A DNA stretch of 64,000 nucleotides from a virus. Lineage: Duplodnaviria > Caudoviricetes. Within the stretch, counting starts at the first letter, position 1. Every line of letters begins with the position of its first letter. The notes under the pieces are model-generated. The model did not search any database. It was given only the letters and a program-made list of their open reading frames with translations, and was not told where the DNA came from. Below are positions 1 through 64,000 of the stretch, piece after piece. The position numbers and the translations under genes are program-made. The DNA is taken from positions 1-64,000 of the IMG/VR virus record IMGVR_UViG_2912874417_000004. One strand, given 5' to 3'.

Positions 1-276
1 ATGAAATTAAAAAAAGTTTTAACTGGTTCTGCCTTGTCTCTCGCTTTACTCGTTTCCGCTGCCCCTGCTTTTGCATCTAGCCCTGGTCATACAAATAGCG
101 ACTCAACTCAAACAAAAATTTCGACACAAGCGACCAAAGATTCTTTTACAATAGATTACCTTCATAGATGGGATATCCCAAATACAACTGTTAAGAATGG
201 TGTTACATATTACCTTAAGAAAGTAGAGATAATCGAAGGGTTCTATCGTGCAACTTTTGAAGGATGGATTAATTAA
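1..276 (+). CDS. LCI-family-like secreted antimicrobial peptide precursor (host gene)
   Basis: Signal peptide MKLKKVLTGSALSLALLVSAAPAFA closely matches my recollection of the Bacillus LCI precursor leader. The aromatic-rich ~45-aa C-terminus has an LCI-like pattern. Confidence 0.65.
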   Translation: MKLKKVLTGSALSLALLVSAAPAFASSPGHTNSDSTQTKISTQATKDSFTIDYLHRWDIPNTTVKNGVTYYLKKVEIIEGFYRATFEGWIN

Positions 277-299
277 AAGAAGGGGCTTTCCCTTCTTTT
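275..299 (+). terminator. Rho-independent terminator
   Basis: AAAAGAAGGG-gcttt-CCCTTCTTTT hairpin directly after the stop codon. Confidence 0.7.
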
Positions 300-523
300 C
301 ACTCTCATTTGTAAGGATCCATGCACAAGATACTCGTTCACGTACATATAGTCCGGGACGGTTTTTCGGCGAAATAAGGCGGATGCCTCATCACTCAATT
401 TGTTTCTTTTCAAACAATGAAACTAATAAATGAAAGAGGATGCCTCACAAAAAGTTCAGCAAACTTTCGGAAGCATCCTCGATCTGGATAGAATAAGATG
501 TTATTTTAAAGAAAAACGGATGA

Positions 524-1441
524 CTAACCCTCTTGAACCCTTGTCACATCAAGGGTTTTTTTCGTTTTAGGAATCATATTATAAATAATATTCAAAAGGA
601 CGGCGGTAAAGCTTCCGGCGACGATTCCGTTTGTGGTCAGCAGATTTAAGTAAGACGGCAGGTGCTTAAACATATCGGGAACGACGGTTACACCGAGTCC
701 CAATCCGACCGAACACGCGACAATCAGAAGGTTTTCCTGCTTTTTAAAGTCAATTTGACTGAGCATTTTAATGCCGTAGGAGATGACCATGCCGAACATG
801 GCCACCATCGCGCCTCCCAGTACGGAAGACGGGATGATGGTCGTGAAGGCTGCGATTTTCGGAAAAAGGCCGAAGAGCATTAAAAGTGCGCCCGTGACAC
901 CGATGACCGCGTTTTTCTTAATCCCCGTCAGCTGCACGAGACCGACGTTTTGGGAATAGGCCGTATACGGAAAAGCATTGAAAATGCCGCTGATGAACAC
1001 CGCCAGACCTTCCGCGCGGTAGCCTTTTGCTAAATCACGTTCAGACAGGCGCCTGTTTGTCAGGTCACCGAGAGCGAAATAGACGCCGGTTGACTCAACA
1101 AGGCTGACAATGGCAACGATGGACATCGTAATAATCGGTGCCGCATGAAATGTCGGCGTCCCGAAGTAAAACGGTTTAATCATTTGAATTGCGTCAGCAT
1201 TCGCCACATTGTCAAATTGCACTTTTCCCATAAAATATGCGATGGCCGTCCCGATGACAATGCCGATTAAAATCGAAATGGATTTCAAAAATCCTTTTGT
1301 AAACCGATAAAGCAGCACGATGATGACGAGCACCGTAAATCCGAGGGCAAGGTTAGCCGGATCACCGAAATCCTTGCTGCCTTCCCCGCCGGCAATATGA
1401 TTCATCGCGACCGGCATTAAGGTCATCCCGATAATCGTCAC
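524..1441 (-). pseudogene. pbuX: Xanthine permease (NCS2 family), 3' portion only; interrupted by the prophage
   Basis: VTIIGMTLMPVAMN...ESTG...AYSQNVGLVQLTG matches PbuX from about codon 130 onward. The N-terminal ~129 aa are absent and GC content drops abruptly at ~1445. Confidence 0.92.
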
Positions 1442-1450
1442 AAGCATTAT
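1431..1450. other. Prophage attachment junction in pbuX
   Basis: ATAATcgtc-AC-aagcATTAT is an imperfect dyad centred on 1440-1441, where PbuX similarity ends (expected S-V-V-T, observed M-L-V-T). This fits a serine-integrase crossover site. Confidence 0.7.
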
Positions 1451-1464
1451 AGTATAAGTATAAC

Positions 1465-1492
1465 AAAAAAGAGCCGGTTTAATGGCTCTTTT
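1465..1492. terminator. Bidirectional terminator-like hairpin at the prophage end
   Basis: AAAAGAGCC-ggtttaat-GGCTCTTTT, flanked by A and T runs. Confidence 0.65.
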
Positions 1493-1643
1493 CTTTTGCT
1501 AATAAATTAGACATTACTTCATTCACTTTTAGATTGACTTTCTTAATTGCTTCAGCTGAAGGTTGATTCATGCTTTCAATCGTTATATGATATTTTTCTA
1601 TTTCAAACGATTGCTTTGAAGATGATTTAACGAATTCGCTCAT
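1479..1643 (-). CDS. 54-aa protein, candidate recombination directionality factor (SprB/YotN position)
   Basis: Not in the ORF track: MSEFVKSSSKQSFEIEKYHITIESMNQPSAEAIKKVNLKVNEVMSNLLAKEKSH. Its ATG overlaps the yotM stop and it is the last gene before att. Confidence 0.55.
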   Translation of the reverse strand: MSEFVKSSSKQSFEIEKYHITIESMNQPSAEAIKKVNLKVNEVMSNLLAKEKSH

Positions 1644-2194
1644 ACAGCGCTCACACTCTGCTGTTCTTTTTTAATCAAATCATCGCAAAGCTTGTTCAAG
1701 TAATATGTATAGTTAACTTTTTTCTTCATCGAACGGACTTCTGTGCCGATCTCTTCACAAATTGCAATTGGAATGCTGGCTTTGTTTACTTTATTCTTAT
1801 ATGTATGTTTCAATTGTTTTTCAGCTATGTTCTTATATGTAAGGAAATCATTGATATGTACGAAATAAACTTTATTTTCTGGCTCTCTAAATTGAAACAG
1901 AAACCCAGGGATTACTTTTGGATATTGCGTAGCCTCTTTTAAGTGTTTTATCTGCTGCGGCTTTATAATCTTCTCTCGAAAGGCTATAGACTTGTCTTTT
2001 GTTGATTTAAGTTCTAAGGGAAATAAGTATCCTTTAAAGTGTAGGAAACAATCATAATTGTTTTTTGATACTGCTGCTCCCCTTTTTAAAAACATTGGAT
2101 TAACATCTTTAATTCTGTAGAAGAACACCTTCTGATCTTTTGCAGATTTTTCTATATTCGATTCAAAAACCTTACCTTGGTTTGTACCTGCCAA
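1640..2194 (-). CDS. yotM: RecU-like Holliday junction resolvase
   Basis: GKVFE...YD...ELKST...IKPQQI PD-(D/E)xK RecU-type pattern; SPbeta position. Confidence 0.8.
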   Translation of the reverse strand: MAGTNQGKVFESNIEKSAKDQKVFFYRIKDVNPMFLKRGAAVSKNNYDCFLHFKGYLFPLELKSTKDKSIAFREKIIKPQQIKHLKEATQYPKVIPGFLFQFREPENKVYFVHINDFLTYKNIAEKQLKHTYKNKVNKASIPIAICEEIGTEVRSMKKKVNYTYYLNKLCDDLIKKEQQSVSAV

Positions 2195-2273
2195 TCAATC
2201 ATCCTCCTAGAATATTGAAACTGAAATTGAAATTAGAATAAACATTTGCTACACTGTTTTATGTTAATTAATA

Positions 2274-2531
2274 TTGAAAGAAGTGTTCGAAATGAAGCAA
2301 TGGACACCCCTGCGCCCTCGTTTAAATGAATTAATGTTTGAATATGACCTCACAGTTGATGACCTTTTCAAACGTACAGGATACCCCAGACAACGTATCC
2401 ACGATTATATAAGTGGAGCTAAAGCAAATATGAACTTAGCTACTGGCATGACTTTTGCTGATGCCATTGGTTGCTCAATTGAAGAGCTGTACGAATGGAA
2501 CCACGAAGAAAGAAGAAAAGTTAAATCTTAA
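2274..2531 (+). CDS. yotL: XRE-family HTH regulator
   Basis: HTH_XRE pattern ending in IGCSIEELY; opposite strand, as in SPbeta. Confidence 0.8.
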   Translation: MKEVFEMKQWTPLRPRLNELMFEYDLTVDDLFKRTGYPRQRIHDYISGAKANMNLATGMTFADAIGCSIEELYEWNHEERRKVKS

Positions 2532-2727
2532 TCCCTTTCCGAGCCCACCTGATTTCCTGCATTAATTCTTCATTGTTATCTGAAAGGTTGATTAGGTTAC
2601 GGTGGGCTCTTTCGTATTCTTTGTTCTCGAGAGCTTCTTTTACCGTACCCATTTGTCTTTCCATTTTGTTGAACAGTATTTGTATGTTCTTAAAGTGCTC
2701 AGTTATTATCCTCCACCTCCAATACAC
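2521..2727 (-). CDS. Small coiled-coil phage protein (YotK position)
   Basis: ORF convergent with yotL; start uncertain. Confidence 0.55.
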   Translation of the reverse strand: MYWRWRIITEHFKNIQILFNKMERQMGTVKEALENKEYERAHRNLINLSDNNEELMQEIRWARKGIKI

Positions 2728-2761
2728 TTATTTTATTTTCACTCTAAATAAATGACCGATT

Positions 2762-2926
2762 TTATGTTGTTTTCGAGCCTTTACATACATGGAAATAACC
2801 AATGATTAAAGTCAATATCCCACTTATGATGGCCGGAACAAAATACTTCTGTGCTAAGGTAAAACCCATAATAAACGCTTCAACAATACCCAAACCATAA
2901 GTTAACGCTATTACCGGTTTATTCAT
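2762..2926 (-). CDS. 54-aa membrane protein
   Basis: Not in the track: MNKPVIALTYGLGIVEAFIMGFTLAQKYFVPAIISGILTLIIGYFHVCKGSKTT; two hydrophobic segments. Confidence 0.6.
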   Translation of the reverse strand: MNKPVIALTYGLGIVEAFIMGFTLAQKYFVPAIISGILTLIIGYFHVCKGSKTT

Positions 2927-3353
2927 TTACTTAATTCCACTGGTTCATAATTTGTCACTTCATAAAATTCTTCTTTTTGATTAAATTTGATCGGCTTACC
3001 TTTGGTGAATTTTTTACCTGTTTCATCTAAGAACTCACCTTCGTCTGTTACAGCACATGTCAGTCCACAAAATTCAATACCATTAGATTCAATTAGCTTG
3101 ATGAAATCTTCATAGGTGAATATTGTGCCATTTTCATTAAACAACACTCCTTCAATATGTAAGCCCATTGCTTTAACGTTACTCATTGAAATAAACCTCC
3201 CCAAATTACTCCTGCTGTAATTGCAACAATGAATACTGAAACAAATTTTATTGCACCAATATAAACTGCAAATTTAATATCCCCTTGAGAATCCATGTTT
3301 GCTAACAACACAAGCCCAAATGCGACGAACAATATCCAAGCTGTCACAATCAT

Positions 3354-3944
3354 CTACTTAGAACCTCTTCCAACTGTATACCCGTCGGCAATGTCATCTA
3401 AGATCGTGGTACTATAAGAAACCTTTTTACTCTCATTGTCTTTATTTTTAGTGTAATTAATGAAATCATCGAACTGGTTTAAATACACTCCGTAAGCTGT
3501 GTTATTCAATTTATAAACGGTATCGTCACTTGGTTTCAAAAACCAGCTGTCAGTACCTTGTCCATAAACTTCAAAAATTTGAACAATTTCGTCCTTATAC
3601 TCAAAGTAAGCCAGCTTATTTTCAAGTTCACATTCCTCATCAACTGGATTTCCAACATGATTTGTAGCATATTCCATCATAGAAGTAAGCATGTAGCCTA
3701 ATTCGACGTCCGAGAAGCTTAACTGTGGTTTAGGTGTTCCATAATAAATATCTGCTTCATTTAGTGATCCTCTTTGGTTCACTTCTTTAATGATCTCTTC
3801 GATAGCTATGTAGCCTTCATGAATGATGAATTCCCTACGTTCCTCATCTCTTCGTTTATACTCCTCTAATAAACTTGTTACCTTAAACTCTGTATTCTTC
3901 ATCGAATTCCTCCCTGCTAATTCATTGTAAAGATTGTTGCCCAA
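3354..3944 (-). CDS. Hypothetical phage protein
   Basis: 196-aa co-oriented ORF; likely start at MKNTEF. Confidence 0.65.
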   Translation of the reverse strand: MGNNLYNELAGRNSMKNTEFKVTSLLEEYKRRDEERREFIIHEGYIAIEEIIKEVNQRGSLNEADIYYGTPKPQLSFSDVELGYMLTSMMEYATNHVGNPVDEECELENKLAYFEYKDEIVQIFEVYGQGTDSWFLKPSDDTVYKLNNTAYGVYLNQFDDFINYTKNKDNESKKVSYSTTILDDIADGYTVGRGSK

Positions 3945-3950
3945 CCTTCT

Positions 3951-4313
3951 TTATTTAAAATAAATCACATGGTCTTCCCAGTTATAGTCATCATCATATT
4001 GACCGTCTTTATAATAAAACGGAGGAACTAGCTTCATTAATATCCATCCCATAGTTTCGGGATCATTCGTTAAAGAAATGTCCACATAAACCCTTGTGTA
4101 TCTGTATCCTCGACAATAATCACTGAATTTTCTTGCTTCAATTGCTTTCGTGGGTGTCTGAATGAATCCCGATCTATTGATGAGGATTTCTTCATTCAAT
4201 TCTGAAACAATTGATTGCAACTTATTGACGGCTTTTTCTTTAGTATCTGAATAAATCATGATATTACGATGCATTGCATTTAGACTCATTGGACAACCTC
4301 CAACTGTTTGCAA
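3951..4313 (-). CDS. Hypothetical phage protein
   Basis: Co-oriented ORF overlapping the upstream stop. Confidence 0.65.
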   Translation of the reverse strand: MQTVGGCPMSLNAMHRNIMIYSDTKEKAVNKLQSIVSELNEEILINRSGFIQTPTKAIEARKFSDYCRGYRYTRVYVDISLTNDPETMGWILMKLVPPFYYKDGQYDDDYNWEDHVIYFK

Positions 4314-4702
4314 ATGTTAGCATATTCTTGAATGCTATTAATGATCGTGATGATCCAACCCCTCACCTCTTCCGGTTCTTTAAAATCCATCTCACTTTTA
4401 AGACAGTATTCATCGATCTCAATCATTGCAAGAAATTGATCATTGCTTGGTAAATTTTCAAAATCAATGCTCTTTAATCTTGGAATGCCCTTTACCTTAA
4501 TCCATTCAATGAAGGAATAATCAACATTGTTTTTTGCAGCTACGATTTTTAAAAACTCATGAATATCAGAAGAGTTTTCAATATTGAAATAAATGTGGAG
4601 ACTCTTCTTCATGAGATCAAATAATCGCAATAGAGCTTCATCAATTTTATTGTCTGTTTTAGTCTCGAAGTTTATATCAAACCAGGACATTGCGTTCTTC
4701 AT
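4286..4702 (-). CDS. Hypothetical phage protein
   Basis: Co-oriented ORF with RBS GGAGGG. Confidence 0.65.
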   Translation of the reverse strand: MKNAMSWFDINFETKTDNKIDEALLRLFDLMKKSLHIYFNIENSSDIHEFLKIVAAKNNVDYSFIEWIKVKGIPRLKSIDFENLPSNDQFLAMIEIDEYCLKSEMDFKEPEEVRGWIITIINSIQEYANICKQLEVVQ

Positions 4703-5096
4703 TCATTCCCTCCTTGTGCAAATCGATTATTTCTGGTACCCGTTGAAAGAAAGTAATAATGCAATCCCTAGCATCATGTGGATATTCGCAGTCAATTTCG
4801 GCATCGGATATGTAAATTTCATATTCAATGCTCGATATTAGTTGAGGATTATAAGGTAGCTCGAACTGTAAGTACCTCTTAAGATTAGGTAACTGCTCAT
4901 TGGCAAACTTCAAGAACTTCTTTTCATACTCAGGAACACGTTTGTATAATTTGTTTACATGTTCTTCAATTGTGTTTGCGTGCACTTTGTATAGATTCTC
5001 GAACAGCGTTTTGTTGATGTCCATTAACTCACTTAGAGCTTTAACAGCTCCCTCGTCTCCATTTAGAGTAACACCCCACCATTTATCCAAATGCAC
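4677..5096 (-). CDS. Hypothetical phage protein
   Basis: GTG start after RBS AAAGGATGA, just downstream of the dyad at 5115. Confidence 0.65.
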   Translation of the reverse strand: MHLDKWWGVTLNGDEGAVKALSELMDINKTLFENLYKVHANTIEEHVNKLYKRVPEYEKKFLKFANEQLPNLKRYLQFELPYNPQLISSIEYEIYISDAEIDCEYPHDARDCIITFFQRVPEIIDLHKEGMNEERNVLV

Positions 5097-6158
5097 TTAA
5101 TCATCCTTTCTATTTAAAATCAACATTTTATTCATTTACAGCAGAAGTCCAATTTTTACATCATCGACGTAATCAAGATCAAGTGTTAGTGTTTTACCTA
5201 TTCTCAAACCCAATGAGTTTTCCATTATCGTTTTTAATTATGATATGCCCTGTGTCAAAGTTGATATTTGCTACTTCAAACCATGAATTATTGTATAATG
5301 CTTTTCCAATCATAATAGCAATCTCCCTGTGAAAATTTGAGGTCTTTTACTGCTCTTTTAAATGCTGTTGTCTATTTCTTCAAGATGATTCCCTTCGTAT
5401 TTAGGACAATCAAAATCAGTTTCATTACCAGTCGAACCATAGTCAAATTCATTGCTTTGTCCATATGACATGGTTTCACTTTTCAAAGTCATCAAGGTTG
5501 ATTCCATAAATGCTCTTAATCCAATCTTTAATTATGTGATCCCATCCTCCAAGTAGACCATTCCATGCGAGGACATCTCTAAACACTTCTGAGCTCGTCA
5601 TTTCTAAAATTTCTTTATCCATGGAGCCGTCTTTCTTATCTAAACCCTCTCTCTGTCTTACATACTGAATAATGCTGTTTGGATACTTTTCTTCTAACAG
5701 TTTTGTGCAATCCATTATCATTTCCCCTCTCAGGATAAAATCAGAAAACCAATATTTTATTAGCTGAAATCAACTTCATCCTCAGTCACTTCGAGTTGAT
5801 TTCCATTTTCATCTTCAACGACTGCTACCATCAATTCTGGATAAAGCTCTACAAATTTATAATGTTTGCCATCCTTTTTTAATTTTAAATGTAAACCCAT
5901 ATTAATCCCTCCCTATATAAAATTGAATCCGGCTATGTTGAAAATCATTTTTCAAACTTACCTAAGTCATACATTTGGTCAAGTAATTTCATTGAGAAAT
6001 CAATGGCTTCACTATATACTGCATAACTTAATGCCCCTGTTGAGTTTAAACCATTTAAGAAATCAGCCATTTCAGCCTTCAATTTCTCTTTATTTGTCGC
6101 ATCTGGTGATACTCCCCAACTCATTTATTGCACCTCTTTTCTGATTAAAATTAGAATT

Positions 6159-6716
6159 TCATTCAGTAATATGGAAGTCAAAATTCAGGTCACTAATGTC
6201 AACATGTTTTTCTTCGCCATCAGGTAGCTTTATTTTCACTTTCGTATCAATTCCGCACGTTGTATGTTTAATTTTTTCAAGTATCTCCACTTTCTCATTG
6301 TTCAACTTCGCTCTATTAAAATTCAAAATTTGTTCGTTAAACTCTAATTTATACGAGTCCCCGATATCTTCATTAATATCACAAATGCTTATATTCAGCT
6401 CCTTCTCTTGATTCAGACTCAAGAGGTACTCCCTAACTTTTGTTGCCAACTCCAAGGTAAACCAATGAAAACTCTCTTCACACTTTCTACCCAGCTGTAT
6501 AGAAAAGGCGGCGGGCTCATCATCAAAGAAATACATTCTGTAGCCAACATAGCTATCGGTGCAATACCAGTTTCCAACCCAATAACATTTCAATCTATCT
6601 TGTTCAACACATGGTACATTATCAATTCCCAACTCATATCCTATGTCATCAGTGTCAACCCATTGTCTGTTTTGTTCTGATTTATCAATTTTATTAGCAA
6701 TATCAATTAGCTTCAT
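6159..6716 (-). CDS. Hypothetical phage protein
   Basis: 185-aa ORF with RBS; its TGA stop forms one arm of the dyad at 6146-6161. Confidence 0.7.
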   Translation of the reverse strand: MKLIDIANKIDKSEQNRQWVDTDDIGYELGIDNVPCVEQDRLKCYWVGNWYCTDSYVGYRMYFFDDEPAAFSIQLGRKCEESFHWFTLELATKVREYLLSLNQEKELNISICDINEDIGDSYKLEFNEQILNFNRAKLNNEKVEILEKIKHTTCGIDTKVKIKLPDGEEKHVDISDLNFDFHITE

Positions 6717-6965
6717 TTTGCATTCCCCTTTCTATAGTCAGTTTTTAATTAACCTCCCTTGTATTAAATAGACCCAGTCTAAATGAATATGCCCAACGAC
6801 TTCTTCCTTTTCATTGACTAACTTAGTACCATTTGATTTTTCAATTGTCAGTTTTGCAGTCTCCGCATCTGTTTTGGAATAGTATGAAAAGGCCATAGGT
6901 TCTTCATCATGATCTTTATATACAACTGTCCACACATCATCTAATTTTTTCTTCACGAATTCACC

Positions 6966-7792
6966 TCATATTTCAAATGTCTTCAACTCAAACGTTTTAT
7001 ATGTATCAACTTGCTTATCTGGTATCACATTGACACTCGGGTAATTATCATAGTCATACGGATATCCGATACAATTCATGTGAAATCTCGTTCCATCTTT
7101 GTCAAACTCAGCTTGTAAATGATCATGGCCACAAACCCAATGTTTTGCGTTAATGAACGGGACATCAACCATGTAGCATGTATTAGGTTCAAATGGAGAA
7201 TAAGGATTGTGAACAGGTGGGACATGTGAGACAAATACATCAATTTGTGTCTTTTCAAGCGTTTCATACCAATCCACTGATTCTTTCCACATTGCTCTTA
7301 TCCCATCTACTTTGTTGTAACCATTAATACAAATGTAATTAGAGTCATTAGACACTCCTTTAAAGAAATCCCATCCATCAAGTCCTTTTGGAAGGTACCA
7401 CATTACATCTCCTGCGAAGACTTTACCTTTATATGTATCAGTTGTCTTAATTAATGGCGTTACATTTTCATGTCAGCAGCTTTATTAATTAGATCATTTA
7501 ACCTGCCTAACGAGTCTGAGTATTTTCTTTTTTGGCTCTTGCTAAGTAAATAAAGATCATGATTACCATATGTAAAGTAAACCTTCTCGTATTGCTTTGC
7601 TACCTCATCTAAAACCCATAAAGTTTGTTGATTCCATTCGGTAAAATCACCGGCAATGACTAATACCTCCCCATTACCGTTTGAGATTAACCTTCTAATA
7701 ATCTCCCTTGTTCGCCTTTCCCATTTTATTTGGTTATTGTTCCAAGGTATCCAATGATTAATATGAAGATCTGAAACATAATCGATTTTCAT
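6966..7792 (-). pseudogene. yotB: Calcineurin-like metallophosphoesterase, frameshifted at ~7465
   Basis: DLH, AGD and GNHD motifs lie in 7460-7792; SHVPP and GHDH lie in 6966-7403. One extra A in ATGAAAATGTAA restores [27 protein letters not shown]. Confidence 0.85.
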
Positions 7793-8736
7793 TTTATCCC
7801 CCTTTCTTTTAAGTACATAAACAGTTGCATATAATTGTTGTTAGTATATCCATATGTATTATGAAAATGTTCATGGCAAGAATCACACAAGGTCAACCCG
7901 TTATCAACTTCTAGTCGAATATCTTTATGCTCCATATAATTATAGATATGGTGAGCAGTTAAATATTTTTTCTTTTTAAGCCAGCATTTTTGACATGTGT
8001 AATCATCCCTCTGTAGAACCTTCCTTCTCCACTGTAAATATTCACGATACTTTCTGTCATTTATCCTCTGAGTATCAGTTTTATTCTTATTCCACCTCGG
8101 ATTACCTTCTCTAAAACGACTCTTCCTATAGCACTGCTGGCATCCCCCTCCTTGTTGAAAATAGTTCCACGCAATTTCTCCATAGTGTCCATTCTTACAT
8201 TTAAAAGCTAACTTGCTCTTTTCGTTGGCGTATTCATTTGATAAAAGCAATAAGTTTTTCTTTAAGAATTCTTCTTTAATATAATCAATGCTCAATTTTA
8301 GGCTTTCCTGATGACATTTTAAACATTTAGATCCATTATTAATTTGAGACCACAATTTTGTTGATTTATGACCATTCTTTAAACAGATCAAATCAACTTT
8401 ACCTTTTACACCTTTGTATTCTGATGTTAAAATAAACCCTCTTTCCCTCGCTTTATCCTCATAATAAGAATGGCTATGTCTTTTACATTCATATTTTTTA
8501 TTTTTGTACAACCGGTTAAATTCATCATATTTAACTGACTTAACATTTGTGCATTTCTCTTTGTCACAAGAAACTAAAACCATTTTTTCAGAAGTAAGTG
8601 GTAAATGATAATATGGAACATGAAATTTATCCCTCCAAAAGGTAAATTCATATCCTAGTGTTTGATAGTGTCTCGATGTCATAGGATTCCAGCTGACCTC
8701 AACCTTTTGTTCTTTAATAATGCCTATACATTTCAC
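7789..8736 (-). CDS. HNH endonuclease with repeated zinc-finger modules (free-standing homing-endonuclease-like)
   Basis: C-terminal RDDYTCQKC...AHHI...[14 protein letters not shown]; two CxxGH...W...CxxC repeats. Confidence 0.85.
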
Positions 8737-9221
8737 TCCTTTGTTTATTGTTCATGATTACAAAACGTTTAGTTCGCTTGGCTCAACAAAGTATGAATGG
8801 CCAATTTCATTAATGTATGAGGGGATTGCTCCCCTCTCTTTTATGCTCCTCTTCCAAATCCATAAAGTACTACTGGCATTGTATTCACCTCCTTTAGTGA
8901 ACAAATGTACTTCGTCTAACCAGCTCGTTTAAAACTAGTTGAAGTTTTCTTCTTTGGTCTTTTATGTAAACATTGTTATCAGTACGCAATCCATCATTAA
9001 TTCTATTTGTATGTCTGTCTTCAGTGTCTCTAAGCTTTCTATTGGCAATTTTTCTAGACCAACTTTATATGATTGATTCATTTTAATAGCCTCCAGCAAA
9101 AACAAGTGAAATTATCAATAACCAAAAGACTGCTCCAGAAACAGCAAGAAAGCTTTTTGCAATACTCATAAATTCTTGAAAATCATTCTTCACTGCATCA
9201 CCTTCTCTTTAAATACAGATT

Positions 9222-9563
9222 TCATAAAGAATTAAGTCCGGCACAGTAATTGCAAAACGCTACTCCGCTGTTAGTTGCCCAATCTTCCCCTAATTCATCT
9301 CCACACTCAGCGCATCGGCAGTTCGATATTACTTCGTTTAGAAAAGTAATGTGATCGAGTAGCGACGGAATATCTTGGCGGGCGTTTGCGATGAAATTTG
9401 CGTCCTCTTCATCCGTGGTTTGTGCAGTCAGTAATCCGCCAATTGTTCCGATATTATTTAATCCGTTTGGTGATTGCTTCCCGATTCGCCACGGACCTTC
9501 CGTAGCCTCCTCCGAACGCTTTCGGATTACTTCGAGTTGATCTTTCGTCAATTTACCGCTCAT
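9222..9563 (-). CDS. Ead/Ea22-like phage protein with C-terminal Zn ribbon
   Basis: ATEGPW...DANFIANARQDIPSLL pattern, then CAEC...CNYC. Confidence 0.55.
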   Translation of the reverse strand: MSGKLTKDQLEVIRKRSEEATEGPWRIGKQSPNGLNNIGTIGGLLTAQTTDEEDANFIANARQDIPSLLDHITFLNEVISNCRCAECGDELGEDWATNSGVAFCNYCAGLNSL

Positions 9564-9690
9564 CTTCTGACCTCCTCACGTAAGGCTTCGATTTCGTAGA
9601 GAAGGCGCCAAACGTGATGATAAAGGTGTTCGGGTACGCCGAGCTGTAGCGCTGATATTGCTTCGTTTAATTCGTACGGTGTCGGCCGTT

Positions 9691-10122
9691 TCATCGCGCG
9701 TTCACTCCTTCGATTTTGATTCCGAGAAGATTGAGCGTATTGATAACGCCATCCCTTTCGCATTCAAGACTGAACGTAACGCCCCGGGATTGCGCAGTCC
9801 GTTGATTTTCCTGAAGCTCAGAGTAATACTCGCGCACTCGGTCTTCCGGCGTCGCTTCGACTTCGTATCCGTTGATCAGTGCGGCTGCAAGCGTTAGCAT
9901 GTCGAGGTCATTTAGCGAATAACAGTGCTCCAGCCATTCACCTGTTGCGTGATACTCAAGTACGTCTGGTTTCGACCATCCCGTGGAATAAAGGTGTAGT
10001 AATGCATCCGCCTGTTCCTTCGTGATTGTTGGTTTCATTTTAACGCCTCCTTTATATTGAGAATGACGCAATTGCTTCGCGTAACTCTTTTGATAAATCG
10101 TTAAATGTGGGATTCCTTTCAT
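9691..10122 (-). CDS. Phage protein, DUF1642-like; likely start MKPTIT
   Basis: LAAALINGYEVE motif. Confidence 0.5.
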   Translation of the reverse strand: MKGIPHLTIYQKSYAKQLRHSQYKGGVKMKPTITKEQADALLHLYSTGWSKPDVLEYHATGEWLEHCYSLNDLDMLTLAAALINGYEVEATPEDRVREYYSELQENQRTAQSRGVTFSLECERDGVINTLNLLGIKIEGVNAR

Positions 10123-10597
10123 CTAAAACCGGTAGACATTTCATAAGCAACTCCACAAGATCACAGACATTCTTGTCGGACATTTCGTACATAAGCTGTT
10201 CAAATCCAATACGTGATTGCATCCGCTCGACCGTCTGCCTTACGAGGTCTTTTACGCCCTCCGGATATCCTATCGCATACTCGACCGTTCCTTCTTCGAA
10301 ACCATATTCGTCCGGCAACATATCACGAATAGCCGCTAACTCTCCGGTAAGCATTTCGTTTTCCGATTTCAGCCGCTCGTTCTCGCCAATCAAATCCGCC
10401 ACAGCACAGCGCAATCGATTAACTTCCTCAGTCATTGGTTCCATAAATAAATCCTCCGCAGAGGCTGCTCGTTTAGTTCCATCCTCATTTATGATGCAAA
10501 GACTGCCCTTTGCACCAGGATCATCATGTCGCATTTTAATCGCAAGTTTCTGGGCACTCTCCTTAATGCGCTCATTATTAAACTCAAACCCTTTCAT
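10052..10597 (-). CDS. Hypothetical coiled-coil phage protein
   Basis: 181-aa ORF coupled to the upstream stop. Confidence 0.6.
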   Translation of the reverse strand: MKGFEFNNERIKESAQKLAIKMRHDDPGAKGSLCIINEDGTKRAASAEDLFMEPMTEEVNRLRCAVADLIGENERLKSENEMLTGELAAIRDMLPDEYGFEEGTVEYAIGYPEGVKDLVRQTVERMQSRIGFEQLMYEMSDKNVCDLVELLMKCLPVLDERNPTFNDLSKELREAIASFSI

Positions 10598-11772
10598 TCG
10601 CTCACCTCTTCGCGTGAGTCGTCGATAATCGTTAGGTCGACACTGTCTATGAAGTCGTAATATCCGCTGATGTATCGGAACTTGCCGTCATCAATTTCTT
10701 TTATCTGCTCTTCGTAACTGTCGCCGAAAAGTCTACTTTCATACTGGTAATAGCTCTCTTCGTACTTTCCGCGAACAACGTCGCCTACACGAACCTCAGT
10801 CGGCTGCGGAGCGTTCAAGTATTCGTCTGGCACCTTCAATCCCAACGCACGTCTTAGCGCAATCGCCTTTCCGATGTGAACGTTGAAGCAGTCGTCCGGT
10901 GCGGCTTTTGCTCGGCCAACATGGCGCGGGGCCTTATCGTTAAGCCGTCTAACCAGAGCCGTCACTTTTCGTTCTTTTGAATCCACTATAAATTCAACGT
11001 AATAAACCTTTCCTTGGTAAGTCTCGTTCCCTTTCGATGAGTCAATGCCCGTATGATAGAATCCGTGCTCCCTTAGACCCTCAACATCCGCCTTCGCCTG
11101 CTCAACGATTTCATCACGGCGGGCTTGTGCTCGATCTTTAATCTCCTCCTGTCCCCTCTTAGCGACTTTCTTCATTTCCTCGTTGTGGAGAAACGCAGTA
11201 TATTCAATTGTCTGCGGAATAACGAGGACATCTTTTCGTTCGTTTGCGTAGGCTTTTACGAATGCTTCCGAATATGGTGCCCCGATTAGAATATCGCTGA
11301 ACCTCGACTTGCTTCCGATATAATCCTCGCCTACCTTTTCGAATACTGTGCTCGCACTATCAATAGCCGTTTGATTTACGTTTTCCATTCCGTCAGCCTC
11401 CTCGTTTTCAACTTCGTTATTGACGATGACTTCGTATTCCCGTCGTAATAGGCTCACAGAATGTTCTTCGACGAGAATGTGTCCGTACTCATCTGCGGTT
11501 TTCACGTTGTTAATATCGCCATTTTTATATGGGCATCCCGTATACGCATACGCCCCCGTAATCAACACGCGCTCACCAACTTTGGCCGGGCGCTTTTCTG
11601 TAATGATGAGTTCACCGTCTTCTCTGAGCACGGAATAGTAGCCGTAACATACTGCACCTAGTGCAACGGAGTTTTCGTAATAAACTTCGAATATCTGTCC
11701 AAGCTTATCCGCATACCACGCTCCCTCTATAGATGCCTTCTTAATCCGTACATACTTTTTCGTTTCAGCCAT
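10594..11772 (-). CDS. Conserved Bacillus phage hypothetical protein
   Basis: Start MAETKK follows RBS GGGAGGG; contains GRAKAAPDDCFNVHIGKAIALRRALG. Confidence 0.7.
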   Translation of the reverse strand: MAETKKYVRIKKASIEGAWYADKLGQIFEVYYENSVALGAVCYGYYSVLREDGELIITEKRPAKVGERVLITGAYAYTGCPYKNGDINNVKTADEYGHILVEEHSVSLLRREYEVIVNNEVENEEADGMENVNQTAIDSASTVFEKVGEDYIGSKSRFSDILIGAPYSEAFVKAYANERKDVLVIPQTIEYTAFLHNEEMKKVAKRGQEEIKDRAQARRDEIVEQAKADVEGLREHGFYHTGIDSSKGNETYQGKVYYVEFIVDSKERKVTALVRRLNDKAPRHVGRAKAAPDDCFNVHIGKAIALRRALGLKVPDEYLNAPQPTEVRVGDVVRGKYEESYYQYESRLFGDSYEEQIKEIDDGKFRYISGYYDFIDSVDLTIIDDSREEVSE

Positions 11773-11867
11773 TTCGCAATCCCTCCCGAAATTTTTATAA
11801 AAATACGAACACACATTCTTATTTATGTGGTACAATATACCTAAGTTACCGAAAGGAGGTTCGATTC

Positions 11868-11963
11868 ATGAAAATATCAACCGAAGATAAAGTAGTTATC
11901 GCTCTTACAGCGGCATTTGTTTTCGCATTCAGAAAGCCTATTTTCGCTCTTCTTGGACGCTAA
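11868..11963 (+). CDS. 31-aa hydrophobic peptide, candidate type I toxin
   Basis: MKISTEDKVVIALTAAFVFAFRKPIFALLGR; RBS AAAGGAGGT; extended -10 TGgTACAAT (11828-11836); 3' hairpin at 11952-11978. Confidence 0.6.
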   Translation: MKISTEDKVVIALTAAFVFAFRKPIFALLGR

Positions 11964-11989
11964 TTCTTGGCGTCCAGGCGCCGGGCGCA

Positions 11990-12361
11990 CTAGAACCACG
12001 CATCATCCACGCCGCTCTTCTCATCTCCTCCACTCTCAATTAAATTAATTTGATCCTCAATTTCCTCAATAAATCCCTCTAAAGCTTCTTCATTAATCAT
12101 TACTTGTCCATCCTGGACTTTGACGATTTCTTTCATTCGGTCATCCATATTTCTAAATTCTTCTGCTTGCTGCACAGTAAACATTGCTCTGTATTTCTTT
12201 ATGTATAAAAGAAAATCTTTAAGTACTCCGATCTCCCCAATTTTGTGGAGATTAAAATCTTCTTGTTCCACTTCCAGCCGAAGTAAAGTTGCTTCCTTTT
12301 CTAAAACATCAATTTCAAGCTGTTCTTTCTTTGACAACAATTCTCGCTCTTTTTGTTGCAA
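11990..12361 (-). CDS. Hypothetical coiled-coil phage protein
   Basis: RBS AGGAGGTGA with TTG start. Confidence 0.65.
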   Translation of the reverse strand: MQQKERELLSKKEQLEIDVLEKEATLLRLEVEQEDFNLHKIGEIGVLKDFLLYIKKYRAMFTVQQAEEFRNMDDRMKEIVKVQDGQVMINEEALEGFIEEIEDQINLIESGGDEKSGVDDAWF

Positions 12362-12420
12362 TTAATCACCTCCTTATAAGGATTCAATATGTATTCACAA
12401 GGTGAATGTGGATCATGTCT

Positions 12421-12786
12421 TTAAACTGATTCATACTTTAAATGCTTGTTTTTCTTTTTGCTAATTTTATATTCGGCAATCTTCAGTGATTCAAGAGTCC
12501 ATCCATTATTGTTTAAGCTTCCGAAAAGTGTGTTCAATAATTGGAGCTCTTGTTTTAAGCTTCTTCGCTTTCTCAATATCTTTTGACCTTTTAACGAAAG
12601 GTGATATCCCTCTGAAGCATTAAATTTGTCCTCTTCTAGCTTGTGATAAAATTCATTGAGCTCTTTATCCACTTTCCCTAGCTCTTTATAAAGGTTATCA
12701 ATTTCATTTTGAAGTCGTTGTTTAGTCTCTTCAATTGCAACAAGAGGTTTGGAAATGGAAACAAGATAATCTGTTGCAGTTTTCAT
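12421..12786 (-). CDS. Hypothetical coiled-coil phage protein
   Basis: ORF directly downstream of an early promoter. Confidence 0.65.
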   Translation of the reverse strand: MKTATDYLVSISKPLVAIEETKQRLQNEIDNLYKELGKVDKELNEFYHKLEEDKFNASEGYHLSLKGQKILRKRRSLKQELQLLNTLFGSLNNNGWTLESLKIAEYKISKKKNKHLKYESV

Positions 12787-12860
12787 ATCGTCACTCCTAT
12801 TTATTATTTTATTTTTATCCTAAAAGTATGTAAAAAAAGACAAGCTTTTAACTTGTCTTT

Positions 12861-12912
12861 ATCTTATCATTCAACTTCTGAAAAGTCTATAACTATTTTA
12901 TTTTTATTCTAA
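12861..12912 (-). promoter_or_regulatory. SigA-type early promoter with SPbeta repeated element
   Basis: TTAGAATAAAAATAAAATAGTTA-TAGACT-17 bp-TAAGAT. Confidence 0.75.
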
Positions 12913-12914
12913 AA

Positions 12915-13421
12915 TTATTTTGAGTAAGTCACAAATGAATAATTAAATGTGGTATTGTTGTCTGCTTTCCTGTGATCCTTTTCAATTACTCTCCAGTCAT
13001 CATTTAACCTGGGAAAATATGAATCTGCCTTTTCAGCAACTGAATCAACAATCGTCAAATAAACCTTATCAGCATGTGGTAAGAATGCCTCGTATATAGC
13101 ACCTCCTCCAATGACCATTGCTTCTTCATCTTTATCCATTTGTCCTCGCATAAGCTTTAATACATCGTTAACCGAATGATAAACAAATGAAGACTGATCA
13201 GGCTTGAAATCCTTATTTTTAGTCAATATGATATTCCTTCGGTTCTGAAGTGACTTTCCTGTAATGTTTACGATTGATTCGTATGTAAGCCTTCCCTGTA
13301 TACACAACTTTCCTGTAGTGAGTTCTTTAAAACGTTTCAAGTCTTCAGGAATATGGTAAAGCAAATTATTTTCATACCCAATAGCCATTGATTTATCGCA
13401 GCAAGCAATAAGAGATAGCAT
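12915..13421 (-). CDS. dfrA: Dihydrofolate reductase
   Basis: IGYENNLLYHIPEDLKRFK, GRLTYESI, RRNIIL and IGGGAIY DHFR motifs; coupled to thyA. Confidence 0.93.
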   Translation of the reverse strand: MLSLIACCDKSMAIGYENNLLYHIPEDLKRFKELTTGKLCIQGRLTYESIVNITGKSLQNRRNIILTKNKDFKPDQSSFVYHSVNDVLKLMRGQMDKDEEAMVIGGGAIYEAFLPHADKVYLTIVDSVAEKADSYFPRLNDDWRVIEKDHRKADNNTTFNYSFVTYSK

Positions 13422-14260
13422 TATACTGCTACCTCAAAGTAAAGCTTGTCTCCATGCTTATAATTAACCAATCTGAAATCATCAATTGTGAAATCATAAA
13501 AGTCTTTTACATCTGGATTAATCCATAACTCAGGTGCTTCATGCTGCTCTCTGTCCATTTGAATTTTCAAATTGTCTATATGACGAGTGTATACATGACA
13601 GTCTCCGATATTGAAGATGTACTCACCTAGCTCATAGCCAGTAACTTGAGCAATCATACGTTGCAATACATTGTACTGAAACACATTAAACGGATTTCCG
13701 AGCGCGAGATCACTGCTGCGACAGAAAACTTCTAAATGCAACTTCCCGCCTTTTATAAGCCATTGAGTACCATAGACACAGGGAGTCAATGCCATCGAGT
13801 CTAATTCATCAGGATTCCAAAGCGTTGTAATATGTCTGCGTGATGATGGATTATTTTTCAACTGATGAATAAGATAGTCAACCTGGTCAACTTTCTCACC
13901 GTTTAGTATTCTGTTCTTCTTGCCAAGCTGATATCCATATGCTTTGCCGATTGTACCATCTTCTTGTTTCCATTGATCCCAGATGTGTACACCCATCTTG
14001 TTTAATTCGTTCACATTATTTGATTTAAGCTGCCAGATCCAAAGCAATTCCTTGATTGCTGTTTTCCAGGCGACTTTTTTAGTCGTTAAAATCGGTACTT
14101 CGGAATTGTCAAACCTCATTTGCTTACTGATTACACTTAGTGTATGTGCTGGTGCCCCATCTGTATCCCATTTTGTTCTGACATCGAATTCTTCGTCGGA
14201 TACTCCATTATTAATTATGTCATTTATGATTGTGTTGTACTGTTTATCAAATTGAGTCAT
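13421..14260 (-). CDS. thyA: Thymidylate synthase (ThyA/ThyP3 type)
   Basis: PILTTKKVAWK, SRRH, MALTPC, RSSDLALGNPFN and DCHVY motifs. Confidence 0.97.
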   Translation of the reverse strand: MTQFDKQYNTIINDIINNGVSDEEFDVRTKWDTDGAPAHTLSVISKQMRFDNSEVPILTTKKVAWKTAIKELLWIWQLKSNNVNELNKMGVHIWDQWKQEDGTIGKAYGYQLGKKNRILNGEKVDQVDYLIHQLKNNPSSRRHITTLWNPDELDSMALTPCVYGTQWLIKGGKLHLEVFCRSSDLALGNPFNVFQYNVLQRMIAQVTGYELGEYIFNIGDCHVYTRHIDNLKIQMDREQHEAPELWINPDVKDFYDFTIDDFRLVNYKHGDKLYFEVAV

Positions 14261-14274
14261 ATTTCTATTCTCCT

Positions 14275-14577
14275 TTATCTAAACCAACTGATAATAAAGT
14301 TAATCACGAAGACAATATTACCGCAAACAAACAACATGTACACGAACTTGTTTTGTTTATTGTTTGAGTCACCGTCCAAAACATCAAGAATTTTAAACAT
14401 TGTTAAACCGGTATAAATTAAAGCAAAAGCTGTCCAAGCTAACATTAGCAAGTTACCGTGTGTAATCAGTCCAATAGTAGCCAAGGGGATAATGAACGAA
14501 ATCCCCTTGAACAATGTTATAACATACACTAAGTTCTTATTTTTCTTCAGATCTTTATACGGTGATTTAGAAAGCAT
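14275..14577 (-). CDS. Membrane protein; the frame is open back to ~14690
   Basis: Three hydrophobic segments, plus an upstream in-frame hydrophobic extension with no canonical start. Confidence 0.55.
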   Translation of the reverse strand: MLSKSPYKDLKKNKNLVYVITLFKGISFIIPLATIGLITHGNLLMLAWTAFALIYTGLTMFKILDVLDGDSNNKQNKFVYMLFVCGNIVFVINFIISWFR

Positions 14578-14750
14578 ATGCTTAACTTTAGCGTAAACGT
14601 TCTGTTCTCCTCGTGAAGTGAGTATAATTTCATTAATATTTAATGCAAATAAGTATGCTGCAAGTATTAACGTAAAGTATGTAATTACAATACATCTCCT
14701 TATTTTATTTTTTAGAGCAGAGGAATTAAATCCAACTGCTCTGGTTAAGT

Positions 14751-14933
14751 TTATCGATAGATTGGGCCGTAGCAGTTTCTATGACACCATTCAGCATTAC
14801 CATGAGTTTGGTACATACATTGTTGAAAACATCGTTCAGCACTATTCAAGTAAGCAATGTATGGTGGAAATTGTGGCAAGTAATTCAAAGTATACAGCGA
14901 CGGTGTGTACCATATTGGATATTGTCTAAACAC
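14751..14933 (-). CDS. 60-aa Tyr/Pro-rich peptide with four C-terminal Cys
   Basis: RBS GGAGG with GTG start; CFQQC...WCHRNC. Confidence 0.6.
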   Translation of the reverse strand: MFRQYPIWYTPSLYTLNYLPQFPPYIAYLNSAERCFQQCMYQTHGNAEWCHRNCYGPIYR

Positions 14934-15035
14934 ATTAAGACCTCCAGTTGTTCAAAGTATTCAATGTATTGTATTTAAGCTCACACCCAACCGATACTTG
15001 TCACTGTTTATATAGGCTTGTTTAAAGTTTAAATA

Positions 15036-15335
15036 TCAATCAAACAACTCTCCCGCCCTCTTCATGTCATTGATTTCCTCACTTACACTTTCTTTGATTG
15101 CGTGAGGTAACTGATCAATTCCCCGTTGTATTCTTTTCTGACCTGTATTTCTTATATGTAAAGTTAATTCTTTAAACCCTTCCATTGATTCATCTGAAAT
15201 TAAATCAAACTGATGTTGAATCTTAGCTAATAAGCTTATGTATTCTTCTTCATCTTCACTGAATAATTTTAGGCCATTTTTAAGGTTGTCTATTTCTTTT
15301 AGATGGTTTTTTATTTTCTTTATGTGATTATTCAT
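15036..15335 (-). CDS. Hypothetical phage protein
   Basis: 99-aa helical ORF coupled to the upstream gene. Confidence 0.6.
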   Translation of the reverse strand: MNNHIKKIKNHLKEIDNLKNGLKLFSEDEEEYISLLAKIQHQFDLISDESMEGFKELTLHIRNTGQKRIQRGIDQLPHAIKESVSEEINDMKRAGELFD

Positions 15336-15642
15336 ATTTCTTCACATACTCTTTGAAAACATCGGCGATTTTATGAGTATTGTGGAATACAGTTTGCCCT
15401 AATGAAGTGGCATGAGAATAAAGAGGGTGATTATCAATATTTTTAATTTCTTCTTGTAAACAATCAAGAAGGATTCTTTCTGTTTTCACTGACACTTGTT
15501 CTAACAGCCAACTGTTCCCGTTGTCCATAGAAAGCTGAATTCTTATTTCTGGCGGCAAGTTCTTAAATGCATTAATAAAGTCGTCAACCTTATATTGATC
15601 AGTCGGATTTAGCCTTGTTTTAATTGAAATTTTCATTTTCAA
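15328..15642 (-). CDS. Hypothetical phage protein
   Basis: RBS AAGGAGA. Confidence 0.6.
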   Translation of the reverse strand: MKMKISIKTRLNPTDQYKVDDFINAFKNLPPEIRIQLSMDNGNSWLLEQVSVKTERILLDCLQEEIKNIDNHPLYSHATSLGQTVFHNTHKIADVFKEYVKKYE

Positions 15643-16057
15643 ATCTCCTTTTTGTTTTAATTTGATTCTAATAAACTCAAAAAATTAACTGCTGCAACTC
15701 TATACCTTTGGTCTTCTTCATAAGCTGCAACTTGTTTCATATGCTCCAAAAACACATCTTCAAGCCCATGTTTTTGAATAAATCCTAAACACAGACCATT
15801 CCTGAAGAGCATGTCGTCATATTTTGCTTGCAAATCTTTATAATTGTTATTGTTTATCGTCTTTTTCCTCCTTATTGTTTAGATAAAAGTCTTCTTTTAT
15901 AGAGATGTACATTCCATCAACACCCCTGTTTTTAAAACCTTTTCATGAAACAACCGCTTTGTTGGGCATAATTGTCGAGCTTTTTGAGTATTTTAAGTTG
16001 TACCCTGGCTGAGACCCTCCACTGGACAAACATCATGATCTAAGCCAGGGGTTTAAA

Positions 16058-16672
16058 CTAATAAATAATATCAGCCACGTATTTAGACCAAGATTCTAAA
16101 CGATTAAATACTACTGGATTATCAAAATCTTGTTCATTTAACCAAAAGCCTTTTAATTGATCTGTTTCTCTTACTGATACCTCTGTATTTTCAGGCAGTT
16201 TAACAATAATCATTATGCCTAAATGAACTTTCCCCACTTCATTTAAGTCATCGTTTATCAACCCCACAACTTCTAAATTTAAATTAGAAGTTGAGATAAA
16301 CAACTCTTCTGAAAGCTCTCTCCTTAAGTTCTCATCAATAGCTTCCCAAAAATTTGTTGCTTCAGTTAAATTCATGTGCCCGCCAACTCCAAGTGATAAT
16401 TGGTCATGAAGCCTCTTTTCCCCGCCTTTTCTTAAGCGCTCGTATGCAAATACTTGGTCTCCTTTTTGTAAAATGGCATAGGGGATTGGTTGCTTACAGC
16501 TTTGATCCCTCTCAGCATCTCCCCTCCTCATAGTGATCATATTCTCAGCAATGTTTTTAATTATTTGATCAATTGCATTTGGATCAGCTTCAATCCCTTG
16601 AAAGTCCAGCTTTCCTTTATCAAATACTTTATCTCTAGGTGCTACAACAATTACTTCATCCATTTTCCCCAT
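16058..16672 (-). CDS. ymaB: YmaB-like Nudix-fold hydrolase
   Basis: MGKMDE...RRGDAE...KQPIPY...GGEKRLH...GGHMN...RELSEEL...INDD...VGKVHLG matches my recollection of B. subtilis YmaB. Confidence 0.82.
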   Translation of the reverse strand: MGKMDEVIVVAPRDKVFDKGKLDFQGIEADPNAIDQIIKNIAENMITMRRGDAERDQSCKQPIPYAILQKGDQVFAYERLRKGGEKRLHDQLSLGVGGHMNLTEATNFWEAIDENLRRELSEELFISTSNLNLEVVGLINDDLNEVGKVHLGIMIIVKLPENTEVSVRETDQLKGFWLNEQDFDNPVVFNRLESWSKYVADIIY

Positions 16673-16718
16673 TTAATATTCTCCTTTTGTTTTTTAATTT
16701 ATTTTGTCTAACAATATT

Positions 16719-17087
16719 TTAATTGTAGAGTTTAAGATTTCTCACCCATTCAGGAAGCTGTTCAGGTGTCTTAATGCCGTAGTTAATACAAGTCAGAGTA
16801 TTAGGCTCAAGTTGTGTATAACCTTTATCTCTAATAACAGTATATCCTCCTGCATGTTCTAACTCTTCAAGTTTGTATTGGGGGCATTTTAAGATGATTT
16901 TCTTTTGTTCTTTCATATATTCATCTAGGCTTTTAATTTCTCTTCCTTCACTTAATGGCTTGACTGCTTTGTGATATACATAGCTCATTACTGCATGCCC
17001 AACCTGCCCAGCCAACTTCCCTTTGCTGATTTTGATATCCTCGTTAACTAAAATATACATTCTATAATCTCTAATATTTAACCTCAT
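16719..17087 (-). CDS. Peptidyl-tRNA hydrolase, PTH2 family
   Basis: KGKLAGQVGHA, KKIILK and IRDKGYTQLEPNTLTC PTH2 motifs. Confidence 0.85.
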   Translation of the reverse strand: MRLNIRDYRMYILVNEDIKISKGKLAGQVGHAVMSYVYHKAVKPLSEGREIKSLDEYMKEQKKIILKCPQYKLEELEHAGGYTVIRDKGYTQLEPNTLTCINYGIKTPEQLPEWVRNLKLYN

Positions 17088-17302
17088 TTATTGATCCTTT
17101 CTGAACGATTTCCCACTGTTCCAAATTCAAACTCTTTACTGTATGAGGAGATACTTCATCACACCATATGACTGGTGTACCGGTGTTGTCTGCATTATCT
17201 CCATAAACTGTGTAATTGCAATTGGTTTCAAAATGCCAATCACCTTTTAGGCACTTAAGTGTGTCACCAATCTTAATTAAAGACTTTTGCTCTTCTGTGA
17301 TT

Positions 17303-17545
17303 TTAAACAACCTCCCTCACTAACTTATCAAGCTCATCAGGCTTAAAGCCAATGCTCCGCTTTACTTCTTCTCCTTGCTCATTAAGCAAGATAGTTACCG
17401 GTACACCCATTACCTCATATTGCGCTGCCACTTCTGGTTTCTGTGTTACATCAACTGTCTCATATTCGACTCCTGCTTTATTTAAGTAATTGGATACCAT
17501 TTTGCAAGGATTGCAATTCGGTTGCTCTAATTTAATCAGTCTCAT
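17303..17545 (-). CDS. yosR: Thioredoxin/NrdH-like redoxin
   Basis: CNPC active site and GVPVT; directly after nrdF. Confidence 0.9.
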
Positions 17546-18540
17546 GAAATAACTCCTTTGTTAATGAAAATGAAATCTGAATCCTTTAATGGCTCCACCG
17601 TTGCTTTTTTGTACCCATTCCCTTTTTGGCTAAAGAAGTCATGCGACTTAGTTTTAGTGCTCAATCCATTAATAACGATTGGATTAACATCCTCTTCTTC
17701 AAACCAATAATCAAATCCCAGGTTGTTTAAAGCTTTATTCGCATTGTATCTGATGAATTTCTTTACATCTGGAGCTAAACCAACCTGATCATAAACATCT
17801 TCTGTATACTCCAATTCATTTTCATAAAGCTCTTGTAGCAAGCATAAAGCCCATTCATACAGTTCTTTTTGCTTCTGAGGCGTTTGTTTCTTATATATCT
17901 CTTGAGCTAACAATCCGATGTAAACGCCGTGTATCGCTTCGTCACGGATAATCAAATTCACAATTTCCCCGCTCTGCATGAGCTTCCCTTGTCCATAAAA
18001 GTAAAGTGGATAATAAAACCCTGAGTAAAATAAGAAACTCTCCAAAAACACGGATGCTACCATCGCTTTGAACAGTGAAATTTCATCGTTTTTCTCAACT
18101 GCTTTATAAATTGAAACAATTGTTCTTGCTTTCTTTTGAAGAAACCTATTGTTTTTAACCCATTCAAAGACTTCATTGATCTGCTCGGTTGGAGCTAATG
18201 TAAGAAAGATGTTGCTGTAAGACTTCGCATGGACAGCGTTCTCCATCATCGCCATAAAGTTCAGCACCGCTTTCCGCTGATGGCCTTCGACGTGCTCGGC
18301 CACAATCGGCATGCCCGTGTTCCCCTGCTCTGTATCAAGCAGTGTCAGGCCGGCGAGCACCTTCATGTACGTATCCTGCTCATTTTTACCCAAATACTTC
18401 CAAGTGAGAAGATCGCCGTTTAATGCGATCTCTTCCGGAAGCCAAAACTGCTTTACGTTTTGGTTGTAAAACATTTGGGTGAAATCATCTTCATGCTTTG
18501 ACCAGTCGGCCGCCGTATGGATTTCGTTTGAGTTCGTCAA
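17542..18540 (-). CDS. nrdF: Class Ib ribonucleotide reductase beta subunit, uninterrupted
   Basis: [30 protein letters not shown] and DEAIHG motifs. Confidence 0.97.
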
Positions 18541-18792
18541 TTATTCGTCCTCCTTTCCCCGTTTGCCTTTATGCTTAACTACACCCAACACTTCCGATGT
18601 CTTGATCTCGTCCCGGTATCCTAATAAGCAGTTCAGTATCGGGAAGTCTTTATGGCGAACTTCGAGGTACCCACCTTCATACGCTTGAATAACTTTCGCA
18701 TTAATTAATGTACCCCCGAAGTAGTAGATAATTATGTCTCCACGTCGTATACTCTTCTGTCTCTCCTCACTTAAACCGCGCATGACAAACAC
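18541..18792 (-). CDS. Small protein inserted between nrdE and nrdF
   Basis: ORF overlaps the nrdE end and abuts the nrdF start. Confidence 0.6.
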   Translation of the reverse strand: MFVMRGLSEERQKSIRRGDIIIYYFGGTLINAKVIQAYEGGYLEVRHKDFPILNCLLGYRDEIKTSEVLGVVKHKGKRGKEDE

Positions 18793-20870
18793 CCCTCCTG
18801 TGTCGTATCTTTAGTCCGTGCATAATAAAGCGTCTTGATTCCCTTATGATGCGCGTATAAGTCAATCCGGTTTAGATCGCGCGTCGTCATCGTATCTTTC
18901 AAAAACAGCGTAAACGAAATGCCTTGGTCGACGTGCTGCTGAATAGTGGCAATAAGATCGACGACTTTAAACATATCCATGTCGTACGCTTCCTTATAGA
19001 AGAACCAATTCTGCGGCGATAAACCTGGCATTGGATAATATGTCTTACTGTTTCCGTATGTACGTTCCTCGATTCTCTCCATAATAGGCATTACGCCGGC
19101 CGTAGATGATTGAACGTATGAGATGCTTCCTGTAGGTGCAATAGCCTGCCTATACGAATGATACAAGCCATATTTCATAACATCCTCTTTAAGCTTCATC
19201 CAATCTTCAATGTTAGGAATATGTTGATCTCCAAACAGGTTTTTAACCTTTTCATATTTAGGGCTATAATCATTTGTCACGTACTTATCAAAATACTCGC
19301 CTGATTTGTAAGTTGATCCGTCAAACTTGTAGTACGTCTCCCCTGTTTCTTTTGCAATTTCCATTGAACGTTGCAGGGAGTAGAAGTTAACCATCATAAA
19401 GTATGTATTTGCAAAGTCCTTAGCTTCTTCACTTTCATAAGCAATTTTATTTTGAGCTAGAAAACCATGCAGGTTCATCTGCCCTAGACCAATTGATCGC
19501 ATTAGTGTATTTGCTCTCGCAACAGCTGGGGCATTAACAATGTTTGTTTTTCTTGTAACAGTTGTCAATGAGTCAATTGCTATTCTAACCGTTGAAGCAA
19601 CTGATTGATTATTCATTGCATTTACAATGTTCATGGATCCAAGATTACATGAAATATCTAATCCAATTTCATCTTCCTGATCGTAATCTGTATAGACTGA
19701 CACTTGTGATGCTTGGAGGACTTCAGAGCACAAATTAGAAAACTTCACTTTTGAAATATGTTCATTTGGATGCACTTTATTTACATTGTCAGCAAACATG
19801 ATATAAGGATATCCAGATTCACTTCTTAAAATGGCCAATTGCTCCAACAGCTTTCGAGCATTTCCTTTTGCTTTTCTAACCCTAGGGTTTTCAACAAGCT
19901 CATCATACATTTTATTGATGTCCATCTCATCAAGATACTGCCCATATTCTTTGTAAACTGAATGAGGATAGAACATGTAAAAATCCTTATCTTCTCTTGC
20001 CAATTCAATAAATTTATCAGGAAGAACTACACCAATAGACAGTGTTTTAACTCGGACATCTTCATCAGCACTTATTTTTTTTGTATCCAGGAAGTCTGTA
20101 ATGTCTGGATGGAACACGCTTAGATAAGCTGCTCCAGATCCTTGCCTTTGTCCCATCTGATCGGCATATCTAAAAGCATTATCAAGAAGCTTCATCACGC
20201 CTACGACGCCTTTTGTGGCGTTTTCAACATCTTTGATCGCTTCACCTTTGGCTCTTAATTTGTTTAGATTAAGCGCTACTCCTCCACCCACTTTAGACAG
20301 CTGCATCGAAATATCAATAGCACGCGAAATATCATTCAAACTGTCTCCCACTTCAAGTAAGAAGCAGCTTACCATTTCACCTCTTCGCTTACGGCCGGCA
20401 TTAAGGAAAGTAGGTGTTGCCGGTTGATACTCTTGCTTCATCATAGAGTGTACTTCCTCAATAGCCTTTTCATAATCACCATCTGCACAATACAGAGCTA
20501 CAATTGACACACGATCCTCATATCTTTCCAGAATCTTTGTTTTGTCGTTTGTCTTCAATGCATAGTCATTGTAGAACTTAAAGGCACTCATGAAAGATGG
20601 GAATCTGAATTTGTAACTGTAAGCAATTTTAAAAATCGATTTAATCTGCTCAAATGTGTATTCGCTTAAGAATTCTTCTTCGTAATAATCATTTTTAATC
20701 AGATAATCCAGTTTCTCTTTTAAGTCATGGAAAAAGACTGTGTTTTGATTAATGTTATCAACAAAGTAACTGTGTACGGCCTCCTTATCCTTCTCAAATT
20801 GAAACTTACCGTCTTTCTGAATCATGATCTCATTATTGAGCTTGATCCACTTTGGTATTGTGTTTGTCAA
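18771..20870 (-). CDS. nrdE: Class Ib ribonucleotide reductase alpha subunit, no intein or intron
   Basis: PATPTFLNAG, SCF, SNLCSE, APTGSIS and C-terminal CLSC; 699 aa continuous. Confidence 0.97.
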   Translation of the reverse strand: MTNTIPKWIKLNNEIMIQKDGKFQFEKDKEAVHSYFVDNINQNTVFFHDLKEKLDYLIKNDYYEEEFLSEYTFEQIKSIFKIAYSYKFRFPSFMSAFKFYNDYALKTNDKTKILERYEDRVSIVALYCADGDYEKAIEEVHSMMKQEYQPATPTFLNAGRKRRGEMVSCFLLEVGDSLNDISRAIDISMQLSKVGGGVALNLNKLRAKGEAIKDVENATKGVVGVMKLLDNAFRYADQMGQRQGSGAAYLSVFHPDITDFLDTKKISADEDVRVKTLSIGVVLPDKFIELAREDKDFYMFYPHSVYKEYGQYLDEMDINKMYDELVENPRVRKAKGNARKLLEQLAILRSESGYPYIMFADNVNKVHPNEHISKVKFSNLCSEVLQASQVSVYTDYDQEDEIGLDISCNLGSMNIVNAMNNQSVASTVRIAIDSLTTVTRKTNIVNAPAVARANTLMRSIGLGQMNLHGFLAQNKIAYESEEAKDFANTYFMMVNFYSLQRSMEIAKETGETYYKFDGSTYKSGEYFDKYVTNDYSPKYEKVKNLFGDQHIPNIEDWMKLKEDVMKYGLYHSYRQAIAPTGSISYVQSSTAGVMPIMERIEERTYGNSKTYYPMPGLSPQNWFFYKEAYDMDMFKVVDLIATIQQHVDQGISFTLFLKDTMTTRDLNRIDLYAHHKGIKTLYYARTKDTTQEGCLSCAV

Positions 20871-21228
20871 TAAGTTGTACCTCCCGATTAATCTTCTGCA
20901 AATCTAGTTTTGTTCCACTTAGTTCAAATTTTAATAACAATGGTACGTGGAACATTGCTGAAAGTTTGTCCCCAGCTAGCCCATAGTTATCACCCCAAAC
21001 CCTGTTACCACTCACAGCAACTCCTTTTACTTTATTTTTATTCTTAATAATAAAATTCAAAGTCCTTTCAGGTACTTCCCCAAAGCCTATCGTATATGTA
21101 ATATGTATGAATTCTTCTTCCACAATTAAGTCATCTCTAATTTCAATGATGTCGAAGTTTAACTCGCTTTGCAATGCTTGAACAAACCTTTTCACATTAC
21201 CTGTCTTGCTTTCATATGTAATAATCAA
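20833..21228 (-). CDS. nrdI: NrdI flavodoxin
   Basis: SKTGNVKRF, TYTIGFGEVP, SGNRVWG and KFELSG motifs. Confidence 0.95.
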   Translation of the reverse strand: MIITYESKTGNVKRFVQALQSELNFDIIEIRDDLIVEEEFIHITYTIGFGEVPERTLNFIIKNKNKVKGVAVSGNRVWGDNYGLAGDKLSAMFHVPLLLKFELSGTKLDLQKINREVQLIDKHNTKVDQAQ

Positions 21229-21575
21229 TATTCTTTATATTCCCCGTTAACCAAGCTGTTGGTGGTTGTTTCTGCTTCATTTTCAGCATGATGGAAAGCT
21301 TCAGACATTTCTAAATTGATCTCAGCCATCTCAGCATAGCCTTTGGCCATTTGAGCTTCATAGTCTGATAGCTCTGTCATCGGTACTGGAATGTAGTTAT
21401 CCTTCTGCTCTTGCGTGATAACCATTTGATCCCCTTCAAGATTGGTCGCAATCAGTTCGCCTTTTAAAGCAGTGTATGAACCACCATTTTTCATATGTAC
21501 TTGCGTATTTTCTTTTGCTTCATCCAAGGTTACAAAGTGACTGCGCTTAACGTATAACTGTTTAGCAGCTCCCAT
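21225..21575 (-). CDS. yosL: YosL-like protein with MazE-mimic C-terminus
   Basis: MAKGYAEMAEINLEMSEAFHHAENEAETTTNSLVNG resembles the B. subtilis MazE (NdoAI) C-terminus; directly upstream of nrdI. Confidence 0.8.
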   Translation of the reverse strand: MGAAKQLYVKRSHFVTLDEAKENTQVHMKNGGSYTALKGELIATNLEGDQMVITQEQKDNYIPVPMTELSDYEAQMAKGYAEMAEINLEMSEAFHHAENEAETTTNSLVNGEYKEY

Positions 21576-22540
21576 TCCACAACTCCCTTTTCTTTATTTT
21601 TTGTTTTTATCTTTTTCATGTCTTACATCTAACTCATTCATATCATTGAGAATATGGTCAATAACAACATCACTAAACTTACCGAATGCCTTATATCCAA
21701 TTAATTTGCTTCTTAGATCTCTCCACTTTCTTGCTGCACTCATTTTGCGTCCCCTTCCTATGAAACTGTGATTTTATTAAGAGATTCCTTCAACATTTTT
21801 ATGTAGTATAGCCAATGTCGCTTTTATGCCATGAATCGTCCCAATTAGAAAATCATTGTCTATAGCATCTTTTTTTACATTATTAAAGTAATCAATTAAA
21901 TCTTTTTCAAACTGCTGCTCAATATTCTCTTTAGGAATTCTTCTATTTGACACGTAATCTATATTTTTTTCTAAGATGTCTTGTATACCGGCTATTAATT
22001 TATTATGATCCTCAAACTCTTTTTTGCTTTTTTCAAATTCCTGTATAAGCTTTAGTGCCTTACTAAAAAAGATGTTCTCTATTCTCATGTTAAGACTCCT
22101 TTGTAACTTTAATTAATCGAATTTAAAATAAAATCATCCTTTTAATGTAATGAATAAATTCCAGGTTCGCCGATGTCGCCCCCTAATGAATTAAGTGCTT
22201 TAAATTCTAATTTAACTGCCAAGTCTCCATCTGTGTTGAATTTAATTTTATCTACGCTTACCTTGACCACTTTTGTTTCTCCCTCATAGCTTGTCAATTT
22301 CATTTTCAATGGGTCTGTATGTGTTCCGTCTAAACCAAACACTTTAAAAGCTAATGAATCCTTACCAGTGTTTATTATGATTTTGTCCTCATTCTCAACA
22401 GCTTCAATGTTCTGGCAGTGAAGGACAATTTTCGTTTCCTTCGGTAAATAATTATTAAATTTTTCTTTATAAACAGAGATTTCCTTTAAAATCATATCTG
22501 CCTCTCCTTTTGCAAAATTGGTTTAAAATAAAACTTTTAT

Positions 22541-22927
22541 TCAATTACTTAAAATCTCTGGATCTTCATAAATATTTCCGATAACTTCACCATGTTGGAC
22601 ATCTTCCCACTGCTGAGAAAACTCCTCAACACCTATTAGAGGAGCATCTTTATCTCCAATTACAAAAGGATCAAACAAGTATCCACCGAACTCTGCTGAG
22701 AAAACACATCTGTATGCGCAGCCTTTGCTTTTCATATAAGGTGTTTGAAATAAATCCTCTTCATAAATTTCCTGCCCTTTCTTATCCTTAAGCCCCGTGT
22801 ACTGCATGAGGATGTTTTTCTTACAATGACTGGTCGTTGGCTGCTTTAAAGTAAATTCATAAATCATCTCTTTTTTGCCCTTAATCCAAGAACGGAACTT
22901 TATTTCTCTCATTACAATCCTCCTCAA
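22541..22927 (-). CDS. YopX-family protein
   Basis: MREIKFR...MQYTGLKDKKGQEIYE...EVIGNIYEDPEIL. Confidence 0.85.
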   Translation of the reverse strand: MRRIVMREIKFRSWIKGKKEMIYEFTLKQPTTSHCKKNILMQYTGLKDKKGQEIYEEDLFQTPYMKSKGCAYRCVFSAEFGGYLFDPFVIGDKDAPLIGVEEFSQQWEDVQHGEVIGNIYEDPEILSN

Positions 22928-24738
22928 CCTTTATCCAGTTATGCGTTCAGAACTCCGTTCCAGTCATTAAATTCTTCAATATCCTCGTTCTTTTCCTTCT
23001 GTCGCAATTCATCTGCTTCTACTTTTCCAATAATTTTTTTAACTTGTTCAATTAGACTCCATTTTCTTAAACCTGAGTATATGATTAACCCCGGAACTCC
23101 AGTGCCTGCAGCTAATGTATTTTTCGTAATAAAATCCTTAACCTCCCATTCTAAAATGTGCCATCGTAAAACTTCCCCTTCTTTAACGGATAATTTAATT
23201 TCATATGTACCTCTAGCAGTTGTAATCTTCTTTGTTAATTCCATAACATCACCCTCAGTGTATTTTGAGTTCATGCGGATTTCTCCTCGTTAGATAAAGA
23301 GTGTACTCACATACAGAACGATCAACGCAAAAGCTGAATACAGTAAAGACTTGCCTGCTTTCTTGAAGATGTTTTCGTTTTTTTCTTGATCTGACTGTTT
23401 TACACCTTTGACAAATATATTGAGTAACACACCGATGACAAATGCATGAGGTAAAGTGGCATGGGTATTTTGAATGTTGTATGTATCAATAAGCAAAGGA
23501 TTTAACACGTGATTCAATCCATAATAGACAACTAGTGACATAGTCAATGCTTCAACAAAAATGAGTAACCCAACTACAATCATTGAACCTGATCCGATAA
23601 AGAAACCGTTCCAAATATCTTTTGTATTCTTATTCAATAAATATCTCTCCTTTAGTCTTTTTTAATTAGCCTCTTCCACCAAGAAGCTTTACGTTTTTCT
23701 TCCTCTTTAAAGCGTTCATAGTTTTCTTTAACTTGCTGATTCCATTTCTCTATTTTTTCTTGTGTTTGAATCGCTTTTTCAAGGCTCTCTTTATCTTCAA
23801 TTGTTTTAATTACCTTGTCAGTCTGATATGTCCATTCATTTTTTGTATTGCGCTGCCTGTCTGTTACGACTACGTATTCGTTAAACCCTGGGATATACAC
23901 TTTCCCTTCGATTTCAATTGGGTCTAAGTCAATGATCCCTTCAAAAAATGGTTGGTATTCACATTGCTGCTCAATTGGGACAAGGGCATCACACAGACCT
24001 AATGTCCAACTTTTCTTAATTACCTTCCCTTCAAATGTTGCTTTATGGCGTACCACTTATTCACCTCCTTGTAAAAGATGTTTCTTTACAAATTGAAGGA
24101 GTGTATCAACGTCTTTCGTAGTTGCCTTGTCATTGATCAAGAAGAAATCTGCCATAACATATTTTGAATAGTCGCCACTGCCATGATATTCATCTGTCAC
24201 AATTACTTTTAATTGAATATTTTCGGTTATAGGAATCAAATAAACATCTGTTCCATCTGTAATTGGAAAGTCTAAAGGGTACATATCAATTTTGTTTTCT
24301 GCTATGTATTCGTTAATTGAATATAGGATTTCTTCCCCTTCATTTTCATCAAAGCTACCAGTATAACCAGGGAGTTGTTTTCTAAAATAATCACTTAATT
24401 CATTGTTTAAATCGGTTCGCTTTCTTTCAATTTGACCTGTCATACCAACCATTAAGCCTTGTTCTTCCGCTTCACGGACAATAACCCAGTCTGCTTTTTT
24501 GAGCTTCATTTTAGTTGCCTCCCTTCTCACATTTCATTAAATGCTGCTATTGCCACCAATAGTTGCTTGGCCTCTACTTCTGCCATTTGATCTCCAATTT
24601 GCACCTTTACCCATGTATCTGGATAATCGACACTCTTAGTTGCTAGGAGTTTCAAAGTTTTTCTGTTTACTCCCCTTAATGTGAATTCGGATGTAATGTC
24701 TCTCATGGTTTTCTCCTTTTCTTTATAAAAATTGAATT

Positions 24739-25212
24739 TTAATCTAATTTCTCCAAAATAATTTTAAGATAATCTTTGAAGTCAATAGCTACAGCTTCTT
24801 CACCTTCTACACGTTTCTCATCTCTTACGCCAAAAAACCATCTATCACCTACCCACTGGCTTGCAGTTATATTATTTCTCCCGAACACATCATGGCCTTT
24901 GAAAGGATTTGCCTCTTCTATTTTCTTTAGCATAGACCTTATGTCTGTGAAATACTTAGAACGTTTTTTAAATGCATAGAAGCCAGCTTTTGTGGGGTTT
25001 TTCACCACTTCATCTTTAAAGAAGTCATATGCTTCTGTTCCTGCACGAACTCCGAAATACTCGGAATGATAAAATGAAAAACCATTCTTAATTCCGTATG
25101 TTGCTTCGAATTCATCAAAGAATTTGTTAATGTCTTCTCTTCGTTTCTTTTCAGTTTTATACCAATCGCTTTCTTGCTTAATCTCATAAATTGGTGCATC
25201 TAATGTTTCCAT
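24739..25212 (-). CDS. Hypothetical phage protein
   Basis: 157-aa ORF; its stop forms an arm of the dyad at 24726. Confidence 0.65.
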   Translation of the reverse strand: METLDAPIYEIKQESDWYKTEKKRREDINKFFDEFEATYGIKNGFSFYHSEYFGVRAGTEAYDFFKDEVVKNPTKAGFYAFKKRSKYFTDIRSMLKKIEEANPFKGHDVFGRNNITASQWVGDRWFFGVRDEKRVEGEEAVAIDFKDYLKIILEKLD

Positions 25213-25742
25213 GGCTCTATACTCCTTTTTTGTTTATCACCTAAAGACATCATTTGTTCCAATTTGTCGCATACTGCGCTTTCCCAGGAAATTTTTTATA
25301 TTTCCTTTCACTATTTCAATTCCACCACTTCACACCAAGTTCTTAGTGAACTGTCTTTTTTTAAATTTAAAGCAGCTACGCCAGCTACATCTCTATATTG
25401 AAATTCAGCAACTTTTCCATTACTGTCTAGCATTTTTCCCACATACTCTTTTCCAGCCCAAATCTCTACTGCATACTTACTCATACAACATCTCTCCATT
25501 CTCGATAAAAGTAATATTTTATTTTTACTCTTAAAGTAGTTGCAAGTAATTCATTGTCTTTTCTAATTTCATGTCTTTACAATTCTCAATGCATTCTTTC
25601 TTGATTGCTTCTCCACATTCTTTATGTACCGGAAATTCCCTATATTCTTTGTTGTCGGATATTCTTATGTAATAAACGATGTCACCAATGTGATCCTTGC
25701 ATTTAACACACTCCAATGCATCACCTCGCTTCCTATATTTCT

Positions 25743-25794
25743 AATATACTCGCATTCCACCAAACAATCAACAACTATTTTATTTTTATTCTAA
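25743..25794 (-). promoter_or_regulatory. SigA-type early promoter with SPbeta repeated element
   Basis: TTAGAATAAAAATAAAATAGTTG-TTGATT-17 bp-TATATT. Confidence 0.75.
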
Positions 25795-25803
25795 ATATTT
25801 TTT

Positions 25804-25830
25804 AAAAAGTAGGAGAGTTTCCTCCCCTAC
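25804..25830 (-). terminator. Rho-independent terminator
   Basis: GTAGGGGAG-gaaa-CTCTCCTAC-TTTTT on the minus strand. Confidence 0.75.
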
Positions 25831-25848
25831 AGTACAATAAGGCTGCTG

Positions 25849-26013
25849 CTAACGGTTTTGAGTTCGTTTATGAAATACACGAACAATTATTGCTGCTATG
25901 AAGAATAAGGCAAACAATCCAAAAGCCATTGATCCATTCTTTAAAATTATCCCAAAGATCAACAAAGCGCAACCAGACAAAATAAATAGTATTTTACTTA
26001 AGATATTGATCAT
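25849..26013 (-). CDS. 54-aa two-TM protein, candidate immunity protein
   Basis: Not in the track: MINILSKILFILSGCALLIFGIILKNGSMAFGLFALFFIAAIIVRVFHKRTQNR; its ATG overlaps the upstream TGA. Confidence 0.65.
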   Translation of the reverse strand: MINILSKILFILSGCALLIFGIILKNGSMAFGLFALFFIAAIIVRVFHKRTQNR

Positions 26014-26768
26014 TTACACTTCTCCATACAATCAAAGAATGCATTTACACCAATAATACCAGCAGAATTAACACAAGCATAGCAAGCAGTCCCCGCTGTT
26101 GCTGGAACACCAGCTGTGCATGCAGCTCCACATAAAATAGCTAAACCGGTAATTGCCCATTGGCTAATATTCTTATCACCTAAGCAATCTGATACGCATC
26201 CAGTCCAACTCTTCTGAGCACTCATCATGTTAGATGAACTTACTTTGTCCTCTGAAGTTTGTTTTGTTTCAAAGACCCCTGACTTGTCCTCATCCTTAAC
26301 ACCATTAACCCAATAATTCATTTCGTTTTGAGTACTGCTGATTTTCTTCATGTCAACTTCATAGTATTCTTCAATATTCATATCGCTATCAAACGAAACA
26401 TTAAATGAACTGACTCTGTCTACTTTTTCAGTGTCCACGTATAAATAAGAAACCGAATAAGTTACTGTGCCATCATCATACTTGATACCTCTAACTGATG
26501 CATTATCAAATACCTTTTCGTTTGATTTATGATACTTAATGTCTCCATCTTCAATTGCTTTTTCTGCCTTGGATAGAAGTTTTTCCTTAGTCTTTTTACT
26601 CACATCAATAGTGTGATCTGCAATAAATTCTGCCTCTGATTTTACTTTATCCTTGTCGACATTATCTGTTGAGATTGTGCTCTTTGCATCACTGTTCGGA
26701 GGAAATGTTGAAAAGGCCAGGACAAATGCGGCAACTAGTGCTAAGATCGTTCGATAAAAATTGTTCAT
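26010..26768 (-). CDS. Secreted protein with C-terminal 8-Cys hydrophobic domain (halocin C8-like bacteriocin precursor architecture)
   Basis: Sec signal peptide, a charged pro-region, then SWTGCVSDC...LCGAAC...ACYAC...DCMEKC. Confidence 0.6.
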   Translation of the reverse strand: MNNFYRTILALVAAFVLAFSTFPPNSDAKSTISTDNVDKDKVKSEAEFIADHTIDVSKKTKEKLLSKAEKAIEDGDIKYHKSNEKVFDNASVRGIKYDDGTVTYSVSYLYVDTEKVDRVSSFNVSFDSDMNIEEYYEVDMKKISSTQNEMNYWVNGVKDEDKSGVFETKQTSEDKVSSSNMMSAQKSWTGCVSDCLGDKNISQWAITGLAILCGAACTAGVPATAGTACYACVNSAGIIGVNAFFDCMEKCK

Positions 26769-27698
26769 TAAAATATCCCCTTTGTAATATAATTCTCATC
26801 TGGCACCAATACTTATCAAACAAACAATCTCATAAATCACCTTCTTTCTTTAATAAATGCTACCAATCATATAAATAATTGTTAAGAAATACTGATGATT
26901 TTGAATACTAAGTAACACAGATGTCCTTATATCAAAGGGATATTGCTCACCTTTATAAACAACTTATGTAATTTTGTAATTCCTTAGATTTAGTAAATAT
27001 CTCACCGAATTTTTTGTCTATAGTTTTCCATTGTCTTTCAGATGTTGAAGGCAACTCATTTTCAAGGTAAATGAACAACTCATCAACTCTGCTGCTAAGT
27101 TGATCCATATTTTGTGCAAGTGTTTCTTTTATTGGATCAGATATGTACACGAATCCGTCCTCCCTTATGAAAAGATAATTACTGCCTTGCCGTTGTCATT
27201 TTTTATGTATGGAGAATATGTTCGTTCTAGACAATTCCTTGACGTTCCTTCTCCCAGACTCACATTATAAATATCTCTTACTTTATGTACTTCATATGCT
27301 TGCTCTTTTGCCTGTTCAGGTGATAGCGCCTCAATTATCAAAGACGTATTTTCGTCCTTGTGATCTTTACATCTAACATAGTACCTTTTCAATAAACATC
27401 CCTTTATCCTTTCTTTTAATCCTGTTGTATTAATCCTCTTTTAGATAATGCTTGAAGAACTCGTCTAGGTTTGCAGCAATCGCTCCAGCAACTTCTGCAC
27501 AATGAGCATGACTCTTTTCTTGAGCTATTAAAAACTCAACTGCAGACTTAGCAATGGCTTTTATTTGCCCATCGTCTAATTTGCCGCTTCTTACTTCGTC
27601 TTTAATTTTTTCGGCTTCCTCTTTTAAGCTTTCTGGATAGTTCGCCACAGTCTCCACCTCTTGTATTTTATTTTTACTCTTTAAAATTGATCTTTTAA

Positions 27699-29177
27699 TT
27701 AGTTGTTGATTCTTTTTCTAATATCTTGTAGAGATTGATCTCTCACTAGCTTACCGTCGATAAATACGTCCTCCATTTGATCTTGATTTTTAAATTCAGA
27801 GTTATAAGCTTGGATTGTTAACCCGTCAACGAGAGTAAGTTCATCGTTTTCATTGATAACTGCAACTCTCCCCCGCTGACTTCGTTTTGTCCCGTCATCA
27901 GTCTTTGGATTCTTAAACAACATTCTTTCTTCCCCGTCAACAATGGCATGAGTAGCCTTTACGGCAAAACCAAATGTATCTCTAGTGTTGTATTGGTACG
28001 TATAGCTGCCAATTCCAAACACAACATTTGTACTTGCAAAGCCCTTGGATTCCAACCCTTCCACAATTCGCTCACAACGATCTAACGTAATTGAGTCTCC
28101 GTATATTGCTCCAATGTGCGAATCTAAGAGTTTGTAACCTTTCCTGGTCACAGTCCCTCCAAATATATCCCATAGACATTCGATTAATCCCTTACGTTCA
28201 AGTTCTGTTTCTCCATTAGGATCACCAATCAAAATTAAAACTGGGTCTCCACTATCAGGGCGAATTACAACTTTCCCCTCTCGATTCATTACCTCTTTTT
28301 TTAGTTTAGGGAGATATTTTCCAATTACTTTCCAAAAATCCCAGGTGTCAGATACCACACTAAAGAATCCGCTTGGATATACGCTGGTCATAAGATGTTT
28401 GAATAAATCAAACTCATTTTTATCTCCATACGAGCACATGACTGAATGCTCAGTTGCACTTATTGACGAGCCCACTAGCTCTTTCTCTACATCTGCATCA
28501 TAATATTCTTCTAAATATGTAATGGCAGGAATAGTGTCTGTGCCATTAAAGCTTAGTAAATGACCTGCTCCACTTGTTTGGGCGGATTCTAAAGACGACA
28601 TTCCGCGCATTGAAAAATCATGTCCCTGAAATCCTACAGCTTCCGTATCTCCCACTGTTTTCAACGCATACTTGTCTAATATTTTTTTATACTGATATGC
28701 AATAGTTGCAGAAGTCATAGGCTGCCAAGTCTCTGTGGAGAGGATTGTCTCCAAATAATTTGTTAGCCAAAAGAACCTTTCATCTGTGTTTTCAATTGTT
28801 AAAACTGGAACTCTCATGGGTACACGAGAACCTTCTTTAAGTGCTCTAATTTTAATTGGCAAGTAACCTAAATCATGTAGTTCTTCAATATGATTTGTAT
28901 CAGGATTTTCTTTCCCAAGTGCATTTTTAACAATTCTCATATACTCATTTACAATTTCCTGTTTAGGCCTTCTGAAGAAATGGTTATCAAAATACTCAAT
29001 TAGATATTTTTTCACAAACCCCTGAACGCCAAAAACAATAATTTTATCAGCTCTCGGAAAAAATTTATTACTACGTGGAGTTAGAGTTGAATACACACTT
29101 TCTGTTTTCTCAGGGTATTGTTCACGATGGCTCAATTTGTAAAAGTCAGCTAATAATGTTGCAGGTGTTTTTTTCAT
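27699..29177 (-). CDS. Nampt-like enzyme, probable Namat of NARP1
   Basis: ADFYKLSH, HDFSMRG, ATEHSVM, SVVSDTWD, IRPDSGDP, YGDSIT and RDTFGFAVK motifs. Confidence 0.9.
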   Translation of the reverse strand: MKKTPATLLADFYKLSHREQYPEKTESVYSTLTPRSNKFFPRADKIIVFGVQGFVKKYLIEYFDNHFFRRPKQEIVNEYMRIVKNALGKENPDTNHIEELHDLGYLPIKIRALKEGSRVPMRVPVLTIENTDERFFWLTNYLETILSTETWQPMTSATIAYQYKKILDKYALKTVGDTEAVGFQGHDFSMRGMSSLESAQTSGAGHLLSFNGTDTIPAITYLEEYYDADVEKELVGSSISATEHSVMCSYGDKNEFDLFKHLMTSVYPSGFFSVVSDTWDFWKVIGKYLPKLKKEVMNREGKVVIRPDSGDPVLILIGDPNGETELERKGLIECLWDIFGGTVTRKGYKLLDSHIGAIYGDSITLDRCERIVEGLESKGFASTNVVFGIGSYTYQYNTRDTFGFAVKATHAIVDGEERMLFKNPKTDDGTKRSQRGRVAVINENDELTLVDGLTIQAYNSEFKNQDQMEDVFIDGKLVRDQSLQDIRKRINN

Positions 29178-29223
29178 CGAATCGATCCTCTCTATCGTGT
29201 TATTAGGTTTGGTTTTTATTTGT

Positions 29224-30057
29224 TCAAATATTGTATACTTTTAGCTTTGACTCATATTTTTTATTTTCCCAATTGTTTTGTTCGGTTAAAATGCTATCTG
29301 TAGTGAAGACAGTGTCAATGTGATTAAATAGTTCACCTTTGAAGATTGTGTTCTCTGCATGAGCTACTAATAAGAAAACATTAGAAAAACCATGTTCACG
29401 TAATTTCTTTGAGCTATGGACAAAAGTACCGCCTCTGGATGAAAGGTCATCTACAATTATTACTTGGCGTCCACTCGCTCCACTGATATCTCCAACAAGC
29501 TCTAGCCCTTTTATTTCACCTGTTTCAAAATCTCTATGCTTGTGTCCTACAAGGACATTTTTAGCTTTCATCCTACTGTATCTTTTACTTGCACCTGCAT
29601 CTGGAAACATCAAATAATCTTTGTTCTCATCAAACCTCACAATTCTTTTAACTAAATTAATCAAATTAAAATTAATGAAATTTGGTTGCACTCTGTTTAA
29701 AAGTGCAGTCGTTACATCAGAATGTGGTTCGTATACTTCGATCTCTGAAAATCCTAATTCATTAATAAACTGGGCAACGTATTTCAGAGTAAATGGCGAA
29801 CCGTTCTCACTCCTATCCATTCTGCTGTACGGCATATATGAAATACTCAAACTGGTAGTTTTAATTTTTAGTTGGTCTAAGTATCTTTTAACAAACATCA
29901 GTTTTATCAAGTCAGTATTATTTTCAAATTTAAAACCTACATTTGTAGCTGAATCCGAATTCGCCAATACATCAATGCTTTTGTGATTTAAGTTTAATTC
30001 TCCATTTGGGAACTCTGTAAATTCAACTTTCTTTCCATTCACTGCAATCATCTCCAT
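29224..30057 (-). CDS. Prs-like pyrophosphokinase, probable Adps of NARP1
   Basis: FPNGE, YMPYSRMDR, EPHS, FPDAGA and VDDLSSRGGTF motifs; directly upstream of the Nampt-like gene. Confidence 0.88.
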   Translation of the reverse strand: MEMIAVNGKKVEFTEFPNGELNLNHKSIDVLANSDSATNVGFKFENNTDLIKLMFVKRYLDQLKIKTTSLSISYMPYSRMDRSENGSPFTLKYVAQFINELGFSEIEVYEPHSDVTTALLNRVQPNFINFNLINLVKRIVRFDENKDYLMFPDAGASKRYSRMKAKNVLVGHKHRDFETGEIKGLELVGDISGASGRQVIIVDDLSSRGGTFVHSSKKLREHGFSNVFLLVAHAENTIFKGELFNHIDTVFTTDSILTEQNNWENKKYESKLKVYNI

Positions 30058-30101
30058 TAATCCCCTTTCTAAGGCATTGTTTTATAGCTGTTTGTCTTGA
30101 G

Positions 30102-30599
30102 TTATCCAATCAAATGAATAATGCCTTCAGCAATTTCTTCACTAGACCACTGCTCTGTATCCCACGAATATGTATGTAAACCTATATCGCTCATCACTTC
30201 TCTGTATAACTCTAAAACCGGCTCAATATCACGATCATTTATGTATTCATCACCACGTTCAAGCAAACGTTGCTTAATCACTTTTGGATCAGCATGTAAG
30301 TAGATCACTTTGGCTTTATCTCTAATCTTCTTCTCGATTGTTCTTTGCTGCTCTTCTGTTAAGATTGAGTAATCCTTGAACTTCTTCGCATAAACCAGAT
30401 TTGAATATATGTATCGATCAATAATTACATTGTCCTCATCGGCTAGCTTATTAAAGTGTTCAAACAGCTTCTCATTACCGCTCTTAGCTAATTCAAAGCT
30501 GGATCCTTTTATTACCGGATATCCGAGTTCTTTGCTTAGCTTATCTGCTACTGTTGATTTGTAGCAGCAGTCAGTGCCTTCTAAAATAATCATCGTCAT
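30102..30599 (-). CDS. yorR: Nucleotide/nucleoside monophosphate kinase
   Basis: IILEGTDCCYKST P-loop variant and IIDRYIYS. Confidence 0.85.
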   Translation of the reverse strand: MTMIILEGTDCCYKSTVADKLSKELGYPVIKGSSFELAKSGNEKLFEHFNKLADEDNVIIDRYIYSNLVYAKKFKDYSILTEEQQRTIEKKIRDKAKVIYLHADPKVIKQRLLERGDEYINDRDIEPVLELYREVMSDIGLHTYSWDTEQWSSEEIAEGIIHLIG

Positions 30600-30754
30600 T
30601 TATCTTCCACCCTTCTTACATTGCTGAAACCAAGCACTCTATATGAGCCGTCTGGATACTCAACTTCTAATTGCTCATGTCCCTTATCAACTTGTGCAAC
30701 AACACCAATCTCTCCTGTGAAACCTGCAATCACCTTCTCTCCCTTTTTAAACAT
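30596..30754 (-). CDS. 52-aa SH3-like phage protein (YorQ position)
   Basis: Not in the track: MFKKGEKVIAGFTGEIGVVAQVDKGHEQLEVEYPDGSY... Confidence 0.6.
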   Translation of the reverse strand: MFKKGEKVIAGFTGEIGVVAQVDKGHEQLEVEYPDGSYRVLGFSNVRRVEDK

Positions 30755-30758
30755 ACAA

Positions 30759-30962
30759 TTAACCTCCTTTAACTGGATTTAATTCATACTCCTTGAAGAA
30801 TGTAATATCACCTGTTTCATCACTGACTGCGTAATCATATGTGGCAGAGTGAAGCAACTCAATAATTTTCCCCTCACGGCCAACATGATGAGGGCAAGCG
30901 TTCTTTGCATTCTCATTTATGATGACTTTTAACCCTTCTGGATAAGACCAAAACTTCGGCAA
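30759..30962 (-). CDS. yorP: YorP-family protein
   Basis: MPKFWSYPEGLKV...CPHHVGREGKIIE; SPbeta position. Confidence 0.75.
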   Translation of the reverse strand: MPKFWSYPEGLKVIINENAKNACPHHVGREGKIIELLHSATYDYAVSDETGDITFFKEYELNPVKGG

Positions 30963-30973
30963 TTAATCGCCTC

Positions 30974-31681
30974 CTAACTAATAATTGAGATTGTCCCCTT
31001 TTGCTTGCCAAAATTAATTGCGTCACGCTCGGTTGCTACAAGCAAGTCCACTTTATTTCCAACAATTGCTCCTCCAGTATCACTTGCAATTGCTTTGAAC
31101 GTTTTCCCACCAATGCTTACTTCAACTATTGAATTCAAGGGAATAACACTTGGGTCGGTTGCAATAACACGATACCCTTTGTAATAGATTGATTGAGTGA
31201 CATCAACACCTGTTCTAGTTGTTCCTGTGCATCCTTCTTGGCAGTGGGCAATATAAGCACTCAGCTTAACCTGGATGGTTTTCTTTGCGGCCGGTGACTT
31301 GTTTTCTTTTTTGCGTGTGTTTATTTTATTTTTATTCTTAAAAGTTGTATGCTTTGCCGTCTCACCTCCTTTCATGTGCCTTTTCTTACTTTGCTTAGGT
31401 TTAATGAGTTTTGCTGAGATAATCTTCTCTGTATGCCTTTTTAGTTGTTGTTCTTTGTTCGTTTGAGCTTTTTTAAATAGCCGTAAGACAATATTCTCAC
31501 TTGATGGGATCCTAATCTGTCTAGGCTTCTTATAAAATGATTCTTTTATTGAGTCTTCATTTCCCTCTGTTTTATGTAAATGTTGCTCATAACTTATGTA
31601 AGAAAAAGTGGCTAAGGGAATTAAAATCATCATACCATAAACGGACTTGAAAATGTGTTCTTTTATTTTATTTTTATTCAT
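30974..31681 (-). CDS. yorM: Membrane-anchored 3D-domain cell-wall protein
   Basis: N-terminal TM; IATDPSVIPL, ASDTGGAIVGNKVDL. Confidence 0.85.
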   Translation of the reverse strand: MNKNKIKEHIFKSVYGMMILIPLATFSYISYEQHLHKTEGNEDSIKESFYKKPRQIRIPSSENIVLRLFKKAQTNKEQQLKRHTEKIISAKLIKPKQSKKRHMKGGETAKHTTFKNKNKINTRKKENKSPAAKKTIQVKLSAYIAHCQEGCTGTTRTGVDVTQSIYYKGYRVIATDPSVIPLNSIVEVSIGGKTFKAIASDTGGAIVGNKVDLLVATERDAINFGKQKGTISIIS

Positions 31682-31707
31682 TAAATTTTTATTGATAATC
31701 CTGCCTC

Positions 31708-34700
31708 CTATGCCTCAGCTCTTTTAGTTGTTAAACTAATATTGCCTTCACTATCAACATGATCAATTCTACAGACCGTGTGACTATAGATACTGTTCTT
31801 ATATACTTTAGGAATAAAGTTATTGCCTCTTCTGAATCCAGTGAACATGAGCAAAGTTCCTCTGGTATACCAAGACTTCTCAACAACCTCTTTCTTGCCG
31901 CCGGCAACAGGTCGAGAAATCTGTTTATTATAATGTCCAAAGCTACCAGCCCACTGTTTAACTGTTACCACTCCTGTAGGTGTAAGGAGTGTGATTGTGT
32001 GCTTGTTTTTATCCCTGTCTAATACGGTTCCTGCAATCCGAGTTGTTCCATATTCATAGAGAGTTCTCCCTCTCCATTGATATGGCTTCCCTTTAACCGG
32101 CTCTTCTGGTAGCTCATAAAAATCAACAATGTCATATTTAGCAAAGTTAACACCAGAAAGCTCATGATCGGTATAATAATAGCTCAATGAATCCATTTCC
32201 CATTTGCCATATGTACCGCTAGCATATTTAATCCACTCATTATTGAGTAGTCTTCGATTTAAAAGTTTTAGAGCCTCATCAGTTCCTAACCATTTTTTTA
32301 ATGCAGTCATCTTTTTGTCATATTCTTTTTTAAATGCATTCTCTGAGATTATGAGATGTTCATTGTGAAAATCCACCACACAATTTTCATCAAAGTTTTG
32401 GTTAAAGAACTCAGACGCTGCATCATCTAATAAATAAAGCTTATCTTTAGGTGATTCGATTGTCTTAAAGACTTTCTTTGAAATATATTCTTTAAATTTA
32501 AAGCACCTAACTTCTAAAGCAAATTGTTCAGGAATCAAATCGTTTTCTAACATCATACCTATATTTGCCATGGTTAATTTCTTTTTAGGTTCGGCAATTA
32601 TTGTGATGTACTTTTTCATGATTTCTTTTCGGTCATCAAAGGTATCAAAGCAGCCTCCCTTAATCAATTGTATTACTTGGCCTTTTTTGATTTTTCCTGT
32701 ATAGAATAATTTATCAAGGAATTCTTCAAAGGACTCGTATGGCCTATTTGAAATTATTCGGTGAACTATTTCATCTCCAATTCCATTCATGCCTTTCATT
32801 CCAAAGATAATTGAATTGTTTTGAATATCTGCCTTAAAACCAAAACCAGCCTTATTAACATCAGGTAAATCAACCTTTATACCTCGATGGCGTATGCTTC
32901 CTATAGCCGAAGCAACTTTCCCATAGTCAGTTTTCTGAGTCTTCTTATTTCCGTCTTTGTCTCCTGCTTCTTCTTCATTTTCAACACCACCACTGTTAAC
33001 TGTCAAACAGGCAGTGTTCCAGTATAAAGGGTTATATCGGTAGTTTAAGTTCAACTCCTGTAACGCAATAATGGAATACGCTAAAGTATGAAGTAGACTG
33101 AAACTGTAGCCAAACTGTCTTTTAAATTGAACATTCCACACATAATTCAAAAGAGCGTCTGACGCACCAACCTCCTTCCCTTTCTTGAAGAATAAGTTCT
33201 GAACTTCTTTTAATACATCTTCTTTTTTCTTTGCTATGGATTTCCTTAAATAATTTGACTCCTTAATATCGAAACCGGCTATATCTTTATCCATTACCAT
33301 TTGCATGACAACTTCTTGAGTGTCAGCAACTCCATAAATGTCTTTTAAATATCTTTCAACCACCTTTATCCCGGCATTGCTTAGACCATAATTGCGCATT
33401 TCTTCATACCATAGTGACATATTGTTCTTATACTTTACATATGTGTCAACAGGTTGCTCTTCTCCATCAGACATTAAACGCATTAAAGAGTTTGTGACTG
33501 CCGCCTCAAGCAGGCTTTTGGGTTTAACTTTAATCACAGATTGGTGGCCGACCTCGGTCGAAAACTGGAACAAATCCATTACCTCTCCATTACCAGCCAT
33601 TTCCCACAGCCTTGGATCTTCATATTCAATTACGTCTGGATGAATGTATTTCTTGTATGTTTCCTTTAAGTTTCCTTGCCATTCAATTTCTTTGTTCTCG
33701 ATTAACTGGTCTAAGGTTACTCGAATCTTATCTAAAGCCTCAATGGTCAGAAGATCAAACTTTACCGAGCCCATGGCTTCACTATCACCCATGTTAAACT
33801 GTGTAATAAAAGCTCCTTTAGGAGTTTTCATCATTGCATTCGACTTTGTATATTCATTGTTAAAGATAATAACTCCAGCTGCGTGAGAAGACCGTTTATT
33901 AGTTAATCCTTCAATTTTCAGAGCTGTTTCTTTAAGATTGGGGTATTGCTCAACCTCTCTAATAAACTCTTTCATTGGTTTTCTGTTAGTTTCTATGTCA
34001 CCATAAAAACAATGCGTTAATGGCCAGTTAGACCCTCTTTCATAAGGAATCATCCCACTTAAATATTCAGATATATCGTTATCTATCCCTAAGCCTCTAC
34101 ATGCTGTCTTAAGCGCTGATTTTGAGCCCTCAGTTCCAAAAGTAGCAATTTGAAGAACACGTTTGTCTCCAAATCTTGTTCTAAGTGCCTTAAGAATTTT
34201 TTGTCTTTTTGATCCTTCAGTATCAATATCGATATCTGGAAGATCAGGTCTAGATTTATGTATATGTCTCCAATGTGGTAAATCATATTGCATTGGGTTA
34301 AATTGAGTGTTGTCGAGTAAATAGTTAACGAGATATCCTGCCGCACTTCCCCTGGCTGCCCCAACTAAACTATCTCCACCACACTCATCATCCCAAATAA
34401 TATTAATTATTTCTCTGACTGTTATGTAATAAGAAGGCATGGACTGGTTTAGCTTTTGGCTGATTTCCCAAAGCTCTCCTAGCTCAACATTAATCCTATT
34501 TAATATTTTGTGAAATGCATCCTTTGTTAGTTCATTTGTTTTCAACTTATCATCAAAGCCATCTTCAATTAATTTCAAGAGATATCTGTCCTGCTCATCT
34601 TTCGATTCAGACATCTTCTTTATGTACTCATACTCATTATATGCTGGTTTAAATAAATGCCTCAATTTAAACTGTGGTAGCTCCATTTTTGGAATAATTG

Positions 34701-35637
34701 GTTCGTGCTCAATAGTATAGTCTTCAATCATCTCTCCAATTAGTAATGTGTTTTCAATGGCCTCATTGATGATCTCTTTGTCCATGTAGTCCATTCTCTC
34801 ATGAATTTCATCAACATTCTGAACAAAACATGCCTCATAAAAAGAGTCGACTTCTCTCTCTCCATCCTTGGCATTTAAAAAGGCTTGGTGAATTGCCCTG
34901 TCTTCCGGTCTAAGAAAGTGTGCATCAGTTGTGACTATCATTTTTAATCCATAGCCGTTAGCTATATCAACAAGTTTCTTATTACAATAAATCTGCTCTT
35001 CACTTAAAGCTGGCTGAAGCTCAATAAAGAACTTATCTTTCCCAAAGACTTTTACACACCATGTTATAAACTCGTGAATTTTTAATTTGTGCTGCTTGAT
35101 TGACTGAATGTTTCCACTTTCTTCGCAATCTTTGATTCTGAGTAAATTGATATTCACCTCAGAGCCGAGACAAGCTGTTGTAGCGATAATGTGACCTGGA
35201 TCTTTGCTAAGCAGTTCTTCTACATCCTTTTTAACTGTTGGCACTCTTTCCATTGTTCCTGTGTAAAATGAATTTCCCCAGGCTTGTGAAGACAGTATTC
35301 TTAGCTGCTCATGTCCTATAGGATCAATTGCCAACATCAAGAAGTGTGGAAATTTTGTCTGTCCTGACTTATAGTTATCACGAACTTCTTCCAGTGAATC
35401 GATTAAATATGCTTCATTCCCCAATATGAGTTTAAAATCTGTAGGCATATCCCCTTTCTTCTTCATTTCTCTGACAGTCTTAATCGCTTCTAAGTGCGCT
35501 GAAAGAACCTCATGGTCAGTAATAGCTAATCCTTTATAATTCATCTGAACCGCTGTCTTAAGCAATTCTCCAACTGAGTTTGTTGAATCGAGTAGTCTTA
35601 TGTTACTTTTATCAGTGTGACAGTGACATCCAATCAA
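31708..35637 (-). CDS. yorL: DNA polymerase III alpha (DnaE-type)
   Basis: PHP domain HCHTDKS and AITDHE; ARGSAAG, PDIDID and KFDLL motifs. Confidence 0.96.
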   Translation of the reverse strand: MIGCHCHTDKSNIRLLDSTNSVGELLKTAVQMNYKGLAITDHEVLSAHLEAIKTVREMKKKGDMPTDFKLILGNEAYLIDSLEEVRDNYKSGQTKFPHFLMLAIDPIGHEQLRILSSQAWGNSFYTGTMERVPTVKKDVEELLSKDPGHIIATTACLGSEVNINLLRIKDCEESGNIQSIKQHKLKIHEFITWCVKVFGKDKFFIELQPALSEEQIYCNKKLVDIANGYGLKMIVTTDAHFLRPEDRAIHQAFLNAKDGEREVDSFYEACFVQNVDEIHERMDYMDKEIINEAIENTLLIGEMIEDYTIEHEPIIPKMELPQFKLRHLFKPAYNEYEYIKKMSESKDEQDRYLLKLIEDGFDDKLKTNELTKDAFHKILNRINVELGELWEISQKLNQSMPSYYITVREIINIIWDDECGGDSLVGAARGSAAGYLVNYLLDNTQFNPMQYDLPHWRHIHKSRPDLPDIDIDTEGSKRQKILKALRTRFGDKRVLQIATFGTEGSKSALKTACRGLGIDNDISEYLSGMIPYERGSNWPLTHCFYGDIETNRKPMKEFIREVEQYPNLKETALKIEGLTNKRSSHAAGVIIFNNEYTKSNAMMKTPKGAFITQFNMGDSEAMGSVKFDLLTIEALDKIRVTLDQLIENKEIEWQGNLKETYKKYIHPDVIEYEDPRLWEMAGNGEVMDLFQFSTEVGHQSVIKVKPKSLLEAAVTNSLMRLMSDGEEQPVDTYVKYKNNMSLWYEEMRNYGLSNAGIKVVERYLKDIYGVADTQEVVMQMVMDKDIAGFDIKESNYLRKSIAKKKEDVLKEVQNLFFKKGKEVGASDALLNYVWNVQFKRQFGYSFSLLHTLAYSIIALQELNLNYRYNPLYWNTACLTVNSGGVENEEEAGDKDGNKKTQKTDYGKVASAIGSIRHRGIKVDLPDVNKAGFGFKADIQNNSIIFGMKGMNGIGDEIVHRIISNRPYESFEEFLDKLFYTGKIKKGQVIQLIKGGCFDTFDDRKEIMKKYITIIAEPKKKLTMANIGMMLENDLIPEQFALEVRCFKFKEYISKKVFKTIESPKDKLYLLDDAASEFFNQNFDENCVVDFHNEHLIISENAFKKEYDKKMTALKKWLGTDEALKLLNRRLLNNEWIKYASGTYGKWEMDSLSYYYTDHELSGVNFAKYDIVDFYELPEEPVKGKPYQWRGRTLYEYGTTRIAGTVLDRDKNKHTITLLTPTGVVTVKQWAGSFGHYNKQISRPVAGGKKEVVEKSWYTRGTLLMFTGFRRGNNFIPKVYKNSIYSHTVCRIDHVDSEGNISLTTKRAEA

Positions 35638-35649
35638 TTTTCATCCCCC

Positions 35650-37377
35650 TTAAAACACAAGTTCTTTTTTCTTTGTACGAACCACCTCCAAGTCATAAAT
35701 TTCAATTTGAGGTGTTTGTCTGCCCTTATATTCATTTACCCTTGCCTTACCAACAACATTAAGTATTAAAGTTCCATTTGATTGAGTAAGTTTCTCAAAG
35801 TATTCTGTATCGCTTTTAAAGCGTATGTATTCAATATCTCCATGTTTAAACTTGACTGTTGTCTTGTTCTTTTTCCCTATGTGTTCAATTTGATCAACAT
35901 CAACTTCTATTTCTGTTATTGCTACTAATGGTTCTTCGACCTTATAGCCCCAATAATCTTTATAGCTATACAGCTTAATTAAAAATTCCTTTCTAAGTTG
36001 ATTAGCCGGTATCTCAAAGTCAACATTTTGAACTTCTTCACCTGTCTCTGCATCTTCAAATTTTTCATTTAGAACTTCATTAACCAAAATCAAGTTTTCA
36101 CGCTTGATTGCAAATCCCGCTGCATTTGAATGGCCTTCAACAAATTCAAACAGCCCTGTATCTGTTAGCTCTTTTTTAAAGTCTTTGATGTAACCAGTCT
36201 CATACCCTCGAATAGACCCGCTCAACACCCCTTCTTCTTCATCGCTTTTTCTAGCCAGCAAAACTGGCTTTTTATATTCACCTGCAAGTACATTTGCTAC
36301 TAGCCCAGTCAAGCTTTTATCCAAAACCCCCTCAGTGTAGACTATAAGCACTTTATTAGCTGCCAAATTCTTTTCTTCAATTCTGTTTTTAATTTCCACA
36401 GTAGCTGCATCAACAATGCGTTTCTGTTTAGCTTTAAGGTTCCCCAAAATTCTGGCTGTGTCCTCGTGAATTGACACCAGATTGCTTTCATCTTGTCCAC
36501 GTTTCTTATATGGAACTTTTTCCTTAGACAACAGAAATGACCTCAACAATTGATCTTTTTCTTCAGTGCTACCGACTCTTATAGCTGCGTTAATTAATGG
36601 ATTAATAAAGAACTGTGTGTTCTGAATGTTTTTGCAACCCTTGGTTGAGAACTCTTGCTTTTTAAAAAGCTTTTTGATTAATGGATGCTTAATGTTCCTC
36701 AAGCCTTCATTCATAAAGTACCTAGTCTCTAAATTTCTTGAATCAGCTGAATCGGCTATGTTACCAATAGAAACAAGATCTAAAAATTGTTCCGCTTTGG
36801 TTTTACCAAGCTTATAATCAATGGCCTGGCAAAGCTTATATGCCATTCCAGCACCCGTTAATGTTTTGTTTGAATACTCAATCGAGAGTTGATTATTGAC
36901 GACTATAGCGTGCTTAGATTCTCTTTCACATTCATGATGGTCAATAACAATTACATCTACGCCCTTCTTTTTTAGCTCCTCATGTTCATCAAATTGACCT
37001 GATCCAGCATCCGGAATTAAAACTAAGTCGACATCATCCGGAATTGTATCAATGAAAATGCCGTGCTCTTTACCCTCATGAATTCGGTATCGTATATCAG
37101 CTTTCGGATAAATTGCTTTTATGTAATTGATAATAATTGAACTGGATGTGTACCCATCTACATCGCTATCCACCTGAACAAATATTTTATTTTTATTCTC
37201 TAAATGCTTTATTAAACAATCAGCTGCTTTATCAATGTTGTTGAGTTTTGAAAAATGAATTACTGCACTTTGATTCACATCAATAAAGCTCTTCGGATTT
37301 TCAATCCCTCTGTTTTTTAAAATTGTCGACAATGGATTGAAATTATAATCATTGTTGCCAATGAGCTTATAAGCCAC
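35650..37377 (-). CDS. yorK: RecJ-like ssDNA exonuclease (DHH)
   Basis: DSDVDG, IDHH, GSIR and GHSNAAG motifs. Confidence 0.93.
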   Translation of the reverse strand: MAYKLIGNNDYNFNPLSTILKNRGIENPKSFIDVNQSAVIHFSKLNNIDKAADCLIKHLENKNKIFVQVDSDVDGYTSSSIIINYIKAIYPKADIRYRIHEGKEHGIFIDTIPDDVDLVLIPDAGSGQFDEHEELKKKGVDVIVIDHHECERESKHAIVVNNQLSIEYSNKTLTGAGMAYKLCQAIDYKLGKTKAEQFLDLVSIGNIADSADSRNLETRYFMNEGLRNIKHPLIKKLFKKQEFSTKGCKNIQNTQFFINPLINAAIRVGSTEEKDQLLRSFLLSKEKVPYKKRGQDESNLVSIHEDTARILGNLKAKQKRIVDAATVEIKNRIEEKNLAANKVLIVYTEGVLDKSLTGLVANVLAGEYKKPVLLARKSDEEEGVLSGSIRGYETGYIKDFKKELTDTGLFEFVEGHSNAAGFAIKRENLILVNEVLNEKFEDAETGEEVQNVDFEIPANQLRKEFLIKLYSYKDYWGYKVEEPLVAITEIEVDVDQIEHIGKKNKTTVKFKHGDIEYIRFKSDTEYFEKLTQSNGTLILNVVGKARVNEYKGRQTPQIEIYDLEVVRTKKKELVF

Positions 37378-38513
37378 TAAATCCCTCCTTCATTCGTATT
37401 GATTTCAATTTTTCTTCTCATCAACTCCTCTAAAACGTCTTTTCCCTTATCAGCTGGACTGTCTTTATAATCCAACATGTTTTCAAAATCCCATAAAACA
37501 TACACACGAACATACGGTGTAAATTTTGCTGCAAGCTTCAAGATTTTTTTCTGATACTCTAGCAGTTTACGTTGATACATCTCCTCTGTCTCATGCTCTT
37601 TCGGTGGTCTATATTTATCTAAAGCAATAAACACTTCTTCCACTCCAAGAGAAAGTAAGATATCACGGTGAAAATTTGAAATGTTGTTTGAACAGACTGC
37701 ACATGTGAAATTTGCTTCACCATAAAAGTCCTGGCATTTTAACACAGACTTTTCTGATTCAAAAATTAAAGCTTTTTTAAACCTTTCAATAGAATCTTTT
37801 GTTCTATGTAATCCATATAAATTCATCATGGTCTGATGATTATATAAGGTGTTCCCAACTTTTAAAGGCATATATTTATAACCTGCATCAACTTCCTCTT
37901 TAATAAGAGACCGTCTACGGATACCAATCAATCTGTTATTTAAGTCCCGGTGTGGAATAGTTATCCCTTCTGTGTGAGTTCTAAAATAGTAGCCAATTTC
38001 AAAATCATATAATGTTTGCTGGCTTATCCCCTCTTCCAACCACATTTGATGAGGATAAGGCATAAACACATCTAAAACAGTTTCATTGAAGCTGGGAAGT
38101 TCAATGGCTATCTTTTTCTTCTTATTGAACTTCCCTATCCATTCCCAGTCATCAATTAAATCATTATTCGTGAATGTCTCTCTATTACCGAAACCAAATG
38201 TTCTCCCAGCCAGCCTTGCAACATAATCAATTGCTTGATTGAAAGGTATATTGATCCCTTTTTGACTTTTTGCTCGTATAACAAGCTCAAAGACATCGAA
38301 TGTGTCTCCACATTCTGTATAGCAATGAAATTGCTTTGCTTCGTGGTAATAATACAGCTTGTAGCTTCCACCAGAAGCGTTATGGCAAACGGTTCTGTAT
38401 ATTGGGTTTCCTTGTTGATCCCATTGATTATTTTCGCTACCCAATTCTTTTAATATTTTATGTATATCCTCAAGCGTAAGACTTTCTTTTATTCTGTCCT
38501 TATCATATTTCAA
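37377..38513 (-). CDS. yorJ: DNA primase-like protein
   Basis: CH...CYTEC zinc motif; TOPRIM-like FESEKS and ALD. Confidence 0.85.
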   Translation of the reverse strand: MKYDKDRIKESLTLEDIHKILKELGSENNQWDQQGNPIYRTVCHNASGGSYKLYYYHEAKQFHCYTECGDTFDVFELVIRAKSQKGINIPFNQAIDYVARLAGRTFGFGNRETFTNNDLIDDWEWIGKFNKKKKIAIELPSFNETVLDVFMPYPHQMWLEEGISQQTLYDFEIGYYFRTHTEGITIPHRDLNNRLIGIRRRSLIKEEVDAGYKYMPLKVGNTLYNHQTMMNLYGLHRTKDSIERFKKALIFESEKSVLKCQDFYGEANFTCAVCSNNISNFHRDILLSLGVEEVFIALDKYRPPKEHETEEMYQRKLLEYQKKILKLAAKFTPYVRVYVLWDFENMLDYKDSPADKGKDVLEELMRRKIEINTNEGGI

Positions 38514-38528
38514 AGGGTGCTACACCCC

Positions 38529-40043
38529 TTATCCTGCTTTAATATTCAATTTTTCAACTGTAATTAATTCATTATCGAGATTTGTTGTGAAACAATCCTT
38601 GATCCGCATATTTCCCATATTTATATGGGAGAAGACTTTTACTTTGTCGTACTCATTTCCCCTGTTTTTAAACACGTGTGTAACAAAATTTGGCTCTGGG
38701 TAAAATCCTGCTTTTAAGATTGGCTCAATTGCATCCTTCTCTTTTTTACTTAAAGGAAGAATAATCATTGCACCATCAGTCTTATCGGCAATAGCTTTAC
38801 TTCCTCTCAGGTAAGATGCGTCTATTACTTGTCCTTTTTGCCATGCCTCTTTCCAATCACCATTTAACTGAGTAGCACTCATCATATAAACATCGTATTT
38901 GTTACATAAGCCCTTTAACTTATCAGACATAAGCAAAAGGATTTGATCCTCTCTTAGGTTGACCCCGCTTTTTTTACTCATCTCCGAAAAAATTGTCACT
39001 GATGAGTGAATATAATCAAAGTAAATGTACTCAACATTATTTTTAATTACATTCTTTTCAATCGTTCTCTCGATCTCTTGGATATTGAAATCAGGAAGAT
39101 GCTCGAACCAAATATTAGACTGCTGAAGTACTTTAGCAGCTTTGCGCACAAGCTGTTTTTCTTGCTCATTGATCGTATTTCTAAGTATTTTTTTCTCTTC
39201 TACGCCACTAATATAGGCAAGTGCCAAGCTTTGCAATTCCTCTGCCATCATTTCCGTTGAGATGACCGTGGAACTTTTATTCCAAGGGTTTTTCACCCAT
39301 TCCTTCTTTTTAAGGTCGTACAACTCAGTTGCACTTAATCGACAAGCATCAGCAACCATATTCCTTGTTTTACCTCCGCCTGTAATACTTGATCGAATGT
39401 AAAACTTTTTCTTACGAGACCCACGGAAAATTGACGTAAGCATTTCGCTATTTAATGGTACTCCAATATCTGGCGACTCCTCAAAAGAATCTAATAACTC
39501 ATCAATGCCTTCTCCACCTTGAATTCCCACACTTTCAGATGAGGTTCGAAACTTCTCTTTTACATCTACAATCTTCATTTCATAAGCTGCTAGAATTTCG
39601 TCAATCGATTTCTTATCAAACTGTTCCTGCATTTTTTCTTGTTCTTTTGGATCAATTATAGTTTCATCATAAATCTCTTTGATATCGAAACCTAAACCAC
39701 TCATCTCTCTGAGCAAACTAAACTTTTTTAGTCTTTTGTAATGGTAATCAAAGTTTTCGACTACAGCCAGCTCTTGAATTCTTTCGATGTATTCAAGGCC
39801 ATTGTTATCATGAAAAATCTTATATTGGATGTCGTAATCTTTTAGATATCCATCTATCTCAACCTCATTCAATACTTCCGTCCCTTGCTGGAATAAGTTA
39901 CTCATAGCAAAAAACAGTATTGAGTGAAATCTTGAAGGGAAATCATCCGAAGTAATCCTATACTTGTTGCTTTCAGACAAGATTGTGGGATCCTTGAGTA
40001 TGCTTCCTAAAACTTGTATAATTGCTTTTTTGTCTTGTAGCAA
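38529..40043 (-). CDS. yorI: Replicative DnaB-like helicase
   Basis: GGGKT Walker A, STEM, FDYI, ATQLN and GSKAIADK motifs. Confidence 0.92.
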   Translation of the reverse strand: MLQDKKAIIQVLGSILKDPTILSESNKYRITSDDFPSRFHSILFFAMSNLFQQGTEVLNEVEIDGYLKDYDIQYKIFHDNNGLEYIERIQELAVVENFDYHYKRLKKFSLLREMSGLGFDIKEIYDETIIDPKEQEKMQEQFDKKSIDEILAAYEMKIVDVKEKFRTSSESVGIQGGEGIDELLDSFEESPDIGVPLNSEMLTSIFRGSRKKKFYIRSSITGGGKTRNMVADACRLSATELYDLKKKEWVKNPWNKSSTVISTEMMAEELQSLALAYISGVEEKKILRNTINEQEKQLVRKAAKVLQQSNIWFEHLPDFNIQEIERTIEKNVIKNNVEYIYFDYIHSSVTIFSEMSKKSGVNLREDQILLLMSDKLKGLCNKYDVYMMSATQLNGDWKEAWQKGQVIDASYLRGSKAIADKTDGAMIILPLSKKEKDAIEPILKAGFYPEPNFVTHVFKNRGNEYDKVKVFSHINMGNMRIKDCFTTNLDNELITVEKLNIKAG

Positions 40044-40057
40044 ATGGACTCTCCTTC

Positions 40058-40528
40058 CTATAATGTTGAGATGTCAACAAGTCCCCTTTTCTTTCTCAAT
40101 CCCTTTTTTATAACTAATGTGATTTCTTCTCTTTTGTGATTTTTAGGGTCTTCAGCTGATTTTTGGATTGCCTTTTGTTTAATGTAATGTCGCTTGGCCT
40201 CGTCATATACAAAAGGGACGATTCCAATGCCGTCACCTTCTCTTGGATGATTCTCCAGTGTTTCATAAAAGTACTTAAGCGCAAGCTCGATTCCTTTTAG
40301 CTTATACCCATATTCCTCTTGAAACTCTTTGATCTGTTTTAGCATCATACCTGTCGGAGATGCAAGACCATATAAGTTGCATATGTATTGAAGTAACTCT
40401 TTTCGATGGTCTGCCTCTTGTCTCCACGTGTTGAAGCACTGTTCATGGTAGTATCTTTTTTTATAAGGAATCGCTAAATCTTTATCTAATTTAGTCCCAC
40501 AATATGGACATTTGACTTGTCTTCCCAA
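40058..40528 (-). CDS. yorH: Zn-finger replication protein
   Basis: CPYC...HEQC; lies between the ATPase and the helicase. Confidence 0.7.
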   Translation of the reverse strand: MGRQVKCPYCGTKLDKDLAIPYKKRYYHEQCFNTWRQEADHRKELLQYICNLYGLASPTGMMLKQIKEFQEEYGYKLKGIELALKYFYETLENHPREGDGIGIVPFVYDEAKRHYIKQKAIQKSAEDPKNHKREEITLVIKKGLRKKRGLVDISTL

Positions 40529-40569
40529 ATAATCACCCCTAATAAGGAGGAGGGAATAATCCCCCCAGT

Positions 40570-41541
40570 TTATTTAGATAGAAGATCTTTCAGGTCATCC
40601 AAGATTACAGACATGACGTTTACTTGTTTGCGGCTGCATTCAGTCACTTTAACTCCCTTGCCTAAATGCTTCTCTGTAATCTCATTAACCTCTTCCAATC
40701 GTCCCTCTCCATTGAGCTTAATTCCAACTTCTTTGATTTGCTCCATCAAAGAGTCATAATCAAGCTCCTCTGATGCATTGTTTTGTTTTTGCTCTTCATA
40801 TGTAACAGCAACAATACCTTCTGCTTCTTCCTGTCTTTCAACTGCCTCGATAATGGCCTTCTCCAGGTTCTCTGCAGTGAATTCAGGAAGGTATGTGTCA
40901 ATGTAATCGAATCGGCTCCGTGCAAAGTGCTCATCTGTTTCAGCCAACCAAGCGCTTGATTTGATAACCTTTCTGTCTTCATCAACACCATTGGAACTTA
41001 GATAAAGTACAATATCACTGTTATCAATAACAGGGGCCAATACACGTTTATCACCTTTAGGATAAACTTTTCCTTTTTTGTCCTCAGCAGCATGAGCAAT
41101 AAAGATAACGGTGAATCCTACACCAATCAGTTTATTAATTTCTTCCCATACTTCTGTTTCATACTCTTTCCAAAGACCAAACCCATCATTTCCATCTTTA
41201 ATCCGTTCTACATCATATTGCTCACAAACATATCTGGTTGCATATTTAGCAAATGCATCTACTTCATCAACAATAATTGTCTGATACGTTTCTTTTGCCT
41301 TTTCTGCATTTTTGGTTAACTGTTTATTAACCTTCTTAAAATCCGCCCAGCTATTAATAGCCATAAATTTAACGCCTGCGATGGCATTCAAACCTTTTTC
41401 AAATGGCAAGTATAAAGGCTTCTTCATTCGTGTGCTTTGTTTTGTCTTACCCAAGTTGTTAGAACCATAGATAGTAATAACTTTTCCTTCTAAACCTTTT
41501 GCGACTACTGAAACCTGAGGATTGAAAATATCGATTGCCAT
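40570..41541 (-). CDS. yorG: AAA_24/Sak4-like ATPase
   Basis: YGSNNLGKT, IIVDE and FIAH motifs. Confidence 0.82.
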   Translation of the reverse strand: MAIDIFNPQVSVVAKGLEGKVITIYGSNNLGKTKQSTRMKKPLYLPFEKGLNAIAGVKFMAINSWADFKKVNKQLTKNAEKAKETYQTIIVDEVDAFAKYATRYVCEQYDVERIKDGNDGFGLWKEYETEVWEEINKLIGVGFTVIFIAHAAEDKKGKVYPKGDKRVLAPVIDNSDIVLYLSSNGVDEDRKVIKSSAWLAETDEHFARSRFDYIDTYLPEFTAENLEKAIIEAVERQEEAEGIVAVTYEEQKQNNASEELDYDSLMEQIKEVGIKLNGEGRLEEVNEITEKHLGKGVKVTECSRKQVNVMSVILDDLKDLLSK

Positions 41542-41629
41542 TTAAACTCTCCTTTAATTTTGATTTGATGGGTGAGCCAAAGCCCACCCCAGTTATGTAC
41601 CTTTAATTTAATTATTTTATTTTTATCTA

Positions 41630-42544
41630 TTAAAAAGGGAGGTCATCATCTGAAATTTCAACAGGCTTTGAAGGCTTGTTATTAGGAGCGCTTCCGCCAA
41701 ACCCAGACTTTTTATTATTCTCATTGCTGCTTTCATTCTTAAGCCCATCTAGGTAGATCTCTCTTTCAGTCAACGCTTTTTTAATTGCATCTGCATTAAA
41801 AGCATGCTTGCTATCCTCGTCATATGGATCATTGCCACCTGTAACTAGGTACTCTCTTTTCGAATTAGTAGTGATTTCTTTCTTGTCTTCGCCAAATGCT
41901 GCTGTTTTGGTCGTTACTTTTTGCTCTTTAAAGTTAATAATTTTTCCAAAAACGTTAACCGTAGACCCTTTTTCATAATTATTTTCAACGTATTGAGACC
42001 CTTCTTTTGTGACTACAAATTCAAACGGAATTACTTTCCCACCATATAAAGGAATATAACCATTTAAATTAACTCTGCCCGTTTCTTCACCTTTTACTTT
42101 TTCTTCGGTTACATTCTTTACAAACAGCTCAACATCAAATTCTGCTCTTGGATTGAATTCTTCATTGGCGTCCAGTCTATTTACAAAGTTAGTCGTTAAC
42201 TGTGGATACGCCTTTAAAATCCCTTGAGAGTAATATTCATTCAATCCAATCTTTCCTTGGGTAATTCTCACTTTGTCAGCTTCATCTCTCCCATGTTCTG
42301 CAATGGACTTATATTCACTGATAATGGTTTGATAACCTTTTGCAATAGCATTATCTGTGCCATCAGCTTTCTTATACTTTGAAAAGCCCTTTACTGTATG
42401 CACTTCATTTGGTGCAACCTCAATATCTAATTCAATATTTAACCCCTTGCCGCTTTTCCACTCAGTGTGTCTTACCTCAGCAAGTGTCCCCTCAATAGTT
42501 ACAACATTTGATGCTTCACGTAGTACTGTTTTATTTTCTGCCAT
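41630..42544 (-). CDS. yorF: ssDNA-binding-like protein
   Basis: SSB-type acidic tail ISDDDLPF. Confidence 0.78.
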
Positions 42545-42566
42545 TTAAATAATCAACCTCTTCCTT

Positions 42567-42947
42567 TTAATTATTAATTTTATTTTTATTCTTAAAATGC
42601 CTATAATGAGACTTGCTACTAAACTTACAATCCTTGATACCAAGTAGCTTGTTTAATTCTATGTATCTCTTTTTTGGAAAGTCCCAAGGTTCAGGATCAC
42701 CTTTTACATTTTCAATCCTTATTACTGTTCCATGTCGAATTGTGATCTTTAAGTTTCCATATGAGTATGTTTTAGAAAAAAGACCTCTTTTAATTCCTCT
42801 TGGTTTAAATTCCTTTACCAACATCACATTCCTGGTTAACTTTCTTCTTGCTTGGTCTTCGTCAATGTCGTAATTCCTTTTGACATCATTTTTGTAGGTA
42901 TGTAAGGCTTCGGCAGATACTTTCAGTATCTTTAATTCCTTTTTCAT
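42567..42947 (-). CDS. yorE: Basic phage protein, first gene of the replication operon
   Basis: Position after the early promoter; RBS AAGGAGG. Confidence 0.65.
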   Translation of the reverse strand: MKKELKILKVSAEALHTYKNDVKRNYDIDEDQARRKLTRNVMLVKEFKPRGIKRGLFSKTYSYGNLKITIRHGTVIRIENVKGDPEPWDFPKKRYIELNKLLGIKDCKFSSKSHYRHFKNKNKINN

Positions 42948-42980
42948 CTCTTTCCTCCTTTCTCTCTTTGGGATAACTTA

Positions 42981-43032
42981 ATCTTACATCACCAAAACGG
43001 ATTGGTCAATAACTATTTTATTTTTATTCTAA
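42981..43032 (-). promoter_or_regulatory. SigA-type promoter of the replication operon with SPbeta repeated element
   Basis: TTAGAATAAAAATAAAATAGTTA-TTGACC-17 bp-TAAGAT. Confidence 0.8.
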
Positions 43033-43476
43033 TAAATAATAAACAGTTCTCTCTTGTAAGAGTGTCTTTATCAATTGCGGTACAGGCTGCCTCTGAATAT
43101 TGATCTTCTTATTTTCCGCCCCCAATAACGCGTGTAATTTTATAAAATGATATTGAGAGTTAAGAAGCACCTTTGCTTAGGCGCTTCTGTATAACAAACT
43201 ATCCTATACCTGAAATTCAGCTACGTACCTCTTATCTGATCCTTCATTACCGTAATCAGAAACTTTTGCAAAGTCCGTTGTAAAAATTTCATCTGGGTAC
43301 TCACGGATCATTTTTCTACACAGGTTAGACAGAGCTTCTTGCTTCGTTCTGCCATATTCATACAACAACACATTAAACACCTCCTTAACATTATTATGAG
43401 ATATCCTTTGACTGCTAATCCTTAATTGTACCCACTTTACGACATAACAAATCAAAACAAGTGAAAATTCATAAAA

Positions 43477-43854
43477 TTAAACAACTTCACTCCATGACCA
43501 CATGTTCATTGTTTGTAGCGTAAAACCGTCAGGAAGCTTTTTCATTTTTATATTCACATTATATCTCTTCCCAGTGGTCTTATGAATTACAGCAAGTTCT
43601 TCACCATCATAGAACCGCACAATTGCTTCATTAAATTCAATTGGCTGATCAACCACGTAACCTTCTTTGAGCGCTTTGATATACAGATAAGGATCTGTTT
43701 TATAAAGCTCATATAGTCTATTACCAAAGTCTTCGTGTTTATCTCTAAGCAGATTAAAATTAATCAGGGATATGTACAGTTTTTCAGATATGTTCAGCTT
43801 GTTCTTGAAATACCGGATTGCTTCATCTTGTTCTTTGCTTAAAATGTTGATCAT
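43477..43854 (-). CDS. yorC: YorC-like protein
   Basis: 125 aa, SPbeta position, recalled similarity. Confidence 0.6.
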   Translation of the reverse strand: MINILSKEQDEAIRYFKNKLNISEKLYISLINFNLLRDKHEDFGNRLYELYKTDPYLYIKALKEGYVVDQPIEFNEAIVRFYDGEELAVIHKTTGKRYNVNIKMKKLPDGFTLQTMNMWSWSEVV

Positions 43855-43911
43855 TTAATCAAGCTCCTTTAAGTATAATGTTTAAGTGTTTTTATATGGG
43901 GGAATACGTGA

Positions 43912-44163
43912 ATGGAGGTGGTTCATTTGGAAAATAATCAGAAAATAACGCTAAACTCTTCTTTCGCGTTATCCACTCTTATTGTCTTACTTATTGCATT
44001 GTTCCCGGCCTATTCCTTTTGGTTTGTCACGATATTCTTTTTAGGATTTGCACTAATATACACATTTCAAAAAAATAAGAGTAAATCCTCAAAATTAATT
44101 GCCATTATCTCTTATCCATTGTTTGTTGTAGCATTAGTTTACAGCATAATAAACAGCATATAA
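43912..44163 (+). CDS. Small 3-TM membrane protein, candidate immunity protein
   Basis: Hydrophobic; convergent with a secreted protein; TATAAT upstream. Confidence 0.6.
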   Translation: MEVVHLENNQKITLNSSFALSTLIVLLIALFPAYSFWFVTIFFLGFALIYTFQKNKSKSSKLIAIISYPLFVVALVYSIINSI

Positions 44164-44164
44164 G

Positions 44165-44194
44165 AATCCTCCCTTAGGTGGGAGGATCATTTTT
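44165..44194. terminator. Terminator hairpin between convergent genes
   Basis: ATCCTCCC-ttaggt-GGGAGGAT followed by a T run. Confidence 0.7.
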
Positions 44195-44718
44195 TACATC
44201 ACAGCAACTTTTGGGCCGCCTTTGTCCGTTATGATAAAGCTGTCACTTCCGATTTTTTTCTTTCGATCCTTATCTTCATAAATCGTTACATGGTGCTTGG
44301 TCATTAGAGTTGCCCCTGCCATCTTAAATTCCTGCTTATCCTTAAAGTAAACAATTTTATATTCGCCTAGAATAATCATGTTAGCTAGTCCAGCTAAATA
44401 AGAAGACCATCCCCCTGTAGGCAAATTTAATGCAAATCCTAATGTTTGAACGACAGCAGCAGTTGAATACTTGTCAAACTTGGTATCGCCGTATGTAGTT
44501 CCGGCATCTTGCCAATCATCCGCAGTTGTCGAAAAACCTGGGCTCTTAATATTTGAGGCGGTCTTAAGTACATTGATTGGTTGGTGGTAATTATTGCTTT
44601 CAGTATCTTTCCTACTTTGATTTAGCTCTTTTGCATTTACTCCTGCCCCAAAATCACAAAGCAAACCACTTACGAGTAAAGTTCCAACAACTCCAATTTT
44701 ACCAATGTTGTTTTTCAC
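44194..44718 (-). CDS. Secreted protein of unknown function
   Basis: Signal peptide ending in VNA, an internal hydrophobic Gly/Ala-rich hairpin, RBS GAGGAGG. Confidence 0.65.
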   Translation of the reverse strand: MKNNIGKIGVVGTLLVSGLLCDFGAGVNAKELNQSRKDTESNNYHQPINVLKTASNIKSPGFSTTADDWQDAGTTYGDTKFDKYSTAAVVQTLGFALNLPTGGWSSYLAGLANMIILGEYKIVYFKDKQEFKMAGATLMTKHHVTIYEDKDRKKKIGSDSFIITDKGGPKVAVM

Positions 44719-44830
44719 ACCTAATTCCTCCTCTGAGTGTTTTAATAATATTACACTCAGACATTACCCCAAAAATATCCATATAAATCACTTTCTATTT
44801 AATTTGTTTTCTTTTAAACTACAGTTTTAT

Positions 44831-46573
44831 TTAGACCACAATATCTCCTTCTGCAGTCTTCAGAGTTCCACTATCATATGTGTTATGAATTAAGGTTGTA
44901 TTCTTTGCTTTATCTGTGCAATACGGGTGAGATAATAACTTACCTCCAATTCCACGCGTATCGTTTCTGACGAGCCGTACCTTGTTTGTATTCTCTAAAT
45001 AAACACCATATCCTTGATCTGTTGAACGATTAAACATGATCTCATTATTGTTTAACATGTGTTCTGAACCACCTGTCAGGTGGATAGCAATCAATGACTT
45101 ACAGAAATAAATCTGATTCTTACTGATCTGACAGCTGTATTTCTCGGATGTACCTTTGATTGCAACATTTCTTGGATTATGAATTTCATTTCCGTTGAAG
45201 TACACTTCAGAATCCTTATCCCAAAAGATGCCGTATCCACTTCCGCTTAAGAATAAGTCATTCAACTTTAAACGAACTGATTGAGACCTCTCACAGTAAA
45301 CTCCCCCGTGCACATTTGCAAATTCATTAATAGCAAAACTTACACGGTTAGAATCCATGATTTTAATGGCATAAGCAGATGTTGTATTTCCCCCTTTATT
45401 ATTTGTAACTCTCACATCTTTTGAGTTTCGCACTTGAACTTGTATACAATCGCTGTTTTCAATATGATTATTCGAAATAAAAACATCTTCTGCTTCATGT
45501 GTTGCAATCGGACAAGCCGTTATGTTTTCAAGTATATTGTCCATTACATCAATCCCTTTACCTCTTACACAAATGCCTATTTCAAACCCTCTTACAGTGT
45601 TACCACTGATTTGTACTCTATTTCCTGACTCCGTGCTTGAAACACCCACCGAGTCAATTCCATATTTCTTGGATTTTCCCTTATTAATAATCTTGTTGTC
45701 CTTAACACTGACATCCGTGCTATATCCATAGGAAATAACATGGTCACTGTAGTTTCCTTCAATAATTACCTTGCCGCTTGTGTGCGCTGTAACGGATCCA
45801 CGTCCATTGTTTTTAAACCTGCAGTTTCGCACAGTTAATTTATACGGGTGATCGTATTTAATTCCGTTTTCTCCAAAACCCTCTAAATCAATTCCTAATT
45901 GTGGCCCAATTGTATCTCCTCCAGCTTCTTCTATATCACAGTCATCGACAAGAAGACCTTCACAACCATTGGTAGCCAGATTATTTCTTCTTCCTCTTAA
46001 AAGCGTACACTTTCGAACGGTTACATTCTTTGAGGGCGTATATGTTCCTGAAGTGTTCATCATTCCATCAGCCGCTATCCAAATGTTGTCTCCAATACAG
46101 TCAGAAACTTGTACATTTTCAATTAGCACATTGCTACCTCCATTAACATGGATACCAAAGCCCCATTCATGCGTCTTCTTAATTGAGGTAATTTTTGAAT
46201 AATCATGCTCATGTCGATCCCCAATAATTTGACCGCCACGAATCGTAACATTACTTGCTTGGCCGATATAAAAACAGGAGTAACCCTGATAATCATTTGG
46301 CTGCACTTTAAATATAGCCTCTGGATGAAGTATTAGCTCAATATTCGAAGGAACATTGATACCTCCACCGAATTCAGGTAACCGCTTTGTTGTATTCACA
46401 GCATCGATCAAATAGATACCTTTTGGAATATGTACTTTATAAAATGATTTTGAGCTTGCGTATTCTAAAGCTCGGTTTAATCCTTCTGTTGTTTCAATTG
46501 CATTTGACCCTTTATCATCAATTCCCCAATCCAGAGCATCAACAAAATAGTATAAGGGCTGTTGCATGTTCAT
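44831..46573 (-). CDS. yorA: Right-handed parallel beta-helix (pectin-lyase-like) protein
   Basis: IPKGIYLI and repeated NVTIRGGQI/NVLIENVQV PbH1-type strands. Confidence 0.85.
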   Translation of the reverse strand: MNMQQPLYYFVDALDWGIDDKGSNAIETTEGLNRALEYASSKSFYKVHIPKGIYLIDAVNTTKRLPEFGGGINVPSNIELILHPEAIFKVQPNDYQGYSCFYIGQASNVTIRGGQIIGDRHEHDYSKITSIKKTHEWGFGIHVNGGSNVLIENVQVSDCIGDNIWIAADGMMNTSGTYTPSKNVTVRKCTLLRGRRNNLATNGCEGLLVDDCDIEEAGGDTIGPQLGIDLEGFGENGIKYDHPYKLTVRNCRFKNNGRGSVTAHTSGKVIIEGNYSDHVISYGYSTDVSVKDNKIINKGKSKKYGIDSVGVSSTESGNRVQISGNTVRGFEIGICVRGKGIDVMDNILENITACPIATHEAEDVFISNNHIENSDCIQVQVRNSKDVRVTNNKGGNTTSAYAIKIMDSNRVSFAINEFANVHGGVYCERSQSVRLKLNDLFLSGSGYGIFWDKDSEVYFNGNEIHNPRNVAIKGTSEKYSCQISKNQIYFCKSLIAIHLTGGSEHMLNNNEIMFNRSTDQGYGVYLENTNKVRLVRNDTRGIGGKLLSHPYCTDKAKNTTLIHNTYDSGTLKTAEGDIVV

Positions 46574-47394
46574 GTTGTCAAACCCTTCCCTTCTACATTT
46601 TCATTGAGAAACCCTGATAGAGTGTCAATGAAGTTATAAAAGGTCTCATTTCTTGTACCAGAGCGTCCTTTCAGAGAAAAGGTGTTGAACATTGATTTGC
46701 GTAGTCCAGTGCTCAATTCCAGTTGAATGCTCTTTCCTGTTTTATTTTTATTGGCAACATTATTTGGACTGCTACCGGATAGCCTCGTACCCTCATCAAG
46801 AAGCTCTGCAGAATAGCCGGCATTATTTAATGTGCTTGTTATCGCTTCAGCTTTGTCCCGGTCTGTGCCGCCAACTAAAACATGTTGATCATTACTTGCA
46901 TAACCGTGAAGTGACAATGTGAACTCATGCCCCTTCAACATTTCAAGCGCTTGTGGTTCATCAAAATTCGTACTGGTTAAATGCAAATCAAAGGCTCCTG
47001 GTGTCTTTAAAGCTTCAAAAAGATATGTAGAGTATGTTTCGCTTAATTCCTTTGTAAGCTCGCTTGTTCCCCCTTCTATACCACCTCCATGGGGAGCAAG
47101 AATTAATACATCAGTGTCCTGCTCTTTTGAAAATATGCTAAAATTGAACGGTGATTCATTCGCTTTAAGCTCTTCAAAGTTCCGATACTTGTCCGCTGCT
47201 AAAATACTCACTGGATTCAAGGATGAAACCAAAGCTGTCACCAAAATTGGAAAAGTCTTCTTAACTGTGCTATACTTTAATAGCTTCGTAGTGATACGAT
47301 GCCTGCAGAGGAGGTGTGACCCGCCAAAGTTGCCCTTCTCTGCTCCTTTAATCTTTTTTAACAAATCCTCTATTCTGTTTTTAATCCTTAACAA
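46570..47394 (-). CDS. pghZ: Poly-gamma-glutamate hydrolase
   Basis: APHGGGIEGGTSE, LHLTSTNFDEP, LSLHG and IQLELS motifs (YoqZ family). Confidence 0.88.
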   Translation of the reverse strand: MLRIKNRIEDLLKKIKGAEKGNFGGSHLLCRHRITTKLLKYSTVKKTFPILVTALVSSLNPVSILAADKYRNFEELKANESPFNFSIFSKEQDTDVLILAPHGGGIEGGTSELTKELSETYSTYLFEALKTPGAFDLHLTSTNFDEPQALEMLKGHEFTLSLHGYASNDQHVLVGGTDRDKAEAITSTLNNAGYSAELLDEGTRLSGSSPNNVANKNKTGKSIQLELSTGLRKSMFNTFSLKGRSGTRNETFYNFIDTLSGFLNENVEGKGLTT

Positions 47395-47567
47395 TTAATA
47401 ACCACTCCTTTTTATTTTTGTTTTATTCTTAAAACTCAAATCACATAGGTAACTCACATTGTTATCACCCCCTTATAATCAACTTCATCTTTTTCAATTA
47501 CTTTTTCACATTCGCTGCAAAAGCAAGTAAACATTTTCACTCATCCTCTTTCTGTAAAATATCGTTT

Positions 47568-48008
47568 TTATTTAGACTCTATAAGCTCAGGATCTTCATA
47601 AATGTTGCCGATGACTTCTAAATCGACATTTGCTACAAATACAGTCATCATACCTTTATTGATTCGCTTGAATCTAAAACCTGGTACCTCTTTTGTCCAA
47701 TAAACTCCATCTGATGAATAATCAGCTACCTCTTCCTGCCAAAAAACTTCTAATAACTCATTTGAATATCTACGATGATTCCTTACAACGTCCCCCTCGT
47801 AAATCTCACGACCGTTTTTGTCCTTCAATCCGGTGTATTGCCCAACTGTTTCCGGCCTGACACTGTAAGCAAATGGAATACCAGCTTTATTAGAGATATA
47901 AGAACCAGATTCAATACCCATGCTCTTGATTCTTTGCTTAATGATTGATAAATTGCCGTAATACCATTCTCCGTTGATGCCCATTCCTCGAAACTTAATT
48001 TCCCTCAT
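47568..48008 (-). CDS. YopX-family protein
   Basis: MREIKFRG...GQYTGLKDKNGREIYEGD...EVIGNIYEDPEL. Confidence 0.88.
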   Translation of the reverse strand: MREIKFRGMGINGEWYYGNLSIIKQRIKSMGIESGSYISNKAGIPFAYSVRPETVGQYTGLKDKNGREIYEGDVVRNHRRYSNELLEVFWQEEVADYSSDGVYWTKEVPGFRFKRINKGMMTVFVANVDLEVIGNIYEDPELIESK

Positions 48009-48533
48009 TCTCCTTACCTCCCGTCCATTGGTCTAACATTTTCAAAATCCTCTATTTCATCAACATATTCAACGTATTCTATTTCGATATTTCCCGCGGC
48101 ATCTTCATGCACCCATACTTCCATTTCGGCTACCGCTTTCACTTTCGCTTTGTATCTCATTATCATTACCTCCATATTCAATTTACTTTTATCCTTATAA
48201 AATCTCTGTTTTATCTTCATCGAAGTTATCTCCCCTCACTAACCACCATACACTTATTTTATTTTTATCAAATAAATCAATTATGTAAGACTCGTACATG
48301 TCATCCCAATAAGGATCAGTTCTCGCTATGTATTTCTTTACTCTTCCGTTCTCCTCAATCTTGAAGGTTTGCCCCTTTTGAATATCAGTAAACTTTTTCT
48401 TTCTCCAGATTCCTCTAATCAACACATCTACTTCTTTTACCTCAACTTTTTGCCGCTGCATAACATTCCTCCTTTTTGATTTTCGTGTATCAAGCCTGTA
48501 CAATATTCAAAAAACCCTAAAGGATGATGAAAC

Positions 48534-49208
48534 ATGTGTGGCAGGTTCACTTTATTTTCTGAGTTTGACGACATCATCGAACAGTTCAATATAGATCAAT
48601 TTTTGTCTGAAGATGAATACTATCCAAGTTATAACGTTGCTCCTTCACAAAACATCCTTACAATCATCAACGACGGATCAAACAACCGTATGGGTAAGCT
48701 AAGATGGGGTCTTATTCCTCCCTGGTCTAAGGATGAAAAGATCGGCTATAAAATGATCAATGCTCGAGCTGAAACATTGGCCGAGAAACCTAGCTTCAGA
48801 AAACCGCTTGTAAGCAAACGCTGCATTATCCCAGCGGACAGTTTTTATGAATGGAAACGTCTCGATCCGAAGACTAAGATTCCTATGCGGATTAAGCTCA
48901 AATCCTCCAATCTCTTTGCATTTGCCGGCTTATATGAAAAGTGGAATACACCTAAAGGTAATCCGTTGTACACCTGTACAATCATCACGACAAAACCCAA
49001 TGAGCTTATGGAAGACATTCATGATCGGATGCCAGTGATCCTTACTGATGAGAACAAAAAGGAATGGCTTAACCCCAAAAACACCGACCCTGATTATCTT
49101 CAAAGCTTACTGCTACCGTATGACTCTGATGACATGGAAGCATATCAGGTTTCATCTTTAGTTAACTCACCTAAAAACAACTCACCGGAGCTCATTGAAT
49201 CCCATTAA
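48534..49208 (+). CDS. yoqW: SRAP/HMCES abasic-site processing protein
   Basis: N-terminal MCGRF, INARAET, FYEW and IHDRMPVIL motifs. Confidence 0.93.
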   Translation: MCGRFTLFSEFDDIIEQFNIDQFLSEDEYYPSYNVAPSQNILTIINDGSNNRMGKLRWGLIPPWSKDEKIGYKMINARAETLAEKPSFRKPLVSKRCIIPADSFYEWKRLDPKTKIPMRIKLKSSNLFAFAGLYEKWNTPKGNPLYTCTIITTKPNELMEDIHDRMPVILTDENKKEWLNPKNTDPDYLQSLLLPYDSDDMEAYQVSSLVNSPKNNSPELIESH

Positions 49209-49277
49209 GTACCACAGTCATTTTGCTTTATATATCACCTTCGCTTAGCTATTATGTTCTAAGTAGGAGGTGATATT

Positions 49278-50090
49278 TTGTTTGTATCGCCAATGTTATT
49301 ACATTCAATCAAAGAACCATTTGATGATGATAGTTATATTACTGAGCTGAAATTTGATGGAATTAGACTGATCCTCTCCAAGTTTAATGATCAGATAAAG
49401 CTTTATACTCGTCACAATAATGAGGTAACAAGCAAGTTCCCAGAACTGTTGGATCTTGATATACCCAATGGAACTGTTTTAGACGGTGAAATCATTGCAG
49501 CTGCCCCAGGTGGTGCTCCTGATTTTGAAGCTGTAATGGAACGCTTTATGTCTAAGAAATCAGCTCATAAGGTGGTTTATTGTGTATTCGATGTAATCTA
49601 TATTGACGGGTATTCAATCGCTAATAAGCCGCTCACTGAACGTAAGAGTATGCTTTCAGACCTAAACCTTGACCACGATAATGTCTTTGTGATCGAAGGC
49701 CTGCAAGGAAACGGATTAGCTTATTTTAATCTGGCCAAAGAAAAGAATCTTGAAGGAATCGTACTAAAGAAAGCTAACTCCCCTTATGAAATCAATAAAC
49801 GTTCCCATAGCTGGCTGAAAGTGATTAATTATGATTACACAGATGTGCTTATCACTGGCTACACCAAAGAGGATATAAAGTTTCTTCTGTCTTATCCTGA
49901 TGGCACTGCAGCTGGATTTATGGAATTCATGCCGAATGCGGAACGAAGCGAGTTCCACTCTATAAAACAAGTAAAGTCTGAATCTGATGAATATGTATTT
50001 GTAGAACCGATCTTATGTAAGGTTAAGCACAGATTTAAGACTAAGCATGGTAAACTCCGCATACCTTCCTTTGAATCCTGGAGAGTCTAA
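49278..50090 (+). CDS. ligB: ATP-dependent DNA ligase
   Basis: ELKFDGIR, LDGE, VFDV, EGIVLK and WLKV motifs. Confidence 0.92.
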   Translation: MFVSPMLLHSIKEPFDDDSYITELKFDGIRLILSKFNDQIKLYTRHNNEVTSKFPELLDLDIPNGTVLDGEIIAAAPGGAPDFEAVMERFMSKKSAHKVVYCVFDVIYIDGYSIANKPLTERKSMLSDLNLDHDNVFVIEGLQGNGLAYFNLAKEKNLEGIVLKKANSPYEINKRSHSWLKVINYDYTDVLITGYTKEDIKFLLSYPDGTAAGFMEFMPNAERSEFHSIKQVKSESDEYVFVEPILCKVKHRFKTKHGKLRIPSFESWRV

Positions 50091-50465
50091 TCTCTCCGTT
50101 ACATAATTCCTTAGTGACTCGCCATTACACACCAAATGAAAATTTAGTACATGGATCAATTAGATAATTTATCGTTAAAATAACTATTTTATTTTTATTC
50201 ATAAATAATCACCAAATGTCATAGCCTACAAAATCATTCAAAAAAATTCGTCATTCCCTCATCCTCTTCTACTGTCAATCCATATTCATCAAGCCTGCTT
50301 AAATAATCTTCTCGTTCTTGTTTGATCATTTTTTCACCTCTTTTTTATTTTTTTCAATTCTTTTTTGATTTTCATATTGCTTTTCACTCTTTTATTAATA
50401 GATGCGTGTCATACACATGCCATCTAAGAGAGATAGGACATTTTTGTCTCGGGAGGTGAAATGCA

Positions 50466-50618
50466 ATGAAAATTCTTATGGATCTCTTCACAACTTGGAT
50501 TTTTGATAAAGTCATGGATTATTCACTAGGTGCTATAATTTGGTTTGTATTCAAGTCCAAGTCAAAGCAGAATGAGTATCCCGAAGACTTTGAGGAAAAG
50601 CGTCGATTCAGACTTTAA
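50466..50618 (+). CDS. 50-aa single-TM protein (YoqT position)
   Basis: Not in the track: MKILMDLFTTWIFDKVMDYSLGAIIWFVFKSKSKQNEYPEDFEEKRRFRL; RBS GGAGGTG. Confidence 0.6.
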   Translation: MKILMDLFTTWIFDKVMDYSLGAIIWFVFKSKSKQNEYPEDFEEKRRFRL

Positions 50619-51118
50619 ATTAACTGACTCGTATTCTGATCGCTATCGCCGAGTGTAATGACTTCCGTAAATGCCACCTGCTCGACCGGCTTGATAACGG
50701 CTTGCGCGATGCGATCGCCTTTTCGGATGATGTACGAACCTTTCGCAAAATGATCCCAAGCTCCGAGGTAATCGAGAGCACTGACGATTTTATCTCTGAT
50801 ATCGAAAAGAAAGTCCTTTTCAATATCTGTATAACGATTTATATTGTCGACGATTACTCCGACCTCTCCTCGATAGCCCGAATCAACTGTTCCGAGTTGC
50901 ACACGCAGTCTAGTATTCAGCGTAATGCCTGATCGCGGACGGATTTGCATTTCGTATCCCTCCGGAATCTCGAACGCCAAACCCGTCGGCACAAGCTCTG
51001 CCCAGCCCGGTTCGATAATAACGTCCTCTGACGCCACTAAATCGAAGCCGGCGTCCGTTGCGTGCGCATAAGCCGGAATCTGTGCGTCCGGTGATAACCG
51101 TTTAATATTTACGTTCAT
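50615..51118 (-). pseudogene. dut: Trimeric dUTPase lacking C-terminal motif V
   Basis: AGFDL, RPRSG, GTVDSGYRGE and GDRIAQ are present. The protein ends GDSDQNTSQLI instead of RGxxGFGSSG. Confidence 0.8.
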
Positions 51119-51478
51119 TTCGTTTCCTCCTAATAACTGATTAAAAATTATCTTTTATCTAGACTTGTTCAGCTCTCTCTATCATCTCTACAAGCTCTTG
51201 TGCCTTGTTTAATTTTCTGCTGTAGTCTTCAACTTCTTTCTTCGCGATTGCCATTTTATCAAATAAAACGCGCCAGTTTCCATTAGGATTTCTGCTGAAT
51301 GATTTAACAATTAGGCCATTAAACCAGACGTCTAAAATTAGTCTGCTCTCACTTGTTTCAGGTTTATGACCAAAGGCAGCATCTTTATTATTACCGGCAT
51401 AAACAATTTGTTTATTTATTTCATATAGATAATTTTCAGTTTCTTTTGTAACTACATATGTATTCATTTTCCCACCCC

Positions 51479-52003
51479 TTATAGATTGTATTGACTGTCT
51501 TTAATTGAATTCCAATCAAACGTTTCAAGTATGTTAAGCAACTGCTCTACTTTTGGTGCCCTCCAAGCTGTCATTGCATAAGTATGAGCTTCTGAAGTGT
51601 AGTGATGCTTGTTCAAATTGATGTGGCTTTTCGCTTCTTCTTTGGTCAAAAACATTGTATCCGGCCGTACAATATGAACCTTTCTTTCTGGAATTAATTC
51701 TGCTTCTTCATCAATGTATTTTTGAATCCACTCAATAGGATCATCAAAGTCGTCATTTTTCAACTCTGTTAATGCTTCCTTAGATAGCTCACTATCTTCT
51801 TTTAAATCTTCTAAATAATCATCTAAAACATATGCTTCTGCAATATATGGCAGGTATACAGAATACCGTTCTGCATTTTCCTCTCGAGCTTCGACCCATT
51901 CATAATCACCAACTGTCCAGAAACGTGGTGCAGCTTGTCCGTCGTTGTCTTGATTTTTCAACTCTTGCTGAAGTTCTTTTAAAAACTGAATATCTTGATT
52001 CAT
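51479..52003 (-). CDS. Hypothetical acidic phage protein
   Basis: 174-aa ORF with RBS AGGAGG right after the dyad at 52024. Confidence 0.7.
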   Translation of the reverse strand: MNQDIQFLKELQQELKNQDNDGQAAPRFWTVGDYEWVEAREENAERYSVYLPYIAEAYVLDDYLEDLKEDSELSKEALTELKNDDFDDPIEWIQKYIDEEAELIPERKVHIVRPDTMFLTKEEAKSHINLNKHHYTSEAHTYAMTAWRAPKVEQLLNILETFDWNSIKDSQYNL

Positions 52004-52329
52004 TCGTTTCCTCCTATTCTGTTTAAAATCACGATTTTATGTAGACTAAACCTTTTTCTTGCTGTCATGCGTTCACACTTTTGGGTAAAATACTAATCTG
52101 TTAACATTAATAACTCATCAACTTTATAATTGTATTCACCGTATTCACCCGATCTCCATTTAACACCTACAGTGCCTTGATTTGTCACCCACAATATAAT
52201 TCCCATTTCCCCATTTTCATGCCATCTTACTTGCTGCCCTTTCTGATAACCAAGCATGTTTCCACCCCTTTCTTAAAAAGCATTTTAATTTAACTTTAAT
52301 GTGTATTGCCTTGAGAAAATCCCCTTTAA

Positions 52330-52746
52330 TTGGTAAACTCATACCTAACTTACATACGAGTGGGTGATTCCTTGAATAAAACAATCGGTATTACTGGATT
52401 AATCATCAGCATAGTAGTGCAATCATTTTCGGTAGATGATTCGCTAACCCAAAAGATTGCTACGGGTTTGTTATTTGTATCAATAATTATCTATAATTTT
52501 GAACATGCTAAAGATTATTCTATAAAGTCACTTGTAATTTTAGGTGTTTCCTTTATTGTTTTTATGTTAGGGATTTATAAAATCCTCTCTATTACCAGCG
52601 ATTACTTTGAAAAGCTTAATGTGAATTATGGATACATCCTCTTATTTGAAATAGCATTGATTATTGCATTAGTGTCGATTGCAGTAAACGTAATGAAGTA
52701 CATTGCGAATCGGTTAAAGAAATCACCTGATGGTAAAGAGCTTTGA
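52330..52746 (+). CDS. yoqO: YoqO-like membrane protein
   Basis: Four TM segments, opposite strand, SPbeta position. Confidence 0.6.
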   Translation: MVNSYLTYIRVGDSLNKTIGITGLIISIVVQSFSVDDSLTQKIATGLLFVSIIIYNFEHAKDYSIKSLVILGVSFIVFMLGIYKILSITSDYFEKLNVNYGYILLFEIALIIALVSIAVNVMKYIANRLKKSPDGKEL

Positions 52747-52759
52747 CTCTTTGCCGTTT

Positions 52760-52990
52760 TTAAGCTAAATACTTCTTCTTATGTGGTCTTCTATGTACAA
52801 AATCAAACGCAATATCGACTTGTGCCGGTTCCTTCTCCTCTGCTACTCGCTCTGTAACAACAATCAGTTGTCCATTTTCCTGGCGGTCAATGCTATGGAC
52901 TGAATATCCTTTAGCAGCGTAATATTCACCAATAATCTCATCAACGTGGTTGCTAAGCAGATTCCTCTTTATCATCTTTATAACCTCCAT
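52760..52990 (-). CDS. Small phage protein (YoqN position)
   Basis: Convergent with yoqO. Confidence 0.55.
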   Translation of the reverse strand: MEVIKMIKRNLLSNHVDEIIGEYYAAKGYSVHSIDRQENGQLIVVTERVAEEKEPAQVDIAFDFVHRRPHKKKYLA

Positions 52991-53177
52991 TTATTTTATT
53001 TTTATCCTTTAAATATTTATATGTATTCCATCCGCAGCCATCAAATATGCTTATATCCGCTCCAAGATGCCATCTAAACCAAACTAAGTTAAACCAAGCT
53101 GTATCAATTATGTGCTTTAAATAACCTATATGCCTTCCTCCTTACAATGAAATAATCCTTTTATTTTGTTTTTTTTA

Positions 53178-53795
53178 TTAAAATAGCTTACTGTATCTAT
53201 TCGTTTTCTCAAGTCCGCAAATCTCACAGACGCATTCCTGCTCATAGCTGTTGTTTCCAACCTGTTCCTCGTCATTCTTATACCATTCATGCTTACATTG
53301 TTTTTGCAGTTCACTTTTTTGTTTAACTAATGGTTCGATTTTTTCCTTTTTAAATTCTCTAATTTCTTTTTCAAACTGCTCGATTTTCTCGTTAACTTTA
53401 TCTAATTCTTCAATTAACATTTCTTCGTCTTTAAACGGATTTTCAGATAGCAGTTCCCAGTCTTGCTCTAACTCTCCTAACGTTTCATTGTCATACCCAT
53501 TAAATACATTGTCATATAGTTTGAGCTTATAATACATTTCCCCAAGCATATGAGTATAACTAATAAGCTCAGCAAAGCTTCCAGTTCTTTTATTTTTAAA
53601 ATATAGCTCTAATGGTAAGACGGGTACAACAGGACGTTTGTCTGTGTAAATAATCTCTACCTCATCTTGCGTTTGTTTTTCTAATACATGTCTACCGTCT
53701 CCGGCAACCCCTCTATACGTATACTTTTCCTGATTTAAATAGCATTTTTCACCTGGATTTAATTTGTTGTCTAACAATACTTCATGAAGTTTCAT
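53178..53795 (-). CDS. Hypothetical protein with coiled coil and C-terminal Zn ribbon
   Basis: CKHEW...CVCEICG. Confidence 0.65.
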   Translation of the reverse strand: MKLHEVLLDNKLNPGEKCYLNQEKYTYRGVAGDGRHVLEKQTQDEVEIIYTDKRPVVPVLPLELYFKNKRTGSFAELISYTHMLGEMYYKLKLYDNVFNGYDNETLGELEQDWELLSENPFKDEEMLIEELDKVNEKIEQFEKEIREFKKEKIEPLVKQKSELQKQCKHEWYKNDEEQVGNNSYEQECVCEICGLEKTNRYSKLF

Positions 53796-53813
53796 TTGAT
53801 AATGTCTCCTTTT

Positions 53814-54065
53814 TTAATTGAAATAAGTAATATCTAGTTCAAAATTAAAATTGGGATGAAGTCTCCATAGTTGATGTCCTAAGGAAGTTTTCTTGGCGTA
53901 ATTTAAGCAGTTTCTTGTGCCACTTTTACTCCCGTCATAAACAGCTACTATTGCTTCACTGTGATCAATCATGTATTCATTTCGTTTCTGCATCTTTGAT
54001 GGTGAAAACTCACCTGGTACAGCTTCACTAACTTTATATTTCTCCAATTCTATATTCAGGATCAC
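53814..54065 (-). pseudogene. C-terminal fragment of a SLOG/YspA (DUF1273, YoqJ-like) protein
   Basis: MQKRNEYMIDHSEAIVAVYDGSKSGTRNCLNYA; the N-terminal half is missing. Confidence 0.7.
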
Positions 54066-54811
54066 TGAGTTTTTTGAAATTGACTATCGGTTCTCACCCT
54101 TTCTTTAAAACAGTCTTTTTATCATTCTTTATCACTTAAATATTCTAAATACCTAAGATGTTCAAAGAGTTCTTCATCTCTATATGCTTGAATTGCATCT
54201 TCAAGTTTAAACGAGTGTTTTATTTTTCTGCTCGTGGCTTCTGTAAATAACCTAGTGATTTTACCTTCATCTAGATAACTATGATAGCCACCACCATTAC
54301 AAAGAAATCGAAGTATATTCTTTAAATACCGATCAGATATCTGATCAACTGTGTAGGTATTATAATTTTTATCTATCCAGTCGTATTCATTTCTCATATT
54401 TTTGGTTATCCCAGTCCTCCTTTTGATTAAAACTTCAATTTTACCTATCTCCTAAAATGGTTTTACACCACTCGTTTATATCTGTTGAAATCTGATCAAT
54501 TTCAAACAACTTATCCTTTAGCATTTCTTCACCGTCTGCTCCATTAAAGCTTGCCAATCGTTCAAGTTGCTTTGAATAGTGCTTAATCTTTTCAATGCTT
54601 AATTCTAAATCCAAGGAACCGTTTTTAAGTTCAACCTCACCCATGTACTCCATTGTTGAACGAGTCCCGCATATTCCACAAAACGCTCTCTGTCTCTTAT
54701 AAAATTTATCAATAATAGTGGTATGGCCGCAGCCAGTTCTGCAAATGTGCTTGTAATGTGTCAAAAAATCTCTTCCTTTCTATTCCAATGAAATTTTACT
54801 TTTAATCTAAT

Positions 54812-57010
54812 TCATCTTGTTTCCTGGGCCACAGTTTCTTTTTCAAAATCGTTTCTCAATTTGATAATGGAGGTTGATTTTAAATACCCTCTGTCCTTTG
54901 TCTTAGCCCATGCGAAAAATCTATTGTGTAAAGGAGTATAAAGGCTTCCTGTGTTAACCATATGCTCATGTTTGTTGCTGATCTTATGCTTTAATCCCCT
55001 CATTTGTTTCCAAAAGTTATAGTAAGGGAGCTTAAGTTTTGTCATGAAGCCGGCAGCATCTTCAATTACATAACCCTCTTCCTCAATTGAAAAATCTTGT
55101 GACACGTCCAGATACCATCTATAGAAATCTGTCCATTTACTAAACTCTGCAACTTGTTTTTTACACTCAATGTTTAGATGCTCGGCTACAGCTTTCAATT
55201 CCCAATAAGGAAGTTTTGTATACGCAACCTGCCTTTTAACAATATCTAAAAGCACCAGTTTATCTTTGTCGTATTCAATGATATGCGGGTCTTTTTCTGG
55301 AAATATTACTTCAAAAACGAATGAAACATTGTTAAGCTTCAGGTAAGTTTTGATAAAAGACACTTGATTTTCATTAAAAGATTTAAAAAACAGTTCTTCG
55401 ACCCATTTCGCATGTTCATTTGATATTTGTGACGTAAAGGATTTAGAAGTGAATACCAACTGATCTGACAAAGAGTCATACCCTACAGTTCCTAAATATC
55501 CATTTGCCTTATCGAAGACTGTTACTGGAAATTTCATCGTATCTACGAGATGATGCATTCTTGTTTCAGATCGTTCTCCAATGTTGAAAAATTTATCATA
55601 GCTTCTGCTTACAATTTCATTGCTCTCAGTGTTAATAAACAAACCTCTTGCCTTAATATTTGTTTCATCCCACTTTTTCTTTCTAAATGCTTGCTTTGTA
55701 AAATTAAATGATGAGATATTGTTTGGCATTTTATTCTCTTGCACATATTCATGACCACGTAAGTGGGAAATCAATTCATCAATTGTTCCAACAGTTGCGC
55801 TGTTACTCGGTACTTCACTTGAAATTTGTTTAAAGACTTTATTCTTCACTTCATGCGTTTCAATTCCGTTCTCAGACAGTGTAACGACTCTAAGATGCCC
55901 TCCTCTTTCCACTTGCCCTTCCAGGTTATATGATCTATCTGCTGCTACCACAGGTAGACGGTACATGTTTCTATGTCCATGAATCTGTACAACATTTTGA
56001 CCTGCAGTATTATTTGCAAATTCATAATCAATATCGTCTGAATAATCTCCAACTCCATTGATGAATTGTGTTGTTGCAGTCATCAAAAGATTTTCTGGTA
56101 CGGTTGAAACTCCGCCATGGGTTACAATGTATGTAGTGTTTTTATATGTAAAGTAAGCTAACTGATGAAACTTCCTGGCCAACTGTCTAATGTCTTTTTT
56201 ATCAATGTTGGATTGTTCGATTTCTGGCTTAGTTTTGTTGTTAAATGTGTTGCTAGGTGTTTCTTCATCATTCCCATACATATTGATATATCTATCATGA
56301 TTTCCTTCGAGAATAATCACATTTTTATAATCTTTAATTTTGATCATGAATTCTAACAGCTGTGCATTTTCAATACCTCTGTCGATAAGATCTCCTACAA
56401 AAATGTATAGTTCATTTTCATTCAAATCACCGTTTAAGTACTCTTGAAGCACAGTATTACACCCATGAACATCTCCGAAAATATGGATCTTTTTATAATC
56501 GTCAAAACATCTCGGCTTATAAGTCATCGTGGTTTCAAACTCATCTGGTTTTAGAACAGTTACCCAAGATGGCACTTTTTCTGTTGTCATTCTTTCATAA
56601 ATATTTAGAATACTGCTTTCAGGAACATGTTTATGTTCAGCCCTCATTTTATTTCTTTTTAAGATTCTCCGAACATCCACATCAGAAAAATCAACTACAT
56701 ATACACGGTATCTATATTTTTGAGCTAGTGGCTTATATCTTGAAATCATGCTTTGCTTTGAATGAGTTGCATCGATAATTGTGAATTCACCGCGATCCAT
56801 CCTATCTTCAAGCAACTTTAGTAATAAATCCCACACCTTGTTGTCGTGTTTTGGAGAGATTTCATATTTTCCACTTTTGTTTAATACAGGTGACTGAAAC
56901 AGCAGTCTAATGTTGTCTGCAGAAAGAGTGTACTGCTCAAGTCCATTTTCCTTAATCCAAGTTGATTTCCCCACTCCTGGACAGCCTCTTAATAACACTA
57001 ATGTTCTCAA
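54812..57010 (-). CDS. Trifunctional RNA-repair enzyme: polynucleotide kinase + metallophosphoesterase + Rnl1-type RNA ligase
   Basis: Kinase: GCPGVGKST and IIDAT. Phosphoesterase: GDVHG, GDLIDRG, GNHD, HGG, HGH. Ligase: KFFN, DKANG, FEV, EGYVI, KLK. Confidence 0.88.
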   Translation of the reverse strand: MRTLVLLRGCPGVGKSTWIKENGLEQYTLSADNIRLLFQSPVLNKSGKYEISPKHDNKVWDLLLKLLEDRMDRGEFTIIDATHSKQSMISRYKPLAQKYRYRVYVVDFSDVDVRRILKRNKMRAEHKHVPESSILNIYERMTTEKVPSWVTVLKPDEFETTMTYKPRCFDDYKKIHIFGDVHGCNTVLQEYLNGDLNENELYIFVGDLIDRGIENAQLLEFMIKIKDYKNVIILEGNHDRYINMYGNDEETPSNTFNNKTKPEIEQSNIDKKDIRQLARKFHQLAYFTYKNTTYIVTHGGVSTVPENLLMTATTQFINGVGDYSDDIDYEFANNTAGQNVVQIHGHRNMYRLPVVAADRSYNLEGQVERGGHLRVVTLSENGIETHEVKNKVFKQISSEVPSNSATVGTIDELISHLRGHEYVQENKMPNNISSFNFTKQAFRKKKWDETNIKARGLFINTESNEIVSRSYDKFFNIGERSETRMHHLVDTMKFPVTVFDKANGYLGTVGYDSLSDQLVFTSKSFTSQISNEHAKWVEELFFKSFNENQVSFIKTYLKLNNVSFVFEVIFPEKDPHIIEYDKDKLVLLDIVKRQVAYTKLPYWELKAVAEHLNIECKKQVAEFSKWTDFYRWYLDVSQDFSIEEEGYVIEDAAGFMTKLKLPYYNFWKQMRGLKHKISNKHEHMVNTGSLYTPLHNRFFAWAKTKDRGYLKSTSIIKLRNDFEKETVAQETR

Positions 57011-57058
57011 ATTCTATCAACCTTTCTGATTTTTATTTGTTTAAAATGCATCTTTTAA

Positions 57059-57487
57059 TCACTTCATTGCGGCATAGTTCTCAAAGAATTCTTCAACTGA
57101 TCTCAGGTATCGGTATTTATCTGCATCTTCCGGATCTCTAAATCTTTTCGATAGTACCAATGACCAATTAAACATCAATGGAGAAAACCTCGCCCATTTA
57201 CTAAAGCTTAACTGAAGACCTTTCCATTCTCTCCCCGCTAATTCCGCTAACTCTAGAATTTGATCTTCTTTTAAATTTACTTCTTCTTCAAACATTACTT
57301 GAATTTCCTCGTATGGTTTATGTCCAAAACAACAGTGGCGTGTTTTCAATCCAATCTTGAAATTCAAAATATCAATTAAATTGATCATTTGTGTATCAAG
57401 CTCATCATAGGGTATACCATTTGCAATGAATTTTTCTCTTTGATTTGATTTCACATTATCCTCCAGCAGATTTAAATTCTCACTCAC
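57059..57487 (-). CDS. Conserved SPbeta-type hypothetical protein
   Basis: [11 protein letters not shown] motif; co-oriented. Confidence 0.65.
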
Positions 57488-57642
57488 TTCACCCCCTCCT
57501 TAAAAAATGTCTTCTCACACTCTTCACATAAAGGCGGGTGAATAGGAAGCCCCTTACAGCCGCACATATAGCCATCACAACACATAGTCATATCTACATC
57601 CGTCATCTTTCCGCATTTGATACAAGGAACTATCTCACTCAT
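57484..57642 (-). CDS. 52-aa 8-Cys zinc-finger micro-protein
   Basis: Not in the track: [52 protein letters not shown]; overlaps both neighbours. Confidence 0.65.
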
Positions 57643-57838
57643 TCCGCACCCGCCTCAGTCCAAAACAATGTCTCATTCGTTATTTTTTCCACTTTATAAT
57701 TTTTGAGGCAGTTATTATTTACGTATTCCTCTGCGTATTTCAATGCGGTTTTATCATCATTGGCGCCGAAACTGAAATGCTTCCAACCGAACTTAACTTC
57801 GTACCAAAGCTTATATTCAATACGTTTTACATCAGCAT

Positions 57839-58261
57839 TCATTCCACGCCCTCCAACAACTCAGGATTATGGTAAACGTCGCCGATGACTTCGTATTTTT
57901 TTACGCTAGGATCTGATTCACTTTTTAACCAGCTTATAGCATTCATATCTAAATCAATCCAAGGTCTTAAATCAAATGCTGGGTAATCTTCTTTTTCTAA
58001 ATATTCCACTACCCCGACATAGAATGGCTCTTTGGAAAAAGCAGAGTCGTATGTAATTTTTATATAATCTCCGGCATATATGTCTTTGCCATTGCTGTCT
58101 TTAAGACAAGTCCATAGACCCCGACTTATCAACTCGTAATCTTCTTTATCTGTGTAGATCGTCTCCCCGAAATATTCAATTTCACTCAAGGTGTAACAAT
58201 GCAAGACAATTTCATTAGTCTTCTTATGCCGGAAAACGTATCTGATTTTGATTTCATTCAT
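57839..58261 (-). CDS. YopX-family protein
   Basis: LWTCLKDSNGKDIYAGD...EVIGDVYHNPELLE. Confidence 0.82.
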   Translation of the reverse strand: MNEIKIRYVFRHKKTNEIVLHCYTLSEIEYFGETIYTDKEDYELISRGLWTCLKDSNGKDIYAGDYIKITYDSAFSKEPFYVGVVEYLEKEDYPAFDLRPWIDLDMNAISWLKSESDPSVKKYEVIGDVYHNPELLEGVE

Positions 58262-58554
58262 TACTTTTCCTCCTTATTTAAATTCGAATAAAACTTACAT
58301 TTTATTTTTATCCTTAATATATTCATGCTGATTCACAACATCACGAAGTATGTATTGTATTTCCTCTAAATTGTCTTTAACAAAGTCCAGGTCTCCTATT
58401 GCCATTCTGATTTCATTATTCTCTATGCTGCGCAAAGATCTTTCGCATGATGCTAAGAGCTTTTCATATTTCCTTAAAACCATAGTTCTTATTTGATCGT
58501 TAATTGGTTCATTAATCAATAATTAAAGCTATCTCCTTTCCTTATTCTAATCCG

Positions 58555-58606
58555 ATTATATAACCTCAACCAAATGTTGTAAACAATTATTTTATTTTTA
58601 CTCTAA
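58555..58606 (-). promoter_or_regulatory. SigA-type early promoter with SPbeta repeated element
   Basis: TTAGAGTAAAAATAAAATAATTG-TTTACA-17 bp-TATAAT. Confidence 0.8.
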
Positions 58607-59275
58607 ATAATTTCAAAAAATCAGCTTTACTCATACTGTAAAGCTGCTGTCTTCATAAACGTCTTCATGCCGTCCAGTTTCCAAAGAGTTTCATTTATTT
58701 TGTCTCTAAATTCTAAAACTGAAGCATGATCCATTCTAATCCTCAAACAATCCCCATTGTTTTTAAAAATAATGTCTATGTAGTACTCTCCACTTTGGAT
58801 GTTCTTAGAACCAACACTCATGGAAACTGATCTCATAATGTCTTTCAAGTCAATTTCAAGATTAAAATCCATTGTATGCTCCAGTCTGACTAAAAAGTCA
58901 CCAATTTTTTATGTCTCATGATGACTGACAAGATGTGTATGTATTTTTACTTCGATGATAACAATTGTGAAGATTTATAATCCTCATTTTCAAACGAATC
59001 GTCTATTTCTTCGGCATAAGAGGTTGTTAATTCAGCATCCTCTGTACACATGATATCTACATCAAATAGTGCCTCATATTTTTCATGATCTTTTTGAAGA
59101 AACCCCATTTTTCCTGTTTTATTTCTCAATTTCTTTTTAATTGATTGATATGCGAACAAAAGTGCTTCCTCTTCATTCTTGGCTTTTATTCTGCCGAAAA
59201 AAGGTATGCACAGCTCCCCTTGAATGAAATAATCCTTTTCTGACATAAGTTTCCCTCTCTCTGGTAGTAATTAAC

Positions 59276-59334
59276 CGAACCTACGTTCCCTTTTTTGTTG
59301 ACTTAATTATAACCTTTTACCTAGTTAGTGGCAA
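59276..59334 (-). promoter_or_regulatory. SigA promoter with downstream LexA/DinR box
   Basis: TTGCCA-17 bp-TATAAT (59334-59306); CGAAC-ctac-GTTCC at 59276-59289. Confidence 0.7.
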
Positions 59335-59378
59335 ATCTTTTTTCTTTCATTTAAAAACTTGGAAAGAATTGATATAGT

Positions 59379-59633
59379 ATGATAAGCAATACTATATCAG
59401 GAGGTTGTCCGATGCTTGAGGTTGAAATCGGACAATGTTTGATATCCATTCTCCTTGAACGTAGAGGAATGTCCCTAGGGCAACTTTCGAACCTAACAGG
59501 CATCAGTAAGCAAAGGTTAAGTGATTACGCTAATGGCGTTAGACCTTCTATGAATATAAAAACAGCGAGAATCATTGCTATTGCCCTAAACTGTTCGATT
59601 GAAGACCTCTATGAATGGAAAATCAAACATTGA
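59379..59633 (+). CDS. yopS: XRE-family HTH regulator
   Basis: HTH pattern ending in ALNCSIEDLY; convergent with yopR. Confidence 0.8.
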   Translation: MISNTISGGCPMLEVEIGQCLISILLERRGMSLGQLSNLTGISKQRLSDYANGVRPSMNIKTARIIAIALNCSIEDLYEWKIKH

Positions 59634-59853
59634 CTTAATCGCTAGGGAGTTTGACCTAGCGAACCTCCTTGTACCCTTTTTAGTGTATAGAACTATTTTA
59701 CTGCATATGTACAAATTTGTCTCTGTCTAACTTTGTCGAATTCTGAAAAATATGAACAAAATCCTGATATTTTTTTAAAAATACCACGAGTTAACTCACA
59801 TTTGTTTTATTTTTACTCTGAAAGTTATGTAAAGTTAATCCCTGTAACAGGGA

Positions 59854-60837
59854 TTAAGAATTAGTCTCAATTACTTCAGACTTGATACAATATTTTTCTA
59901 AGTTCTCCATATTCACTACTTTCCTCAGTGTTTGTGAATTAAACTCCGCGTCTTCATTCAAGAACCCATATTGTCGAGTTATTTGCTTATAATCAGGTAC
60001 TTTTAATTCACCCTTCTCTTTATATATCGCATACGCCATGTTGAGCTTTCCTGAATTGATAAGATTTTTAGGTGTAAAGAAGGGTTCTTCTAAAAATTTT
60101 TGAAACTGACTAAAAGAACGATGAACTAAAAATTTGTCAGCTTTCATACTCTGATTAGAGCTCTTATATTTTAGCCTAAAAATATTTTCGCTTTTAACTA
60201 ATGTGGCAAATTTGTTTTTAAGGCTACTATCTGGCGAACCATTGCTAAGATGATATGTTCTTTGGTCATTAGCACGCTTAAGTAACTCATAACATTTATC
60301 GCTTACAGTAATTATTCTTACACCATGTTTATCATCTACTAGCTTTACCTTGTTATCATCGAGTAAATCGTCACCTGTTAAATTCAGTAACTCTGAATGC
60401 TGATAACCATCTATACCTTCATAAATAGCCTGTATCATGGCCTTATCCTGATAATTAATCATAAAATCAACATACTCTTCTACTTCTTTATTGGTGAATA
60501 GTGTTTTTTTGTTTTTATCTATAAACTGCTTTAAGTCACCATCCTGTATCTGATACACTTTGTTGATGTTACTGTTTGCCAAGCCATTTTCCATTGCCCA
60601 GGTTGTGTATTGTCCAATTACAGCTCGTGCTCCTCTTAATGAGTCTATAGATTTGCTATCCAAATCGAAAAATAACGTACGCAGCTCTTCCAAAGAAAAA
60701 TTAAATATGTCTTTTTGAAGTATTTTTTCTGTAGCTGAGAAATCCCTTAGCCTTAGCCAATAATGGTTTCTTGTTGCTTCACTTTCGTATTTCTCTAAAA
60801 ACTTTTCCTTCAATTCAGCATTATATATTTCACTCAT
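59854..60837 (-). CDS. yopR: MrpR/SroF master repressor (catalytically degenerate integrase fold)
   Basis: Integrase-like fold with [11 protein letters not shown] and TPKNLINSG where R and HxxR would be; last gene of the operon. Confidence 0.85.
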
Positions 60838-60857
60838 ATTAAATTCTCCTTTAGGCT

Positions 60858-62207
60858 TTAAACAACAGCAATTTCATCATAAAACATTCGCTTAAGTTTC
60901 TTCTTCATAATATTCTTTAGTTGATTCTCATTATTTTGTCTTCCTAATTCTTCAAACACTCTTCCGCTTTTACTAAAGTCAATCGTATTAAGGATATTTT
61001 CAAGCTTGTTTAGTTCTACATTGTTTTCCTTCATCTTCTTGGCCAAATAAACATAACCGTAAAACATTACGTTATGATTAATGTATGATTGCTTTCTAAT
61101 GGACGATAAATCATCTTCAAGAAATTCGTCTGGGAAGGCATAAAAAAGGTTATCAAAAAAGTCTACCAAGTATTTCGCAATTTTCAACGCATCTTTTCGA
61201 GATTTCAGCTCAAATGCATCGTCTACAGCTTCTGATAAAGTATAATATGTTACAAGGAAATTGCTATCGATACCAATTTCACTTTGTGGGCTTATTTTAT
61301 TTTTAAGTTCACTTTTAAATTTCAGCTGCTCGACAACGGTTGAAGAATACCGTTTTTGTCCCAATTCTTCAATTCTGGATTTTTCAACTGGGTTTATGGT
61401 ATTCATTTGAGCAAAGTGAACCTTAGCCTTTTCTTCATCGTAATTGAGCACATTTAAAATGAATGGTTGATCTAATTCAGGGACTTCAGCAATGGCCTTA
61501 ACAATACCTGAAATTCGATGATATCCATCAAGAGCATCTAATAAGGTTCCTCGTGTTACAGTGAGGGTTTGGTCGCTTGGATCATATTCAACTTCTTCAT
61601 CACCATCAGATGTTCCAAGACGAGCGTTAAAAGTTAACATTGATACAATTAAATCGCCTTTAATAAACAATTCTTTGATCTCGTCAACTGATTTAGGGTT
61701 TGTTTTAGGTACAGGGATAAGGCTGCCCTTAATGTATTTTCCTTCACGCTGAGTATTGTAATTGTACTGCAGGATGGAGCTATTATATAACTCACTAAGT
61801 TCCTTGGCAGTAATGGAAGTGACATAGTTATCCTCTTTAATTTTAATCACATTTTTGAACTTGTATGGTAGCTTAACTACTTCTTCACCGGCGAATACTC
61901 TCCCACCTTCAAGCTCTTTTGCCAATCTGGTTGGAAAATAATTTGAGGGATCTAAAGCTGGAGCCCCAAGAATTGAATACATCTCTTTTGAAACAATGTA
62001 CACTTCTTTTTCGTTTAAACGCTGTACGTTGTTATCATTATTATTTAAAATTTCTTGGATATAACCAGGGAGTGCCTTGTATTTGTCCGCCATTGTGGCT
62101 TTTAATTCCTTCACCATATTGGAATCACTTTTAATATCAATAAGATTTTTCTCTATTTCAGTTTTTAACTTATAAAGTTTATCCGTTGTTAACAAAACTT
62201 CAGACAC
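60858..62207 (-). CDS. yopQ: YopQ/SroE, ParB/DndB-like (DGQHR-type) protein
   Basis: TQR, LDGYHR and FAQMN motifs; position in the operon. Confidence 0.8.
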
Positions 62208-62283
62208 ATTATCACCTCACATAATCATATTAAATTTATCATTATTTTCATAAGCAAGTAAAGCTTTTATATGACTATTTGTA

Positions 62284-63342
62284 TCATTTGTTCAAAAACA
62301 TTTTAAGTTTATTCTGTATATACATGTCTGATTTTAAAAAGAATTCTTTATATTGCTCTAAGGCAACATCGTCTAAAAAGGACATGTCTTCTTTTTGATC
62401 AACCAAAACCCCTGGATCTTGAGAATAATCCCTTTCATTGACTAAATAATGATCATTTAAAGTATTGATATTGCTGTGGCCAGAGAACGCTGCCACTTTT
62501 TTAATATCACCATTAACGCTGTAAGAAAAGTTTGTTGCAGTATTGCGTAAACTATGCGGAGTTATCTTTCTTTCTTTGGGAATACCCATAACTCTACATA
62601 CGCGATTCCACATATCCTGTATTGAATCAACTGTTAACTTATGAAATAACAGTTCATGCTCCCCATACTCTTGCTTTAACAGCAACAACTCTTCATAAAA
62701 AGCAGTGGAAATCCCAACTGGCCTAGCCTTTTTTTGCTTAGTTTTTTTAAAGTTGACGAGATAGCATTGGTGCTTTTCTGAATAAGTAATATCATCCCAC
62801 CCAACTCTAAGCACCTCTGATTTACGCCCACCAGTACGTGCACTAAACAAAATAAACATCTTTTTCATTAATCTGTTCTGACGCTCAGTAACATAAGCTG
62901 CCTCAGCAAACTCATCAGCTTCCGATATTCCTTCAAAAGACCCTGCTGGGTTCTTTTCTGTCGGAAGAGGTCTAAAATTAAATACAGATGAATCACACTC
63001 ATGTTCAGATTCAAGATACTTAATCATGCTTTTCAGTGCGGCAATCTTATTGTTAATTGTTGAATTGGAGTTGCTTTTATTTTTAGCCAAATGGGTTCGA
63101 TAATCATACAGGTCGCTCTTCTTGATCGCCAGGTCACTCTCAGTTAAATATTCAATATCCTTGGCAGCATAGTGGTTGAAAAACTCTCTTATATGCCTTT
63201 CATACGTGGCTCTAGTATTAGACTTTTCAATTTCTCCAGTTTCTCGATCCCTGTTTCTTAAATCTAATTCATCAAACCACCTATTTATGTTATTGTATAT
63301 TGAATAATCCCTTAGTGTTGACGCTTTCTTTTGAGCTTCCAT
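62284..63342 (-). CDS. yopP: YopP/SroD tyrosine recombinase
   Basis: TGGRKSE, KTKQK, PHSLR, SGHS and DHY give the full R-K-H-R-H-Y set. Confidence 0.88.
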   Translation of the reverse strand: MEAQKKASTLRDYSIYNNINRWFDELDLRNRDRETGEIEKSNTRATYERHIREFFNHYAAKDIEYLTESDLAIKKSDLYDYRTHLAKNKSNSNSTINNKIAALKSMIKYLESEHECDSSVFNFRPLPTEKNPAGSFEGISEADEFAEAAYVTERQNRLMKKMFILFSARTGGRKSEVLRVGWDDITYSEKHQCYLVNFKKTKQKKARPVGISTAFYEELLLLKQEYGEHELLFHKLTVDSIQDMWNRVCRVMGIPKERKITPHSLRNTATNFSYSVNGDIKKVAAFSGHSNINTLNDHYLVNERDYSQDPGVLVDQKEDMSFLDDVALEQYKEFFLKSDMYIQNKLKMFLNK

Positions 63343-63351
63343 AATGACACC

Positions 63352-63516
63352 TCATATCATTTTTTTCATTAAGTATTGATCAAATTCTTTCCATGCAACA
63401 ATCCATTCATTTTCCCCTTCAATATTACTCAGCAGCATTAAATTGGCGTTACAGATTTCAATTTGCTTTAGCATGTCGTATTCTTTAAGAGCGTTAATTA
63501 AAATGTCTGTATTCAT
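63352..63516 (-). CDS. 54-aa protein in the sro operon
   Basis: Not in the track: MNTDILINALKEYDMLKQIEICNANLMLLSNIEGENEWIVAWKEFDQYLMKKMI. Confidence 0.6.
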   Translation of the reverse strand: MNTDILINALKEYDMLKQIEICNANLMLLSNIEGENEWIVAWKEFDQYLMKKMI

Positions 63517-63554
63517 TTTATCACACCTAATTTATTTTTATCCTATAATAAAAT

Positions 63555-63809
63555 TCAGTTTAGGACATTTACCCTTTCGTCCTTACAGACGTTTATAATT
63601 GGCATCCCCGTCAATTCCTCATAAAGCTCCTCTTCGAACCCAACCCATTCATCACTTGTCGCTTCTCTTCGTAAGAACTCATTATAAGCAACTGCTATCT
63701 CAGGCTGCTCTAGAAACTTCAAAACGATCATATGCTTTTTCCAAACTTTAGCCTTGTTTTCTTCTGTATAATATTTATTATTCATTTTATTTTTACTCCT
63801 TAAATACAT
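63555..63809 (-). CDS. yopM: YopM-like protein (likely start MNNKYY)
   Basis: MNNKYYTEENKAKVWKKHMIVLKFLEQP matches my recollection of SPbeta YopM; position at the head of the sro operon. Confidence 0.65.
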   Translation of the reverse strand: MYLRSKNKMNNKYYTEENKAKVWKKHMIVLKFLEQPEIAVAYNEFLRREATSDEWVGFEEELYEELTGMPIINVCKDERVNVLN

Positions 63810-64000
63810 TTTATTGAATTCTTTTGTTCTTTAATAAGGTTATATTCTTTATGATTTTTTCTCATTGTAGTTACATTATTAGGTGTAAACACATCTGGAT
63901 CCTCTAGGTGGAGATTGACTCGTGTGAAGTTCTTTAGTTGTTTTATGTATTGATATTGTCTTAATGATGTAATCTTCAACTCTTCCTTTTGAGTGGCACT

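Follow-up and report, generated by a model that had tools for sequence, protein, structure and literature searches.

The closest described systems to the sites reported here are the engineered heterospecific lox and FRT sites of Cre and Flp. Their constant inverted arms are read by one protein, and two sites pair only if their centres match. During cassette exchange the DNA between two unlike sites is swapped between molecules without deletion, and the asymmetric centres fix the orientation. The Xer/dif system and the pdif sites of Acinetobacter plasmids combine a 28-bp 11-6-11 geometry with variable 6-bp centres, site-bounded gene modules and Xer-type simple recombinases; the sites flanking a pdif module are inverted in their XerC/XerD orientation, and the modules pass from plasmid to plasmid. 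Integrons line up promoterless ORF cassettes downstream of one shared promoter; the site often includes the stop codon, and a gene for a tyrosine recombinase is found nearby. The attC sites are imperfect hairpins of 57–141 bp which travel with the cassette, and their recombination takes place on folded single-stranded DNA. Phage genomes are mosaics, and a role of dedicated linker sequences in module exchange has been debated since the modular theory of phage evolution. The PeSLs of T4-type phages and the boundary or linker sequences of lambdoid phages are short conserved intergenic sequences where modules shuffle, with accessory genes in hyperplastic regions. PeSLs consist of a promoter and a stem-loop and are the same everywhere; therefore, gene order can be shuffled by homologous recombination. 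SPbeta-like phages carry a repeated intergenic element, SPBRE/Phi3TRE, which is asymmetric, bound as a monomer by a protein with an integrase fold, and present in about 10–25 copies at promoters.

The window analyzed here is a stretch of 64 kb representing the early half of a 130-kb SPbeta-like Bacillus prophage. A sequence search of the window for TRAAA-N6-TTTYA revealed 25 exact matches (Table 1). All 21 exact copies of the original prediction were recovered (21/21), and its one-mismatch copies were found as described. The four remaining exact matches were new, and three of them lie within coding DNA. The whole phage contains 36 dyads, 25 of which are located in the window, and 20 dyads fall into the 9.6 kb of intergenic DNA of the window. 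The dyads are a non-random feature of the phage genome. Dinucleotide shuffles of the window gave 2.8 matches on average and never more than 8, and Markov models of order 3 and 5 predicted 3.0–3.5, versus the 25 observed. When intergenic and coding hits were separated, as had been proposed, models trained on the intergenic DNA alone predicted 0.7–1.2 matches versus 19–20 observed. The enrichment was confined to the 6-bp spacing. Other spacings yielded 0–4 matches in the window, except for N10 with 13, which were mostly coding and shared no common context; in intergenic DNA alone they yielded 0–3 versus 20. The same N6-only enrichment was detected in SPbeta, phi3T, Goe11, SPbetaL2 and SPbetaL3. 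Among 31 SPbeta-like contigs of IMG/VR 171 matches were counted at N6 versus 3–30 at other spacings, and two distant relatives (G002 and G003) contained 70 and 73 versus 2–12. A published description of the dyad was not found in the literature.

The core of the site is a 16-base palindrome of TAAAA, six variable bases and TTTTA. It extends to an 11-6-11 palindrome of about 28 bp with the half-site TYTnnW-TAAAA, in which the inner 5 bp are invariant and the outer positions −6 to −4 are biased. The information content of the outer arms is low and lies below that of classical lox or dif arms. Two inverted arms around an overlap of 6–8 bp are the core-site geometry of tyrosine recombinases (lox/FRT/dif type), and the dyads show this geometry. 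The arms are alike at every site, and the sites are symmetric and all in one orientation. Given this uniformity, a single dimeric protein could recognize all dyads, and a dimeric protein is probably their reader. The predicted layout was confirmed on the coding (minus) strand: a stop codon overlaps the left arm or lies 0–3 nt from it, and the dyad is followed by 17–40 nt with a ribosome binding site (RBS) and by the start codon. In agreement with the earlier observation, no intergenic copies occur in the core operons, that is, the yorE-yorL-like block (31.7–43.9 kb) and the nrd block. Below the promoter at 58555–58583, strong promoters are missing from the array at 50–58 kb, as expected for promoterless cassettes. 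An identification of the dyad as a sigma-A promoter or an intrinsic terminator was rejected: promoter-like matches were not enriched (60 versus 56.7 expected), no strong one was located on a dyad, and no intrinsic terminators were found at dyads in the window.

The dyads thus share constant inverted arms with lox and FRT, together with a proposed centre-matched pairing and deletion-free exchange by an enzyme that is a candidate only. They differ in being natural, in providing dozens of addresses per genome, in their 5-bp strong and weak outer arms around a 6-bp centre, and in that some events take place between unlike centres. With pdif they have the geometry, the variable centres, the site-bounded modules and a candidate Xer-type recombinase in common, but they are symmetric, in one orientation, slot-specific and collinear. 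The likeness to integrons lies in the arrangement of cassettes, promoter and stop codon and in the nearby recombinase gene. However, the dyads are slot-bound, and neither attI nor Pc is present beside the phage recombinase gene. An integron nature of the array was rejected, as the sites are slot-specific, collinear, only 16–28 bp long and without a stable fold. In contrast to PeSLs, dyads are neither promoters nor stable hairpins, and their centres preserve order. SPBRE/Phi3TRE often adjoins dyads but has another sequence and is absent from swap joints.

Table 1: Dyads and candidate proteins in the window. Shared centres and flank homology refer to five comparator phages (SPbeta, phi3T, Goe11, SPbetaL2, SPbetaL3).
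Feature	Position	Strand	Remarks
One-mismatch dyad	2749–2764	.	Centre is that of last SPbeta dyad
Dyad	5115–5130	.	Exact match
One-mismatch dyad	5744–5759	.	One-mismatch search
Dyad, G/C variant in both arms	5939–5954	.	Exact match
Dyad, arm is upstream stop codon	6146–6161	.	Centre shared with SPbeta; neither flank homologous
Exact match within coding region, membership doubtful	8575–8590	.	Not in original prediction; no centre shared with comparators
One-mismatch dyad	9209–9224	.	One-mismatch search
Exact match within coding region, membership doubtful	12302–12317	.	Not in original prediction; sequence match
Dyad	15884–15899	.	Intergenic; centre one base off a slot in SPbeta, phi3T, Goe11
Dyad	21761–21776	.	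Intergenic; 0 nt from upstream stop codon
Dyad, arm is upstream stop codon	22129–22144	.	Centre shared with SPbeta (left flank homologous), Goe11 (no flank)
Dyad	22524–22539	.	Same centre in SPbeta (homology on right side) and, without homologous flank, in phi3T and Goe11
Dyad, arm is upstream stop codon	24726–24741	.	Same centre in SPbeta (homology on left side) and, without homologous flank, in phi3T and Goe11
Dyad	25506–25521	.	Exact match; no shared centre among five comparators
Dyad, just downstream of Nampt-like/Prs-like pair	27682–27697	.	Centre in 5/5; right flank alone homologous, in 4
Dyad, in or before yorM-like gene	31533–31548	.	Not in original prediction; centre shared with SPbetaL3; left flank homologous
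Exact match in helicase (yorI-like) gene, probably coding sequence only	38701–38716	.	Not in original prediction; SPbeta match at same coding position
One-mismatch dyad	44814–44829	.	One-mismatch search
Dyad, arm is stop codon of YopX-family gene	47555–47570	.	Same centre in SPbeta and Goe11, without flank homology
Dyad, last codons of upstream ORF run through it	48198–48213	.	With 47555 bounds cassette missing from SPbeta
Dyad at strand switch	50176–50191	.	Same centre in SPbetaL2 and SPbetaL3; homology on right side with SPbetaL3 only
Dyad	51142–51157	.	Intergenic; centre one base off a slot held by five other phages
Dyad	52024–52039	.	Centre shared with SPbetaL2, which has one extra cassette here bounded by second dyad
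Dyad	53148–53163	.	Centre shared with SPbetaL2; neither flank homologous
Dyad	54106–54121	.	Centre in 5/5; right flank homologous to SPbeta only
Dyad, left arm is stop codon of upstream gene	54428–54443	.	Same centre in SPbeta bounds yoqH-yoqI cassette; phi3T without that cassette
Dyad, downstream joint of RNA-repair cassette	54789–54804	.	Centre in 5/5; homology at one flank in 4 and at no flank in 1
Dyad, coding-strand centre GATGCA, upstream joint of kinase-phosphatase-RNA ligase cassette	57042–57057	.	Centre in 5/5; both flanks homologous in only one
Dyad, first of dense array below promoter 58555–58583	58289–58304	.	Intergenic; centre in 5/5; homology on left side in 2, on no side in 3
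YopQ-like DndB-family protein, alternative candidate binder	60858–62207	−	Pfam DndB, E 2.6e-16
YopP/SroD-like simple tyrosine recombinase, candidate enzyme	62284–63342	−	Pfam Phage_integrase and N-terminal SAM-like domain

The six-base centres had been described as different from site to site. They do differ at every site, but each is also specific to its position, and related phages carry the same centres in the same order. As judged from these comparisons of sequence, the sites consequently belong to slots and not to cassettes. Centres are unique within each of six SPbeta-like phages and, separately, within each of the two distant relatives, and their order showed no inversion in the 15 pairs of the six phages. 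Among cross-phage pairs of dyads with an identical centre, both flanks were homologous in 33, one flank in 68 and neither in 53, with about 3 identical centres expected by chance. Whenever a flank was homologous in register the centre was identical, with exceptions among cassette indels. The slot at 57042 illustrates this variety: in about 31 SPbeta-like contigs of IMG/VR at least 10 types of left flank were joined with at least 10 types of right flank in many combinations. The distant relatives G002 and G003 have 43 identical 16-mers in common, all of them collinear; at the protein level both flanks were homologous at 10 of these, one at 23 and neither at 10. Palindromic centres were absent (about 4.9 expected). 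Near-identical centres were depleted in G002 (26 versus 37.5 expected) and G003 (27 versus 44), an effect which is modest and was not seen in the window's own phage.

Comparison of related phages located the breaks of homology at the dyads. Homology starts clustered at −18 to −7 and stops at +6 to +11 from the dyad centre, and the identity profile changed in a sharp step at the 16-mer. Of 542 breakpoints, 111 lay no more than 20 nt from a dyad, versus 9 under a uniform null model and 62 under a gene-end null model. In informative comparisons, for which the phage pairs are non-independent samples, synteny was broken at 83% of dyad junctions versus 40% and 32% in two classes of dyad-less junctions. 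Isolated islands of identity of at least 16 nt outside homology blocks corresponded to about 20 dyads and 2 near-dyads versus about 7 others. These data support the proposal that the sites are joints of promoterless accessory-gene cassettes. As had also been proposed, one site remains at the empty locus after gain or loss of a single cassette. Like Botstein-type linkers and PeSLs, the dyads are short conserved sequences at the boundaries of alternative modules. As in core sites of tyrosine recombinases, the crossover is confined to the core and the partners share the overlap, with exceptions among indels: in one cassette indel the crossover seemingly occurred in the RBS just past the dyad, and cassette loss between unlike centres occurs.

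Hybrid phages from a published SPbeta/phi3Ts co-lysogen experiment were also compared. The junctions listed by Dragos et al. (Suppl. Table 1; bioRxiv 10.1101/2020.05.06.055103) comprise 16 numbered ones and N1, 17 in all. Junction 7, listed with a homology of "30 bp", is exactly an extended dyad (SPBc2 69,424–69,439/phi3Ts 62,423–62,438) with 28/30 identical positions and unrelated flanks. N1, the sole junction listed as "non-homologous", falls into the left arm of the dyad at SPBc2 116,415–116,430; its partner is a TAAAA 13 nt from the cognate phi3Ts dyad and not this dyad itself. The remaining 15 junctions lie within homology blocks of 400–19,760 bp. The two junctions of shortest homology therefore map onto dyads (2/17), and shared dyads account for less than about 1% of the homologous sequence available as target. 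Some swaps bypass dyads altogether, for example that of the "s" fragment between phi3T and phi3Ts.

On balance, we favour the interpretation that the dyads are addressed crossover points for an ordered exchange of gene cassettes, with a putative exchange enzyme. Two SPbeta-like genomes would meet in one cell, either as prophage and infecting phage or as two prophages. Strand exchange would occur inside the 16-bp core of matching sites, and the block between two sites would be replaced without any change to gene order, stop codon, RBS or operon structure. The unlike centres within one genome would block recombination between its sites, which would delete genes. The exchange may be site-specific, with identity of the centres as the requirement for pairing as in heterospecific lox/FRT, and the enzyme may be an Xer-like simple tyrosine recombinase. 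Junction N1, the indel with a crossover in the RBS and the loss between unlike centres fit short-homology recombination at least as well.

The leading candidate to act on the dyads, as suggested by its sequence, is YopP/SroD. It has been reported as a core gene which is likely active in lysogens and has no known role. The YopP-like protein of the window contains R, K, HxxR, H and Y, an intact RKHRHY set. Its best likeness in NCBIfam is to XerA, XerC and XerD, but the scores are far under every curated cut-off (XerA 75 bits versus 220, XerC 53 versus 335). An assignment as a Xer equivalog (XerC/XerD/XerA/XerS) was therefore rejected; the protein is a member of the superfamily only. Homologs of YopP are encoded in the dyad-rich records G002, G003 and G005. 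In G001, an unrelated dyad-rich phage, no YopP homolog was detected by sequence; this phage encodes an Xer-like recombinase of 305 amino acids. Such co-occurrence is weak evidence, because tyrosine recombinases are common in temperate phages. Tentatively, a natural addressed cassette exchange by an Xer-like recombinase (YopP/SroD in SPbeta) that acts on matching centres only might operate in SPbeta-like phages as well as in one or more unrelated groups of large AT-rich phages. Relatives might then swap accessory and anti-defence genes at high frequency without scrambling or deleting their own genome; since only dyads with matching centres would recombine, co-resident or co-infecting relatives would trade slot by slot.

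It is conceivable, though rather doubtful, that a dimeric non-recombinase protein with a silencing or architectural function, e.g. the DndB/ParB-fold protein YopQ in the manner of KorB-OB, docks at the dyads on double-stranded DNA and that this is their main role. Swaps would then arise by general or phage annealing recombination at 16–30 bp of microhomology, the only stretch that unrelated cassettes still have in common. The palindromic, invariant arms with low outer information, the fixed position relative to stop codon and RBS and the adjoining repressor boxes fit such a function. So does YopQ, a DndB-family, DNA-associated protein whose gene adjoins that of the repressor, but deletion of yopQ is reported not to activate the prophage. 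N1 and one indel resemble microhomology events, and at 28/30 identity annealing is conceivable for junction 7 as well. However, homologous recombination in B. subtilis normally needs far more than 16–30 bases, yet two of 17 junctions fell onto the small target of the dyads. Moreover, identity islands without dyad arms are rare, and a pure docking site would have no need for the under-representation of palindromic and near-identical centres.

Very unlikely is an action of the dyads in mRNA as intercistronic signals for processing, stability or translation, for instance as a weak hairpin or nuclease site. Their fixed place between stop codon and next RBS, within operons only, would agree with it. 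However, the predicted folding energy of the 28-nt dyad segments (−1.2 kcal/mol) is near that of shuffled sequences (−0.85 kcal/mol), and arm variants giving A.C mismatches in RNA (12) exceed those giving G.U (6), so that an RNA hairpin was rejected. The symmetry also reaches the outer half-sites, which vary independently, and an RNA signal leaves unexplained why position-specific centres are kept while both flanks are replaced. Hardly tenable is a role as operators (SPBRE) of the master repressor MrpR/YopR/SroF, even though this repressor has a tyrosine-recombinase fold (PMC10516654) and some dyads lie near bound promoters. From the ten SPbeta promoters bound in ChAP-seq, an A-rich, asymmetric box unlike the dyad was derived, and the 26-bp box that phi3T SroF binds as a monomer (bioRxiv 10.1101/2025.11.27.690993) also differs from the dyad. 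This phage contains about 25 repressor boxes, none of which coincides with a dyad, and only ten ChAP-seq peaks were reported versus 29 dyads in the 74 kb of SPbeta examined. The dyad was consequently rejected as the MrpR/SroF operator. Of the repressor alternative raised originally, this form fails, while another dimeric protein may bind the dyads.

If the dyads are addressed crossover points, the linkers for module exchange are explicit, numerous and address-bearing here. Their occurrence in SPbeta and phi3T, which have been studied more thoroughly than any other temperate phages of Bacillus subtilis, opens the question to a direct genetic test. Should the tentative reading of a Xer-like, centre-matching exchange be true, phages would have their own equivalent of the heterospecific-lox cassette exchange used in engineering, and a centre-specific enzyme would provide dozens of orthogonal recombination sites ready-made for genome engineering in Gram-positive bacteria. 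The cassettes between dyads contain genes of the counter-defence type, in the window a Nampt-like/Prs-like pair, which resembles NAD-restoring pairs, and an RNA-repair fusion. For this reason, the dyads may explain the rapid reshuffling of anti-defence repertoires. Gad1 and Nip were found in such cassette regions of relatives.

The window covers the first 64 kb of a provirus record of 130,193 bp. The window showed patchy matches of 82–92% identity to Spbetavirus phages (SPbeta, phi3T, Goe11-14, SPbetaL1-8). Almost all of its genes lie on the minus strand, and they are counterparts of the SPbeta early and accessory clusters yop–yot. A motif search of the window for TRAAA-N6-TTTYA, the site termed dyad here, revealed 25 exact copies versus 2.8 in dinucleotide shuffles. 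All 21 dyads of the original prediction and its four one-mismatch copies were located correctly; four further exact sites, three of them coding, had been overlooked. The most telling control for the reality of the dyad is the spacing. With the same arms, N6 was found 25 times, N10 13 times and other spacings 0–4 times. In intergenic DNA only (9.6 kb) the counts were 20 for N6 and 0–3 for other spacings, and a fifth-order Markov model trained on this intergenic DNA gave an expectation of 1.2 for N6. Thus, the predicted enrichment held against a higher-order background. The mild excess at N10 (12 places, positions 1268–60177) lies mostly inside genes without a common context and is probably compositional.

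Read along the coding strand, the stop codon of the preceding gene overlaps with or directly adjoins the left arm; 17–40 nt, including an RBS, separate the dyad from the next start codon. This confirmed the predicted order of gene end, site, RBS and start. In an alignment of 65 sites from the window's phage and SPbeta the palindrome reached outward to TYT at −6 to −4, resulting in an 11-6-11 site of 28 bp. No description of the element was found in the literature covered, which concerned the motif string and SPbeta mosaic or intergenic elements.

The early regions of the window's phage, SPbeta c2, phi3T, Goe11, SPbetaL2 and SPbetaL3, containing 19–29 exact dyads each, were compared using blastn. 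Homology blocks stopped at dyads: their starts clustered at −18 to −7 and their ends at +6 to +11 from the dyad centre. These clusters are the two edges of the dyad, which itself is common to both partners; breakpoints between related phages coincided with dyad edges, in support of the recombination joints of the original prediction. No six-base centre was repeated within any genome, and centres were common to genomes at corresponding positions, with no order inversion in 15 phage pairs. Among same-centre pairs from different phages both flanks were homologous in 33, one flank in 68 and neither in 53, at a chance expectation of about 3 identical centres. Centres one base apart occurred at chance level only. 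Identity along same-centre pairs followed a step: it was at random level up to the 16-mer, 100% within it, and beyond it either random or that of homologous DNA. For the window, 16 of the 25 dyads have a centre in common with at least one comparator, and both flanks were homologous in one of 44 same-centre pairs.

Synteny was broken at 83% of the dyad junctions versus 40% of junctions without a dyad but with a gap of at least 15 nt and 32% of those with a shorter gap, counting informative comparisons only. When IMG/VR was scanned with a single 16-mer, about 31 prophages of the SPbeta type were recovered; at this slot they join at least 10 left flanks to at least 10 right flanks in many combinations. 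In a scan of genome contigs with one 16-mer the matches listed included only chance matches in AT-rich genomes. Presence or absence of a single cassette between two unlike dyads left one dyad at the empty locus, as had been anticipated. Among pairs with unlike centres, flanks scored as homologous mostly reflected threshold noise; manual inspection covered four genuine cases. Upstream of the yorE promoter the centre in phi3T and SPbetaL3 is the reverse complement of that in SPbeta, Goe11 and SPbetaL2, with a homologous left flank. This may represent either an inverted site or two substitutions.

For evolved B. subtilis carrying both SPbeta and phi3Ts, a published catalogue lists 16 homologous junctions and one non-homologous junction between the two phages (Dragos et al., bioRxiv 10.1101/2020.05.06.055103). 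The chromosome coordinates were calibrated to the SPBc2 record via junctions 4 and 8, after which junction 7 agreed to the base. Junction 7, listed with a homology of "30 bp" (bioRxiv 10.1101/2020.05.06.055103), is exactly the extended dyad of both phages, with 28 of 30 positions identical and unrelated flanks. The sole non-homologous junction, N1, lies on the SPbeta side in the left arm of the dyad directly after yorZ; on the phi3Ts side it coincides with a TAAAA containing a stop codon, upstream of the same-centre dyad by 13 nt. All other junctions fall within 400–19,760 bp of homology, and shared dyads make up less than about 1% of the homologous target. Consequently, the two events with the least homology both used dyad sequence, which is supportive, not proof, as this experimental support consists of two events re-read from a table. 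Three further candidates were rejected. The junction of the phi3Ts-SPbeta hybrid Hyb2 is uninformative, falling within the homologous block of mtbP, and the borders of the phi3T/phi3Ts "s" fragment are not at dyads. In hybrid PP526179 the phi3T-divergent part stops 5 nt from a dyad at 29,399; rightward of this dyad SPbeta and phi3T do not differ, so the crossover is not placeable. The identical block measures 19.7 kb, and the dyad adjoins yomL/yomM in the late region.

Dyads were also abundant in distant phages. The proviruses G002 and G003 (158 and 177 kb) are related to SPbeta only by about 64% identity in one gene. They contain 70 and 73 dyads, respectively, at N6 versus 2–12 at other spacings. 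They have 43 identical 16-mers in common, all with orientation and order kept; at the protein level both flanks were homologous for 10, one for 23 and neither for 10. Identity islands of at least 16 nt isolated from homology blocks were nearly all dyads. The metagenomic 123-kb phage G001, without nucleotide similarity to SPbeta, carries 48 dyads with the same inner and different outer arms.

The data show that crossovers recur at identical 16-bp cores, and that cores with the same arms and unlike centres do not as a rule pair. Site-specific exchange at dyads would be the simplest single explanation: a dimeric protein would read the arms, and strand exchange would require identical centres. The site geometry fits such an exchange. 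Palindromic centres were absent versus about 4.9 expected, and near-identical centres were depleted within G002 and G003, with no depletion in the window's phage. The main rival is that the arms dock another protein, e.g., the DndB-family YopQ, and exchange is driven by microhomology. Junction N1, an indel with its crossover seemingly in the RBS and a cassette loss between unlike centres fit this rival at least as well as site-specific exchange, and some swaps involve no dyad.

Regulatory roles of the dyad were considered as well. A known repeated element of SPbeta, SPBRE, serves as operator for MrpR/YopR/SroF, the master repressor with an integrase fold (PMC10516654). The box common to ten ChAP-seq-bound SPbeta promoters, as derived in the present analysis, is different from the dyad, asymmetric and A-rich. 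In a 2025 preprint, phi3T SroF was shown to be monomeric when bound to its 26-bp box, and this box differs from the dyad, too. About 25 operator-like boxes of the phi3T type were found in the phage, all A-rich, asymmetric and away from dyads, one of them on a strong promoter. These boxes, rather than the dyads, look like the repressor operators of this phage. The alternative of a repressor operator, raised in the original prediction, was therefore ruled out for MrpR/YopR/SroF by box sequence and positions. A stable RNA hairpin was rejected based on a folding energy of −1.2 kcal/mol versus −0.85 for shuffles and on arm variants mismatching in RNA outnumbering wobble-pair variants. A sigma-A promoter or terminator was likewise rejected.

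For site-specific exchange the candidate enzyme is the homolog of YopP/SroD. Its nearest families are XerA/XerC/XerD, with scores far below the cut-offs. The literature assigns no function to YopP/SroD, which it lists among the core genes likely active in lysogens. Homologs were found in G002, G003 and the dyad-rich record G005. None was found in G001, which encodes its own Xer-like recombinase of 305 aa; a gene for a group I intron-type GIY-YIG endonuclease lies immediately upstream. YomM, the other orphan recombinase of SPbeta, is a weaker candidate than YopP since the window's phage has no clear ortholog. A second tyrosine recombinase is encoded outside the window, and no serine recombinase (PF00239) was detected in the whole provirus record. 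The phage probably integrates by a tyrosine integrase rather than by a SprA-type enzyme.

Coordinates of features in the window (unless another record is named)
Feature	Position	Strand	Context	Basis or detail
YopP/SroD homolog, candidate enzyme	62284-63342			Two-domain simple tyrosine recombinase, all catalytic residues
Second tyrosine recombinase	G000 (whole provirus record) 108340-109359	+	Outside the window	
Polynucleotide kinase-phosphatase-RNA ligase fusion	54812-57010	-	Between dyads, one on each side	Family match; 732 aa; P-loop kinase, metallophosphatase, T4 Rnl1-type RNA ligase
Nampt-like/Prs-like pair	27699-30057	-	Between dyads; exact dyad directly downstream	Family match; neighbouring genes, NAD-salvage type
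YopX-family gene			Between dyads	Family match
dUTPase, apparently truncated	50615-51118	-	Between dyads	Family match; 167-aa ORF, residues 12-95 match the first ~85 of 129 Pfam dUTPase positions
SroF/MrpR-like boxes	58586, 52990, 50183, 43012, 42574, 31662, 31320, 25774, 12892, 12803	-	More in G000 64-82 kb	
Strong promoter	58555-58583		Carries one SroF/MrpR-like box	
Reverse-complement centre	L003 19340 / L006 27592 vs L004 20554 / SPbeta L001 39498			Comparator phage sequences
Dyad of hybrid PP526179	L272 29399-29414 (SPBc2 about 39,886)		Identical block starts at most 5 nt away	
GIY-YIG endonuclease gene	L129 (G001) 368-1087			

The cargo between dyads is typical of accessory and counter-defence genes, and many small genes there are without a family match. 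The dUTPase-like ORF appears to encode a truncated dUTPase or a dUTPase fusion. The kinase-phosphatase-RNA ligase cassette is also present in the corresponding slot of Goe11 and SPbetaL3, and yoqD occupies this slot in SPbeta and phi3T.

Follow-up and report, generated by a model that had tools for sequence, protein, structure and literature searches.

Intergenic palindromes with common arms and position-specific centres: very probable joints for in-register module exchange in SPbeta-like phages

Introduction

What marks the points at which the accessory regions of SPbeta-like phages are taken apart and rejoined? These regions are known to be mosaic; a mechanism or cis element is not described in the literature examined. 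The question is raised by one locus in the window, the whole stretch of 64,000 nucleotides analysed here (positions 1 to 64,000 of IMG/VR record IMGVR_UViG_2912874417_000004). An earlier note had counted nine copies of a short palindrome between 50176 and 58304, bracketing single genes, and had read them as a tandem cassette array transcribed from one upstream promoter. All nine copies are present, and our comparison of relatives makes it very probable that they are joints at which related phages exchange gene modules in register.

Results

Layout of the array

The palindromes (called joints hereafter for the role they very probably play, and given without strand) and the features around them are as follows.

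50176–50191: joint, plus-strand centre TAACTA, strict motif
50615–51118, minus strand: dUTPase module
51142–51157: joint, centre ATTATC (a one-base variant of the relatives' ACTATC), strict motif
52024–52039: joint, centre TCACGA, strict motif
52330–52746, plus strand: YoqO-like gene with its own promoter-like site, interrupting the array
53148–53163: joint, centre TAATCC, TGAAA arm variant
54106–54121: joint, centre CAGTCT, strict motif
54122–54397, minus strand: single-gene module, 91 aa, no family
54428–54443: joint, centre CTTCAA, strict motif
54441–54764, minus strand: single-gene module, 107 aa, same in phi3T
54789–54804: joint, centre TTTTAC, TGAAA arm variant, common to phi3T
54812–57010, minus strand: single-gene module, 732-aa kinase/phosphoesterase/T4-type RNA ligase fusion (RNA-repair type)
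57042–57057: joint, centre TGCATC, strict motif
57059–58261, minus strand: four-gene module with overlapping stop and start codons, the last gene being YopX
57839–57854, minus strand: non-palindromic junction linker, approximately GGAGGGCGYGGARTGA, with RBS and overlapping stop/start
58289–58304: joint, centre CTTACA, strict motif
58555–58583, minus strand: promoter-like TTTACA-17-TATAAT, upstream of the array

Three of the intervals hold one ORF each (54122–54397, 54441–54764 and 54812–57010), as claimed, but single-gene bracketing does not extend to the whole array: other blocks carry two to four genes, giving a range of one to four genes between joints, and the plus-strand YoqO-like gene breaks the series. 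The TAA of site 54428 doubles as the stop codon of ORF 54441–54764, and the centre of site 58289 contains the stop codon of ORF 58295–58519. Site 50176 is the terminal joint, adjoining a convergent ligase gene, with no gene after it.

The upstream promoter of the earlier note corresponds to our best promoter-like match, which reads from 58583 to 58555, with a 15-mer, GAGTAAAAATAAAAT, just upstream of it at 58589–58603. From there down to 50176, neither minus-strand promoter-like matches of at least 11/12 nor terminator-like sites were found. An upstream promoter-like site without a strong internal one would be compatible with a single transcript. The similar run pointed out at 21761, 22129 and 22524 is present and behaves in the same way, including the fixed order of its centres.

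Motif and enrichment

The degenerate palindrome TRAAA-N6-TTTYA occurs 25 times in the window, where shuffles predict 2.77 (9-fold), and the strict form TAAAA-N6-TTTTA occurs 18 times, where 0.70 is predicted (25-fold). The strict form fits 7/9 of the palindromes in 50176–58304; in sites 53148 and 54789 one arm is TGAAA. Enrichment is confined to a spacing of 6, with 26 strict matches in the 130-kb genome against 0–5 at each other spacing from 0 to 14. Sixteen of the 18 strict sites in the window lie between a stop codon, or overlapping it, and the following RBS on the minus strand, and copies of the degenerate pattern inside genes number 2–4 per window, approximately the level of chance.

A logo of 61 distinct sites combines variable centres with arms that share one palindromic consensus, in which the 5-bp arms are invariant because the search pattern fixes them. 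Beyond the pattern, positions −6/−5/−4 and +19/+20/+21 carry a complementary consensus, so that a weak outer TCTnnA...TnnAGA (approximate) gives a roughly 11-6-11 layout, with a strong core of 16 bp and about 28 bp including the weak part. All joints carry the same arm pair around an asymmetric centre, and each genome has ~25–35 different centres; their uniqueness within one genome is not significant, as 48% of column-shuffled nulls contained a duplicate against none observed.

Roles as promoter, terminator or RNA hairpin were considered and rejected. No promoter-like or terminator-like match falls at the sites, and predicted RNA hairpins are negligible (0 to −3.5 kcal/mol, z near 0; folds of the transcribed strand computed with RNA, not DNA, parameters).

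Conservation and reassortment in relatives

We compared 16 annotated relatives and 27 from IMG/VR, the flank-family set comprising 44 phages and including the YopP relatives in IMG/VR, all 76–99% identical. Conservation was measured by flank-anchored comparison, grouping by centre having been discarded as circular. In 17 phages, the order of the sites and their position-specific 6-bp centres are the same, while the distance between identical centres ranges from 278 to 3613 bp. The earlier note had proposed to test whether units vary in presence and order; since order and centres are fixed in all 17 phages, units are replaced in place, not reordered. Gene content does vary across relatives by whole site-to-site blocks, so the conserved content that the earlier note had named as evidence against its reading is not what is found.

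The slots illustrate this. Between the two joints that hold ORF 54122–54397 here, SPBc2 has yoqI and yoqH; the slot of ORF 54441–54764 is occupied there by yoqG-yoqF-yoqE; and that of 54812–57010 is filled in relatives by the yoqD antirepressor, by a pair of genes or by a single small gene, with which the sites in SPR are 278 bp apart. In the comparative maps, Gad1 and Gad2 (the anti-Gabija slot) are alternative contents between joints 47555 and 48198.

At the joints the 16-mer is unchanged while both flanks change between unrelated families, with the switch no more than 1–3 nt from the site edges. In pairs of phages with homology on one flank only, the same 16-mer is present in 267/403 and one with at most one mismatch in 328/403. 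Across the 44 phages, joints show up to 34 flank combinations and 7–33 four-gamete quartets, against 1 × 1 for in-gene copies. Site 57042 leads in combinations (43 phages, 11 × 16 families, 34 combinations, 12 quartets) and site 54106, with an identical 16-mer in 39 phages, in quartets (12 × 7 families, 30 combinations, 33 quartets), followed by 54789 (29 phages, 9 × 12, 23 combinations, 16 quartets), 58289 (40 phages, 3 × 13, 19 combinations), 53148 (19 phages, 7 × 4, 12 combinations), 52024 (15 phages, 5 × 4, 9 combinations) and 50176 (9 phages, 7 left × 3 right families). Flanks in nature are thus reassorted exactly at the sites, and the joints are short conserved sequences at module boundaries where relatives differ.

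Adjacency of genes is retained across site junctions in 0.13 of relatives and across site-less junctions in 0.36; counted per junction type, the figures become 0.076 against 0.197 (p = 0.004). Site junctions are broken ~2.5 times more often than others. Of 191 endpoints of BLAST homology, 60 are no more than 20 nt away from a site, a zone that makes up 4.7% of the sequence, and many others lie at site-less gene boundaries, so the sites are preferred but not exclusive endpoints. At vertically inherited junctions the centre is preserved only modestly better than the flanks (1.07% against 2.54% mismatch). Variation respects site boundaries at the level of blocks, as had been proposed, but not inside slot 57042–58289, where module 57059–58261 is reshuffled in relatives at the 16-nt non-palindromic linker, further copies of which lie at 57639–57654 and 57484–57499. 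Because genes reassort at this linker, short-homology exchange in this phage family needs no palindrome.

Laboratory recombinants

Recombinant phages from a published evolution experiment with SPbeta and phi3Ts (Dragos et al., 10.1101/2020.05.06.055103) contain the same kind of junction. Two contigs, C19 at the junction labelled "7 (30 bp)" and C25 at "N1 (non-homologous)", each consist of an SPbeta flank, a site and a phi3Ts flank (10.1101/2020.05.06.055103), and so two laboratory recombinants were joined exactly at sites. Parental identity at these junctions is limited to 27 bp (C19) and 18 bp (C25) around sites with identical centres, and the remaining 15 junctions fall in homologous stretches of 400 bp to 19.8 kb. 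The two junctions with short homology each coincide with a palindrome, and no junction was formed at any other short identity. That 2/17 junctions fall in 18–27 bp patches, despite tens of kb of near-identical DNA, points to a very high activity of the joints per base. The joints also re-interpret the junction N1, which its authors label non-homologous (10.1101/2020.05.06.055103).

Candidate recombination proteins

Two encoded proteins could act at the joints.

62284–63342, minus strand: YopP/SroD tyrosine recombinase, catalytic residues complete, candidate joint enzyme
40570–41541, minus strand: YorG-like Sak4-type ssDNA annealing protein, candidate for a short-homology mechanism

YopP, whose gene lies 4 kb upstream of the array, has the motifs GGRKSE, a KKTKQKK hairpin, HSLR and GH...DHY, and matches generic Phage_integrase and SAM-like N domains. 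It keeps R, K, HxxR, H and Y, as do two more distant homologues (32% and 36% identity), while a third has K in place of the second R. By these residues YopP/SroD is a catalytically intact tyrosine recombinase; it is expressed from the lysogeny operon. SPbeta integrates by the serine recombinase SprA, which leaves YopP without a known substrate; a second integrase is encoded at genome position 108769–109287. The distant homologues P0007 and P0009 had no match in IMG/VR, and a metagenome scan found no palindrome arrays at loci of distant YopP homologues (~31% identity or less). RecT and ERF are absent from the genome; besides the Sak4-like annealing protein, the phage encodes a RecJ-like exonuclease.

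Discussion

How exchange at the joints might work

We picture each joint as separating two modules of genes in the early accessory operons, with common arms and a position-specific centre. When two SPbeta-like phages meet in one cell, DNA would be exchanged between joints with equal centres, and two exchanges at neighbouring joints would replace a module in register, which would therefore leave all neighbours, stop codons and RBS intact. The reading that we favour, with somewhat less than even confidence, is that a tyrosine recombinase acts on heterospecific sites: it would bind the inverted arms and swap strands across the 6-bp centre, and only equal centres would recombine, as in heterospecific lox/FRT cassette exchange. 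Two inverted arms around an asymmetric 6-bp centre are the layout that core sites of tyrosine recombinases require. YopP/SroD would be the best candidate enzyme, and binding of YopP/SroD to the joints could also account for the auxiliary repressor role reported for it. More tentatively still, the array may be a natural cassette-exchange system in which YopP/SroD works on ~30 heterospecific sites with the centres as addresses, so that co-resident phages swap accessory and anti-defence modules, those of the Gad1/Gad2 slot among them, in register and at high frequency.

The main alternative, which we consider possible, is that conserved linkers recombine through short homology, while the palindromes persist for another reason such as binding of a dimeric regulator or roadblock. 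The joints would then be the sole islands of identity, 16–27 bp long, between otherwise unrelated modules, with crossovers made by the Sak4-like protein and RecJ-like exonuclease, both of which are encoded, or by template switching. Such exchange would be akin to that at lambdoid linker sequences or at the PeSL elements of T4-like phages. Exchange at identical centres, seen in the natural 16-mers and both laboratory chimeras, is equally predicted by homologous recombination, and a requirement for identity alone gives exchange in register. That the non-palindromic linker also marks points of reassortment and that site-less junctions are heavily reshuffled too (linkage 0.2–0.36) argue in the same direction. 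The 5-6-5 geometry of the sites also fits helix-turn-helix dimers, for example the 434 repressor. The short-homology explanation accounts less well for the excess breakage at site junctions and for the laboratory crossovers, where the two in short patches are both at palindromes. In addition, no regulator is known for the sites, and ChAP-seq of MrpR gave SPBRE only (PMC10516654).

A purely regulatory role, with operators or roadblocks bound by SroD/YopP, SroE/YopQ or a small HTH protein that shuts off the early accessory operons or sets their timing, is unlikely. The match with mosaic boundaries would then arise only because recombinants have to break between genes to be viable. Brady and colleagues (2023) reportedly described SroD as an auxiliary repressor, and the sites follow a stop codon and precede an RBS in early operons whose upstream promoter is of a repressor-controlled type, in keeping with such a role; the homologous yopV promoter of SPbeta is an MrpR target (PMC10516654). 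Regulation leaves unexplained, however, why as many as 43 phages with unrelated flanks have one 6-bp centre in common, why homology ends within 1–3 nt of the site and why laboratory chimeras are joined inside it, and site 50176 has no gene downstream to regulate.

Integron-like mobile cassettes, promoterless, each carrying a recombination site and able to leave one site and enter any other, are very improbable. Single, apparently promoterless ORFs bracketed by sites, a tyrosine recombinase gene 4 kb upstream and an occasional gene beside a different centre (yoqG follows CTTCAA in SPBc2 and CAGTCT in phi3T) recall such a system, but it is largely refuted by the fixed order of centres in all phages compared. 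The two centres flanking a unit differ, an arrangement that could not arise by simply integrating a circle with one site, and the sites are 16–28 bp, not attC-like, and have no stable predicted single-strand fold. Of the tandem cassette array of the earlier note, the site-bounded, variable blocks thus stand and free mobility of the integron kind does not. Finally, an origin of the motif by chance or from the base composition of AT-rich intergenic DNA, which would match the in-gene copy number, is already refuted for the intergenic set by an enrichment of 25-fold (strict) and 9-fold (degenerate) that is specific to 6 bp and kept in more than 40 phages.

Comparison with known systems

The proposed exchange by a tyrosine recombinase at addressed sites has a parallel in heterospecific lox and FRT sites, where common inverted arms also surround a short asymmetric centre that decides pairing, and two different flanking sites permit in-register replacement without deletion within one genome. 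Those sites are in engineered use with 13-bp arms and known enzymes (Cre and Flp), whereas the phage sites are natural, with ~25–35 centres per genome, arms of 5 strong and ~6 weak bp, and an enzyme that is a candidate only. The strongly conserved arm, at only 5 bp, is short for a recombinase arm, which counts against the recombinase reading, as do the non-significant uniqueness of centres within a genome and the small advantage of centre over flanks at vertically inherited junctions.

The pdif sites of Acinetobacter plasmids and the dif site of XerC/XerD share the 11-6-11 type of layout, and pdif sites likewise border small gene modules that vary among related replicons. Their two 11-bp arms differ (one for XerC, one for XerD), their orientation alternates and the recombinase is the Xer of the host, whereas the phage joints have symmetric arms, position-specific centres, a fixed order and a phage-encoded candidate enzyme. 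Integron attC arrays, with their promoterless single genes, palindromes, one promoter and a nearby tyrosine recombinase gene, resemble the locus, where the genes are apparently promoterless and the upstream site is promoter-like. However, attC sites are 57–141 bp with R/L boxes (GTTRRRY core), act as folded single strands and are interchangeable and variable in order, while the joints are 16–28 bp with TAAAA arms and no predicted fold, and are addressed and replaced in place.

PeSL (promoter-early stem-loop) cassettes of T4-type phages and the linker or boundary sequences of lambdoid phages are also short conserved boundary sequences in hyperplastic early regions whose modules are shuffled between relatives. 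PeSL combines a promoter with a terminator hairpin and is used by homologous recombination; the joints, with common-arm palindromes and individual centres, contain neither promoter nor hairpin.

The other intergenic element that SPbeta carries in multiple copies, SPBRE, is the MrpR/SroF operator and is bound by a protein of the tyrosine-recombinase fold (PMC10516654). It is a 15-bp box at ChAP-seq peaks in the promoters of yorE, yopV, yopM, yonX and others (PMC10516654), located 25–50 nt upstream of start codons at ~10 promoters. The box common to SPBRE upstream regions has a core of approximately AATATGTATA and is not palindromic; the joints are therefore not SPBRE/MrpR operators, SPBRE being a different box. 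The two elements do not coincide, and the upstream regions of yopV and yopM lack TAAAA-N6-TTTTA.

Implications

SPbeta-like phages are a main model for arbitrium signalling and anti-defence genes, and the joints provide a precise explanation for their "dedicated loci", such as the anti-Gabija slot. If short homology suffices, the sites define the minimal identity that a phage needs for module exchange. If a recombinase is indeed at work, the array would be nature's equivalent of cassette exchange at heterospecific sites, YopP, a conserved orphan recombinase, would gain a substrate, and ~30 orthogonal sites would become usable as a genetic tool.

Palindromic sites at gene boundaries

The source is an SPbeta-like Bacillus provirus of 130,193 bp, the first 64 kb of which constitute the window. 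Only piecewise matches, to 24 SPbeta-group phages, were found for 50000–58500; because even the best of them, SPbetaL2, covers only 53% (92% identity), this segment is highly mosaic. The palindrome TRAAA-N6-TTTYA occurs 25 times in the window (2.77 expected), and its strict form TAAAA-N6-TTTTA 18 times (0.70 expected). Across the whole genome the strict form is present 26 times at a spacing of 6 and zero to five times at every other spacing scanned (0–14). Read in the direction of the genes (minus strand), 16 of the 18 strict sites begin at or directly 3' of a stop codon and end 5–25 nt 5' of the next RBS. The logo of 61 distinct sites has weak outer positions (T-C-T at −6 to −4, A-R-A at +19 to +21), and the overall consensus is an 11-6-11 palindrome. 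No published description of these palindromes was found in the literature searched.

Two strict copies, 31533–31548 and 38701–38716, lie within long replication-region ORFs. In-gene copies in relatives occur at about chance frequency with no flank reassortment, and those inside conserved genes, with 1 × 1 flank families, look like chance occurrences.

The palindromes are not promoters or terminators, as no such matches coincide with them, nor RNA folds (0 to −3.5 kcal/mol, z near 0). They are also distinct from SPBRE, the MrpR/SroF operator, whose box is non-palindromic with core AATATGTATA; it is positioned 25–50 nt upstream of yorE, yopV, yopM and yonX, and SroF binds a 24–26 bp box as a monomer.

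Flanking sequences switch at the joints

The homologous region was compared in 16 annotated phages (SPBc2, phi3T, SPR, Goe11-14, BUCT082/083, SPbetaL1-L6 and SPbetaL8), with 27 IMG/VR relatives added for the counts of flank families. The order of the sites and their position-specific 6-bp centres are the same in all 16, while the spacing between two given centres is highly variable: TTTTAC and TGCATC are 278 bp apart in SPR and 3613 bp in SPbetaL2. At each site, or joint, the 16-mer is identical, and the flanks on either side fall into several unrelated families that occur in many combinations, homology ending no more than 1–3 nt beyond the site.

Flank families (left × right), their combinations and four-gamete quartets at four joints
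57042: 11 × 16 families, 34 combinations, 12 quartets
54106: 12 × 7 families, 30 combinations, 33 quartets
54789: 9 × 12 families, 23 combinations, 16 quartets
58289: 3 × 13 families, 19 combinations, 7 quartets

Among 403 flank-anchored pairs sharing a single homologous flank, the partner has the same 16-mer in 267 and at most one mismatch in 328.

Breakpoints are enriched at the sites, though not confined to them. Sixty of 191 BLAST endpoints lie within 20 nt of a site, in 4.7% of the sequence, and many others fall at gene boundaries without one. Gene-family maps reveal reshuffling inside slots (the DNA between neighbouring joints), most of all in 57042–58289. Gene neighbours remain adjacent in 0.13 of relatives across site junctions, compared with 0.36 for junctions lacking a site; calculated per junction type, these figures become 0.076 and 0.197 (p = 0.004, Mann-Whitney). 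The sites are therefore preferred, non-exclusive breakpoints. At internal junctions, unrelated genes terminate in a second conserved, non-palindromic linker, about GGAGGGCGYGGARTGA, comprising an RBS with overlapping stop/start:

57484–57499, minus strand, second linker
57639–57654, minus strand, second linker
57839–57854, minus strand, second linker

In slot 57042–58289 this linker ends unrelated genes in many relatives, providing reassortment points without a palindrome.

One SPbetaL2 slot (12948–16576 of its region) holds three tandem modules that are alternatives to each other elsewhere. Its inner junction after gene 59 retains the left arm alone (TAAAAG), fused to DNA that usually follows another joint, and looks like a degenerate hybrid joint.

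Exchange in laboratory recombinants

Dragos et al. (bioRxiv 10.1101/2020.05.06.055103) reported 16 homologous SPbeta/phi3Ts junctions and one 'non-homologous' junction in evolved strains. Fifteen of these sit in homologous stretches between 400 bp and 19.8 kb long. In contig C19, junction 7 ('30 bp') falls at the sole identity between phi3T 61800–63100 and SPBc2 68800–70200: 27 bp that include a TAAAA-N6-TTTTA site. Contig C25 carries junction N1, which falls on 18 bp of identity, again at a site, the orthologue of window site 25506; the centre is the same in both phages in either case. The deposited contigs contain chimeras of SPbeta flank, site and phi3Ts flank (inside uniq_19 and uniq_25), each half present in one parent only and the whole in neither. 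Real-time exchange therefore takes place at these sites with 18–27 bp of identity.

Candidate enzymes and mechanism

62284–63342, YopP, Phage_integrase with SAM-like N domain, all catalytic residues present
108769–109287 of the whole genome, outside the window, plus strand, second Phage_integrase-family gene, 352-aa open frame, Pfam match stronger than that of YopP

The YopP catalytic residues are kept in homologues down to 32% identity, with K for the second R in one distant homologue. The second integrase gene is a candidate alternative; YopQ resembles DndB, and YopR is an inactive protein of the MrpR type. No RecT or ERF was found in the genome, which does encode an annealing protein resembling Sak4 and an exonuclease resembling RecJ. 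Taken together, these observations lead us to keep two mechanisms. We tentatively favour site-specific exchange, which would act between heterospecific sites. Short-homology recombination at conserved protein-binding palindromes is a possible, less probable explanation. Neither the uniqueness of centres within a genome nor their divergence, modestly lower than that of the flanks, discriminates between site-specific exchange and short-homology recombination.

Organization and gene content of the array

The earlier note read 50176–58304 as a tandem cassette array transcribed from one upstream promoter. All nine of its sites were found, and each of the three intervals it singled out contains one ORF. 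The best upstream promoter-like match is TTTACA-17-TATAAT at 58583..58555; from there to 50176 no minus-strand match of at least 11/12 and no terminator-like site was detected. A YoqO-like gene on the plus strand, which has a promoter-like site of its own, interrupts the array. In the comparison with relatives, the similar run proposed at 21761/22129/22524 (21761–27697) behaves as the other joints do.

A 15-mer, GA[AG]TAAAAATAAAAT, has 18 copies in the window (0.36 expected), all on the minus strand, for example:

58589–58603, 43015–43029, 25777–25791 and 12895–12909, minus strand

Several copies lie about 5 nt upstream of a −35/−10 pair, three overlap palindromic joints (50186, 58299, 25516), and SPBc2 has only 3 in 45 kb. 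It may act as the operator at early promoters in this phi3T-type phage.

The slot bounded by the two joints whose centres are TATCGT and TCTCTG is what has been published as the 'dedicated anti-Gabija locus' (for Gad1 or Gad2):

47555–48213, window, two small ORFs in place of Gad1/Gad2
6968–8235 (L012) and 6399–8219 (L015), the same slot in two relatives' regions

In SPbetaL6, Gad2 is bracketed exactly by these joints. The array itself includes:

54812–57010, minus strand, 732-aa fusion of P-loop kinase, calcineurin-like phosphoesterase and T4-type RNA ligase domains

This is an enzyme of the RNA-repair type and may act against host tRNA or RNA nucleases.

The cassette reading thus stands in part: units are site-bounded, replaceable and downstream of one promoter-like site, but the analogy with integrons does not hold, as addresses are fixed, blocks can carry several genes and shuffling also occurs within them. 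The whole-block variation across relatives that the note proposed to test for is supported in part: gene content differs in site-bounded blocks, the order of centres is fixed and genes also reshuffle inside slots.

Follow-up and report, generated by a model that had tools for sequence, protein, structure and literature searches.

YopP/SroD of an SPbeta-like phage, a predicted tyrosine recombinase of the sro operon, and a dyad repeated at gene junctions as its candidate target

Introduction

Does the repression operon of SPbeta-like phages encode a working DNA recombinase and, if so, on which DNA would the enzyme act? SPbeta and phi3T are model phages for arbitrium signalling, and SroD, also called YopP, is the least understood of the three proteins of their repression module. 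Brady and colleagues (2023, Cell Host Microbe) reportedly assigned SroD an auxiliary role in repression, next to SroE and SroF as the repressors; this description was omitted from the first-pass annotation of the DNA studied here. The integrase is SprA.

It has been reported that YopP has a XerC-type integrase domain and is encoded in the yopM-R operon (Brady et al. 2021, PMC8612738), which was renamed sroA-F (PMC10769878). YopP is a core gene of SPbeta-like phages and showed lysogen transcription in a microarray set, and two RNA-seq sets detected only yopR, yopQ and yokI in lysogens (bioRxiv 10.1101/2021.11.22.469490). In the published accounts of SroD/YopP that were consulted, we found no catalytic activity, DNA site or tie to a genome-wide dyad. 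The first-pass annotation had proposed that YopP keeps a complete active site, that such a site implies a DNA substrate, and that the dyad TRAAA-N6-TTTYA is the obvious candidate. Here, these proposals are examined in the first 64 kb (the window) of a 130,193-bp phage genome, in the remainder of that genome, and in other phages.

The sro operon and its expression

The positions of yopP, its neighbors and all dyads of the window are given in Table 1. As judged from sequence and gene order, YopP is a member of the SroD/YopP orthologue group; its gene belongs to the sro operon and precedes the DndB-like yopQ and the MrpR-like yopR. It is 77% identical to phi3T_95 and 32% identical to SPbeta YopP, which identifies it as the known SPbeta-family protein YopP/SroD of the phi3T type, and near-identical proteins are on record from Bacillus velezensis. 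The DNA of the sro region is ~74% identical to that of phi3T and SPbeta. The yopM/N/O-like small ORFs, yopP, yopQ and yopR are all on the minus strand; beyond yopR lies a divergent HTH gene, followed by a long series of co-directional early and accessory genes. The yopP-yopQ-yopR three-gene group was likewise found in E3, Perkons, the Staphylococcus phage SPbeta-like and Mammaliicoccus phi116.

In a lysogen RNA-seq library, the contig that spans the operon had a depth of 104, compared with ~5 over the lytic genes at 50-58 kb. These data indicate that yopP is co-transcribed with yopQ and yopR in the lysogen, and contigs by their nature cannot prove a single transcript. Raw RNA reads (run X23) scarcely covered this stretch and yielded no RNA ends.

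Table 1. Features of the window. Dyads are the 16-bp matches to TRAAA-N6-TTTYA (n = 25), listed with no strand.
Feature	Position	Strand	Description	Evidence
yopP/sroD	62284..63342	-	predicted 352-aa tyrosine recombinase, ATG start; R173, K202/K205, H263, R266, H289, Y299	
yopQ/sroE	60858..62207	-	DndB/ParB-like, 449 aa	Pfam PF14072 E 2.6e-16; PADLOC DndB 7e-6
yopR/sroF/mrpR	59854..60837	-	catalytically degenerate recombinase-fold master repressor	Pfam MrpR_N_CB + MrpR_C_cat; hhalign; PMC10516654
small ORF in yopO/sroC position	63352..63516	-	directly upstream of yopP	synteny with SPbeta, phi3T
yopS-like HTH regulator	59379..59633	+	divergent from sro operon	Pfam HTH_26/HTH_3
single RNA-seq-library contig	59881..63786	-	over yopR-yopQ-yopP and upstream small genes	depth 104, run X3
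dyad	5115..5130			
dyad	5939..5954		edge of 199-bp block common to phi3T	
dyad	6146..6161		opposite edge of 199-bp phi3T block	
dyad	8575..8590			
dyad	12302..12317			
dyad	15884..15899		homology-block end	
dyad	21761..21776			
dyad	22129..22144		16-mer identical in SPbeta; block edge	
dyad	22524..22539		16-mer identical in SPbeta and phi3T; phi3T flanks at random-level identity	
dyad	24726..24741		16-mer identical in SPbeta and phi3T	
dyad	25506..25521		overlaps phi3T-type SroF box	
dyad	27682..27697		16-mer identical in SPbeta and phi3T	
dyad	31533..31548			
dyad	38701..38716		within a gene	
dyad	47555..47570		16-mer identical in SPbeta	
dyad	48198..48213			
dyad	50176..50191		overlaps SroF box; replacement boundary in relative X13	
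dyad	51142..51157		replacement boundary in X13	
dyad	52024..52039		954-bp insertion boundary in X13	
dyad	53148..53163			
dyad	54106..54121		retained as 26-nt island in X13, replaced genes on either side	
dyad	54428..54443		16-mer identical in SPbeta	
dyad	54789..54804		boundary of Pnkp/RNA-ligase gene, a gene missing from SPbeta and phi3T	
dyad	57042..57057		second boundary of Pnkp/RNA-ligase gene; 16-mer identical in SPbeta and phi3T	
dyad	58289..58304		overlaps SroF box; start of 7.8-kb block common to phi3T; boundary in X13	

Catalytic residues and fold of YopP

All five motifs quoted for YopP in the first-pass annotation were found: TGGRKSE at residues 170-176 (with R173), KTKQK at 200-204, HSLR at 263-266, SGH at 287-289 and DHY at 297-299. 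K205 directly follows KTKQK, and a small correction concerns the beta-hairpin catalytic lysine: within the KTKQKK run, this residue is either K202 or K205 (DKGxK in the family consensus). YopP matched the Pfam profile PF00589 (Phage_integrase) with an E-value of 1.9e-14 and a score of 54.2 bits against a curated cut-off of 27.1, and its N-terminus matched a SAM-like core-binding domain. In phmmer alignments to XerA (4a8e) and XerD (1a0p), R173, the K-x-R hairpin, HSLR and GHS fell on catalytic positions, and Y299 was one residue off the Xer tyrosine. The AlphaFold2 model (pLDDT 90) showed the two-domain fold with core-binding and catalytic domains, and its best Foldseek matches in the PDB were XerA, XerH-difH, Tn1549 Int, Cre and lambda Int, with E-values from 1e-9 to 1e-6, as well as IntI. 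Thus, by profile, by the R-K-H-R-H/W-Y set with its C-terminal tyrosine and by predicted fold, YopP is classified as a tyrosine recombinase of the PF00589 family. PADLOC reported no defence-system match for YopP or YopR.

A search of the whole library for YopP homologues yielded 270 representative clusters at E < 1e-10, and 81 members were aligned. R173 and H263 were present in all 81, K202 in 80, and H289 was His in 80 and Trp in one; a tyrosine was found at positions 298-300 in all 81 when one column of slack was allowed. Position 266 (Arg II) was more variable, with Arg in 53 members and Lys in 28. In the YopP of SPbeta itself, Arg II is Lys and the second hairpin lysine is replaced by Gln. 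Because the catalytic set is kept family-wide, we consider it likely that YopP performs chemistry.

The paralogous YopR, described earlier as lying two genes away and lacking these residues, is indeed the next gene but one, with yopQ in between, and has lost the catalytic set: its hhalign match to the YopP family is weak, Arg I is replaced by Gln or His, and no HxxR is present. In this light, with the set kept in one family and lost from the paralogous YopR/MrpR family, it was reasonable to infer a DNA substrate from the intact active site, as the earlier argument did.

It should be considered whether YopP is an auxiliary repressor only, binding DNA or protein and performing no chemistry in vivo, with catalytic residues that persist because they contact phosphates or because an integrase was a recent ancestor. 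Its gene is located in a repressor operon and transcribed with it, SroD is reportedly an auxiliary repressor, and about one third of the family (28 of 81) has Lys in place of Arg II. Moreover, the neighboring YopR shows that the fold can turn into a pure repressor, since the crystal structure of MrpR revealed a recombinase fold that had lost its function (PMC10516654). However, the first Arg, the two His (or Trp) positions and the Tyr are invariant, and K202 nearly so (80/81), among sequences that are only 25-40% identical; the set is also kept in phages whose yopP-like gene has no sro operon linked to it, whereas the YopR family, under selection for DNA binding only, did not keep it. We therefore regard a purely repressive YopP as unlikely.

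A repeated dyad at gene junctions

TRAAA-N6-TTTYA occurs 25 times in the window, compared with 2.8 expected, and 36 times in the whole genome. When the spacing was varied, the 25 copies at N6 were accompanied by 0-4 at other spacings, except for 13 at N10 and 7 at N12. A de novo palindrome search ranked the dyad at the top in this phage and in E3, Perkons and PBC2; in KKP_3916 a TGAAA variant was in the lead. When half-sites were pooled, the consensus reached ~11 bp (T-Y-T-n-n-A-TAAAA in SPbeta-like phages), so that the extended dyad of these phages, approximately TYTnnATAAAA-N6-TTTTATnnARA, has a dif-like 11-6-11 layout. The outer half-site positions differ in PBC2, Perkons and KKP_3916. The dyad is a strongly conserved and apparently undescribed element.

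Most dyads of the genome (28 of 36) are found at gene junctions, and 24 of these 28 lie between genes on the same strand. Of 147 junction dyads in seven phages, 59 begin no more than 3 nt away from the stop codon upstream. The next ribosome-binding site is at no fixed distance: in the window, 3 to 24 nt separate it from the dyad. Each of the 36 dyads has a spacer of its own. No dyad was detected within 1.5 kb of yopP in this phage, whose sro operon is dyad-free, and in most phages checked the 1.5 kb around yopP and yopR likewise contained none. A private core site near yopP was sought at 58.8-64 kb, and only weak inverted repeats were seen, none of them convincing.

Two other identities of the dyad were tried and rejected. 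It is not the SroF/MrpR site, because the phi3T-type box ATTTTATTTTTAYTCTWAA forms a repeat of its own, with ~25 copies of which only some overlap an arm of a dyad (three instances in Table 1); monomeric SroF/MrpR of SPbeta and phi3T recognizes an asymmetric, long box, which in phi3T measures 26 bp, and the SPBRE of SPbeta is likely AAAAAATATGTATA. It is also not a stable RNA hairpin, as the arms provide only 5-7 A/U pairs and show no site-specific pairing further out.

The location of the dyads among co-directional genes, behind one stop codon and ahead of the next ribosome-binding site, is what would be expected if they were expression or DNA-structure signals (for pausing, processing or standby) that are read by the host machinery or as RNA and have no tie to a recombinase. 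The variable distance to the ribosome-binding site argues against this explanation, and an all-A/U stem of 5-7 bp would be too weak to fold, especially in Geobacillus phage E3 if this phage grows at the high temperatures of its host. When the distribution data below are also considered, such a role appears very unlikely.

Distribution of the dyad among phages

We counted dyads per genome and used the pattern read backwards as a control (Table 2). The first-pass annotation had suggested a check of co-occurrence, and the dyad was enriched in 14 of 15 tested phages that carry YopP-like genes, in one of them weakly. The tested dyad-bearing phages infect six host genera, namely Bacillus, Geobacillus, Psychrobacillus, Alicyclobacillus, Mammaliicoccus and, with the weak signal, Staphylococcus. 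None of seven tested phages without a close YopP relative showed enrichment. The exception that prevents full agreement is Brevibacillus phage Sundance, in which the whole shared core is accompanied by a YopR-like gene and an intact YopP-like gene; it contained 7 dyads against a control of 5, and none was recovered de novo. Metagenomic contigs carrying distant family members proved too short for dyad statistics.

Table 2. Dyad counts in phage genomes. The control is the pattern read backwards.
Phage	Dyads	Control	N6 peak
SPbeta	36		present
phi3T	34	5	present
Geobacillus E3	42	10	present
Psychrobacillus Perkons	52	6	present
B. cereus PBC2	25	2	present
Alicyclobacillus KKP_3916	14	1	present
Sophrita	30	9	present
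Kirov	28	4	present
BcoS-136	26	12	present
Mammaliicoccus phi116	38	5	present
FADO	34	2	present
Staphylococcus phage SPbeta-like	20	10	weak
SPO1	1	0	absent
phi105	0	0	absent
SPP1	0	2	absent
0305phi8-36	0	2	absent
G	44	32	absent (not enriched)
VPE25	9	6	absent (not enriched)
MMB025	0	1	absent

Every dyad-rich phage tested had both a YopP-like gene with the catalytic set and a YopR-like gene. The two genes are unlinked in PBC2, KKP_3916, Sophrita, Kirov, BcoS-136 and FADO, as well as in the dyad-poor Sundance. Among the phages tested, the dyad is accompanied by YopR-like genes just as regularly as by YopP-like genes, and YopP therefore cannot be singled out on this ground. The replication module was also considered as the co-occurring partner and was weakened as a candidate by VPE25, whose YorL polymerase (38% identity) is closer to that of this phage than is the one of E3, and which has no YopP, YopR or dyad.

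A host genome with such a prophage contained 180 dyads in 4.5 Mb (control 95), and the density in the host chromosome was about one seventh. The dyad is a phage feature and not a host feature. The sparse occurrence in the host chromosome and the absence from SPO1, SPP1 and phi105, which infect the same hosts, argue against a signal read by host machinery, and the variation of the outer arms between phages points to a phage-encoded reader.

Dyads and the edges of replaced genes

Dyads are often found where a replaced gene begins or ends. Among homology-block ends located at gene junctions, 11 of 49 in the comparison with phi3T and 13 of 44 in that with SPbeta were on dyad junctions, i.e. 22-30%, compared with the 14% that dyad junctions represent among all junctions; most mosaic edges therefore do not use dyads. 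Block 5945-6143 is bounded by two dyads, as is block 22129-22541, and the Pnkp/RNA-ligase gene (54812-57010), absent from phi3T and SPbeta, lies exactly between the dyads at 54789 and 57042. In the relative X13, which is 95-99% identical, 7 of 14 indel or replacement boundaries at 50-58.4 kb were within 10 bp of a dyad, and the dyad at 54106 persists there in a 26-nt island amid replaced genes.

Nine dyads are identical 16-mers, spacer included, at collinear positions in SPbeta, and most of these pairs have at least one flank at random-sequence identity. Identical spacers were found only at the same junction in related phages. It is possible that these edges reflect same-junction exchange between two genomes, and ordinary recombination at conserved intergenic sequence also fits the data. 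The latter belongs to the view of the dyads as expression or structure signals, in which mosaic edges would arise from microhomology, and the modest enrichment over other junctions is in its favor.

It had also been suggested that a segment flanked by the sites at 54789 and 57042 might be excised or inverted. Tyrosine recombinases usually need two sites with an identical overlap (spacer) for excision or inversion. As all spacers in this genome differ, recombination between two dyads within one genome is unlikely, and the reaction between these two sites is not expected to be completed.

YopP as a candidate reader of the dyad

The dyad proved less obvious as a substrate of YopP than the first-pass annotation had stated. 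The specificity for N6, the 11-6-11 layout, the restriction to these phages, the co-occurrence with YopP and the presence at replacement edges support the proposal indirectly. Against it stand the equal co-occurrence of YopR, the Sundance genome, the 32% identity between the YopP types, the lack of dyads near yopP and the differing spacers. In addition, Lys at Arg II in one third of the family, SPbeta YopP included, weighs against a recombinase that acts on the dyad. On balance, we tentatively favor the dyad as the most likely DNA target of YopP, and YopP as the leading candidate reader, because the dyad has a suggestive geometry, is confined to these phages and varies from phage to phage in its outer arms, and because no other conserved candidate with sequence specificity emerged; SroF already has other boxes assigned to it. 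The wording is kept tentative because of the YopR co-occurrence, Sundance and the divergence of YopP: SPbeta-type and phi3T-type proteins share little sequence, yet one dyad consensus is common to their phages, and the SroF proteins, equally diverged between the two types, recognize different boxes.

A somewhat more doubtful but possible explanation is that YopP acts at one or a few dedicated sites, for example in cyclisation or multimer resolution of a terminally redundant genome, as Cre/lox does in P1, and that the dyads belong to another shared factor, such as a YopR-like protein of the non-SPbeta phages, an HU-like protein or a small protein missed by tblastn. The conserved catalytic set would be expected of such an enzyme, and Sundance, which keeps YopP without the dyads, is readily accommodated; YopR-like and HU-like genes are common to all dyad-rich phages, and a different reader would account for a single dyad consensus despite divergent YopP proteins. 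On the other hand, the search at 58.8-64 kb revealed no convincing inverted-repeat core site, the SroF proteins of SPbeta and phi3T are known to bind other, asymmetric boxes as monomers, and HU-type proteins usually have no sequence specificity.

If YopP is the reader, the following mechanism may be proposed. YopP/SroD would be a catalytically competent, Xer-like tyrosine recombinase of the sro lysogeny operon, transcribed with this operon, and its targets would be the 11-6-11 palindromes that directly follow stop codons where lytic and accessory genes adjoin. Each dyad would be clamped by a dimer of YopP, which in the lysogen might aid repression, e.g. as a roadblock inside early operons, which fits the auxiliary-repressor role reportedly assigned to SroD. 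Because each dyad has its own spacer, strand exchange would be completed only if both partners represented one and the same junction, carried by two genome copies or by two related phages, and the flanking genes would be swapped in register. Binding of YopP to the dyad, cleavage there and the occurrence of exchange are steps that we infer from the genomic data. A broader version, which seems improbable at present, is that a supergroup of large siphophages of Bacillota possesses a dedicated system of modular gene exchange, in which YopP, perhaps together with YopR, would act on dif-like dyads placed after accessory genes; the spacer would serve as the address of the junction, and exchange would be confined to the same junction of co-resident phages or prophages.

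Should SroD be an active enzyme with dozens of sites, the repression module would double as a DNA-processing machine, and the gene-by-gene mosaicism of SPbeta/phi3T-like phages would gain a site-specific mechanism. If another factor turns out to be the reader, a dyad conserved in 14 of 15 tested carriers (weakly in one) still needs an explanation.

Comparison with known systems

The closest counterparts are SroD/YopP of phi3T and SPbeta, which occupy the same operon slot between a yopO-like gene and yopQ, with the same trio of YopP, DndB-like YopQ and YopR. MrpR/YopR/SroF itself has a paralogous fold, is encoded in the same operon and co-occurs strictly with YopP in the tested phages; unlike YopP, it has lost the catalytic residues, and the DNA that it binds as a monomer is a long asymmetric box and not the dyad.

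Regarding structure, the best matches of the YopP model are single-recombinase Xer systems (XerH/difH, XerA/dif and XerS/difSL). These enzymes work as homodimers on palindromic 11-6-11 sites, whose inner arms are rich in A/T and whose center measures 6 bp; core sites of the Xer/dif type have two arms of ~11 bp around a center of 6-8 bp. The dyad has a comparable layout and may be a core site of this kind. However, Xer systems use one site per replicon for dimer resolution, whereas 14-52 dyads (36 in this phage) were found per phage genome, each with its own spacer and located at gene junctions.

Many sites served by one tyrosine recombinase, with the site at the 3' end of a gene as proposed for YopP and the dyads, are known from integrons (IntI/attC) and the Rci shufflon. 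In integrons, attI is accompanied by a promoter and attC is a folded single strand with extrahelical bases; here, no attI or Pc platform adjoins yopP, and the dyads are double-stranded A/T palindromes of 16-28 bp without longer pairing. In this comparison, no inverted segments or circular cassettes were seen, and no two of the 36 dyads share the identical spacer needed for excision or inversion of a cassette within one genome.

Finally, the PeSL elements of T4-type phages and the boundary sequences of lambdoid phages are short conserved intergenic sequences that flank exchangeable genes, and they presumably act by homologous or illegitimate recombination, for which no site-specific recombinase is dedicated to them. 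The dyads resemble both in being short conserved intergenic elements beside exchangeable genes.

Co-occurrence of YopP-like and YopR-like genes

YopP-like and YopR-like genes were found together without exception in PBC2, KKP_3916, Sophrita, Kirov, BcoS-136, FADO and Sundance, even where the two were tens of kilobases apart and a DndB-like gene was not detected. Such constant association of unlinked genes hints that the two proteins form a functional pair. The conserved core of the dyad-rich phages was also present in Brevibacillus phage Sundance (NC_028749), where the YopP-like gene is intact and no palindrome of any 5-mer was enriched. A YopP 99% identical to that of the window is encoded on a 133-kb contig labelled Streptomyces sp. 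(NZ_JBHVTC010000023.1); within that assembly, the contig probably represents DNA of a Bacillus phage or prophage.

Coordinates of genes and repeats
Feature	Sequence	Position	Strand or location
YopP-like gene, intact	Sundance NC_028749	7508-8356	
YopR-like gene	Sundance NC_028749	118759-119727	
Pnkp/Rnl-like fusion, 732 aa (kinase, phosphoesterase and T4-type RNA ligase domains)	window	54812-57010	(-)
Annotated perfect palindrome TTGTAATGCATTACAA	SPbeta (record L001)	4163-4178	upstream of yopM
Annotated perfect palindrome GTAAACCATATGGTTTAC	SPbeta (record L001)	8701-8718	between yopR and yopS
phi3T-type SroF/MrpR boxes	window	2725, 12801, 12890, 21024, 25511, 25772, 31318, 31660, 37179, 42572, 50181, 52988, 58294, 58584, 59799	plus-strand starts

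Repeats and neighboring genes

The Pnkp/Rnl-like gene, which is missing from SPbeta and phi3T, is exactly enclosed by two TRAAA-N6-TTTYA dyads. A second spacing peak, TRAAA-N10-TTTYA, was also observed (n=13 in the window and n=19 in the genome; about 4 for other spacings). Close to the sro operon, positions 58646-59565, which contain a yopS-like HTH gene and two small minus-strand ORFs, had a depth of 104 in contigs of a lysogen RNA-seq library, equal to that of the operon itself.

In SPbeta, one annotated perfect palindrome lies on either side of the sro operon; these are distinct from the dyad and from the likely SPBRE, the SPbeta repressor box, and may be operators for the small HTH proteins. 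Aside from the dyads, the genome of the window phage carries a second repeat family, approximately 25 copies of the phi3T-type SroF/MrpR box (ATTTTATTTTTAYTCTWAA). Matches to this box were much scarcer in SPbeta, a difference that fits a repressor of other specificity in that phage.
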